58,796 nucleotides of DNA, filler included, from Sphacelaria rigidula (GCA_964200075.2; 9 parts of 9 records of this genome joined end to end with filler, not necessarily neighbours in it), one strand, 5' to 3'. Counted from the whole stretch's first letter, positions 1-58,796 are shown. Notes: generated by a model not told the origin, from the letters alone. Made by a program: numbers and translations.

Positions 1-887
1 GTACGATTCGAATCAATCACACTGAAACCAAGTAATTTCCAGACGAATCATTGATTTGTCCGACCCTTGTAACAGTGTGTCAAACATGGATATAATGTAG
101 CACAACTCCGGTTAACCCCCCTCGATAAAGTCGTGATTTGACTCATACTCAACATTTGTATGAATCTAATATACGATTCGCACACGAGTTGTGATGAAAG
201 TACATGTTTTGGGTTCGTGATTCGTGCGACACTAGTTGGAGTGTACACGTTTTCGGTTTGTGACGCGTGCGATTCGCCGTCGGCGGTAAACTTATCTTCC
301 ACTTGTATGGTACCAGTCATGGTTCATGTGCCCCACCTTTCATTCGTGTGGTATGGATCATGAATACATGTTTCCCCATTTCCACTCATGCAGCTTGAAT
401 CATCTGCACACGTTCCCCACCCTCCATTCGTACGAGGTGAATTAAGTGGGTACATGTTTCGCACCAGCAATTCATACAGTCAGTAATTGTGATTCATACA
501 TATTTTATTTTCTTGATTCGCGTGGCACTACTTGGAGTGTACACATTCCCAGTTCGTGATTCATGCGGTACGCGACCTCGAACGTACAACTTTGCCATTC
601 GTGATCCATAACCGGATGACTCTTTGGCACATACTTCGCATTCAAAAATTCATGGGGTGTCACCCGGAATGAACTCTGATTCGTCCGAATCGCGATTTGT
701 TCCGCGCTTTGTCGTAAGTGTGGTTGTCGTTGTTGTTCCCCCGTATTTCAAATCCTCTCCATCCGTGTCTCCTCTATGTTTGCTGTTCTTCGTTTGCCCC
801 TCTTTTGTGTGTGTGTGTGTGTGTGTGTGTTTTTTTTTTCATGTTTTTTCACGATGTTGTCTCCCTTCTTTCTCCCTCTTCCCCAAG

Positions 888-992
888 ATCCGGATTAGAC
901 ATGGACAAGCTAGACTACTTCCAACGAGACGCTAGAGCGTCCATCGGGGATCACTCCGTTAACAACCTTGATCGGTTCATCGACCTCGCCAG
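888..992 (+). CDS. SAMHD1-like HD-domain dNTP triphosphohydrolase, internal exon A (partial gene)
   Basis: Pyrimidine tract and aag acceptor, donor AG|gtgggt. Encodes SGLDMDKLDYFQRDARASIGDHSVNNLDRFIDLAR, matching SAMHD1 GIDVDKWDYFARD...KRFIKFAR (recalled). Phase 2 joins exon B. Confidence 0.9.
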
Positions 993-1120
993 GTGGGTGT
1001 GCTTCAAGCAAAACGGTGTAGTACCTACGTAGCGATCGAGAGGGGCCACCCCCCCGCCCCCCTATGTCGAGGGCCGCTCAGCCAGTGTGCAAACTTTTCA
1101 AAAGTCGGACGAAATAATGA

Positions 1121-1216
1121 TTGTTGTTGTCTTCACATTAAAAAACCGTTCCGATATCTGCGGTGTATTCGTACTGGGCATCTGATGCGGACGCCTTCCG
1201 TGTGGTCACAGGCTAG
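1121..1216 (-). mobile_element. Short (AAC)n-tailed repeat, family A, copy 1
   Basis: Closely matches 16078-16185. (TTG)n lies at the left end and both copies end at cacaggctag. Confidence 0.65.
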
Positions 1217-1240
1217 GTACCTATAATAAGGTATGAGGAC

Positions 1241-1450
1241 ATGATTCGTCTGGAAATTACTTGATTTCTAGTGTAATTGATTCGTACCGTACGAATCAAT
1301 CATTGGGACTTTATTTTCAGCGTTGCAACCCAGGGTACGCGCACCCCAGGCAAGTGGGATGGCGCAAAATTTGCGTTGAGACCTTTTTTGGCCAGCGGTC
1401 AACTTTTTTTTCATCTCTCTCGAGCAATGAGGCCTGAAAGATCGTGGATT
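1241..1450. repeat. Dispersed repeat family H (other copies about 6160-6320 and inverted 1-51)
   Basis: 1241-1292 approximates the reverse complement of 1-51. 1275-1445 aligns with about 6161-6320. Confidence 0.6.
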
Positions 1451-1855
1451 TGGTGATACGAACTGGCGATGATTTATCCAAACGGTGGAATAATTCGCCG
1501 GCCATAAAATCACGTGTTGCCTCCCGTGGGTGAGGATTATTTGTGTTTGGGGCTCGAATACTTGTCATCTAGAGGATGGTCTTCAGGAGGTGTATGTGTG
1601 TTTATGTGTATGTATGGTATATATCACGTGTCCCTGACTTACGAATGTTTTTGCATACTATGGATACTGCCTTCCTGGCGGGCATCGATGTGGGGTTACA
1701 CCCGACACCGATCCATGTTGCTGACCTCGGGCTAATCCCGTCACTGTCGTTGACATTGTCATGATCCATTGTTGCTGTTGTCGCGCGGTATGTCAAACGA
1801 GAAGCTTGTATATCCGTCCCGTCTCCAGTTCCCTCATTCTCCCCCGCCCCCCTCC

Positions 1856-2110
1856 ATACCAAAAAATAAGCAACTCATTGTAAGTTCATCCAAATGCAAG
1901 ATAATCAGTACGCCTCGGATTGAACAATCTCAGCAGGGTGCAGCTCACCCTTCATGCGACTCGCCGAACACACCACGGCGCTTGGTGATTGAGTGCGAGC
2001 CTGGCCCGGCGAAAACACGGCGTGCTCCGTCCTGGCTTTGTAGGGATGCGAGGTCAATGGTCTGATGACTATGGCATGCATGATTATGAGAACTCCCCCC
2101 CCCCCCCCCG
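1856..2110 (+). mobile_element. Family B non-coding retroposon, 5'-truncated, poly(C) end
   Basis: Matches 34655-35112 and 52354-52685 in reverse. Ends atgagaactc followed by a C run, with a C-rich tract also on the 5' flank. Confidence 0.75.
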
Positions 2111-2734
2111 CTCCCTCGCGCGCGCGCAATACGTACGTAAATTCAACGTTAGTGTCAATTTGGGGAAGCCACGTATGTAGCTCTCTACCGTCAAACATGA
2201 GCGATGTATTGATACATTGATGGGTTGCTTTCTTCTTCACAGGTTCTGATTTGCCTAAGTTTCACGAACTTACCGCATACCCTTGCACGAAACGCGTCGA
2301 CTGACTACAGGCAAGGAAACGAGTGAACATGAATAATACAATGGGCTAGTTCTAGTTTGGATGATGGCGTTAGTAGTGCGGGTATGGGTACGGTGTGTAT
2401 GATGGAGTGCCGCCATCGCAATAAATACGTACTACTGTCTGATGTGGTGAGGGTAGTGGTTGCTACAGCGGCAGCGACATGTGATTCACGTTCTACCAAC
2501 AAGGGTGTGGTTCCACCCTTGTTGCAGAGTCAACATGATCACTATGCTGTTGTTGTTGTTGTTGTTGTTGTCGCCGAAAAATCCGTACATTTGCCCCATC
2601 TCTCGAACCCGATTCCTGGTGACAAACGTATGCTCGCGTGCCCAGTACCGTCACTCCTTATATGTAATGGAATGCTCATTGCTTCTTCTGGGACTCCAAA
2701 AACATAGCAAAATGACACAAAATAAAACAGTATT

Positions 2735-2968
2735 AAGTAGCGGGAAAACGATGGCCATACTGGGAGATAAATAGCGACCACAGAAGGCGACACAGGACGG
2801 ATAGGATATGTAAACGGTTCTTGTGTAATGTATGGAATGAACGTAATGAGTGCCGAAATGTTGGAGGTGTCTCCAGCAGGAGTAGGAACGGCGCTCCGTC
2901 TCGCAAGGGATGCGTGGTGAATGGTCTAACGACTAGGGCAAGCAACAAATGAGTACGCCTCCCCCCCA
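2735..2968 (+). mobile_element. 5'-truncated copy of the LINE at 17580-19534 (family C)
   Basis: Aligns with about 19320-19534 and ends gcaacaaatgagtacgcct followed by a C run. Confidence 0.85.
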
Positions 2969-3038
2969 ATCGTCCTCCACTCCCGAACTCATGCCTCGAT
3001 GGCTCGGGTTGTTGTACTACTATCAACAACGCTTTCAG

Positions 3039-3138
3039 GGTTTTGCCGGCGACAGATGAGTCGGGAACGGTTCACCTAATGGCGTGCTATCCGGATAAAC
3101 TATGGACTGAGGCCCTCGCTCTTTTTCGCACTCGAAAG
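3039..3138 (+). CDS. SAMHD1-like exon B
   Basis: tttcag|G acceptor, AAG|gtgtgt donor. Encodes VLPATDESGTVHLMACYPDKLWTEALALFRTRK, similar to [28 protein letters not shown]. Phases are consistent with both neighbours. Confidence 0.85.
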
Positions 3139-3860
3139 GTGTGTGCATGTGTAGTCGACGCCAGGTGGGCTTCCCCCCAGTTTATTCCCTCAAACCTTCC
3201 CACGGTTGACAGCATGGATTGTTTAGGGTGAAACCCATACCCTATGTATATGTATGTATATATGAAACACATGTCGCGAGACTTCCGGTGGACAGTGGCA
3301 ACCGTCGAAGGTTGCAGATGATTTTGGGCTGCTGGATCACTAGGCACCGCTTGGGGGCAGATGTAAGTTTCGAGTGATCTCCAGGGGGCATGGTGGATCC
3401 TCAATCACCTAGGGTCCCAGATGCGGCTGTACAGGTATGGGAATTTCGGAGCTCCCAAGCAGTCAGAACTGCACCTGCAACAGCTGTTGTCTGGTTCATA
3501 GGTGATGAAAGAAATCTCTCCGCACATACAAAATGGTGATCTCCAGACACACACACATATATATATAGGGTCCAATGGAGAGCCGAAGACGCTAGGCAAG
3601 AGAGGTGCAGAGGGTGCCCTAGGCAAGGTGTGCGTTGGCAGAGCTCGAATCGATGCCTGACCGGAGGCGACGATTTCGATTTGAGCAACGATGCGTGCTG
3701 TGCGCGCTGGCCAACTGTAGGGACTGTCAGCCCCTCAAGTGTCCGGAGTCATTTTCCATATTGAAAACAAGTGTGACTCAACCATGGGTTTCAGGGGAAC
3801 AGTATGCGTATGATGTGGCATTGTAATGGGGAAGTAATCGGGGGAGGGGAGGGGGGGGGG

Positions 3861-3928
3861 GCGTACTCCTTTGTTGCTTGCCTTGGTCGTTCGACCATTG
3901 ACCACGCATCCCTTTCGAGACGGTGCAC
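3861..3928 (-). mobile_element. Very short family C LINE 3' end with TSD
   Basis: Flanked by gggagggggggggg at 3847-3860 and 3935-3948. Confidence 0.8.
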
Positions 3929-4267
3929 AGGGCAGGGAGGGGGGGGGGTTGTCGAGTGCTTGCAGTAGATGAAGCCCAGCGCATTAGCTTAGGGTACAAC
4001 ATGAGGGCTGTGCGCAACGGTTGAGTGGGGGAGCTTTCATTCCCTGCTCGAAGTATGTGTGCGTGTGTCTGTGTATTTTATTTTCGTCCACCAGGGAGGG
4101 ATGAGTACTTTTTCACTGTGTACACCCATGACTTTTTTTTTCTGCGCCAATAGTCTTTTTTTTCTGTACTCTTTTTTTTTTACTCCCCTCCATCTTGGTT
4201 TTGCGTTGTCTTGACTCGTCCGCCCGTGCGCCTGTCTGTTTGGCTGTATGTATGTGTGTGTTCGCAG

Positions 4268-4320
4268 GAGTTGCACCAGTTTGTGTACCAACATAAGGGA
4301 GGGAAGTCTGTGGAGCTGAT
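4268..4320 (+). CDS. SAMHD1-like exon C
   Basis: gcag| acceptor, |gtgagt donor. Encodes ELHQFVYQHKGGKSVEL(M) with the LHxxxYQHK motif. Too short to appear in the ORF track. Confidence 0.9.
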
Positions 4321-4651
4321 GTGAGTATCACCGATGACAATATCAGTCTTCCTGCTGTATTCTAGGCACAACACTATTTCGTCCTGCACTACATGAGTAA
4401 GATCTAGGATGTGTACGGTGGGAGAGACGCGCAGCTCAACTAATATACTCGTTGGTGTTGGTAGTGGTAGTGGAAGTGGTGGTGGTATTGATGGTGTGTT
4501 GTCCACCGCGGGTACGATCAACCAAAACCGCGTACGTGCTATACTGTGTGTTTGAGTGACCTTGTCAAGGTGATGCTGAAAAATAATAGATGAGGTGGCC
4601 AGTCGAGCAACATCTCTCATGCTGCTAGTACAGTTCACAAGGAGGGGGGGG

Positions 4652-4699
4652 TGTACTCATGATCATGCATGCCATGGTCATCAGACCATTGACCTCGCA
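4652..4699 (-). mobile_element. Very short family B 3' end with TSD
   Basis: Flanked by caaggagggggggg (4638-4651) and caacgagggggggg (4698-4711). Confidence 0.75.
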
Positions 4700-5325
4700 A
4701 CGAGGGGGGGGAAGCGGATGGGAAGAGGGGGGTCCCAGATGAATGCGATATTGTGCCTGCCCAATTGGACGGCACTACTATCGGGAATTCATCTTGACTC
4801 GAGGTTAGGTGTGGTTACCTACTTGAACAGATGATTGTATGCGGCCGCGCCTCGGTGGTCGAGTTGGTGCAATGGTGGGAGGCCCCACTTGAATGCGTTG
4901 TAGTGGAAGCAACATTTGACGACCTCAGGTAAGATTCAGCGACGAAGTTTATTGGTACTTATTGTACCGACAAAACTGCAGGAGGGCCACTGGTACGAGT
5001 CGATTTACACTTGAAAAAAGACCGCCTCGGAAGTGGAGACGTCAGTGTGTTGTGTATCGAAGCTAGTTGAAGCGGATTTTTGGGGGGCGTTACTCCGACG
5101 GTGGATTTTTGTTTTTTTCCTCTTTCAAGTTTTCCGGAAATGCGGCAACGAGTATTGTTTTCGGGGGGCAAAATAATTCGATGGAAGTTGATTACCTGCA
5201 GAAGTGCTGGTTCGATAATGCTCCTTGGATGTATGGTACAAAATGCAACGGAAGGAAGAGGGGGTGCGTCAGTAGTTTATCCCTAGAGACAGTACGAATT
5301 TCGTCCCGCGAAAGGGATGTCTGGC

Positions 5326-5555
5326 GGGGGGGGGGGTCGCAATCATATTTGTTGCTTGCCTTATTAATCGTCGTTTGGCCATTGACCACGGGTCCTTTGC
5401 GAGACGGAGGGAGCACCGTTCCTACTCCTGATGGAGACACCTCCAACATTTCGGCGTCCATTACGTTTCTTCCGTACATTACACAAAACCTTTTACATAT
5501 CTTATCCCCGTTCTCTTCGGCTGTCTATGGCTACGGTCTATCTCCCACCTAGTAT
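5326..5555 (-). mobile_element. 5'-truncated family C LINE copy
   Basis: Reverse match to about 19320-19534, with a G run at its 3' end. Confidence 0.8.
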
Positions 5556-5810
5556 TATGGCGATGAAAATACAAAAAATGAAGACGAGAGAGAGGGAAAA
5601 ACCGTAATGGGTTGGACTGCGTTTGAATTGCAATGGGACCCAACCAACCTGAAATGGGCCGCCAACTTATGAAAGAGTGCAGTTGTACATAAGTTTTGAC
5701 CATAGTTTTCAATTTGTTACGCATATTTAGTACGTATTTTTTTCATTTCGTGACGATGCCCTTCATGTCATTTTTTTTTTTGTCTTGTTTCTGAATTTTG
5801 TTTTGAGCAG

Positions 5811-5940
5811 GTTGGTCGACGCCTTCGTGCTGGCGGACCCGCACTTCTCCGTGGCTGGAAGCGTGGATGACGACCACCCCGACGGCCGCTGGAAAATGAG
5901 CGAAGCCATGTTCGACTGCAAGGCTTACACTGGTCTCAAG
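5811..5940 (+). CDS. SAMHD1-like exon D
   Basis: gcag|G acceptor, AAG|gtactg donor. Encodes LVDAFVLADPHFSVAGSVDDDHPDGRWKMSEAMFDCKAYTGLK, similar to ITDAFLKADDYIEI...YRISTAIDDMEAYTKL. Confidence 0.9.
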
Positions 5941-6373
5941 GTACTGGCTGTGACGATTGAAGAAAAGTGGGGATGATTATGTACGTACGCTATAATGCAT
6001 TTTTTTTCGAGAAACAATTTACATATACCGACCGGCGTTAGTTAGCGTGAATATACCGTGCTAAACCACTTTTTTGGTTTTGTTTTCTCGTCAACTTTCA
6101 TTCCATCCCAAGGGTCACGGGGCGAGTGATGGTTCGCCTCAATATTGCTTGCTTTTAGCGTAATTGATTCGCACCGTACGAATTTATATTTGGGCTTTGC
6201 GTTGCACCTTAGGTACGCGCACTCCAGGCACGTGGGAATAGCGCTAAATTTGCGTAGAGGTGTGTCCGATCCGCGGCGAACTTTGGTCTCTCTTTCGAGC
6301 AATCAGGCCTCGGAAATCGTAGAGCGGTGCACTCGAACCACCAAAGGTTCGTCCGAACGTTGTTCCACCCCCT

Positions 6374-6408
<35 letters not shown>

Positions 6409-6445
6409 CCCCCCGCCCGCCCCGCGCTCGCTGCCCGGGGGCCCG

Positions 6446-6545
6446 NNNNNNNNNNNNNNNNNNNNNNNNNNNNNNNNNNNNNNNNNNNNTTAATTAATTA
6501 ANNNNNNNNNNNNNNNNNNNNNNNNNNNNNNNNNNNNNNNNNNNN
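6446..6545. other. Artificial contig linker (first of 8; others start at 12991, 19535, 26079, 32623, 39167, 45711, 52254)
   Basis: N44 + TTAATTAATTAA (stops in all six frames) + N44. Confidence 0.98.
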
Positions 6546-7742
6546 ACCCCCCTCGATTAGAAGGATGTAAGTGTAGTTGCGGGAGTGGGTCCAGTCCCTA
6601 AGTTTGATTGCAGGAAAATATCTCGGGTACCCGACTGTCGTCAAAGTCACGTTGAAGTCCACCCCCCTCCACCCCCCTCCGCAAGACTCAACGGTTGAAC
6701 TTTTCAAAAACTATACTGATGGGTACCAGATATATCGTAGCACTGGATGTACCTTGGATGCACGCATATATTTTTATCTTTATTTTTCATCCCTACACAG
6801 CAAGCGTTGCCTCGGAATAGTTCCACAGGCAGACACTCCAGGACATCCGGGGATTTCCGGGGGGCGGGGTGGTGGTTTTTGATGGGGAGGTTGGGGCCTG
6901 TCCGCAAAGCAGCCGGAAAGCTGACCAAGTCAACCATATGTGTTCGAAAGTTTTCCACAGAAATTTTATGCCAATAGCGACGCCCGAAAGGAGCGGAGTA
7001 TCCATTCCGACCAATCACGGCTATTAAAATAGTCCCTACAGATGGACTACAGATGGACTACTTCGCTGCCTAGGCGCATTTATCATTTTTGTCATGACAG
7101 GTCAACAATGGATGGATAAGATGGGCACAAATAAACTGCGTGTTACTCTGCTCGTGGTCGGTGCCGTCTCCCTGATCCCTCGTTTGTCGCCAATAACTTT
7201 ACGCTTTCTGTAGTATTGTTGTGGAACGCTAAGCTGAGACATGGGAGCAGCATGCAGTAGACTGCTCAGTGCAGAGCGACGGCACGCCACCTATTCCTTG
7301 CTGTTGTATCCAGCGAAGACATCCAGCACATAGACTGATCCCGCCCGTAGTAGACTGCAGGGCCAAAACCGGCCAGGGGTTTTCCGGGACTATTTTTTAT
7401 GTAAATGCCCGACGTCTGCACTAGCCGAACCTCCGCGTAGTCAGCACACGAACTCGCTTGCGGGGTAGGTGTTGAGTGAGGTTTCCTCCTTCCTTTGAGG
7501 AAGAAAAGAAACGTTCGTGGGAAAACGCGTGTGTGCAGAGCGAGAAAACAGCTCCTCCGGACCCCAAATGTGGCATAGTCCATCTAAATCCATTTGAGGA
7601 AGCTTTGCAGTCTAAGGATTAACAGACAATCCTGAGAAACAGGACATGGAATTTGCTGTAAGAACGAATTAAGATCGAACTTGTGTACCATACTGAACCT
7701 AGTACCCGTCGAAGGTGCCTTGAAGGCATATTTTGACGGGTA

Positions 7743-9011
7743 CATTAGGGGTCCCGGTTTAGCGGTTACCGGTTTAGTGTTTGGTCCCGGTTTAGCGGTT
7801 CAAGGTTCGGTTGGCACCGGTTAACCCCGGTTTAGCGGTTGTATGACCGCTAAACCGGACAGTGGCCGGTTTAACGGTTATTTAGGGTGGTCTCAGCCAG
7901 AATAGCGGTTGTGTGTTCCACAGTACAGCGGCAGTGCACCAGCACCGGAACCCCTACTGTACTTGAAAAGGAAGCTACTACGTGCACAGTCCACTGTTTG
8001 TCGTGAAAATGTACTCAACTGCTGAACTAGCCTGCTGCGTTGCTTGTACAAAATAGAAGAGTCAATCGAAACTGTGGATAGTTGGCCCCGGAATGTTAAC
8101 ACGTGGGCGTGTGTGTGCTCCGTGATGCAAGCCTGTGCATAGACTTGGGGCTCGTTGGTTGTCGAGGGTGCATTTCACCAACAAACCCCAATGGAATGCA
8201 GAAATTGACGTGATCCTATTATATCGAAGATCGGGGAAATCGGCCCACGGAAAGATTCACGTGTGTGGTTTTTCTTTCCTACACTTGAAAACGTTTCCGT
8301 GAGATTGGGCGTCTAGCTTCTGATGGAGAGTGAGCTATTTGGCCGTTTGTGCCGTCGGCCTCATTTTCGCTTGACAATTTCATACGTGACCCGTATGATC
8401 TACCCTGGCGGTCACAGAGACAAGATTCCGAAGGGTTAAGTTGTTGAGGATGTTTGAGCTTTGTTTTGTTTTGTTTTGCTCAAGTGTAATCCATGCTTCA
8501 AGTCGCACGCTGCGCTCTTGTGTGCCTCGTGTGCAGCAGTACACAAGCTAAACTAGACACGTGTTGGCAAGAAGACATGTCGTAGCGTACAGTAGAAAGG
8601 GGTCTCCGGCAGTTGTGGTGTACACGTATCACGATGGTGAAATGGTGTGAGCAGGGGAAGGGGCTACATTTCTCATGATTTTGTTTACTACGAAAGTATT
8701 ATATACGTTTTGGTTTACACTCTCAGGCTCTTGTGCACTATCGCAGCTGTAGTCATACAAATGGTTCTACTGTTGTAAAATTGTACTGCTGTATACAGCA
8801 GCCACACATGACACTATCGAAATTACATGTTATAAAACGCACTCTGCTCTTATGTGGAGTTGACGTTTTTTTTCCGGTTTAGCGGTTGGAACTGCTCAAC
8901 CAGGACGCGGAATAGCGGTTAAGAACCGCTAAATCGGCTTAGCGGTTGTTCCCGGTTTAGCGGTTATTTCCCGTTTTGACACTAGGGACCGCTAAACCGG
9001 GACCCCTACTG
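7743..9011. mobile_element. Non-autonomous Tc1/mariner-type (pogo-like) DNA transposon
   Basis: TA|cattaggggtcccggtttagcggt ... accgctaaaccgggacccctactg|TA: about 24-bp TIR with TA TSD. Many subterminal ccggtttagcggtt repeats and no transposase ORF. Confidence 0.85.
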
Positions 9012-11059
9012 TACTAAGATGAATATCAAAGACAACATCGACCTCTGCTCATTCCCGCAAGATGATCTCGTTCCCATTTTTGAGGACCTCCTGTTCTTCA
9101 TGCTACGGGGGGGGGGGTTCCATTACATGAGACTAACTACCTGCCAGTAGGGTATCGTTTGTTACCGCCACACCAAATGATTTGATGCACTTCCGCGGCC
9201 GTCAGGGCTGTTTCGACTGCTTCAGTTCATTCAAGGTGTCATCAAGAGTCGAAATTTTAGTGCGTGGCACGTACGACCATTTACAAATATCTCGAATGCA
9301 TTGGTGATGTCTCATGAGGAGGTTGAGTCCATGGTTTTGCGGGGATAGGGAAGTAGCCCGTCCCGGGGGGTGGAATCCATCGTCATGTATTGTCGCCAAT
9401 AACCGGTGGTGCGTCTGATTATCCTCGTGGTACATAGAGAAAAGTTGCCGATGTATTGACAATATTTCTCATGATTTCAGAAGCATCATGTAGTCCGCTC
9501 GAAACGGCACATGCGTCACATAACATGTAATTTAGAACATACGGTATTCCTAGACAGCAGATACACACAAATGAATACCGGTGCCTTTCCCCAACGATCC
9601 AATCAACGGAATCTGTCCCCGTTGAGGGCAGTCGATAACCTAAAAATACTATCTCCAATACTTATGAGTGGCACAGTATATGCCGCGGACTATCATTCCC
9701 CCTCGCACCCGCCCGAAATACCCCGAATCCACACTTTGTCTGATCCCATGCGAATGGGTCTCTCCACGAAAATGAGAAAGGAAAAACAAATACCCAGCCT
9801 CTCTTGACGCAGTCATCCGTGCGTGCGCAATGCACGACCCCCAGGGACACAAGTAGAAGGTCTAGCAGTGATGAGGACAGCCGAACGTCCCACCTCAACA
9901 ACCACAATGAGTGAGTCATATGTATGGTTGGGTTTCAACGGAAAGTCTGGAAGAGCGAAGAAACTGCATGCATCTCATTTGGGCATCGTTCCTGGGATCG
10001 AAGGTGATATGCGCCCTTTTGGAGCTATCTTCAGCAGGTGCTCACGAGCACCACTATTTCTCATGGCTTCAGTCGCCCTACCCTGTATTTTCATGCGCTT
10101 AGGCTACAGAATGTCGAACGCTTGCGAAATGGTATGACCCCATAGCCGTAATAAATCATACACCGGATGTCATCTCTATGGGAAGCACCTCTCCGGGACG
10201 CAATGCGGTCATGTCAGCTTAGCTGTAGCTTCATACCTCTAGCGCAAAACGTCAAGACAACAGCTCGAAGCTGCCGCCGAGCGGGCAAATTCAAATTCGA
10301 ATCCGGAAGGCAGAAAAGGGCGGTACCGATCATCCGCCAGACGAACAGAAAACAACGACCAACATGACGCAGATGGACCGTCCTACTCGGCACGGACATG
10401 CACAAATGGCCGGGGAAACCAGCAGGATGCTGTCACCCCGAGAGCCGTTGCGCTGCGCAAGGGGCAGGGGTGGTAGAAGAGGAGCAGCAGCGCTCTTCCG
10501 ACGCTGTCTATCTGACATTGCGTCTGCTGCTGCTGCTGCAGCGACGGGAATACATCCCGCAGCAGCTTTATGTAGGTTGCCACCCGGCAGCAAATACGCA
10601 GGTCACCCACTTCGTGACAACAGCAGCCGTTTTGTGGCAGGTGCGCACACTGCTGGGACGAAGCCCGTGCTCACCACGCAGTAAGGGTACAGCGTGGTTG
10701 TTCGGTGTGGAGCGCATCGCACACAGTGGACAAGGATATGGACAAGTACCGCGGAAGATTACTCACCCAACCCCCTGGGTGGTGCATGGCCCTCTGTGGA
10801 TATAAAAGTCGGCACTATATGGCACATTGCACTAGATAAAGGAGTGAGAACAGCCATTGTATTGGCCGGCACTGTATAAAAAAAGACCCCAACCATGGTC
10901 TCTGTGCTGGGACTCTCCTGCGCATGCCTTTACACGTACGCGAGTCCAGGTTTGCGTAGCCGAAGCAATTGTCTGATAGGCTTACGCTTATTTGCTGCAT
11001 GTTTGAGCAACTGTATGAAATTGTCAAGACACGGAAGAGGTAGATTGGCATATAGATGA

Positions 11060-11468
11060 ATTCCAGTACATTGCTCCGTGGTCAAACATTTGAGGTTTCA
11101 AAATAACTTCTTCGTCTGGTATGTCAGTGGAGATTCTGTGCTTTTCTCCGTGCATGTTTCCGTGTACATTGTAGTAGTAGTACTGTTTTGTCCTTTGTTA
11201 TCTTCTCTCTTTCTTTCGGTGTACGTTTTCGACAGGTCTGGCGTTTGTTGTTTGTTTGTTTGTTTTCCTTCCTTTCTTTCCTTCTTTTCTCTCCTCGTCG
11301 AACTCGGGGGAGATACTACTCACCGGTTTTCGTGGCGTCTCTCTTATTAATTTTTACTTTTGGTCATGTGGCTGGTAAGGAATAGCAAGGACGGTATTGG
11401 AAAGGCGAGCCTACGTCTCTGACCACGGGTTCACGAGATCAGACTAATGTGCGGAAGTAATAATAATA

Positions 11469-11523
<55 letters not shown>

Positions 11524-11524
11524 T
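11060..11524 (+). mobile_element. Probable LINE 3' UTR ending in a (TAA)/(GTA)n microsatellite tail
   Basis: T-rich stretch, then ...actaatgtgcggaag(taa)n(gta)~18. Only one copy in the window, so the left boundary is uncertain. Confidence 0.4.
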
Positions 11525-11871
11525 CACTACCACGGCTTTGGTGCCTTGAGTGCTCCTATTCTACCGTCTCGTGTGTACTGTTTGCGTTTTTTCCAATGTC
11601 GAGCATTTTAATGTCAAAGCATGCGATGGATCAAGATACTCAACTCCGTCGAATTTGTTTCGCTTCTGTTTCGTTTTGTTCCTAACTAGCACTAGCTTCG
11701 TCTACGCCTTGCACCCCTTCTTGATCTCTGTTTGTCTTTTTTTCCCCCCCTTCTTTCTTTCATGGGTTTCACTTCTTCATCCTTCCCGCTGCTTTTACTA
11801 TATTTTCCGACGACTGATTGTATTTTCTAATTACCATGGATATCTTTGTGGGTGTTTCGTTCAATTTCCAG

Positions 11872-12039
11872 ATTTCGCCGACGGCACGTCATCGGTTGGT
11901 TACTGGGGGAACTTCGACTACATTCCTGCCCCAATGACCACCCGGGCGCCTGGCGCAACGAACTCCCCAGCAGTGGTAATACGAGACGCGGTACAGACAC
12001 GAGCTCCTGCACCCACTGCAGTGATTTCAGGCGGGGAAT
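11872..12039 (+). CDS. Isolated symmetric phase-1 exon, Thr/Pro/Ala-rich linker of an unknown (likely extracellular) protein
   Basis: tttccag| acceptor, |gtgagt donor, 168 nt open: DFADGTSSVGYWGNFDYIPAPMTTRAPGATNSPAVVIRDAVQTRAPAPTAVISGGE. Confidence 0.6.
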
Positions 12040-12917
12040 GTGAGTTCAACGTCTATCACTTTTGTTCAAAAAAAGAAATGACCGAAGTTCGTTCTCCTTG
12101 ACTCTTTGGCTGCTAGATATTCATTTTCTGGCAGTTCCGCTTGTGGCGGTTGCGAACATTTGTGACTTGTTTGTAACGTGCGAATGCTTTGCAGTAAAGA
12201 CCCGGAAACCTTCGCTGTCAAGGGGAAACGAAAAAGGTCCGACAAAGCATTGTGCGTGCTTGCCAAGAAGATTGGGAAAAGGGGAAATCAGAAAAAAAGT
12301 TCGGTCGCATTTTTGATCATTTCATTTTTGGATGAATGACACTGAAGCTAAATGGAAAAAAAAAAGCACTCTGTTGCTGTGTTGACAACAAACGATGTGA
12401 TCCTACATATTTTAGTCGTTTGCTCGTATATTTCGAGCGAGATCCAGCCTCCTGCCTCCGCGTGAGGCTGCACTTCCTACGAAAATGTCAGTGTAAAATG
12501 TGAAAACCGTCAAGTGTAATGAGTGTCGAAGAAAACAAAACAAAATGGATTCCTACGTTTACTCTTTGTTGCTTCATCACAGCCGAAGTAAATCGACCAA
12601 ACATTCGTTTGAAGAACGGGCGATACGTGAATGAAAAAGGAAGAGAACATCGCCCACCAATGAGGTTCGTCCGTGTCTCGCGAGTGTTCGCTAAACAGAT
12701 GATTTGTTTCGCACAGCTCAAGGTTCCGGTGACCAATCATAATAATGTTCTAGGCCCGCGCTACTTTTCCTACCCCAGCTCCGCAATGTCCGATTTTTTT
12801 GTTTCTGGGATAAACGTCCGAATAGCCTACAGCTGATGCAACGGTTTTGGCCAAAAGCGTTACCGTCAGTGTGTAACGAAGGTTACCTTCGTGGAGTATG
12901 GCAAGCTGTACCGATGG

Positions 12918-12990
12918 ATGTACTCATGATCATGCATGCCATAGTCATCAGACCATTGACCTCGCATCCCTACGAAGCCGGGACGGAGCA
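12918..12990 (-). mobile_element. Family B 3' end, cut by the contig end
   Basis: tgtactcatgatcatgcatgccatagtcatcagaccattgacctcgcatccctac matches the family B terminus. Confidence 0.8.
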
Positions 12991-13592
12991 NNNNNNNNNN
13001 NNNNNNNNNNNNNNNNNNNNNNNNNNNNNNNNNNTTAATTAATTAANNNNNNNNNNNNNNNNNNNNNNNNNNNNNNNNNNNNNNNNNNNNGCGCGGTTAT
13101 TCTCGTGGCGGGGTGGCAGGCTGGTTGGCGTCGCGCCCGGGATATATTTGACCGTTACTTCCACGCATTTCCACTTCGAATCGTTGTTGAAAGCAGCAAC
13201 GGTTGTTCAATCGCGCTTGTCACGCATAAATAACGCTCATCCATACTGCATGGCACCCTTTTTAGCCAAATACTATACGACAGCACCGCGAGTGTGTTCG
13301 CTCGTCTGACATACCAATGAGCTTTTATTTTCGTGGAATCGACAACCAACCACCCCCCCCCACACCCCCACACAACAATACTAAAATAAACCAACANNNN
13401 NNNNNNAACAAATAGACACACACCCCGGGGGGGGTGTCGCCGCTCTCAACCACGCCCTTTTTTTTTTTTGTTTGGCCGCCCCCCCCCCCCCCCCCCCCTC
13501 CCTATCGTAGCATGACTCGTATTTAGTAAGGCAACTTTCGTTCAGAGCGTTTCCTGTTGCTCGGCTACCATGAATTACCGCGGTGAGCGTTA

Positions 13593-13823
13593 AATTCCCA
13601 AATTTGCAAGGGTCTACACGTTACACTCGTTACGTTTATGTTTCACGTCAAAAGTCGTCAAAAGTTGAGCCAGGCTAGTACTACGGTGGTGGACAACGTG
13701 AGGAGCTCCCCACGTCGCCGGTCCCCCACCGTATTACTAGCCTGGCTTGACTTTTGACGTGGAGCGTGACACGACGTGGCACGTATGAGTGTAACGGGGA
13801 GACCCTTGGAAATTTGAGGAGTT
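13593..13823. mobile_element. Fold-back palindromic MITE-like element
   Basis: Outer arms aattcccaaatttgcaagggtct / agacccttggaaatttgaggagtt and inner arms gccaggctagtactacggtgg / ccaccgtattactagcctggc are reverse-complementary. Confidence 0.75.
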
Positions 13824-14584
13824 GGTAGATATTAGTGTCTGCCTCGAGTTCTGCAAGGAAAACCGTTCTCAAAATCAATCATCGGACGACTTACGGGCGA
13901 ACCGGTCAACGGTAGTCCTGCGACAACATAGCCCCGAGCCCCAGGTTTTGAACCTGATATGTTGGCTCGCCGCGAATCACTTCCGATCGTCGTAATGAAC
14001 AATCGTTTGTATTTTTTTATGTGTAAAGCTCTATTTTGCGCTAGAACCGAAAACCGTGTTGTCGAACCAACCATGACCAATAACCCCCCCCCCCCTCCAC
14101 AAGAACGGTTTTTCACGACGCATTGCTTCGACAATCAAAGGTTGGGAAATATTTCCTTCGAACGGTCTGTTTTTTTTCATACAGTTGTCTACAGATTCAA
14201 GTACTTTCAGGCGGAAATATAAAAACAAGTCCACGCAGAAATCCCGGCAGTGAGTGATTTCCTTGTTCGGGTGTGCCCTACTGCACCTCGTATAACAGTT
14301 GCTCCGGGACGAATCCGTGGCCTCGAAGGATCAGCCTATTTCTCCCCCGGTACACGCATCCTTACATTTTGGATCACGCATTGGGTCATGACCCGCACCC
14401 CCCCACCGCGTCGCGTCTCGTCTGACAAACTCAGCCAATCAAATGGACTATATTTTGCAACTCACGCCCTCACGCTTCCAACGACAAGAGTCAGATCCTT
14501 CTGAGAAGGAAGCCACACTAGACACATCTGGCGGGCTCGAACCCGCGTTTTCCCTCCTCGTGGTGATGTCATATATGTCACTTG

Positions 14585-14799
14585 TGTAATGCGTGAGAGG
14601 ACCGCGTGCTCAGAGGACGGCATCGGAATTTGAACATCCCTATGGTTGGTTAGGGTTAGGGCCAGGGTTAGTGTTGGGGTTACGGTCAGCGGCGTGGTCC
14701 CTGCAGGGACTGGCCCGATTGGTTTTGAAAAACGTCGATTCTGAGGGGTTTCGAACCACGATGCGGTCCCCTAAGCACGCGGTCCTCTCACGCATTACA
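14585..14799. mobile_element. TIR MITE with internal TTAGGG-like repeats
   Basis: tgtaatgcgtgagaggaccgcgtgct / agcacgcggtcctctcacgcattaca form a perfect inverted pair. ttagggttagggccagggttag lies at about 14650-14684. Confidence 0.75.
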
Positions 14800-14938
14800 A
14801 GTTGTACCACTTTTAATGTGGATCGCCGGGATGCAGCGGCTTTTGGAACGGCTGATTGCCCTTGGGAGGGTTGGTGGTGGTGGTGTAATGTATATCGTGA
14901 GGAAACTTGGGGTAGTTGGGTTGACTGACGAATACCAG

Positions 14939-15290
14939 CCGGTCGCCCCGGTGGCTCAATAGGTAACCTCGGAACCCTCTGACGGTTGGTTCGTGGGTTT
15001 GAATCTCGGAGCGATCTGGGATTTTTTCTCGCACCATGCCCAGCAGTGGAGAGCGACTATGTCGTGGGTACACAAAAATTTGACTTGATTAAGGGTCGAC
15101 GACGGAAAGGGAGTGCTGAACCCCTCTCGCGATAAAAAATAAAGGCAAGCACCGCAGAAGGAAGGTGGGGTATTGAAAAAAAAAGAAACTCCTGTGTTGA
15201 CCTTCCTCCTGTGTGATCCCGGCTGGCGCGCCCACATATACCGAAAGGTGTAGACCGGCGTCCGGCATGATGGGACGACAACACACACAC
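14939..15290 (+). mobile_element. tRNA-derived SINE (family G), full length
   Basis: A-box-like TGGCTCAATAGG, B-box-like GGTTTGAATCT and an (AC)n tail. Second copy at 34295-34654(-), 5' fragment at about 52087-52121(-). Confidence 0.8.
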
Positions 15291-16077
15291 TGTTCCGCGA
15301 AATTTCATGATTTTGTCAAACCGTTTTTTTTCAGGATGCATCGCAGCTCGATTTCCCCCTCCTTCTACTCACCTTTGTCAAAGCACTTGTGCTCCGCCAG
15401 CTTGTCTACTCATGTAAAGGATTGGATATCCCGTTTTGATGGGTTTTCACTTCAATCCTAAGGCAGCAAGGGTAGGTCATCTATTGAATTAACAACAGTT
15501 TTACTTGGAGGAAGTATGCATGGTCTAGGTGGACTACCCTCGCGGTGCAGGGGTTCAGGTACTGCCGTCTAGTTCGATATATTTTGCGTGTCAGCTCTTC
15601 TTAGACGCTCTTGCCAATTACTTCGAGTTGCACTCGTCGACCGCGGGGCGTGGTCATTTGCTGCATTAGCGTATTTGTCCTCAAACTTACTCGAGCTGGT
15701 TATCAATAGATTAGTCACCATGGTGACATTTTCCGTGTGTTGAGGAGGCAAGTTCAACGCACATGAGACCATCTCGATCTTATTTTGCCACATACCCATC
15801 ATGCGTCTCACGCCTTACCCACGTCCCTTAATGTTGAGCGGATGCAAAACAGTATCTCGCTATCCCCAAAGACTTTGAAATCAAACGTTCACTGTGATGA
15901 GCGGTGACGCATTAGAAAAAAAAAAAACGCCCACCACGAAAATATTTCACCTAAAGTTGCCCCACACAGGCGTTAATCCCATAATGCAGACAGCATACAT
16001 TGGTTCAACCAAGGACAAGTCAGAGTTGGAAATGTCCACTGTTGGAGCAGGTCACACGCCTGATCATGTGCACGCAC

Positions 16078-16185
16078 GTTGTTGTTGTTGTTATTATTGT
16101 CTTCACATTAAAAACCGTTCCGGTATCTGCGTGGTACATTCGCACTGGGCATCTGATGCGGACGCCTTTCATGATCACAGGCTAG
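16078..16185 (-). mobile_element. Family A, copy 2
   Basis: Matches 1121-1216. Confidence 0.65.
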
Positions 16186-16653
16186 CAAAAAACCCAGAAA
16201 ACAAAATAGACCCAGATTAAAACTCACAAAACGCGATACAAGCAAAACAGGGATAAATAATAAATAATAAAGAGAGTACATATGGCTAACCTCAGAAGAT
16301 CCGGTGCCGCATGTGGCCATTCGGACTTCAGGGGGTGGCACCCGGCTTTCCAACTAGACGCGCGACGCCAAGTAGAAATGGACACAGGGTCCGACTACGG
16401 GCGAGACTCGAGGCTACGAATACCGCCAACCGAAGAACTAAGAATCTTGAGGTTGTGTGCCCCGCATTTGGGGAGAAACAACAAGAAAAACACTGGACAA
16501 ATCGTTCGGCAGGTGCTCCTGATGGGAGTGCTTTTATTTGTGAGAAGTCGTTCACGTTGATAAGAGTTTTCATCCTGTATTCAGCATACTTACCCTTTTT
16601 GCTTCGCACATTTTCACGCAAATAAAAAAAACTCTGGACATATCACGCGGCAG

Positions 16654-16764
16654 GCGCTCCCGATGGAGTCGAACATCCTGGAGTGGCACTACGTCATCAC
16701 GGGAACAAAAGGCTCGCCATACGACGGTGGTCACTATCACGGCAAGCTCAAGTTCCCGACGGAG
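16654..16764 (+). CDS. UBC6: Ubiquitin-conjugating enzyme E2, Ubc6/UBE2J type, internal exon
   Basis: cag|GCG acceptor, GAG|gtattt donor. Encodes [44 protein letters not shown]...PYxGGxYHGKLxFP is typical of Ubc6/UBE2J2. Confidence 0.85.
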
Positions 16765-17324
16765 GTATTTTTCATTTTTTTTTGTGTAGGCTTATTTTCA
16801 TATTGTCTTTCCCTTGTTGAGAAAAAAAATCAACCATCCATCCTCAACCATCCAACCATCCATCCATCCTCAAGCAATCTTTAGTTAGTTAATTAATTAA
16901 TTAATTACTTATGTATTTCTTACCCTATTAAGACCGTTAATGGAAGAGCGACGATTTACAAACTCGCATTTGCGAGCTTTCGTCACCAGGGAAACGTCAC
17001 TTGGAGTTCGGTGCACGAATATGTCACATTGAGCATACTTGAACTGAAGAGTGATGCACCGTGTTAGGGGGCTGCATAATCAATCATTGCAGAAAACCGA
17101 CAACCATATCTTGCCCCGAGAAAACGTCAATTGTAAATCGTCACTTTTCCATATACGGTTCCGAAAAAAAAATTTCGCCTTTTTTTTTCGCCTTGTACGG
17201 CGTCTCTGGCTCTGTGACTTCCGCCCCTGATTGCCGTGGTGAGACAGACACCTGTGAGGCAGCGTGTAAGTCGTGGCTGTCCATGGACGTGTCGATACCA
17301 TAAAATGAAGCAACGCCTTGGAGG

Positions 17325-17564
17325 CTGTCACCCATATGCAAGATTATAAGTACGCTTCGGACCGAACAATCTTGGCAGAGTGCAGATCACCCGTCATGCG
17401 ACTCGCCGAACACATCACGGCGCTTCGTTCTTGATTGTTGATTGCGAGCCCGGTCCGGCTACAACCCGGCGTGCTCCGTCGCGGCTTTGCAGGGATGCGA
17501 GGTCAAAGGTGCTGAGACCATGGCATGCAAGCTCATGAGTACCCCCCCCCCCCCCCCCCCCCCC
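17325..17564 (+). mobile_element. Family B truncated copy with long poly(C)
   Basis: Ends gctcatgagta followed by about 23 C. Confidence 0.75.
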
Positions 17565-17579
17565 ACCGGTCGCTCAAAA

Positions 17580-19534
17580 CGATGTGCGTAGAGAGAAAGA
17601 ACAACGAAGGGAGGAGGCAGATCTGGTTATGCTGTATAACTGGATATGTGAAAACGAGTACACACCCAAGAGGTGGAGAAAAAGAGTAGTCGTCAATCTT
17701 TTCAGAAGAGGAGACCAGGCTGACCCAGAGAACTGTAGAGGAATAACGCTACCGAGCACGGTAGGGAAAACGTTCTGTAAGATTTTGAATGGAGGAGGAA
17801 CGATGCTAGAAAATGACGAAAAAATCAGCGAGGGACGAGCAGGTTTCAGACCAAACCGTAGTTGCGTAGGCCATGTGTACACACTAGGTGAGGTGATTCA
17901 AGGTAGGAAAGACGCCGGGCTGACAACCTACTGTTTCCTACTCGACGTGCAAAAGGCTTATGACATAGTATGAAGAAATGGGCTGTGGAAAAAGCTGCGG
18001 GAAACTGGGATCAGAGGAAAGATGTACAGAATGGTGAAGATGACAGAATGTGCCAAAAGTGCCGTGATGTTAGGCGGAGAAATATCGAAAATACTTCGAT
18101 ATTTTACAACGAGTTGCACAAGGATGTACGTTATCACCCACTTTATTCAAGGTGTTTGTCAATGACTTGATAATAGCAATAGAAGTAGCAAACCAAGGCG
18201 TCAAGGTGGGTGAAGATCTTCTATCATGTTTGACGTTCGCAGACGATTTTGTGGGGATTTCAGGAACAGCAAAAGGATAGCAAAAACGAATAGGAAAAGG
18301 CTCTAGAATACACTGGGACATTGAGAGTGACGGCGGACGTGGACAAATGCGCGGTACTCGTCTAACGGTGATGAGAAAAGTCCGGTAGAGTTCAAATAGA
18401 AGTGGGGAGGAGAGGAACTGCCGATCGTCGACCGGTACACATACCCTGGTGCAGAGACCTCATGAAACTGTTCTTGGGATGCACACATGAACAAAGTGAT
18501 GGAAAAGGGTAAGGCACAGATAGGAAGGATGGACGGGGTCCTCACAGACTCGCATCTAGACACTAGGATTGAGAGATGTATCCTGATGAACGTGATCGTA
18601 CCAAAGCCGGAACCTGCAGGAGAAGTATGGGAGGGGGACGTGAAGTTGAAGAAGTTGGAAACAGCACACGGCAGCTAACGAGATACTTGGATGCTCGAGA
18701 ACGACGAGAAATACAGCATTGCGAGCAGAGTTGGGAAAGTACGCACTTCAAACAGAGACATGAGGAAACTAAGGTGGTAATATAGCGCGGAGAACATGCA
18801 GAGAAAGAGATGGCCAGCTATAGTTGATACGGCTGCATGGACAAAATTACAAACGGGCATGCTGGAATAAGGTGGGATAAGAAGTCGAGACAGTATGGAA
18901 GGAGATATAAGGAATCCAAGACAAAATACTGTCCACAGATGAAGGCGCGGGGTACAAGACAAAAGTGAGAGATATGGTAGACGTACGGGGAGGAGGAGTG
19001 CCAAGACGCAAAGTAGACAAGGAAGAACACCTTGAGATATACGGCGGGTTGAGAGAGGGGATCGGGATGAAAACACGTCGGCATGGCCCCATGGACGCTG
19101 CAAAAAAAAGGAAACTGCGAGACCGAGACCTGCCAGAAAGAAGAGATACACCAGTAGACGTGTGGAGGAGGAAGTAGATGGGCAAAACTGCCTCTGTGGC
19201 TAAGAAACTGAGAGCACTCATCTGGTTGCAGAACGTGAACTGTACAAGGAGGAACGGGACGTTCTAGGGGGAAATGCGGGACTTGAGCGAAGGTGGCATG
19301 AAATCGTTTGATGCATTGGATAATAGGGGGAAAACGATGGCTATACTAGGAAATAGATGGCCAGAGACGGCGGAACAGGACGGGCACAAGATACGTAAAA
19401 GGTTTTTGCGCCATGTATGGAAGAAACGTAATAAGCGCCGGAATGTCGAGGGTGTCTCTATTAGGAGTAGGAACGGTGCTCCGTCTCGAAAGGGATGCGT
19501 GGTCAATGGTCGAACGACTAAGGCAAGCAACAAA
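17580..19534 (+). mobile_element. Decayed, 5'-truncated LINE: RT domain, C-terminal zinc-knuckle remnant and 3' end (family C source type)
   Basis: RGITLxSxVGK, GFRPNRSC, LDVQKAYD, QGCTLSPTLF, FADD and YTYPG motifs, with several stops and frameshifts. A CxCG...H remnant lies at about 19190-19240. Clade not assigned. Confidence 0.92.
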
Positions 19535-22500
19535 NNNNNNNNNNNNNNNNNNNNNNNNNNNNNNNNNNNNNNNNNNNNTTAATTAATTAANNNNNNNNNN
19601 NNNNNNNNNNNNNNNNNNNNNNNNNNNNNNNNNNACTGTGGCGATGTCAAAATCGACGAGAAAGTCAGTCATTTCGGGTCTGACTCTGAACCTGAAACTA
19701 CGTTTTGAGTCTCACGAATATAGTGTTAGATGAACAATACTAGATTAACAATCGAGTGCTGGCGCATTTTGCCTGCTTCGAACGGGAAACAAACAAGCCA
19801 AGGCGTTACAGTGCCGTCCTGTGTTGCGGACTGCTGCAGCCGCGCACGGATACATACAGGCACACATACCTCGGTCCGTAGGGCTCGGTCCCGGCGGATG
19901 TTCTGCGGTAGGTGTATTTCGGGCCTGTGAGTAGCAGGGCATGTGCAGGGGGACAGGGTGTATGGTACGTGGCTCAGCGGTAGGGAACGGTCGGGCGGTC
20001 ATGTATTGGAGTGAAATTACCGTAGGTGGGGGGTGAATTGCCGTTTACCTGCATATGAATCGCGGGTTGGGAAATAAATGTCGAAACACCATGTTGCACG
20101 AATCTCGAGTGTGATTTATGAGTGAATCACTTTGCTCTCTGTGAATCAAAAGTCCGAACATTGTTGGAAGTAAAAGTTGTATCGTACACACACAAAATCA
20201 CAAGAGGCGAGGACATCCTGTTGGGAAGAAGAGTCGTATCGTGTGGATGAAGGGTGGGGAGTGTTTTGGATACACTTGCACCGCACGAATCAAGGGTCGT
20301 AGAGGGAAAGTGGGTATAACAGTGTATTCGTGAAATTGAGAGTAGATGACACGATTGAGAGTGAAAAGCGCTCAATCAGTGAATGAATAGTTTCAGTTCC
20401 GAAATGCACTTCCACGANNNNNNNNNNTAAAGCGAATGATCAAAGCCACTCTCAATCGTATCATCTACTCTCAATCTCACGAAAATACTGTTGTATGCCA
20501 CACGATGACATACGAATCACGAGTTGAGAACATACGTGTGAATGTTATTTCTGGTACGAGCCACATGGATGATTCACGCGAAATATGGGATATCATGGAT
20601 GAATAATTTGTTTTTCACTCTGAGGAGTGGACTTCTTCACCACGGGGTGTCCGACATCCTCACGGCACCACTTGAACTCATTACCTTATGTTGTGTAATG
20701 GTATCTTGGCGTAGCACATGGATTCAAGACCCAAGCAGACCACTCCTTGGTCATGTGGGCCCATTCGCTTTTCTTTCATTGACCATAATGACAATTCGAC
20801 ACATGACCACCACTGACCGCGTCAGCCGCTCAAGCGTCCGTCGCCCAACTATTTTTTCCATATTTTCTCTTCAGATAGTAGTTCTAAACGGTGGAGGTTC
20901 TCCGTGTAATTTTTCTTCCGCTTTCGAGGACTATCCGACTCGGAAAGTCGATATTTCGCACATTTCATTCTGAGCGCATGAACCCCCGTCTAACCGTAGG
21001 GTGTGTGTAGATGTTCCCCCAACCTCCCATGAAATCTCTGCTGATTCCCGAATCGGAAAAAAGAAAGCAAGAACGCAACTGAACACCAATTGTGCAACCC
21101 CTATATTCATGTATATGGTCGGAAAGTTGCCACGGGAAGTGGTCGGGATCGTAAAATCTCGGGCGCCGAGGGTTCCCGATGATGGTTTTCTATGCAAAGG
21201 TCTAGACGAGGAATGCATATGGAAAGTGTCGGTGCCGAGCACACAATTCGCTTCACAATGCAGTTATTATCCATTTGCTAGAAAGAGTCACGGGAGGAGC
21301 ACACATTCAAGTATATATCAATTACAGTTCCTCCGAGGATGCCGAGACGTAGGTTAGGTCCTGTTTTATGTCGAGACGGCAGTGCGAAGCGAAAAGCGGA
21401 ACGATCGTCCAAGAGCAGCAGCACGTTGATTTGTGCTTTTCCCGGCGACCAATCAATGTGCTGTTTTTCTTAGTGCTTGTTTCGTTTGTTCTCGCTCCCT
21501 ATATACTCTCGTCTCGATCAGCGAGGGCCTCAGCGTTGAGAGCGGACATACTCGGGAAAATGTACTATGTATGCAATTTCGAAATGGCACTCCCAGTAGT
21601 GTGTATGGTCGTCGCGGTAGGTGAAAAGTGAAAATACCCGAACGCAATTATTTCATACGGATGCCACGGGTCAAGGGGCTCGTAACGCTCGTCCAAGAAG
21701 CAACGCAGCGGAGGAAAATGAGTAATCGTTGTTCGTAGGCCTGCGCTAGCGGCCCAGCACTCGACCGAATTATTCAACGAGACCCTTAGGCGGTCAGGAA
21801 AAGTTCGTTTTCCCGGCTCCCTGTGTTGTAGAAGGGCATCATTGTGCGCGAAAGGTGACCTGCGTAACAACAACAGGTGCGAAGCTTGTTCATAACTCTT
21901 TGACCTCTAGCCCTCCCAGATCGGCCAACATCGCCCTTGGCGAAATCCAGATTCATTCGCACATTACCACGGGAAACTGCGAATTGCGGACGTATTTTCC
22001 ACTGCTTTCATGAACCTTGGAAACCTTCATGATGAAGAAGCATGATCGAGTTTTGGAATGAAACTGAAGACGCACGTCCGGCCATGATGTGTATCCTCGC
22101 TCATCCTCAAAAGAATCCAACTGCAATCATCTGTGAAATCCCGTCTCTTCACACCGAACTATGTTGACATTCGTTCATTCCCGTACACAAACTGTTTGCA
22201 TTTCATCGAAATCCGCTGTTAACCCCTTGGCCGCGAGGGGGGTAGCTCATCTGGATTACTGTTTTTTTTCAGATGAAGAGGCCTTGTACGGTGTGGGGTG
22301 TGCAACTTGTTCCCGAGCCTCTGCACTTGAAGAGCCTCTGGATGACCATCTCCTCGACCTTGCATTGTGCAGCCTCAGAAAACGTTTGGACTTTGGCGTG
22401 AAAAAGTGTACCCCCACCGTACGAGCACTCTAAAAGTGATGCCGATTCAACAGATGACCCACCACTTTTCTCGCCGTCAAAGAGTCAAAACAAGATTTAT

Positions 22501-25500
22501 TTCACGGATTGCGGATGTATTTTTTCTCAAGCAATCACGTCGTTGTGACACGCCTGTTATCTCGCCCCTCGTGTACATATGTACTTTCCCTGCTTATGTG
22601 TATGTATTTTGTGAACCTTTTCTGGTCTACGACGAAGGGGTTGTAAATCGACCCCCCACCCCCCGCGCGCGCGCATGTATGAATACATGCAGCTGCTTTC
22701 CCATCATCAGCATAATTTCAGAGGTTTTAGCACAGGACGCGAGTGCCGACCTCATGACCGTCGACAGACCAGTTGCGGAGATCAGCGAAGAAAGCCTATA
22801 TGAGTAACGTGCGTGCACCGCAAAAATTGCCCAGAGTAAATGTTGGGGGTGCGTGTGTTGTTTTCCCAGCCGGCGAAATATACTCCTCCACTTGTACTTG
22901 TGCTACCGTTTCAGTAGAGTTAGGCACTGCAGCTATTCATAGTGATGAACAACTGCACCAAACACACTGATACATACTGTAGCATAGTTGCGTGCACACA
23001 TCCGTTGTGCGTTACAATCCAGTACAAACAGTCGTGGTACAACACTGCCACAGCAACCCCAAGACCACGGACCACGGTACGGATACAGGGAAGCATGTAG
23101 GATAATCATGCAATTGTCCGGGTTGCGGGCGGCACATCCGTTCCGTGAACTTTCCCACGCAGGCATGCAGAAATAACGATAGTGGCGGTATTTTGGCGCG
23201 TACACATGCTGTGTTCGGCTGTGAGAGGCTGGCGAGTTTACTCCGCGTCCACGGTACGAACTCAGCAAAGCGTACAGTGTACAATGGTCCGGGCTGATGA
23301 CAGTTCATTCACTCCATGATCTTCTCTGGGGGGCAAGCATGCGGCTATGACGATACCTTGGCATGCATATTTTGTTCGGCTGTGTGAGGCGGGTTTACCC
23401 CACTTCGGCGAAAATAAGCGGCGGTTTCCAGCCCAAGGCGGACCAAGAACCCTGAGCGAAGGGGAGTGCACAGGATGCTCCATCATCTTAGTGTAAAATG
23501 TGCTCCATGTTTGATCAGATCGGCCCCTGCGACAGCGACTTGATGAACATCGAACGCTGGGAGAGCGCTTGACACTTCGACCCCTTGATTGAGAGAGATC
23601 CCAACATGATCCCCCAAAAATGAAAACTCAAACAACAGAATATGTTCAACCATGAAGAATATAGGTTATTTTCATTGCGCCGGGGTGCAATTGGCCAGGC
23701 GGCGGTGTTCAGGATAAGAAAAGATCTGCCCCACGTCCCATATCATTCAAGCCGAGAAAAAGTACCCGGACACGGCCTCTACCCATTTTTTTTTGACGAT
23801 GGGATTGTAGACTCGACACACGCTTTGTGGATATGCAACGTATGTATACATAGTTGTGTGTGGGAACTCAATCTTGTAAGTAGGCCGGTCGAAAGTCAAA
23901 CTAGGATCGGAGAAAAAATGAGCGAGAATTCCCCCAGGACTCCTCGCGGTCAGCCGATGTTACACAGCACCTACCTTCAGAAATATCCGACATTACAGCC
24001 GTCCTCCTTCGAAACACGAACGGGACAATTCCTACGCACTAGAATCGAGTAAATAATGGCAGCAGAGAAAGAAAAACCGTTTTTATCTTGTCATACACGG
24101 GACTGGAGCGGTTTCCAAGAAACCACACGAAGAAGCCCATGGCAAACGGCGACCGCAAGCCGAAACGCAACACGTCGCTTCAGATACATATGTGGTACAT
24201 ACCTCCAGCGTCAGCGAGAACGGTGTGCTCTGGGAACTTGTTCTTGGTCAGGCTCTTTTTTTCGCGTAGTGTGACACAGTTGAAATCCGTCCGCAGAAGT
24301 TTCGCGAGGCGGCGCCGTTGTGAGTGCCACGGTTGATCGCACAAAGAAGTACGGTGTCGATTGCGAGTAAGCGAGCGTGGAGGACGTGCAGACAGGCACG
24401 GGAGACGGGACGGGAGAGGGATTTTCACCACGGAGTTCTACAACGCAAGAGGCAACCACCCTGCAGTCTGGGCAACTACTGCTTATGGATCTGATCGGTG
24501 CAACGCGAGTTATCTCCGGAACATTATGTGCACCACCGTTCCCCGTATCATCTCACCGTGGGAACAGCCTTGGTGATTCCAGCGCTGAGCAGAAGGCCCA
24601 GCGCAGCTCCGTACTTGATCTTGCTAGGAGACATGGCGATCCAGTCGGTGATAATCTAGCTTGTTTCGGCTGGTGCTGCTTGCGGGTGAACCGTAGGTTG
24701 GTAGCGGTGAGGAAGATTGCGATGTATGTGCAAGACAGTGAGTGACGGGGGGGGGTCGGGCGATCAAGTACAGACAGCACCGAGTCGGTGTTTTTTCGTA
24801 TTCCCGTTTTTTCTCGGCGGAAAACGACGGTTTCAGGTATACCTGGAAAGTTCGTCGCCTTTTCTGCCTCACAGACACATATACCTACAGTAGATGGTAC
24901 GCTCAACTTCAGGCTTGGCGGATTTTTGTACCTGTTTCTGACACGTAGTTGTAAGTCTGCCTGCGAGTTTGAGAAAACTTGAAACATTCAAATCCATCAC
25001 TGTTGTTGTGGAGAACTTGACTGCGTAGTAGAGGTATCTTGAACTCGAGCTTCCCGGTACATTTCACAGTATTTAGAAAGTTTCGGAAAACGCTTTTTTG
25101 TCATTTCAGATTATTACAAATATCTCAGTATCAGACAGTGTTACGCCGGGGAATTTTTCTTTTTTTAATAGAGAAATAGACGCCTCCGCGAGAAACGGTG
25201 GATGATGGCAAATGTTCAATTTTCGACCCGAGGTTCCGCACACCTTGTGCATGCAGCTGCGGACCTGAAAGCATCGCCCAAGTGGAAGGAGTGGGCTCAA
25301 AGACGATCGAGGTGTGTTCATATACTGAAAAGCAGTTCTTCTTGCAAGTTGCACCGATAATGGTGCTGTCTGCTTGAAGCTTTCGCAGAATCCGTGCAGT
25401 CTACGGCGAACACCACCCCCCGTCGAACCTCACCTCCGATGTCATGGCAGAGCACGCCGTTCGCACGACCCCACCGACAGATACTAGGAGGGTGTTCTCA

Positions 25501-25696
25501 CCATCCAGAGAGTTCAATATTTCCATAGGAAGAGGTAGTGTTGAAATCCATCCATGCCGTGGATGAAACGACGCGACTGAAGTTTGAAAAGTCAAACCTT
25601 CTTTCCGCACCAGTACATGACCATCTGGACTCCTGTGTACTGCAGCAGCAGCACATATCAGCAAGATACTGTAGAGCACACCACAGCGCAGCGTAG

Positions 25697-25742
25697 CACA
25701 GTACAGTTCACCTCAGTACAGTACAGTACAGTACAGTACAGT
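25697..25742 (+). repeat. (CAGTA)n microsatellite
   Basis: Direct pentamer repeats. Confidence 0.8.
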
Positions 25743-26022
25743 GTAGAACATTGTGCTGCCGGCGAAGTATACAGCAATAGCTTTGTGCTGGAGGGCGTTC
25801 ACAGCAAGAAGCAGGCAACTCTATAGAACGAGGTCGTGCGATGACATGAGGTTCAAGCCCAAAACAGTGCTTGCCCCGCACTGTCAGCGATGGTGCCCAA
25901 TGACTTTTTTGTTGGCCTAATGCCCTCCGATCGCGTAGATACTTCTTCTGCGCATTTTACCTACTGTGTGGGCTTGCAGCGCTGACCGAAACCGTCATTT
26001 ACCCTGATTGTTTTAGCGCGCG

Positions 26023-26057
<35 letters not shown>

Positions 26058-27539
26058 GAGAGGGGGAGGGGGGGGGTGNNNNNNNNNNNNNNNNNNNNNN
26101 NNNNNNNNNNNNNNNNNNNNNNTTAATTAATTAANNNNNNNNNNNNNNNNNNNNNNNNNNNNNNNNNNNNNNNNNNNNTGAGGCCAGAAGAGCTGGGGAG
26201 TCCCTCAACAGCATTTAGACGCTGCAGTACTAGCAGACCTGCTAGCGTCACACCGCAATTTATTTGACGTGAATGAACTTCGTGCAATATACAGTATGTG
26301 GGGCATACAAAACATGGGAAGGCGAACAGGCGCAATATATCTTGCGCAAAAACTATAGTGTGTGCCTAACATGACATAGGACTTATCGACTCATAAATGG
26401 AAGTGAGCACGAAGTTCACATCTAGATTCGCCGAAGCACTTCAAGTCGTAACCTCGGTGCTGAATACACTCCACACGCTTGCCCGAAACGGGTTCGGTAT
26501 AAACCTCTGAATATTGGCCGCATGGTAACAAGCGATGAGCACGGCCAATAATATATGCCGAAAAATCGGTGCGCGGCTGTACTACGATTTATGCTGTTCT
26601 ATTCGGACGACTCACCCCACGGATATGCCACGATATAAGTACAACGTGTATAGGCACACAATGTAGTCACCGCAACGCGCCCCAATATACGTTATTTGGG
26701 CAATATGGTGCCGTCTATGCGTTCCAATACTTTTGTATGTAGGTATTGCACTCGTTGGTTGGGTAATGCGGGTGCCCCCTCTGCGCTCCAACCTAACCAA
26801 ATGAGCAACCCCCACCCGCCACCGACTGCATGCGCGCCACTGCTTGCATTAATTCTTCCCCTCTTTTCGCCTTGCTGCCTTTTTCTTCTTTCTACGAGTA
26901 TTTGAATATTTTTAAAGAGATTGCCCTGTGACCAGGGCGCTTTCAATTTCAATTTATTTCGGTGTTTGTGACGTTGCGGTCTTCGATTATCGATGTGAAA
27001 CCGGAGTGGTCTCGGTTGGGCCCTTGTTAGACGTGGCTCTAAAATGAAGGTCTGCCGCACGTACCCGGTGTATGGTGATGTGTCGTTGCACGGAAGCCCA
27101 AAGTTGTAATGGAGCATGAATCGTTCATGTTATCGCCGTCGCCCTACATTTGCAGGGGCCTGCAGCAAACCGGCGCTGAGACGCGAGCCGTTTCCCGGCA
27201 AATTCCCGCTAGGTCGTCCCGCACTAATCCCATCCATCACCATACCTGCCTGTTTCCAAGTACACGTACAGGACTTGCTTCCCGGTATGCCATACACTAT
27301 AAGTTGAAAACTGTTGTTTCTCGTGTAGGCAGGAGACGACGTCAAGCGTCAAGCAGCTGCACGCTGGGCCGAGGGGCCCCATATCGGGAAATGACGGCAC
27401 CCCCCCCCCTCCCCCGAGGTCGCTCAAATCTCATTCTGGGGCCGTGGAAGGGTGGGGGGGGGNNNNNNNNNNCACTCCGGGACGACCCCCCCCCCCCCCC
27501 CCCCCCCCGCGGCCCCCACAATCTCCTGCGGGGCCCGTG

Positions 27540-27570
<31 letters not shown>

Positions 27571-30504
27571 GGGGACCCCGGGTACCCTATTTGAGGAGGG
27601 GGAGTACCCCCTGATCGATGGATGATGGCGACAGCAGTTACTGTGTGTGCGCGCATTGGTCTCAAAACACAGATCCATGTACGGTACATGAAATATGCTG
27701 TCTTCTGCTGTGCTCGACACTGCGTATCAACCGCAGCGTGACGCCTTCGGCGGTACTACCTGCTCACTGCACAGCAGCAGGGTGCAGGGTGACAAAGCAC
27801 ACCGCAGGACGTCATATCCTTAGCCATTTCCTGTCCTGCATTGATTTCGCGCTGTCCTATGCAGTTCGTCACATCATGAACGCAGCCGCTAGTATCTGCG
27901 GTCAACGTGTACGCAGGACATAACCCCTCGCGACGCGCTCTATCGCTGCGCCACATTTTTTATTTTGTCCGTGTTGCAGCAACGCGTGCGTTTGCCCCAG
28001 GCGGTGCACGCAGGAGTGAAAGGCCGCCTGCGCCGCTGTAATGGCTGACTGTATCTTGGGCGAAGCTGTATGGTAACACAGCTGCTATGGCGCGAAAGTC
28101 GCCTGTAGCATTCCACATTGGGAAAAACGTTCACACAATATCGTCTCGAAGTGTAGCGTTTCAGTTACCGAGTTGAAGTACGAGTACTACTCGTACTGTT
28201 TAACACAAATTACAGTCGGCAATATATTCTATACCGTGCAATTCGACCCAACGGTCGCTGGGCGAACTGCAGGTGAGGCAATCGCCAAAATATTCACCTG
28301 CAAACTCTGCTCCGGTACATTGTAAGTTGATATCGCTAGAAGGACACTACCATAACCACCTCGCCGGCTGCCAGACTGTTAGGACGTAGAGTCCGCTACA
28401 TTGCTACTGTCAATAAGGGAATGTTGCCCCCTTGTCGGGTGCGCGGGGAAGGGTCCGTGGCATAACGCAGTGGTCGCGTCAAGCAGCTGCACGCTCGGCG
28501 TTCATACTCAATACTTCGATTCGGAGGTAGGCAGCAGCAACTGCTGGGTGTTCAGGTGCCCCTTGGAGCAAGATGCATTTGGTTTCTGTCTGACAACGTT
28601 TTCCCGAAAAAAACAAATCAATGGGGGTTTCAGACGGGAAAAGCTAGTAAAAACAAATCGCAAAAACAAATCGCAAAAATCATGTCGCAAAAATTGAGTC
28701 GCAAGAAACCGGTTAGTCGATTTTTTACCCGAAGCAGAAAACAATTTCACTTCGTGGAATCGGAATTCCAGGCACTAGTTGTCCCTTAAAGGGCCGCTGT
28801 TTTTCTGTATTTCATCTCCTCCCTTTGTTCGTCGCATCTCTGTTTTTTTTCCTTTCGTCTCGCCGCATTTTGCGTCATTTTGCGTCATTTTTCATATCAT
28901 TTTCAAATTCCAGGTGATAAGTTTCTTCAAATGGTTGTTGTCTTTTCTCCCCTTCTCCCGATGGTTGCATCTACGTATGCCTGATCATGTATATTCCCTC
29001 TGTTTCGTACGTCTGTGCCGCAAGGTTGTACTTCATAATATAATGACCTTCAATTTTAATACGGAATGTTGATTCCTCGGAACCCTTTACGCAAGATTGA
29101 GTCTCGACTTTATTCGACACCATCAATCCACCAGCAACCCGGAGCCGCCGTGGAGGCGGCTCAATCTACTCCTGCTGAACTAACCAGCCCGCCCTGCTTT
29201 GCCTTTTTTTATTGTGGTGATCTCTACCTCGACAATCCGTTCCAGCGCCTTCAACAACTTATATTTGAGTACCTCTTAGACAGCTATGCCACCCCCTCTC
29301 GAGCGTGCCTGGGTCAAACGCGGGGAACATTCTGTAAATGAACTTCTAAAAATAATTCAACGGTGCCGTCGCGCGCCGCTCAAACCCTGCTGATTGGAGA
29401 TGCCAAATGCCCCAAATCATTGAGGTGGAGATTGGGCTACTACTCTGGCTGGATCACGGGCGGAAGTTTCATCCCTCCGTCATCCTTGCTGCTTGTAGAA
29501 AAGTATGGTAGAACAATACAGTACAGTGCAGCACAGTCCTAAGACTATTCATCTGTAGGGTGACCGTCACCTGTAGACGTGCAGCCCAACACAACATCAA
29601 GGCAACGACGATTTGGCTTGAGGGGTAGAAGTCAGTCAACCCAACAACGAGCCGATCCATCGGCGGAGAGATGTACCGGCCTAATCCATATCCATCAATT
29701 CGTGTACGGTAGTTGCTAGCGGCTTGTTTTTACCCCTGTCCACGCTGCTCCCGGCCCTTGCGGGAAGCGGTACGCAAAAGTGTTAGATTCTGCCGTAACC
29801 ACGACACGCACGCGTCGCACGAGCGCGGTTTCCCTTGTCCTCCTCGCTGGTTTGTTGCTATTGTCGTTGCCAATATGTTACAAGTGCGTTCACCAGAGGT
29901 GGATGCTGAAAAGAAAGCCGGATACCATAATCAACTTCAAAGCAAAATCAAGTAAAGAAAGGAGTGTGCATGTATATTCAGTACTCAAATCAAGGCATTT
30001 TGACCTAGAGAGACCTGAGCCGCTCCCAACACCGCGTTAACACGTGTTGAACGCGGAGGTATCGGTTTATGGGTGCGTTTTTGATCGAAAATAATACCAA
30101 ACATTCTTCTAGATTTCGACCTCGCGCTTTCCGCCGATGTGATTGGTTCACCATGAGCCGGGAAATGTCTGGAGTCACAAAGGGTTTCGGTGGGCTTCGC
30201 CGCCACGCTCGGTGGATCGAATTCCAAGACACTTGAGCACCGGTGATAGGTATGCGCGTTGCGTCGAGACACTGACATAGTTTGAAGGAAAGGCCGTAGC
30301 TGCTCATCAGCTGAGCAGGTTGTGCGTGACCTTGCACGGTTTTTTGTCAGAATGCAATGGGTTACGATTCAGACGGGTGTATAGCACACGCAAAGAGAGG
30401 ATCAGCACTCGTTGAAATGATGGAACTTCCGGGAACAAAATGACACAGAAGTAGACGTACTCAAACATTTGTAAAAGACGGCTCACAATGTGCCCTTTTG
30501 ACCC

Positions 30505-30606
30505 TTTGACTGCCAGCGGTGGTGCATTTGTGAATTGCCATCATTTTCATTCGTTTCAAGTGGGCGTGATGCCAATTCACACATGAACCACCGCTCAGCA
30601 GTCAAA
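30505..30606. repeat. About 100-bp hairpin with about 39-bp arms
   Basis: tttgactgccagcggtggtgcatttgtgaattgccatca pairs with tgatgccaattcacacatgaaccaccgctcagcagtcaaa. Confidence 0.75.
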
Positions 30607-32530
30607 AACAACAAACAAACGATGCCGATTCAAATTTGAAGAACTGGGGGAGGAAATGCAAAAAATACATCCAGTCATCGCTGATGAAGCCAAACCTGCA
30701 GCAACAGAAGAGGAGAGAAAAAAGAAAGAGATACGCGTGCGGGATCAAAACACGCTCGAGGTGTAACGCCCATGCAGAACACAGTGCGGAAAGCAGACAT
30801 ACTCCAACCCCAAGCACAAGCTCAAGCACAACGAACACGTTGGTGTTGCTCAGATATTGTCCCACGGATGTTGTCAGAGCGGTACAGAACAGAAGACCCG
30901 CCATGAAAGCATTTGGAGCGGTCTCGAGAGCGGCCCACAAGATGCCCTTCAACCCGACTAAGCGAACATAATGATACTGATAACCTGCGACCGTTTTAGA
31001 TATGATACCGATTCAACTTCAAAGCAGAAATGATGCCCATCGAAAATTGAAACAACAATCCGGCTGACCATTTGAGACGTGGAGCTGATTCAGATTCAAA
31101 CTGATAATGAAGATTGAGAGGTGACGATGAACTAAAGCTGCGGCATCGGAACAGAAACAGCAAATGAAGGAACAGACATGCGTGTGGGATCAAAACACGC
31201 TCGAGGTGTAACGCTCATGAATGACTCAGCGAGGAAAGAAAATGTGCTCCAAATCCAAACAGAAACAGAACACGCACTAATGTCGAGTTAATGCAAGAGA
31301 GAAGAAGATGAGCAAAACGATGTAGTCAAACATGATGCCGATCGAAAAGTGTGAAACGACCCGGTAGAGACGAATTCTAAATCGGTGGCCTCTCAGGCAT
31401 CGACAGCAAGGTGACGTGTCTACAGGAGAGGCAGCTGACGGGAAAACCAAAGGATATAGGATTGAAAGTATCCGAAGTCAAGTAAAGGCGAAATGCCGGC
31501 CTGTGAGCTCGGCAGCGAAATGACACTCGTTTGCAGTGAAGATATTCGACCCAAAGCTGACTGATATAATTGAGGTAAGGTTTTTGGCGCTTTGCGTCAC
31601 CGCCCAAAACGAGCGATTTCAAGGCGAAGGATAGTGTGGGGTCTTCGGCGCTGAAGATATGACTTGGAGGCCTTTTGAAAACACAAAGAAAGAAATAGGA
31701 TTCTGGAAAGAGGACAAACTATTTGTGTAGGCTGGCGATCGCCTGGATGACTTCGCCGTTCGGGTGGTTCATGGGTCATGACAAAACTGCACGGAAAACA
31801 CCCATCACTGTCCGTCAAACGTAGTCGGAGAAAAGATCTCACAGGAAAAAACGAACCCAACTACAAAGTAATATCATTTTCGGTCAAAAGTTGTCAACGC
31901 GAAAACCTCGCAGAAGAAACCAATTCAGCACTGATCCTGTGCAGCATCGAAAATCAACTGTTGAGTGCACAGAAGACACCACGGCTCGGGGGGTACGGGC
32001 TGGAATGATGCAATGAAGAAATCCCGAACCCCCACAGTCTGAGCAAAACCTTTTGTGCACCCAAGTAGCGACAAAATAAGCGATGCACCCAAGGACACTT
32101 CCGCGGTTCTCCAGGCCAAAGCCTCGCGGGTCCAATTCCGATTGAATTTTTTTTTAATCCGACTGAAAATCGGTCGAGACGTCGAATCCGAGGTGCTTTT
32201 GGCGATATTATCCCTGATTTCGCCTGGAAAATCACCATTTTTCATTCGAGATTACCAGCTCGGGTGTTCGAGGCGGGCCATTAAAAAGGCAATCCGGAAA
32301 CCACATCTACACTGTCGAGTTAGTGAAGGTAGGGAGAACTTGCGGCTTATCCGGAAAATTCCGATATCGGAAACGCCAAGTGAAGTTTCAGACTTGAACT
32401 AACGTATCCTGACAGATGCATCTGCGTTTACACCAACTTGCGGGCTATTATTGCGCACCTTTTGCTTTGATCGTTTCGGTATATTCAAGATCCCATCAAG
32501 AGTCGAAAATTTAGTGTATGCCACGTACGA

Positions 32531-32622
32531 GACACTCTCTACGATACCCCCCCCCCCCCCCCAAACCAGCAAAAAGCGTCACGAAAAAAACGGCCATATA
32601 GCGCCTGGTTTTCGGGTTAAGG
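32531..32622. mobile_element. Terminus of repeat family D (also 45626-45710)
   Basis: Both copies begin at gacact.tcta.gata followed by a C run and aaaccagc, and both run into contig ends. Confidence 0.7.
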
Positions 32623-32778
32623 NNNNNNNNNNNNNNNNNNNNNNNNNNNNNNNNNNNNNNNNNNNNTTAATTAATTAANNNNNNNNNNNNNNNNNNNNNN
32701 NNNNNNNNNNNNNNNNNNNNNNTTTTTTTTTTTTGTTTGTTTTGTTCTATTTTCCACTACACCCCCCTCCCCCTTGAA

Positions 32779-32812
<34 letters not shown>

Positions 32813-34294
32813 GGTATCCAGCGGATGTCGTGCCCCGCCCCCCCCCAACAATGAACAGCAACCCTGAATTAGGAGCTGTGCACACAAATGACACTGCGAC
32901 GCCAGCACAGGAATTAAGGTTGTTCATCCGTCAAGACTATCTATACAGTGAACAGCCAGCAGCCGACGCCTGGGTGCAAAATTATCCCGATAAGGCCGTG
33001 TCTCCATCGAGAAACATTTGATCTGCCTGAAAGCAGACTTGTGACCACAAAAATAGCTTTCAGTCTCGTCGAAAGCACTTTTTTCATTTTTCAGTCCAGA
33101 TGCAAGCCAGATCTGGGCATAGGTTCCAGAACGCGGCAGTTCTAGGAGCGGCTGTTGGTCCAGCCTCCCTGTGCCGGTACCGAAAAGAAGCGACGAGAAA
33201 GCACAACATCTACACACCGAGCCCTGAAAAAATAAATACGCACAGATAACCACCGCCCAGGCGCTTCGGCTTCACCTCTGGCTCTTGCTCATCTACACAC
33301 AGCAGTCTTTGTTTGACGAAAATCCGTTAAATAGTGAAGGAAGGGTGACCTCACGAACGGGTGTGTTCGGCGCGCGTCAGACACAAACTGCTGTTTCTCG
33401 TCGTATTCTGCCCCGATTTCGACCAAGGCAAAGAACAACTTGATCGGTTGATCAGCAGCTACGGCTCGAGGTGAGCGTCTGTTGTTCATGAGTGTAGCGG
33501 GGCTCTTAGCTTCACGTATTTGTGTTGAGTTGCGAATCACTCTCTTGCGCAGCCGCTGCGGAACCCGGTGTGCTCCGTCCCGGCTTTGAGGACACGGAAG
33601 GTTAGTGTCATGACTACAGCACGCAAGATAATGACTACAACCCCCTGCGGTTACGATGTCTATCAAAAGCACGCACACTCACCCACCGCTTACACACATC
33701 AGCCTTAGCGCCAGCCCCTGCTGACCTACGCACAGCAGCCCTCGTCTGACAGAAACATGTTCTGCTTTGGATGAAATGCAATTGTATGCAAGTGGAACTA
33801 CAATCGAAAACGTGCCGTCGCTAACCGGTCGTGTGCGTGTGCTGTGCGCGCGTCTCACGCAAATGTTCGTTTCTCATTGAATTCTAAACAGATTCAAGCA
33901 AAACATACGCAAAAGTTGCTCAGCGAATAGGCAGCTACGGATCGAGCTGTGTGTTCTTGGTTTGCGGGGACAATGCGTTCTTCAGGTCCACCACAGAATG
34001 TGTTGGGTTGGATAGCAAGCCTTTGCATGTGCCTCTATCAACGGAACATTGAGGTTCCCATTTGAGGTGTACACAAGATCCCCTTCGCAAGGGGATATTG
34101 GGGCCTTTGGGGTGGGGTGTTATTGTAGCGACCAATCATCGACTGTTTCTTCACAAGGGGATATTCTCCTTCAATAGGGCCCGGTCTTGAGCCCTAGACA
34201 GGGAGCGTCGGCTCGGAACAGCTTCACAGGCTGATCGTCCGGGGACATCCGGAGGTTTCCAGGGGGCTGGGGCTGGGGCTGGGGCGGAGGCGGC

Positions 34295-34654
34295 GTGTGT
34301 GTGTGTGTGTGTGTGTGTTATCGTCCCGTCTACTCTGGACGCCAGTCTACACTTTTCGGGATATGTGGGCGCACCAGCCGGGGTCACACTGGAGGAAGGA
34401 CAACACAGGAGTTTTTTATTTCTTGTTTGTTTTTGGTACTCCACCTTCCTTACGCGGCGCTTGCCTGTTATTCATCACGAGAGGGGTTCGGCATTCCCTT
34501 TCCCTCGTCGACCGTCAAGTCGAATTTTGTGTACGCACGACGTAGTCGCTCTCCACTGTTGGGCATGGTGTGAGAAAAAATCCCAGATCGCTCCGAGATT
34601 TGAATCCACGACCCAACCGTCAGGAGGTTTCGAGGTTACCGACTGAGCCAGCGG
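34295..34654 (-). mobile_element. tRNA-derived SINE family G, copy 2
   Basis: Reverse match to 14939-15290 with a (GT)n tail. Its 5' tip abuts a family B copy. Confidence 0.8.
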
Positions 34655-35112
34655 GGTGTACTCATGATGTTCCATGCCATAGTAATACGACGATTGACCT
34701 CGCATCCCTACGAAGTCGAACCAGGCTCGTATTCAATCACCACGCGCGAAGCGACGTGATGTGTTCGGCGCATAGCATGAAGGTTGAGCTGCTTCGTACC
34801 AAAAGTTGTGGGCCCGAAGACTACTAAGCATCTTGAACGTAGATAATAGCCTCCAATGAGTTGCTTCATTCTTTGGTATCGCCACTTCCAGACACAGCCA
34901 AGGGTTCCACACTGCCGCATGGACCTCTCGTCGTGTAAAAACTACGTAGGGTGATCATCCCCTTTGCGAATAATTGAGGTTCCCTCACCCCACATACATG
35001 ATCTAGCTCGACCAGCATCATGGTTCCGCAAAACAATGCATGCGCAACACCCCCCGGTAACCTGCTTGCCTAGCTTACCCAAAGAGAGGCATGTTTTACA
35101 GCGTTGTTGCCA
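34655..35112 (-). mobile_element. Family B, apparently full length (about 460 bp)
   Basis: The 5' limit coincides with that of the 52354-52685 copy. Further B copies follow at about 35130-35425 and 35605-35697. Confidence 0.75.
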
Positions 35113-36406
35113 ACCGATGCCCTACGGTTGGGGGGGGGGGGTATTCATGATCATGCATGCGATAGTCATAAGGCCATTGACCTCGCATCCCTACAAAGCC
35201 GGGACGGAGCACGCCGGGTTTTCGCCGGACCAGGCTCGCACTCAATCACCAAGCGCGAAGCGCCGTGCTGTGTTCGGCGAGTCGCATGAAGGGTGAGCTG
35301 CTAAGATTGTTCGGCCCGAAGCCTACTGATTATCTTGCATTTGGATGACAGCCAACAATGAGTTGCCTCATTTTCTGGAATCGTCATTTCCAGAGACTAC
35401 CAAGGGTTCCACACCGCCTCATGGACGCCCCAACACATACGTGAACCAAAACGACAGAAATCGAGCGCACCGAGCAGCTAAAACTCCCATGTTTGCTGCG
35501 ATCGTTTTCGCCAAAGTCGCCTGTGTGAAGGGTCTCATAAAGTCTGAAACCAGCTATCGTGCGCTGGATGGCCATTTTCTTCGTGACAATTTTGGTGCTG
35601 GTTTGGGTGTACTCATTATCATGCATGCCGTACTCGTGTGACCATTGACCTCGCATCTCTACAAAGCGGGGACGCAGCACGCCGGGCTTCCGCCGGATGG
35701 CGCTGGTTTGGGGTGGCGGCGGGCGGGCGGGGGGGGATATTGCGGCATAACTTGGGTAAGAAAATATGTTCTTGTATTCCATACCATTTCCATATTCCAA
35801 ATATCCCGAATTTTTTTTCACTCCCTCAAATCGTTGTGCCATTTGCACGGTATAGGCCAAAACAGCGGCTACCAACCCTGAATACGCGGCAGAAAGCACC
35901 CCCCCCCCCCCCCCCCTGACGAAATGTTATGTATGCCACTCGCCCGCGGTAAACCCCGCGCAACAATACACTCAGAANNNNNNNNNNCCCGCCCCCAAAT
36001 CGTTGGGCCATTTGACCGGTATAGCCCAAACCACCGGCCACCAACCCTGAATACGCGGCAGAAGCCCCCCCCCCCCCCCCCCCAGGTACGGCTATTTTCT
36101 TGTCCCCCGCGCTATCATGCACCCCCCACCCGAATCTGACTCAACTACTGTTCATGCACAAATGTGCATAATCTATTTAAATTCGGGCTCTTGATGAATT
36201 TAAATTTCCCGAAGTATTGAACTCGGAAATCCAAGACCTGACCTGACATAGCGTGGAACTGCCCGGTACTAAAATCGGTATAAAGTGAATCCCGTCACGA
36301 CATAATCAAATGGTCTGGTTCACAGCCCTTAATCTAACGGTTAAGCCGCTTCTTACGGCGTTTTGTCTTCCTGGGAAAATGCGTTTTTTTGGAACTTTTG
36401 CATCGG

Positions 36407-36682
36407 GGTACGCCCTAAAAGAGCGCTAGGCGGATTTTGACACCTTGAAATGCGTTGCTGTACTCGTTGAGACGGTCGCTGCACACTCGTGCACTTTTCC
36501 GGTGGCCGCGTGTTTTCTTGCCTATACTTGTCTGGATTTGACCGGTCTCCGAGAAAAATACAAGTTTGGGCAAAAAAAACTGCCGCCACCGGAAAAACGT
36601 ACGGGTGAGCTGCAACCGTCTCAAAGAGTACAGCAAGGCATTCTAAGGTGTTAGCATCCGCTTAACCCTCTTCTAGGGCGTA
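36407..36682. mobile_element. Diverged fold-back palindrome (MITE-like)
   Basis: tgctgtactcgttgagacggt / accgtctcaaagagtacagca, ttttccggtggc / gccaccggaaaa and tacgccct / agggcgta pairs. Confidence 0.7.
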
Positions 36683-39534
36683 AAACGACGTGTAAGCTCC
36701 CAAAAGGCGATTCCCCATATATTTAATTTTGTTTGCCATAAGAAGCAGCCTCAACGAGACAAAAAAAAAGTGAGAACGTACGGTGAACATGACAATGATT
36801 CTGATAGCTCATGCTCTTTTTTTCTCTTCTTTTGGGATCCTTTCAATTGTTTGAGGGCTGATGCCCCATTATCATAGCCTCCGAAAATCACTCTTAACAA
36901 GATTTCATCATTTCGGAAATAATCAACCTGAGAACGGAGGAACCGTCCGGTGACAATGCGAAAGGGACGTGAAACGGTCATCAAGAGTGGGCTGCTCGGC
37001 TCCTCATGGAGCGCATAGCTGGCTTTCTCATCATCAGCAGTAGCCATGCGTGGAACATGCACCCGACGTGCACAGCTCCCATACAGAGACCCGCAGCTAC
37101 ATCTCCCAGCACTTTGACGAGTGAGCAAGGATGGACCCATCGGTGGTTAGTACGGACCAGGGATTCCCAGCAGGATGGCAATCACGTGCATGGTGCGAGT
37201 TGGGCCCCAGATTCGGGGGAGATGCGGAAGTCTTCGGATCTGAGCAGAAAGATTATGGAAAAAAACAAAGTCAGCGTCCACAGAATCGGAGAATTGATCT
37301 GGTTTTCTTAGGGCTAGGCGAAAAACATTGCCCAACGGACTGGGGTCCGAGAAATCAATCGACGGGAAAAAATCGGATTTACACGGGCTGAAATCCTCAT
37401 ATTTGCACAAATACGGATTGGTTGCCATACAAGATGGTTTAAGGCCGTGTCTCTTTATTTTTTGTCCGACTCGATAACGTGCGGTCGAATCGAATTGGTT
37501 GTTATAAGCTCGTATCTGAAAGGTCCATGTCATTAATTTCTCAGATGACTTCAACTCCACTTTACAATAATTTGCGCACGACGAGAAGGGTGAAAAACAG
37601 AAAAGCTTGAAAGCTTAGCCTTTTTAATGGAAAACACGCGGCGGAAAAGGACAAGGGGGCACTTGACTTCCATCTTGCAGGCCACCACGCTGGGGATCCC
37701 CTTTGTACAGAACAACGTGTACAGGACAATGCAAACCTCAGAATTTTCTCAACAACCGAACGCAAGCCACATCATGTATCACGAGGGGCGCAGAGTACCT
37801 ACACTACAGAAACAGGGAAGCGACACCACCACCCTTTGGGCATGATATGTTTATTTTTGCCGGCCGAAACTTGAGCATATCCTTTCATTGTAGACGTCAG
37901 GGACGGAATTGCGCGGTAAGGCAGGCGATCGACTTGCGAAGACGCTCGTGGACAGTGCAGGCAGTACAAAACTGCACGTAGTTCAAATATTCCTTACATC
38001 CTTGTGCACAAAGAGAGGATGGGCAGTCCTACGCTGTCTGTACTGCACGTTGCCCCCCTTTTTAGATCCTCCTGTACGAAACACACTCTGTGCAGACAGT
38101 ACAGGCAGCACTGTCTGTACTGCCTGTGTTGTATACAGGTGACCAAGTACCGCTTCACGAATTTCGACGTCTTCACTCGAAAGCGTGCAAATAATCTCGG
38201 ACCGAAACGAATTCCGCCACATAACTTCGATTGAGGGTGTCTCCGCACATTTTTTTCGATCGAAAAATTGTTGTGGAGTATAATATTTAGGGTCTGACAT
38301 CGTAGGTCCACCGTATTTCTGTATCTAGCTGGCTTCAGCTATTTTCAATAATCAGTGGCGCGCGGAAAATAAGTGAAAAGCAATAAAGCTAAGGCTTTTA
38401 CGATCGAAAAGATGCGGTCGAAAGGCACCAAGCGGCACTTGACTCCCATCGTATAGACCCAAGGCCAGATACCGCCGGTTCACATAACCATGCAAGAGGA
38501 AAATTTTACGAGATAAGCCCTCCTGGCTAGTAAATTTCCAAGGGCAGGTCGGGTAAGGTATACCCAATATACTTTTTCTTTCAAGTCATACTTAGAACAC
38601 AAACATATGGGTAGAAGATTGAAATCGCACTTAAATTACCGATTTTTTCTTGGGTAGAGTATTTTACAGCATACTGTACTCAAAATGCCCAATTTTTGGG
38701 TCGAGTTTTGAGTTCATACCCAAGTGATACTCTTCACGTACGTATTGCTGAGAGTGCTTACCGCATATTTGGGTAAAGTATTTGAGGTCGTAAATCTACT
38801 CAAACTTCGGGTACGAGCTGGGGCAGCCAAGAGTACGTGTGAATCTCGCTCGGGCGACTCACTGCGCGATATTAGAAGTTGGACGCTGAAATTTGAACAG
38901 CAGCTTTTTATGATCGAAATGAAAAAAATCACGTGAGCAGCAAAAAATAAATAAATTATGGGCATTCGAAATTTAATCAAAAACAAGATATTGTCATGAG
39001 TCCAGGAAAAAAAAGAGAATCGGCAGCTGGTCAGGTGAAGTATCATTTCCTTGGGTGCAGAAGGTATGCCTGAAATTTCAGCTCAAGGGTGGTTGAATTG
39101 GGCCGTGCGCTCAACATTTTCCGTGACGCTGCTGCACCCGTATAAATCAAGTGATGGGAGACTCCANNNNNNNNNNNNNNNNNNNNNNNNNNNNNNNNNN
39201 NNNNNNNNNNTTAATTAATTAANNNNNNNNNNNNNNNNNNNNNNNNNNNNNNNNNNNNNNNNNNNNGATCTCTTGTTCCTTCTCCTTCCGCTCCGGGCCG
39301 TCAGTAGTGTGCGCTCCGTTTCCGGTAGTCCCCAGTCATCTCCACTTTGGGCCACTGCTGTTGCGGGCATCCGCCTCTTCCCTTTGTTCATGTGTCATGG
39401 TTCGATACTCACCGCCTAGCTGGGAATGGTGCCAGTTCAGTGGGCACCTGGGCTAGCGGGCTCAAAACACAATCATTAGTATCGAATCCATTTGAGCTCG
39501 ACTTTACCGAGTGTAAAGTCAGTCACCGCACCAG

Positions 39535-40580
39535 TGGTTAGGTGGCATGCCGTGGTCCGAGCAGGAGACAGGGCAACATGTGTTGCATGAAGGACCGGCT
39601 TACATTTAGTGAAGACCAAAGACTCCTCTGAGATAGTAGTCCGTGATAGTGTTGATGCTTCTTGTATTTTTGGCAACCGGCTGGTAGCTGCTAATCGCGC
39701 GTTGAGATAAGTTCCCAAAAGACTGTGCGCCGAGTAGGGGACCACTGTGGGAACCAATCAGACTCAGAAGGGCCCATGACCTGTCGGGCTAGACAACGCA
39801 AGAGTATGACGCATGGAATCTACTCGACTGGACAATAGCCGATAAATCCGGAACATCCTTCCAGCCTTTTAATAAGGCTAAGCGAAATGTGGGAAACGAA
39901 GCGTGTGCATCAACACCTGAAATAAGGAAACGAGAAAAACCTGCCACCAATGTTGCAGGGGGAAACTCGGTATCTAATAGATAGGTAAACCCAGTTAGAC
40001 GGGGGAAACCCTATCCGTTAGGAAAGAACAAAAATCTCTAGCGCCCTATCCAATCGGCCAGAAACCGCAGACAAGTACGATCGCTGTCGTTTTCCCGGGA
40101 TCTCAGTTAGACTGGAGAACGATTAGCTAATTCGCTTCATCGCGCGTCGACACCCCAGATCAGTTACACTGAATTCCGGGGTAGTGCGGGGCTTTAACCA
40201 CATCCACCTTAGGTTGGATTCGCTAAAAGCAACCTTTCCACGAACTAATCAACAGTTACAAGAGTGCAGCTTTTGCGAAGTGCTTGTCTGTAACTACTGA
40301 TGTTTATGCTACCAAGAATAGAGGCCATGCGCCTTGGCTCACTCATTTATTCATATGTTACAAAAGCGGAAAAGAGAGTTACACAGTTACTTGTTTGTTA
40401 CCAAATTAGATAAAACTGAGGATAAAGCCAATGCGCCTTTGCTCACAAATGTATTTGCACGTTACAAAATGGGAACCAGACAAGGCCAAAGAACGACAAA
40501 AACGGAGAAACAAAAACAGGCACACTTGCAATTCACAACTGAAGAGTACGGTACCAACAATTCTTCTTGCTTATTTTACA
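39535..40580 (-). repeat. Putative LTR of the Gypsy element
   Basis: On the minus strand, PPT aggaaagggggt is followed by TGTAAAA at 40580. The segment ends ...CA and is followed by PBS-like TGGTGCGGTGAC (39533-39522). No second LTR is present to confirm this. Confidence 0.55.
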
Positions 40581-40689
40581 ACCCCCTTTCCTGTGCAATG
40601 ATATCCTGTACCATTTCATATACCGACTATTCCTAGACATTCCCACTCTGGTCTCAAGTCGGGGTCCTTTTTCCCGCGTTAAGCGGTCT

Positions 40690-43600
40690 AGTTCCTGGCG
40701 GGATAGCTCCTCCCAGTCTCCGTCTTCGTATCGTACTCGCTAAGAGCGACTCCCCTAGTCATACACCTGACCCTTGACCTTGAGACCTCCAAAGTCTTTC
40801 CAGAAAGTAACACCTATCGGGAAAAGCTTCAAGGCGTCACTGCGCGACAGGGGAGCGGGGCGCTTCTTGGAGTGCGGAGGCGGGTTGGGTGTAACTGCGG
40901 GGTTGTACAGGTGCCAAAGTTCGTGGAAAGCGTCTAGTTCCAAAGGAGAAAAGCTGTTTCGGAGCTGGCTCTCTGCCAACCTGTCTGACACCTTTCCCTC
41001 CAACGATCTGGCCTTATATTCCCATTGTTTCGTGCCGGTCATGGAGTAGATCTCTCGGCGGTCCACTAAAGTGACGAACTCGTGAGTTTGGGGAGGAGTG
41101 GTGTTGGACTTGCAATCTGCACCCCATACGTATTGAGCGAACTCGTCGGCTATCGAGTGCCTGAGATGCGGTTGGCGAACATGGAAGGGTTTCACGTCAG
41201 AGACTGCTACTCTACGTGTACGACGTTTGCACCCCTGCATGGTTACCTCTACACTGAGGCCGGTCATCAGCACTTCATTCACTCTCCAGGGCCCCGTGTA
41301 CCTTTCGTGTTGCAGTTTTCTACCCTTACCGTCCCGGTGTATCGTGCTGTCTGATTCGCGTATCATGACCAGACCCCCTTCTCTCGCCGCCACTCCGGGA
41401 GAAGGTCTCAAGATTGAGGCGTTCATCTTCGCACGAGTCGATGCTTTCGCGGCGTGTCTTTTGTCAAAAGCTAGACGTACCTCCTTGAGATTTTGTCTAC
41501 GTTGCTCTACGAAGGCATCCAGACCGTTACTTGATTCCTTCTCCTGATTCAGGGGAATGAGCGAATCTAGAGGCGTGCGGAGTTCACGACCGAACAGAAG
41601 CTCAAACGGGGACATGTCTGAGGGTAGGGAAACGTCTGGTAAGGTACGCTTGATCCAGAGCGCTGGGGAGACATACTCGTCCCATCTCTGGGGCCACGAC
41701 CTACACAGCTCTTCCAGCATGTCTAGTAGCCATCCCCCCAGCCTCTCGACTGCTCCTTGGCCTCTGGGATGATCAGAGGGCCCAAAAGCAATATCTGCTT
41801 TCAGCCACCTGTACAGGTGTGTCACCACCTCAGCTCTAAATTCATTTCCTCCTTCACTGCGGATTTTGCGGGGGACGCCAAATGTCAAGCAGAGTTCAGC
41901 AAGGATGCGAGCTACACTTTCAGCCTGCTTCGTTTGGAGTGGGAAGCCGAAGGGAAAATTGGAGGCTTGGTCTATGATCGAAGTAATGTACTTGTTGTTC
42001 GTAAGCGATGCAGTGTCTATGCTCAGCAGGTCCATCTCCAACTCTTCCCATGGTTCTACGGCTCGTCCCGATGTCATTGCAATCTTGCAGCTGTTGGACC
42101 TCTTCCTCCTTCTACAGCTGCAAGATAACACGTGTAGTCTGGTATCCTTTATAATTGACGGCCAGAAAAGCGATCTCGCATCAAAGACAGCGTAGCTACT
42201 ACTCCAATATGACCATGTAGGGAGTGTACCAACGCCAAGATGTCAGGTACGATAACAGAGGGGATGGCTAGCAACGGTTTCTCAGTGTCCTCCGTAAACC
42301 ACGCCACACCTTGATCGTCCAGACTGTATTGGTGTGCAACGTCGTCACTTACCCTATTCTTGACATCATTTTCCGTACTGGGCACCTCCTCTTCCCCTGG
42401 TACCTCGTCGGCACTCGCCACAATCTCGCAGTCTGCATCACTCGTATAGGGTGCCTCTTTTCCCCCCTGCACCTTGTCTACACTCACCGTACTCTTGTCA
42501 TCCTTGTCATTCGTACAGTGTTCCTTCTCTCCCCTTAGTATCGACCTCACCTGCCCCAGGAACGGGTCCTCCTCCTGTGCGCGTTTCAGCGCGGATGCGT
42601 TTGTCAACATCTGTAGCGCCCTCTTGAATACCGACGTGTCTACTGCAATTTTTACCGTAGACGAGGGCTTGTCCCCCCTGGCGATGAGCACCTCTTCCAC
42701 TTCCGGCCGCTCACTGACCGGGGCAGGGGCGATGGGAGTAGGCTCTCTCGTTGGGGCTTCAATAGGCGTGATACCAACCGACGGCTGAAGGAGTCATCCT
42801 ACGATAGGGGGGGGGGGTATTTGGTTGCACGCAAAAAGAGGCTCATAAGTGTGTCAGACATCCTTCCACACTTGAGTTGCGCTTGTATTTGGTTTCAAAC
42901 GGTGTCACAACGAGCTTGTTCGAGCAATCGTTGCTGCTTTCAACGACGATCTGACTCGAAATTTCGAGCAACAAATGCCCCAAAATACCCCCACCCCTAT
43001 CGTAGGATGGCTCGAAGGCTCATCTGAATATCTGTAAGCACGGTACGTATGCGAGCAGTGCCTGGGAACTGCAAGCGTACGGACGGACGGCGTATTCTGG
43101 GGCAACAACGGGGTGATTCGTCTTCTATCGACGCGCAGTCAGCGAACGGGAGCGATCGCGAGGTGCCTAGGTATCTCGCTTCATCTATAATCTTGCCTTC
43201 CCCCGTGAAATCAAAAGGTGACAATTCCGACAACCATTTTCCCTCTAGTTGTGGACCGCAGACCTTTCGGCTTCCGAGGATGTGCTGGCGGTGAAATCGT
43301 CGGGGAATGAGTCGTCTATGTCATCTCCTGGTCTCTGTTAATGAGGCAGGTGGGCCATAGCGTCAGGTAACACGTGTTGGGTTCCCTCCCGCCATCGAAG
43401 TTACACGTCGTACTCCATGAGTCGGAGCACCCACCTGTGAAGCTTGGGACACAGATCGCGAGTGCGAAACAGCCATGTCAGCGCGGAGCAGTCTGTGACT
43501 AGTCTAAACTTCCTCCCCGCTAGATACGGTCTAAAGTGTTGGACCCCTCATATCACGGTCATACATTCCCTGTCCGTGGGTGCTCGACGCGAGTCTGTAC

Positions 43601-45625
43601 GTGAAAACCGATGACTTGCGAATGCGATGATGCGGGAGTCTTCTCTCACTGGCTGAAGGAGGGTGCCCCCCGCACCCACTGTGCTGGCGTCGGTCTGCAA
43701 TTCGAACGTGCTATTCAGGTCGGGGAAAGCGAGGATCGTTGGTGATGCTAGGGAAGACTCAAGTGTCTGGAATGCTGTTTCCTGGTTATCACCCCACGGG
43801 ATGCTTAACTTTCGTGCACGACGGGAGGCAAATTCTTTGTTGCGAAGAATGTTGGTCAACGGGGCGGCTATTATGCTGTACTTCTCGACAAACTGTCTGA
43901 GGTACCCGGTGGGCCGAGAAACGAACGGAGTCCCTCAACAGTGCGTGGACGTGGCATCTTAGCGACTGCGGTGAGTTTGGACGGAGCCGGTTGTATCCCT
44001 GTGCTATCGAGGAACATGCCAAGAAATTCCTGAGACGGTGCTGCAAAGCTGCACTTGGCAAAGTTCACCGAGAATCCTGCAGTCGACAATCGCTGCAAGA
44101 TTATGGTCAATAGTGCCAAGTGCTCATCCCACGTGGGGCTGGCTATGAGGATGTCATCTAGCCAGCTGTGTACACCGGTCAGGTTGCCTATCGTTGACTT
44201 TACCCTACGAGTGAAAGCTGCCGGGAGTACTGTCAGTCCGAAACCTGCCCTGGTGAACTCGAAGAGTAGGCCGTCCGCATCTCTGAACGCCGTCTTGTGG
44301 CGGTCTTTTCCGGCGATCTCGATTTCGTGGAACCCTGAGGCTAGATCTAGTTGCATGAAATATCTCTTGCCTTTGAGACCATCAAATATAGACTGCATGT
44401 CACCCAGTCCTCCGCTATCAGACACTAAAAGCTTGTTCAGAGCACGCCAGTCTATGCACAGGCGTGAGGTACCATCTTTCTTCTTGACACAAAGACACTG
44501 CGCGGCCCATGGAGAGGTTGGGGGGCGGATAACTTCGCGGTCAAGAAGCTTATGAATTTCTTCCCTGATCATTCGGCGTTCTTCCAGCGAGAAGCGGCGT
44601 TGTTTTGCGGCGAAAGGCGTGCTACTTTCGTCGATCAATAGTAATTCTAGCTCACCATTAATGCAGGCTGGCACTCGCTTGGGGTCCGTGGGAAACAATC
44701 CTGCTTCCACGAAATCCTGTAGGACGCGCACCGGTTCCGCCTTCTCTACTCCCCCAAGCTGTCCCATGTTTGCATCCGACACACGGACCTGGCTAGGTTC
44801 TGAGAGAAGTTGACCACGCTCGAGGCACGAGGGGGGTGCGGGCACGGTAGGTTGGTCTACCGTTGATGGTGTGTCGTCGAAAAGTGAGTGAAAGCGAGCA
44901 GAATCGCGCACGTTGAGGGCTATTAAGCGCGCGATTGTTCCGCTTGCCTTCACTACGGCTTTATCCTTACCTCTATTTACTGACTTACAGTAAACTGGAA
45001 ACTCTGGTACCCACCACAACACTCCTTTGGCTATCCCTACCAACGCTTCACCGTCCAGGTCATACTTAGCCAAGGGCAGCACCAGCACCAGCTGCTTATC
45101 CTGGGGTTGGGATCCCATGACGACCGATTCCACCGCCATGCTTACAAATCCATCGATGGAGACGGAATGCTCGGCCAGCTTGACGTTCCACTCCCTCGTA
45201 CCGTCGTCTTTCCAGGCAATGTCGCTGTAGCTGAGGAACTTACAGGGCGCGGCAGGAGGCATGGCTAGCGAACAAACTTCGTTGAGCGTTTCAAGGGCCG
45301 AGATGTTCGGTTTAGCATGTCGGGGGCTACCATTGGTCAAAAACGGAATCCACGGTGCGGACGGGGTAGGGCGAAACCCTCCTGTGGCTTTGAACTCGAG
45401 AGTGCTACGGTTTGCCCCAAAAAACTCGGCCCCAAGACTGAACCCGTAAGGTAGGTCCTCTACCACCCTGACTGTTCACGAACGCGAGTATCCTTAGCGA
45501 ACAAGATAGGTATCACGACTGATCCAACTATACACATCGGGGGTACCTTGCCCCGTGAGGGGTTGGCAGCGCGAAGGGTGCCAGCATTGTTTGTGTCCAG
45601 CTTGGCATGTATTACTTCTGCTTTT
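40690..45625 (-). mobile_element. Ty3/Gypsy LTR retrotransposon pol pseudogene (protease C-term, RT, RNase H, integrase)
   Basis: RT: SPWAA, RLCIDWRALN, LDLASGFHEI, KTAF, WLDD. RNase H: LQTDAS...IAFAS. Integrase: H2C2, D-(D>E)-E core and YTGPW. Domain order PR-RT-RH-IN, with frameshifts and stops. Confidence 0.95.
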
Positions 45626-45710
45626 GACACTTTCTATGATAGCCCCCCCCCAAAACCAGCTAAAAATGTCACGAAAAACATGGCCATATAGCGCCTGATG
45701 TTCGGGTTCA
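45626..45710. mobile_element. Family D terminus interrupting the Gypsy protease region
   Basis: Matches 32531-32622. Confidence 0.7.
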
Positions 45711-48700
45711 NNNNNNNNNNNNNNNNNNNNNNNNNNNNNNNNNNNNNNNNNNNNTTAATTAATTAANNNNNNNNNNNNNNNNNNNNNNNNNNNNNNNNNN
45801 NNNNNNNNNNAGAGTTAAACCTCAATTCGCACAATTTGCTGTTGACTTTTGTTCGATTGTTATCACCCATGGTGTATTGATCACTCCTTCCTACGATTTG
45901 CGAAATGCTCGTGCTAACGAAACACCAGTTAACGCGATGCTTCAGTCTTTATACAATAAAAGATTGAAGTGCAATTCCGTTCTTCGCTTCATGTGATAAT
46001 CGTGGTGACGTCTGGGAGTGCGTAGTAGCGCACCAAATGACCAGCAATGATATGTGATACCCTCACGTCCATGCAAGCATATGGATGGTCAAGCTGGGGA
46101 GGTTGCTGCAGCAGTCACCCGCATTTCAGCTCGTGATGCGAGTTAGCTCATGTAATGTCTGCAGACCGTGTCTCCCCAGGGAAGCTCAACAAAGTCAGCT
46201 GTCCCGACATCCGCATGTTGTATACAGACAATAATTATCCGTAGATACATTTTGTGGTATAAGTGCGGATGATTCAAAATTTTGAAAATTCAACTGACCG
46301 AGTCAAGCTACCGCATGCATGCAGTGTTAATCTCGCGAAGCCACGTTTCTACAGCATCTGTGCACGACCACAATGCGTCTATAACAAGCTGTAACCTATG
46401 CAAGGAAAGGAAATGATGGGTGATACTGACAACACCGGGCTACCCGCTTGAAGTGATTTCACGGTATACTAGATGACGTGGGGATGACGCTTGGCCCATG
46501 CTGTATGTGGGTTGGATTTGAATTCGTGAACCATCACTCGCTACCGTGAAACGTGGGACTGATTGTGCAGCCCGAGATATACCGAACAGATGCGCTGATG
46601 CTGTCGCTTTGAGTCAATTTACTGCATTCATACAGCGCTTTTTCTTGGCCACTTGAAGCCGCGTTTCTACGGCATTTCGTGTCTGCAATAAGCGCACACA
46701 TGTATATCTATATCCTGGGGTGCAGGGTTGCCGTTGCAATGCTGCCCGCTTGATTTGGAGCTTGCTGTGCCCTGTTAAAAATCGCAGATACCCTACACCA
46801 TTCTGTTCGAATCAAACTTTTCATGTGTTGTTGCACTGTCTGTTGCTGTTGAATTGGCATGAAAGTGGGCCATCTACTCTGTGTGCACAATAACGATGGA
46901 CTTGACTGTTGAGCCAAATTGAAGCACTTCCTTTACATTTCACCATATAAATGCGGAGTATTTTGAGATTTTTCGCGACATGAAAATTTGTGTGTTGCAG
47001 TGGACACCTGATGATGAGCGACTGCACTGTGTTGTACTGTACTGTACTACTGCTGGATTTCGCATTGCACAAACATGTGCACCGTTGTGCTTTGCTGTTT
47101 TCTCGGATGACATAGCTGTACGACGCCATTTCGTTGTGAATATCGACCATGTTGACCACGAGGGTAGGTCACCTGCTGAGTCGGCATCAATATTCACTTG
47201 GAAAAAGATATGCATGGCGCAGAGGGACTACCCGCACCGCGGTCTAGAATTCACGACGCCGTACTGTGTTGCACTGTCTGAACTGCTGCTTACAATCGCC
47301 GTATCCGTTACGCACACAAAATTGTATCGCTGCATTCACGTCTGGACTGAGTGGTGGTCAATGCGCAAACATGCGCTCCTCCAACAACCGTCATATTTGG
47401 CACTGACAACTCTCCTGCTTCATGATTTCTCTTCACACAAATTCTGCTTAATTGTTCCGCAGTTAAAAAAGCAAAATAATAGGCATATCGCACCATTGTC
47501 TGGGTTGTTTCTAATCAAAACAATGCTATAACCACACGCTCGGGGTGTGCCGCTGGACAGACTAACGTTAGACTTGTTCACAACTGACGCTGCTGTTGCT
47601 ATACACTATGATTTTCGAGTTTTACATAGCTGACTGAAATGGAACCACGGTACAATATGCTGCCCCACACGTACTCAAACTCGACAAGACCCGCTGGATT
47701 AAAAATCGCGTGTGTCTCCGCACATTGAGTTACGATAACACCCTTGGGTTTTACGACATGCAACCGTTATATTTATTGTGACGCTGTCACAATATGGTTG
47801 TACAGGATGACGGTACTGACTGTTTACAGCCTGCACCATCTCCTCGATGAAATCGTTGACTTTGTACTCAGTCTAACAGTGCATGAGAAATATGCTTTTA
47901 CTGTGGGAACAAAACTGTTCCGAATCACCATCGAATATCAAATATCGGACTATGCATGCGGAAGAACCTTTGCCGTGTGCTGTACTGTTTATTCGAGTCT
48001 ATATACTGTAGGGACACAGGAGGTAGTGATGGCAGTGCTGCCTGAGTGAAACTACTGAACGCGATATCAACCAGCAGATGGGATTTAACGAACTGCCTGT
48101 AGAAGAGATACACAGGGCTGTTGAGATGTTGTCGGCTACAATTAGTACCGAGTACATACAGCATAATATATATACATTTAGGAACGCGAACCACTTGCTC
48201 GAGTATCTCATGCATGACCACGTATGCAACGGTAAATGTGTGTTATTGTCATGGACACTGAATGTCACTTCAACGTGGTTCCCCCTGATTGATAGTTTTG
48301 CCCTTGGTGGATAGCTCCAAAGAGTATGGGCGAGTCATATATGCTTGAAAACTTCGGGGCTATGTGATGTCTGCTCCGATTTTGAAGAAATCAGACCCAA
48401 TCATGTACTTTGACTTTACTTCACGACTTTCAATACATGGGTGATTGTTTGCGTGTGCACCTAATAACCGCACCTCGTACATGACCGTGTATGCAACTGA
48501 TGGAGAATGACATTGTTACGCTGCCGTCCGCTAATGCACGGAAATCTGTTTGTCTAACCGTAATGTCATACTGTCTGCATACATGCCACCAGGCACGGTA
48601 CCGATTAGCCGTGAACATAAATTGCGAGGCTTGAGTGAACGAAACATGAGGTATTCACCCTACCCCCTGGTCAGGGGGGGCAAATCATGAATGCTCGAAA

Positions 48701-49167
48701 TGCTTTATTGTCATGGAAAATGGATGTAACCTCTACGTGGCTCCCCCTGTCTGATCGTTTGCGCCCTTGGTAGGTATCTTCAAAGAGATTATGCGAGCCA
48801 TGCATGCGAAAAACAAATGGAGAGTTATGTGAAGGTGTTTCAGTTCTGAGATATCAAACCCAACCATGCACTTTTAGCTCACCATTCGACTGTGAATATG
48901 TGGATCTTTGTTTCCGGGTGCACTGTTGAACATACCATTATTTATTATTTGATTAATATTACCAGCAGCGGTGGGTTACAGGACTGAATGAAGCGTGCAA
49001 CAATTGCTCCTCAACAATTATTGTTGATGCCCGCGTGCCAATTTCTATGTAGCTACTCATGAATGTGATAATCAACCCTGATCCACAACGATTGAGTGGC
49101 TATGAGTGAAGCTGCATGCTAATGTGTTTGCATGAGGCCACCAGACGGATGCTCCGTCAGTTCCCGT

Positions 49168-49323
49168 TGACCGTCTATACTCGTGCACGCTCCGACAATC
49201 AATTTGAAGATGACCGTCTACTTGTGCACGCTCTGACAATCCATTCGAAGATGACCGTCTACATGCGCGTGCTCCGACAATCAATTCGAAGATGATCGTC
49301 TACCTGTGCGGGCTATGACCGTC
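49168..49323. repeat. Tandem array, 41-bp unit, about 3.5 copies
   Basis: tga[ct]cgtcta at 49168, 49211, 49252 and 49293. Confidence 0.85.
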
Positions 49324-49639
49324 CCGGGGGCAGGGCTACATTCTTCTGATCTTGAGAGTCCAGGAGTTCCACACACCACACATTCCTTTGCCGAGATTTA
49401 TACCGGAAATAATCTGATAAACATATTGTTGGCTTGGAATGAACGACTCGTCTGTTTACCGCGGAGACTATGCAAGTTGCCAATATACAAGTCGGACATC
49501 GAATGGATGAACGAGAAAGTTGTATGAATCATATATATATATATAGATATATAGATATGCTTGCACCATACAGCGAACAAGCAGGATTTGATTGCATACA
49601 GGAAAATGGGCGAGGATGAAGGCTCAAGATGTCAAGACC

Positions 49640-50270
49640 ACGTTTTTTCGAACAGGTGAAAGGGGGCCAGGAGTTTCCCTTGCGCGTGCGAAGAGGTTGA
49701 CAGAGATCCAGGATTTCCCATGTGTTTTCGAACGGTTGACAGGGGAGCCAGGATTTCCCATGTGTTTTCGAACAGGTTGACAGAGAGCCAGGATTTCCCA
49801 TGTGTTTTCGAACGGTTGACAGGGGAGCCAGGATGTCCCATGTGTTTTCGAACAGATTGGCAGGGGGCCAGGAGTTTCTCTTGTGCGTGCGAACAGGTTG
49901 ACGGAGATCCAGGATTTTCCATGTGTTTTCGAACAGGTTGACAGGGGAGCCAGGATTTCACATGTGTTTTCGAACAGGTTGACAGGGGGCCAGGATTTTC
50001 TCATGCTCTTGTGGACACGTTGACAGGGATCCAGGATTTCCCATGTACTTTCGAACAGGTTGACAGAGATCCAGGATTTCCCATGTGTTTTCGAACAGGT
50101 TGACAGGGAGCAAGGAGTTTCCTGTGTTTTTCGAACAGATTGACAGGGAGCCAGGAGTTTCCCATGTGTTTTCGAACAGGTTGACAGGGAGGCAGGAGTT
50201 TCCCTTGTGCGTGAAAACAGGTTGACAGAGATCCAGGGTTTCCCATGTGTTTTCGAATAGGTTGACAGGG
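49640..50270. repeat. Minisatellite, about 40-bp unit, about 16 copies
   Basis: Consensus ccaggatttcccatgtgttttcgaacaggttgacag[ag]g[ag]g. Units start at 49667, 49708, 49748, 49788, 49828, 49868 and onward. Confidence 0.95.
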
Positions 50271-50894
50271 ACGTTGGTGACTGAGAATGTTTCTTCCAGA
50301 CACCGCCCTCGTGACTCTTGAATCATGGAGAGTGTAATACACTGCAATGAAGCATCCATAATTATTTCAATAGGTGTTTTTATATCTATGTGACACGTGC
50401 GTGCAGGTTTAACGTGTCCATTGTCACATAGCTAACCCCAAATCGGTGAAAAATGAGTGGAAACCCCTTGAACCCTCGAGCCCAGCCGTTCTGCCCGGCG
50501 GGATCCGTCGAACAGCCTCCCGTGCAGCACCCATTTCCAGGCGAGGTCTGTTAGCTAGCTTGGGGGGGCAGATTTAGGGTTGGCTGAGGACATCACGTCC
50601 ACACCTCTACTATATACTCTGACGGATAGGAAAGCAGTGTTGGGCCCAGGATTGTCGTGAGTGTGAGAACATCAACGGTTGTTTCACGACGGAGCTGAGC
50701 CACACTGGCTTTCAGAGGAGAGGATTTGGACAGTTTCACTGAGTTACAGTTGGATGCGCTTCATGCCTTGTGGGAATTATATCAACCGCAGACCAGGCCA
50801 CGTCCATCTGATACACCATCTCGAGCAGAAAGGGGCTCAATTGCGTGGTAGATTCCCCGATGTACCAAGATCCGCAAACGGTTTACGGACAGCC

Positions 50895-51335
50895 CAGAGC
50901 AGTCAACAAGATCAAGGACTTCTCCGGACTGGGTGGGATCGTCTCTGTACGGGTGTTTAAATTCCCTACGCGGTTTAACCCGGCAGAGCGGTCAACAAGA
51001 TCAAGGACTTCTCCGGACTGGGTGGGATCGTTTCTGTACGGTGTTTAAATTCCCTACGCGCTCTAACCCGGCAGAGCGGTCAACAAGATCAAGGACTTCT
51101 CCGGACTGGATGGGATTGTTTCTGTACGGTGTTTAAATTCCCTACGTGGTATAACCCAGCAGAGCGGTCAACAGGTCAAGGACTTCTCCGAACTGGATGG
51201 GATCGTTTCTGTACGGTGCTCAAATTCCCTACGTGGTCTAACTCGGCAGAGAGATCTACAAGAGCGGGAGTTGCCGAGACTGTTTGAGATGGTCCTGCAC
51301 GGTGTTTAAATTCTCTACGTGGTCTAACTCGGCAA
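50895..51335. repeat. Tandem array, 88-bp unit, about 5 copies
   Basis: gtcaaca at 50902, 50991, 51079 and 51167. The last unit is diverged. Confidence 0.92.
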
Positions 51336-52353
51336 AACGGACTAAGATCGACGGCTACACGAAACCAACGCCGAATACTCGAGGACGAGGAAGATGGTAA
51401 CGCGGCGATCCATCGTCGAACCACGTTCAGCCCCAGGGTTTGTCAACCCTAGGCCTGAGGGGGGGTGTTATGGATCGCGGCATACATGGAGGAAGGGCAG
51501 TACAATGATGGGCACATCTAATCTGATGGAAAGGTCCCGGAGGGCTGACTGCGGGAACTGGCAATGTGCCGCAGTCAGGGGGGAGGATGTTTGAGCCCGT
51601 ACGAAGACGGTTACATAAATATGCCTCTTTACATTCGGCTTGAACTCGGTTCTTTCAGAATCGGTGAAAAACGGCCCCCTGGTTTTTACTCCTATGGAAG
51701 AGAACAAAGTGGCCTGAGATATGAGATGCAAAACCACCAGTGCAAAAGAGAAATACCATCGCCTGAAGCTGAGATCAAGACCCCCTGACATTCAGGATGA
51801 GCTGTTCCTCGTTAAACTGATCATCCCTTGTACTGGAAAACTGTTTTGCCCTGCGATGAATGGTGAGCGCGAGTACGTACCAATCACTGCATAAACTATT
51901 GCACATGGATGAAGATGCCGCATGTTTGGTTGAAGTAGGAAATTCACTTCATGCCCCGTCTTGTGAAGATCCGTCATCACAGTGCTTGAGCAGCGATCAC
52001 GGTAACCATAACAATTGAGACAGCAGTAAAAACGAACTAGTGCACAGACAAGCCAGAGAGGCTACTATACTGTTTGTCCGTATCATTTCGAGGTTACCAA
52101 CTGAGCCACCGGGGCGACCGGTCTGCGACGGTCATACACGAGCAATTCGAGAGCCAAGTTTTTGAATTTGAGAGCGCCACTTGTACAAACCTGCCCGCGC
52201 ATAGACGAGCATTTGTGATGCTTAGCGGGCAGGTGAACAGCACGCACATAGTTNNNNNNNNNNNNNNNNNNNNNNNNNNNNNNNNNNNNNNNNNNNNTTA
52301 ATTAATTAANNNNNNNNNNNNNNNNNNNNNNNNNNNNNNNNNNNNNNNNNNNN

Positions 52354-52685
52354 CATGAAGGGTGAGCTGCATCCTGCCAAGATTATCAGCCCCGAAGCCG
52401 ACTGATTACCTTGCATTTGGATGACAGCCTCCAATGAGTTGCTTGATTTACTGGTATCGCCACTTCCTGAGACAGCCACAGGTTCCACACTGCCTCATGG
52501 GTATCTCATCATCATCTCCTTTGCGCGGAGGTGAGGTTCTACCACCCCGCGCAATATGATCTAGCTCGACCACCACCATGGTTACCGCAAAAAAACGCAA
52601 GCGTACGAAAAAAAAAGACGGTAACCTGGTTGCTTATCGTACGCAGTGAGTGGCGTGTTTTACGGCGTCATCATCAAACGACGCC
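52354..52685 (-). mobile_element. Family B 5' part (3' end cut by contig start)
   Basis: Aligns with about 34776-35112. Confidence 0.75.
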
Positions 52686-52760
52686 AACCCCATAGGGGGC
52701 CCGCCCCTACAAAGCCGGGACGGAGCACGCCGCGTTTTTGCCGGAGCAGGCTAGCGGGGG

Positions 52761-52838
52761 GGGGCGTGGGGGGCGTACTCATTTGTTGCTTACCTTCGTC
52801 GTTTGACCATTGACCACGCACCCCTTTCGAGACGGAGC
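52761..52838 (-). mobile_element. Short family C LINE 3' end with 19-bp flanking duplication
   Basis: cggagcaggctagcggggg at 52742-52760 and 52833-52851. Confidence 0.85.
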
Positions 52839-53069
52839 AGGCTAGCGGGGGAGGGTGGAGGGTGCAATGGTGGCCTTTTTTTCTGCACTACTACTGTTGT
52901 AGTAGTAATAGAGTCAGCTTTCATATGACGAGAGAATAGAGATACTGTAGAAATAGTAACAGTTCAGTGCAGAACAGAATATGCTACGCTTACAGTACAC
53001 ATGCCAGCTTCTCGCACAATCTTCACGGTGGATTCATCAGCCGCTACCCGACTAGACTATGATTTGAAT

Positions 53070-53990
53070 GCCAGTCCAAACCACTTCTCTCGTACCTAGC
53101 CCTCATCCTACGAGAGGGCTGGGGGTTCCCAGATCGTGGGAAATGTTTCTCGCATCAATGATGCCTGTGGCCATGAAAAAAGCATCTTGCAACACTCGTA
53201 GCCCTGACGAGAGACGGGTCACCACTCTGATGGGGACCATTGTGTTACCGTGCAAATCTCCCAATGCCGCCCACCACTCGCCCCGCGGTCGAGCTATTCT
53301 CACCACATTCTCCTTTCGTAAATCTGGGATATGTATGTCAAATTTCCTCAGCAGACAGACCCATTTCTGCAATGACCGCTCAACGATTGAAGCACGCAAG
53401 ATAATCAGGCCATTTTCGCTGTTTGTGCCATCGTTGTGATCTAGCCTCCCATTCTTGTGCCGTATAGATAGCTGCACACTGTTACCTGGGGCGCTTCAGA
53501 AAATAAGCAAGATACACAAACAGAAACGGCGCAGAGTAAACGGTGCAGTGGAGAGTCATGATACACTGATTATGTTGTACATTCGAATCTAGCCCAGGGT
53601 GAGGAGAGTCTGTAAAAGTCCGGTACAGCAGCAGCATCGTGGATGGTACCGTAGTAGTAGGGTACAGTTGAGGCACGGTGACATCCGTGCAATATCAAAC
53701 CAATACTGGAAGTGTGCGAGTGCTGCACCGAGATTATCAAAAATGCGAAAGCACAGGCAGAGAATCTGTTGGCGCATACCACGCCAGTGAACCCAGCGGG
53801 CATCACTCATGGAAGCATGTACCCGGCCAAAATTGCTAATCGAAGAGGTTCACTGGACGTAGCCCAATACCGGTCATAGATTCTCCTGCACCAACTTCCG
53901 TGCAAACGCTCAGCATCCCTGTATTCATGCGTATGCGCTTTCAATTGAAAATCAGTAGTTCCGAAGCCAGCTTGACCATGGGTACTTCCG
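53070..53990 (-). pseudogene. Possible hAT transposase C-terminal remnant
   Basis: RYWATSSEPLRLAILAGYMLP, then EWWAALG, then frameshifted pieces KMLF / E-TF / RRMR-LG / EK..GLAF resembling the hAT dimerisation domain. Several frameshifts must be assumed. Confidence 0.4.
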
Positions 53991-54339
53991 GGAGATCTGG
54001 GGGGCGGTCGCGATCAAATGGATCATTATTTGTGGCTGAACTTTACCCGAGGGGTTAGGCCTCGCTCTGCCACAACGCCGACTTCTATGTGTCCGGCGTG
54101 CGTGTGTATGAAACATAGAATAAAAGTACTTTACCCCTAGTTATCTTCTTGAGGGCCCCCGTAGGATTTGGGGGAACATGACACGTCGCCGTGAGGCCTC
54201 AACCTATCAGGAACAGTCGGTGGAATCAACTGTCCCAAATTTCAAGGTAGGAGTGAGATATAGTAGTCAGCATCAGAAGTCTTCAGAATTCGTAGTTGTT
54301 GTAGTTTTTGAGTTTTTCTTGATTACTATTCTTCACTAC

Positions 54340-54806
54340 TACTTGAAAGTGCTAGCGCCGGTAGATTTGGGGTGAAAGCGTAGGCCGCGCTCAAACTGCA
54401 GTGCCCAGGTTGATGTTCTTGGGGTGATACGGACTAGATACCTCGTTTATCAGGAGGGTGTTATTGACCGTTTTTGGTCCAATACGAGGAGCTTTCCGGC
54501 TCTTCCGCAACGAAACGGTAAATATTCAGATATACAAATACGTAAAAAGATCTTCAGAATAACGATCGAGATCGTTTTCCCCTCCCATACTGCACAGACC
54601 TCAGTCCAGCATTTTCTGCGAATGGCCTCTTTCCGGGAGTTTTTCGCAAATCATTTTCCATGAGCACTTGAAAGTACTGGCATCGATAGTTTTTGTAAAA
54701 TAAACACACAGTGCTCAAATTACAATGCCCAAATTGGTGTTGTGGGGATGATACGGAGTAAAGACCCCGTTTATCAGGAGGGTGCTATTGACCGTAAATG
54801 GTCCAA
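54340..54806. repeat. Diverged direct repeat of about 140 bp (54340-54482 and 54666-54806)
   Basis: Shared acttgaaagt and gtttatcaggagggtg.tattgaccgt...tggtccaa. Confidence 0.7.
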
Positions 54807-55767
54807 GAAACCTAATTTTGTGGCTCTAGCGCAGTGAATGGGTGGAATAAAAAATAAAAAAAATGAGTCTTCACTTGTATAATCGGGATCAAGTCGGTTC
54901 ACCGAAAATACCGTAAAGCTAGAACCTGGGGTTGCACTTTGGCAGGATCCCCGAAGATCGGTCAAGTCCGTAAGTCACTTAATATTGATCGCAGATATTT
55001 TTTCTTTAAATATTTGTCAAGATGGATGAAACATTTCCTGATGCCCATTTTTTGGCATCAAACAACAGTCACTGTGATGAGCGGTGGCAAGCGAAACGAA
55101 TTTGAAAAATCTTGGAGAACCTAAGAAATGACGAATTCTGCATACTTCTGACGCTGGCTATTGTACGCCGATAGTAACCTTGCGCGATAATAAACGAACG
55201 TCGATATAAACTGCGGTATCCTTTTGTGCGGTGAATTCACATAAGCAACGTACTAGCATGGAATCGCGGAGAAAAAAAGACTGATAGGGTGTTCCTCGCC
55301 GACTCTGCATTCTTCGCAGTGGTCGTAATGGGAGAGTTTTCCCGAAGTTGCCGACGACCCCGCACAAGATTGACCGCAGTGGTGACCTGCCTCTACGCGA
55401 TCAAATTTCTAGGGGAGTCCTAGTTACTTGATGCCGTGACCGTTTGGGTTTGCTGGTCACGATTGGCGCCCTTGGAACATGACGCGCCGTGTGCGTGTCT
55501 TGTTGAGCACCGGTACAACTGCCGCGCTTATTATTATAGCCTATGTGCAAAAAACAACCTGAAATAGAGAGCCGACTGCCGCTCTATTCGGGGAAGATCA
55601 AGGATTGGTGTTCCTGTTCTGCGCACCCCTTCCACTGTCGTGATCCGTGGACAAGAGTTTGTTGTAATGTGCCATTTTTCTTCTTCCTTTTTACAGTAGT
55701 ACAGGGGCACCGTTCACCTCAAATCATCCGGCCGTATAAGCATATGCCCCTCTCTAATTCTCGTATG

Positions 55768-55978
55768 GAGGTATCTCAAACTCGGCTCCCGGCATCCTGG
55801 TTTATTCGCTGGCTCTGAGCTGTGTACTATTTTTTCAAGTGGAGGTGATCGCGATTCATAGGAGGACCTGACCTGGCGGTGAATGGGTCTCATCATCCGA
55901 TGAATCGCCATCACCTTCACTTGGAAAAAAATAGAACAAAATAAACCAAGATACCGGGAGCCGAGTTTGAGATACCTC
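55768..55978. mobile_element. 211-bp fold-back MITE
   Basis: gaggtatctcaaactcggctcccgg / ccgggagccgagtttgagatacctc form a perfect inverted pair. The inner arms (55827-55859 and 55900-55934) also pair. Confidence 0.85.
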
Positions 55979-58796
55979 TAATATGCCAATTTTTGCTTTC
56001 CTTGTCTTTCCTTTCTTCGTTTTTTTCTTTTCTCAAGTCGTTTTCTGTTTTTCTCTCTTTGTTCCATCCTTGTCTTTTCATCTTTCCGTCCTTGAGGTTC
56101 CCCTCAGCCAGTGTTCCTGTGCATTTTCCCAGGGTACGTACGTCGTTGCCACGGCTGGATTCTTAGCGAGTCAATTATTGTGCGACAGTCAATTGAATCA
56201 CGAATGAATCGATAAATGCCACTGCAGTGCCAAACCGGATTTGGATTTTTTTTCGAAACGCAATAGCGGGTCGCACCCGAGGAGTCTCATGGTACAACTG
56301 AAACCGTTATTTGGTCGGGGGGGGGGGGGAAAGAAGAAAAAAAGCCAGTTCCATTCCCGGCAGACGCGATTTTTTTTACTTCTTCCTTTTTCTAACGCGT
56401 ATGGGCTTTCCGTCGGTGATAATAAAAAAATAAGAAAAATATTCGACGAGAGTCTACGCGGTGCGCAGGTGCTGATCTAACCCGCGATGTCAAATTGCAA
56501 GCCGTGTACAGGGGGAGACAAGATGGGTTGATCCCAGGTCTCGGCCAATGAGGTACTCCGTAGGCGTGCTCAGGCATGCGCAGCACGGCGCTCCGCAGGC
56601 GAAGAAAAAAATTACTCAGGCAACTTCAAGGCATTTTGCCTTGTATGCCTATTTGTGCCTGAGATGCCTTAGTTGGTTAAGGGTGAAACGCCTCAAGTAT
56701 TGCCTTGCAATTGCTTTGCTTTCCTTTTCGCCTTTTTGTGCATGTCAAGTATGGCGGCATGGATCAATGCTCCACGCGCATAAGCAAAGCTTGTTGTGTA
56801 TGCGCGCCCCGGCGGATTGCTGATTTGGATATGTGTAAACAGCATAAAGTTTGAGAGCAGCAGCAAGAGCAAGAAAATATATCGTGTGATGGATGGAAAA
56901 TGCATCATCACGGCGTCGCCTGGGCCGTCCCGTCTTTCATATCGCGTTGAATTAGCTCCTGTCCTCGAAGTCGCGTCGTACCGGCAGGGTGATGAGCAGC
57001 TAAACCAGATTGTGGCGGTGACGCTGCGGGAGTTGAATTCCCCCCTCGCGCAGACATGGTGCCGCTCAGCCATCAGTAGCAGACTAATCCCGAGATACTC
57101 CCCCCCACAAAAAGTGCACAGGAGATCGTCCGACAAACCAGCTGCGATCCCACTATTGGGCTCGTTTGCAGCAATTTCGCCCCACATGAGGGGCGTGTAG
57201 CAGTCCGAAATCAGCTATAACGCCCAAATGAGTCGCGTCGTGCAGCACGAAACCAGCTCCAACGGTATACATGATCATCGCCTCCGTGCACTTTTTGGCC
57301 GTTTTTTTTTGGGGGGGGGGGGCTATCTCGGCAGCAGTCAGGAGGGGTATCATGTCGTGGCATCCCATTCTGTAATTTGCAGTGGTACCTTGCGGTCTGT
57401 AGCGTGCAGAGTTGCCCCCGAAGTGGGGTTCTGTCCCGTAGATCACAAATCAAGACCACCTCCCCGATGTCCCATGAGGTATTTGTGTCCCCCAGCCCCT
57501 GGTTTCAGGGGGTTCTCGTCTAACGGCGTATTTTATGCTTGCTTCTCCGTGCTTTGGGAAGATACGAGGCGTTGCAAGTTGAATTAACACCATCTCAGGC
57601 AACCGTTTCTGTAAAAGGGCTCTGAGGCAGAAAGTAAGGCGTGTCTTATATCCCGGGGCCTAGCCATAAGACATGTTTTATGTCTCCACTCAAAATCGTG
57701 TTTCGGTTGCAATCTCCAGCTCTCATCGGGCAAAATCAAGATCAAAGTTTTCGCCGATTTCGGTTCGTCTCTTTTTCCCCAGCGATTTTGAGCGTTCGAT
57801 CTTGCCATGGCGGAAAAGAATGCGAAAACCTTGCACATGCGCTCTCCAAACGTGAAGGCGGATGCGGTCGAGGTGGAGGCGACAGGTCGTAGGTACTAGC
57901 AAGTTACCTCATCAACGGCATCGGCGATGTCACCTCTTGAGGTCAATCACTACGTTGGCCGGGCCCAGAAGTTTCTTCGCCAAGTACAGCAGATCGGTAC
58001 ACGACAACTTGTACGCCGCCTTGACCGGAAAGGTTCGTTTTCGCGAAGGCAGAAGTGATCGAGGCCATGCTATGCGTCTGCGTGATCTGGGCGACCTCGC
58101 CGCATACGTGCGGCACGTTGCGAGAAGCCACGGCTGCTACCGCCGCCGCTCTGTGTCTTAGCGCGTGTTCTTGCCTAGGCACTCAATTTTGGAAGCCTGG
58201 CGAAAAGGTTCGTAGCCTGGGCGCTAATCGTGCCGACTGTCCACCCCATAGTGACCCGGTCGCAGCAGGGGTCAGTGACAGCGGTAGCGACGCTGCTGCT
58301 GCTGCTGGCGCTCCCAAAGCAGCAGGGTTGGATGCACCACCAGCTCGTAACACAGCTGCACCGGTACTGCCCTGTTGCGTAGACAAGGTGCTGCTGGGCG
58401 CTGAGGAGTGTCGTTCGGTGTTTGGTAGTGTCTCCACCACTGCGGTCCGCAGGTGGCAGTGGCGGCACTGCTATGCGCTGGAGTAGCTGTCGGCCACTTC
58501 GCTTTTAAAAAAATGCTCACCCAGAGGAGGAGGGCCATGGATCGTGGATCGTGGATGTACGTGCCGAGGGGAACTTGAAGAAGAAAAGCATCTGAGGTCG
58601 TCGATCCTTTATGGAACGTGATCATTGCTGATCCTACCGTCGACGCCAATATGGGTCACTACACAACAAAAGAATGCCGCCAGAGGGTTATGAGCCCTCG
58701 CCTCTCTGAGACAGCAGAGCGCTCTATCGATTAAGCTATGACGGTGCGTTGAGGACAGGACAAGATCCCAGAAGAGGGTTGAGATGTTGAGTGAGA

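Follow-up and report, generated by a model that had tools for sequence, protein, structure and literature searches.

In Sphacelaria rigidula, family C is quite probably a non-LTR retrotransposon (LINE) and family B a non-autonomous partner of it, both of the kind that is curated as RTE-X in Ectocarpus. After most of their 3′ ends, as a first-pass annotation of this DNA had noticed, there is a run of C and never poly(A), and the target-site duplications (TSDs) that can be recognized open with a run of the same base. The window (the whole stretch of DNA analyzed, 58,796 nt) is made of nine unlinked pieces, each 6443–6445 nt long, with 100-nt spacers between them; the interval 3847–52851, to which the system had been assigned, is therefore not a single locus. 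The sample is small: the window shows 12 3′ ends (eight from family B, four from family C; Table 1), and metagenomes add three. A scan of metagenomes with a 20-nt motif of the shared 3′ module gave 118 loci, but the repeat is carried by only three of them (L016, L028, and L086), the remaining 115 of 118 being bare matches to the 20-mer. Viral contigs, scanned with the motif and with the ORF2 protein, gave no match.

Table 1. Copies of families B, C, and D in the window, with the run that follows the 3′ end (in element orientation; plus-strand reading and positions in parentheses) and the TSD
Copy	Position	Strand	Description	Run after 3′ end	TSD
B1	1856–2094	+	Family B, 5′-truncated	C15 (2095–2109)	1841–1855/2105–2117; degenerate, ∼14 nt, C-rich
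C1	2580–2959	+	Family C 3′ end, 5′-truncated; encodes ORF2 C-terminus; TGA at 2950–2952	CT then C7 (T then C7 at 2960–2967)	Not found
C2	3862–3928	−	Family C 3′ fragment, 67 nt	C11 (G11, 3851–3861)	3847–3860/3935–3948; exact, 14 nt, GGGA then G10
B2	4652–4699	−	Family B 3′ fragment, 48 nt	C8 (G8, 4644–4651)	4638–4651/4698–4711; 14 nt, 1 mismatch
C3	5337–5548	−	Family C, terminal motif diverged	C11 (G11, 5326–5336)	Not found
B3	12920–12990	−	Family B 3′ end; 5′ part cut by end of piece 2	No C run	
B4	17255–17564	+	Family B, ∼290 nt + C23	C23 (17542–17564)	Not found
C4	17623–19534	+	Decayed 1.9-kb LINE ORF2, reverse transcriptase to C-terminus		
B5	33545–33637	+	Family B 3′ fragment, diverged (67% identity)	3–5 C (CAA then C5)	Not found
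B6	34659–35129	−	Family B; ∼200 nt of extra 5′ sequence common to B9	3–5 C	Not found
B7	35130–35426	−	Family B, ∼290 nt	C12 (G12, 35130–35141)	Not found
B8	35608–35697	−	Family B, 5′-truncated	3–5 C	35593–35607/35698–35712; 15 nt, 1 mismatch, GGG end
D1	35823–35916	+	Third short repeat (D1 and D2 span 35823–36083), different 3′ motif	C18	
D2	35992–36083	+	As D1	C19	
B9	52354–52506, reaching about 52700	−	Family B; 3′ part cut by start of piece		
B10	52705–52755	−	Family B, truncated at both ends		
C5	52773–52838	−	Family C 3′ fragment, 66 nt	C6-ACG-C9 (52756–52772)	52742–52760/52833–52851; exact, 19 nt

The sequence of family C corresponds to the coding 3′ end of a LINE ORF2, and family B is its partner, so that the system is a LINE system, as first annotated. 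The protein can be read in the metagenome copy L016, which is 83% identical in nucleotides to C1 over 226 nt. Its ORF2 (681 aa, open at the 5′ end) contains the reverse transcriptase domain RVT_1 (2.8e-33). It aligns with the decayed C4 at an E-value of 2e-137 (∼50% amino acid identity), and its C-terminus is matched by C1, C2, C3, and C5. The tail of C4 itself is out of view, since piece 3 stops 3 nt short of the stop codon. The element's own endonuclease lies outside the visible part, the window copy being 5′-truncated and L016 5′-open; full-length relatives (e.g., P0032, P0048, and P0049) contain an endonuclease (PF03372/PF14529) together with the reverse transcriptase (PF00078). The closest named relatives of ORF2 are Ectocarpus proteins (best 58% amino acid identity), and in one of these, P0004, the C-terminal peptide resembles that of family C up to the last residues. 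Membership in the RTE-X clade is suggested by homology to unnamed Ectocarpus proteins and by the type of tail. In the Pfam search of the 35 long window ORFs, only a Ty3/gypsy-like LTR element is above the curated cut-off and the LINE does not appear; the window copy of the LINE is too decayed to leave an ORF of at least 110 aa.

In L016, the ORF2 stop codon falls within the ATGAGTAC motif, 6–7 nt ahead of the C run. The LINE is nearly without 3′ UTR and, with the stop inside the terminal motif, the shared 3′ module of ∼75 nt also codes for the end of the protein. The alignment between families B and C is confined to these last ∼75 nt, so that B is a dependent, non-autonomous partner, presumably copied in trans. 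Four B copies have the same 5′ boundary, ∼290 nt before the end. Family B was also considered as a strict SINE (with a Pol III-derived head) and rejected: ARAGORN predicts no tRNA anywhere in the window and Rfam (E up to 0.1) finds no match in the B copies. Family D probably also has this end, or an analogous one, without coding capacity, and would likewise be copied in trans; a C-rich stretch precedes both of its copies. A conserved 3′ stem–loop is not supported by RNAalifold on 13 ends (−6.4 kcal/mol, with 0 of 14 pairs covarying).

At least 7 C follow 8 of the 12 window ends, in both families B and C; 3–5 C follow three others and one end (B3) has no C run. A run of A is present at none of the 12, and at none of the three metagenome ends, unlike in an L1-type poly(A) LINE. 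The three copies in marine metagenome contigs have C-run termini like those of the window copies. In total, a run of at least 7 C lies within 14 nt of the end in 11 of 15 cases, against a background of 550 in 115,572 14-nt windows (0.48%; binomial tail ∼4e-23). The C runs at the copy ends are not specific to one assembly. In contigs from three further public sequencing runs, which belong to two studies, the runs at 2095, 3851, 3939, 4644, 4704, and 5326 are unchanged, with the sole exception of one X4 contig that has two extra G at 5325 (the G11 at the end of C3 is there a G13). Contigs of X4 extend from the flank into C2 and B2, and both insertions are thus also present there; among the contigs listed, none spans an empty site. 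Genome-wide, beside the B 3′ end, the consensus of loose contig ends is a G run of 13–22 letters in the DNA runs X1 (142 contig ends) and X4 (121), and of 8 in X6 (37 ends), which may be RNA.

TSDs of 14–19 nt are recognized for five of the 12 copies (B1, C2, B2, B8, and C5). The three duplications claimed in the first-pass annotation (those of C2, B2, and C5) are found at their positions, each with a G run at its plus-strand end; the TSD of B8 was absent from it. A fourth copy, said to have C tracts on both sides, is B1, with C15 after it and the C-rich segment 1841–1855 before it. Read in the orientation of the element, a run of 3 to 10 C opens all five TSDs (at a fixed position, CCC would occur by chance in 1.9% of cases). 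The proposed insertion at G tracts thus holds for every recognizable TSD, which argues that the primer strand is nicked directly 3′ of the G run. The base that comes after the nicked G run, read from the flanks, is A or T in 5/5. No TSD was found for six of the 11 copies with a visible 5′ end (B4, B5, B6, B7, C1, and C3); B3, with its 5′ end cut off, is left out of this count. Two of the copies without TSD, B4 (C23) and B7 (C12), have long tails.

Some copies are nested at earlier C runs. B8 has landed in the C run at the head of another repeat, of which uninterrupted copies occur at 32553–32618 and 45643–45708, and C5 is inserted at the C run flanking the 5′ end of B10. The 5′ end of B6 adjoins the C12 tail of B7, forming a head-to-tail pair.

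The “tail” after the copies is partly target sequence. The 3′ C run minus the run of the target amounts to +1 in C2, 0 in B2, and −1 in B8; in these three copies, the run is therefore target DNA and there is no added tail. C residues beyond the duplication occur only in B1 (+10 C, with C15 vs. C5) and in C5 (an extra C6-ACG).

Insertion probably proceeds by target-primed reverse transcription (TPRT). The element endonuclease would nick the strand with the G run directly 3′ of the run, and the 3′-OH of the G run could then pair with C at the end of the RNA, with cDNA synthesis starting at …GUAC(G/A). With the other strand cut 14–19 nt away, the C run would be duplicated and one run would become two. 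The C run after a copy would be a mix of the target's own run (all of it in three of five) and of C from the RNA. From the copies we infer a C-tailed RNA, the C tract of which would most likely originate from transcription into the C run of the source copy, together with slippage; the repeated ACG-plus-C unit of C5 points to slippage.

On the other hand, the RNA could be tailless, ending in …GUAC(G/A) plus no more than one C, and a G-run-specific endonuclease would choose the site, the runs being target sequence with later slippage. The near equality between the 3′ run and that of the 5′ duplicate in C2, B2, and B8, the absence of a run after B3, and the difference of 2 G between sequencing runs in one tail (C/G runs do slip) are as expected for such an RNA. 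However, in C5 the C6-ACG unit separates the terminal motif from the TSD and is absent from the target, B1 exceeds its 5′ duplicate by 10 C, and the G runs of the loose ends (13–22 in X1 and X4, 8 in X6) are longer than the 3–10 C of the five targets. This makes a tailless RNA unlikely. Far less probable still is the addition of untemplated G by the reverse transcriptase, at the nicked target or during template jumps, which would make the C runs de novo. Template jumping and addition of extra nucleotides are known for other non-LTR reverse transcriptases, and the B7-C12-B6 pair, with no TSD between its units, could have formed in this way; but in all five TSDs the 5′ duplicate already contains the C run, which hence predates the insertion, and untemplated addition is not required by any of the data. 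That the homopolymers are artefacts of sequencing or assembly (e.g., two-colour poly-G reads) has next to no likelihood, for, although runs of 33 close pieces 1 and 4, a G9 adjoins a 10-N gap, and some isolated long runs have no adjoining repeat, the copy-end runs are always on the sense strand of the element whichever the window strand, are duplicated within TSDs, are bridged by the contigs of the other public runs, and recur in metagenome copies from other projects.

Target-primed insertion of a C-ended RNA at G runs, the preferred reading, can be compared with known systems. In L1/Alu, the poly(A) of the RNA pairs with a nicked T tract. The likeness extends to a homopolymer at the RNA end complementary to the nicked primer, to TSDs of similar length that open with the base of the tail, to 5′-truncated copies, and to a short partner mobilized in trans. 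Here, however, the base is C instead of A and the tract, which cannot come from polyadenylation, is often no longer than the run of the target; the LINE has practically no 3′ UTR, and a specific 3′ sequence is common to it and its partner (the stringent type). Microsatellite-targeting LINEs include families inserting in TC, AC, or TAA repeats. In these, the simple-repeat target also matches the element's own 3′ terminus, whereas here the target is a scattered mononucleotide run that is multiplied by the TSDs of the element. RTE-clade LINEs have a very short 3′ UTR that ends in simple repeats. The very short 3′ UTR, the simple-sequence terminus, and the partners that copy the extreme 3′ end of the LINE are common to both, but the terminus is here a C homopolymer and the target itself a C/G run. 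The Ectocarpus RTE families are given as ending in (CAA)n (PMC12477816).

Ectocarpus RTE-X elements have already been described as having (C)n 3′ termini and C-rich TSDs. In the Ectocarpus TE table, RTEX-1_Ec32 is entered with “(C)n 3′” and RTEX-2_Ec32 with “(C)n termini/TSD,” and the TSD is “C-rich” in every RTEX row (PMC12477816). RTEX-N1 and RTEX-N2 are listed as non-autonomous, with a shared 3′ end of 60–100 bp; RTEX-N1 “can be present in tandem” and the 5′ origin of its head is unknown (PMC12477816). That curated table already contains the descriptive facts, which limits the novelty here. The families of Sphacelaria agree with the RTEX families in the (C)n 3′ terminus and C-rich TSDs, in the short abundant partners of unknown 5′ origin that share the last 60–100 bp of the LINE, and in the tandem copies, the frequent 5′ truncation, and the intronic location. 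The Ectocarpus RTEX elements are single-ORF LINEs with endonuclease and reverse transcriptase, the endonuclease being known here from full-length relatives. The host differs, the amino acid identity to Ectocarpus proteins is 38%–58% (the RTEX consensus being compared by description only), and the partner is ∼290 nt long (some copies ∼480) versus 607 and 188 bp in Ectocarpus. The abundance is apparently far above that in Ectocarpus, as judged from contig depth, which is not copy number. A term search of the main text of PMC12477816 returns no discussion of the mechanism of the C end. Searches of the literature by terms (poly-C tail, non-LTR/TPRT, brown alga + SINE) gave nothing relevant beyond that paper, and the accessible text of a Saccharina genome paper and of a bivalve TE paper holds nothing on tails.

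The first-pass annotation also had insertions seeding the G/C homopolymers. That part stands weakly: a recognizable copy is touched by 11 of the 32 C/G runs of at least 8 nt, and the other 21 are unlinked by similarity, their upstream 120 nt showing none to these families. We propose, tentatively and as somewhat less probable than its opposite, a self-feeding loop, in which an insertion primed by a G run would duplicate and sometimes lengthen that run, each copy offering two new landing sites. If true, the loop would account for the nesting at earlier C runs and the head-to-tail arrays joined by C, as well as for the unusual abundance in the genome of long G/C homopolymers, at which short-read assemblies break. 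The C tract at the end would then act as a genome-encoded, heritable “tail” in place of polyadenylation, in a LINE that lacks a 3′ UTR.

Assemblies of genomes of the brown-algal type are probably fragmented in part by these elements and by the runs that they duplicate, and repeat libraries for such genomes should take in (C)n-ended RTE-X families together with their short partners. With coding sequence to within 7 nt of its end, the LINE bears on how the 3′ ends of non-polyadenylated LINE RNAs are defined and regenerated. The system would also be a clean natural example of TPRT with pairing through a C:G homopolymer instead of an A:T one.

Ten copies of family B, a short nonautonomous repeat, and five of family C, which represents LINE 3′ ends, were collected by self-comparison and by searches with the two longest copies. 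The 3′ end is visible in 12 of the 15 (8 B, 4 C), and the remaining three are either truncated or interrupted by the end of a piece. Read along the element, B copies terminate in ...CATGAGTAC(A) and C copies in ...AAATGAGTACG(C). A C run follows in 11 of the 12 visible ends (at least seven C in eight of them) and an A run in none, in agreement with the first-pass annotation, which had most B and C ends followed by a C run and none by poly(A); its three target-site duplication (TSD) pairs and its copy at 1856-2110 are also all found where it placed them. When marine metagenome contigs are scanned for a 20-nt motif taken from the 3′ module common to B and C, 118 loci result, of which three are further family C copies (the other 115 are bare motif matches), and all three show the same terminal motif and then at least seven C. 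Runs of at least seven C are present in 550 of the 115,572 14-nt windows of this sequence (0.48%) and at 11 of the 15 ends (12 in the window and three in the metagenome), an enrichment far beyond chance (about 4e-23).

Contigs of three other sequencing runs, from two studies, reproduce the C runs, and the sole length difference seen is in one contig of run X4, which has two additional G at 5325. The labels of public runs that contain the stretch include "algae metagenome". Genome-wide, loose contig ends next to the B 3′ end have as their consensus a G run, of 13-22 letters in runs X1 and X4 (142 and 121 contig ends) and of 8 in run X6 (37 ends).

Junctions of the 12 copies with a visible 3′ end (Cn after the first column, run of n C; element orientation)
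Copy	After 3′ end	TSD	C run of 5′ duplicate	C beyond at 3′ junction
B1	C15	~14 nt, degenerate	C5	+10
B2	C8	14 nt, 1 mismatch	C8	0
B3	C run absent	5′ end cut off
B4	C23	not found
B5	C5	not found
B6	C4	not found
B7	C12	not found
B8	C3	15 nt, 1 mismatch	C4	-1
C1	CT, then C7	not found
C2	C11	14 nt, exact	C10	+1
C3	C11	not found
C5	C6-ACG-C9	19 nt exact, up to 22 with 1 mismatch	C5	extra C6-ACG unit

TSDs, sought for the same 12 copies, are found for five, and all five begin with a C run in element orientation (CCC at a fixed position is expected in 1.9%), as anticipated from the earlier suggestion of insertion at G tracts. Under the established scheme of target-primed reverse transcription, a TSD starts with bases complementary to the primer's 3′ end, so the primer strand would have ended in ...G(n)-3′OH. 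The base following the nick, read from the flanks, is A or T in five of five.

The C run after a copy could be entirely target DNA if the RNA were tailless, and in C2, B2, and B8 the target's own run accounts for practically all C at the 3′ junction. B1 has more C than its own 5′ duplicate, and in C5 a unit of ACG plus C is repeated, as if synthesis had been primed again on a template with ...ACG plus C at its end. In the proposed mechanism, the run would be part target and part template: the element RNA would carry a C tract of variable length, often short, with which the G-run primer would pair, and this tract would probably be copied from the run of the source element itself, with slippage renewing it. 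Judging from genomic copies, a C tract on the RNA of the LINE or of its partner is a plausible proposal.

Family C belongs to a LINE, as first proposed. Upstream of the family C end in the metagenome copy L016, there is a 5′-open reading frame of 681 aa with a reverse transcriptase domain (RVT_1, 2.8e-33) and, close to the C-terminus, a Cys/His motif. Its stop codon, a TGA, falls within the terminal ATGAGTAC motif, 6-7 nt ahead of the C run, and the element is therefore practically without a 3′ UTR. With the L016 protein, tblastn against the window detects a decayed copy, in which no open frame of at least 110 aa survives, as well as the coding C-terminus in C1, C2, C3, and C5. Among 35 long ORFs of the window, the Pfam matches above cut-off come solely from an unrelated Ty3/gypsy-like element (RVT_1, 1.8e-19; RNase H-like domain, 5e-21), in which an integrase core and a zinc-binding domain are seen below cut-off. 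Full-length relatives in the protein collection have apurinic-type endonuclease domains together with the reverse transcriptase. The best named relatives are unnamed products of Ectocarpus sp., a brown alga (58% identity), and in one Ectocarpus protein (P0004) the C-terminal peptide is similar to that of the LINE ORF up to the last residues.

Families B and C align over the last ~75 nt only. A 5′ boundary at ~290 nt from the 3′ terminus is common to four B copies, and a pair of these also has ~200 nt in common farther upstream; the head of B matches neither a tRNA nor another Rfam family. Sharing this terminus alone, family B is a dependent partner of the LINE. In a third short repeat, D, the terminal motif differs from that of B and C, with C18 and C19 after it and C-rich sequence before. 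Contig depth, when summed over B and C, exceeds that of adjoining unique sequence by a factor of 10^4 to 10^5 in every run (in X1, 3.6 million vs. 34, as depth and not copy number), which marks a very high-copy family.

Existing runs are re-used. C5 lies exactly within the C run flanking the 5′ end of the truncated B10, and B8 within a C run heading another repeat, for which uninterrupted copies provide paralogous empty sites. B6 and B7 stand head-to-tail, B6 adjoining the C12 tail of B7, and the same arrangement is present in B9/B10. Since the run is duplicated as part of the TSD, every insertion leaves two landing sites in place of one. Of the 32 C/G runs of 8 nt or more in the window, only 11 adjoin a recognisable copy (9 B/C, 2 D), whereas the longest isolated runs (33, 33, 30, 28, 23, and 20) show no link to B, C, or D copies; the proposal that insertions seed or expand homopolymers is therefore only weakly supported. 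Long runs of opposite type also occur close together (for example C23, 33 nt, and G28), with no recognisable repeat end adjoining and, in one case, beside a 10-N gap.

Positions of features along the window
Feature	Position	Strand	Remark
Decayed LINE copy	17623-19534		1.9 kb; E 2e-137, about 50% identity
Probable host-gene exons	3036-3136, 5811-5941	+	one X6 contig
Host repeat of B8, uninterrupted copies	32553-32618, 45643-45708		paralogous empty sites
Repeat with B8 inserted in its third copy	32547-32618, 45643-45708		straight after C16 and C9; both copies at piece ends; weak similarity upstream of the C run too
Paired opposite-type long runs	27486-27569, 13427-13498, 32781-32846
Ty3/gypsy-like LTR retrotransposon interior	40755-45475	-
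Two-copy repeat	14946-15290, 34309-34656	+, -	83% identity over 356 nt
Tandem-repeat arrays (self-comparison)	49638-50271, 50895-51334		shifts about 40 nt, about 88 nt
tRNA match	58675-58745	-	Rfam 41.5 bits, E 2e-05; absent from ARAGORN calls
Spacers	6446-6545, then starting 12991, 19535, 26079, 32623, 39167, 45711, 52254

The 58,796 bases, which are eukaryotic DNA, are nine pieces of 6443-6445 nt each and not a single locus, with eight spacers of 100 nt between them (44 N, a 12-letter word with stops in all frames, and 44 N); there are four 10-N gaps besides. High-copy repeats or long homopolymers stand at the start or end of several pieces, as if these edges were contig ends. Some assembly breaks fall at C/G runs (runs of 33 at the ends of pieces 1 and 4), a G9 is touched by one 10-N gap, and the LINE stop codon falls 3 nt beyond the end of piece 3. 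The two probable exons are matched by a single contig of X6 (a run only guessed to be RNA), with 55 contig letters between the matches, AG just before 5811, and GT at 3139-3140; they are probably spliced in a + strand transcript of a host gene, and C2, B2, and C3 would therefore probably be inside its intron.

In the two-copy repeat, the 5′ ~70 nt are tRNA-like by eye (called as tRNA by neither ARAGORN nor Rfam), the 3′ end passes into a CA repeat, and one copy begins directly after the B6 3′ end. A CRE LINE with a (CA)n end appears in the Ectocarpus curation table (PMC12477816) and would be a candidate partner.

In Ectocarpus, RTE-X is the most abundant LINE group, and the most abundant single family is RTEX-N1, nonautonomous and ~600 bp long, which has its 3′ end in common with RTEX-1 and RTEX-2 (PMC12477816). 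The curation table of that paper has "single EN-RT ORF; (C)n 3′" for RTEX-1, "(C)n termini/TSD" for RTEX-2, "can be present in tandem" for RTEX-N1, and "C-rich" TSDs in all RTEX rows, with (CAA)n for the RTE families and (CA)n for the CRE family (PMC12477816). As to whether such a system had been described, this table already covers every descriptive element found in Sphacelaria, and a term search of the main text returns no discussion of the mechanism (PMC12477816). Literature searches on C-ended LINEs return nothing elsewhere, and "RTE-X" with "brown alga" finds PMC12477816 alone. The RTE-X traits present here are the reverse transcriptase, the (C)n end, the C-rich TSDs, and the partner families, with the endonuclease seen solely in relatives; on this indirect evidence, the family C LINE likely belongs to RTE-X.

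The element is another alga's member of an already catalogued kind. The interest left is in the mechanism: in this LINE, which lacks a 3′ UTR, the proposed tail-to-target pairing would be of C with G, and the element may multiply its own targets in a self-feeding manner.
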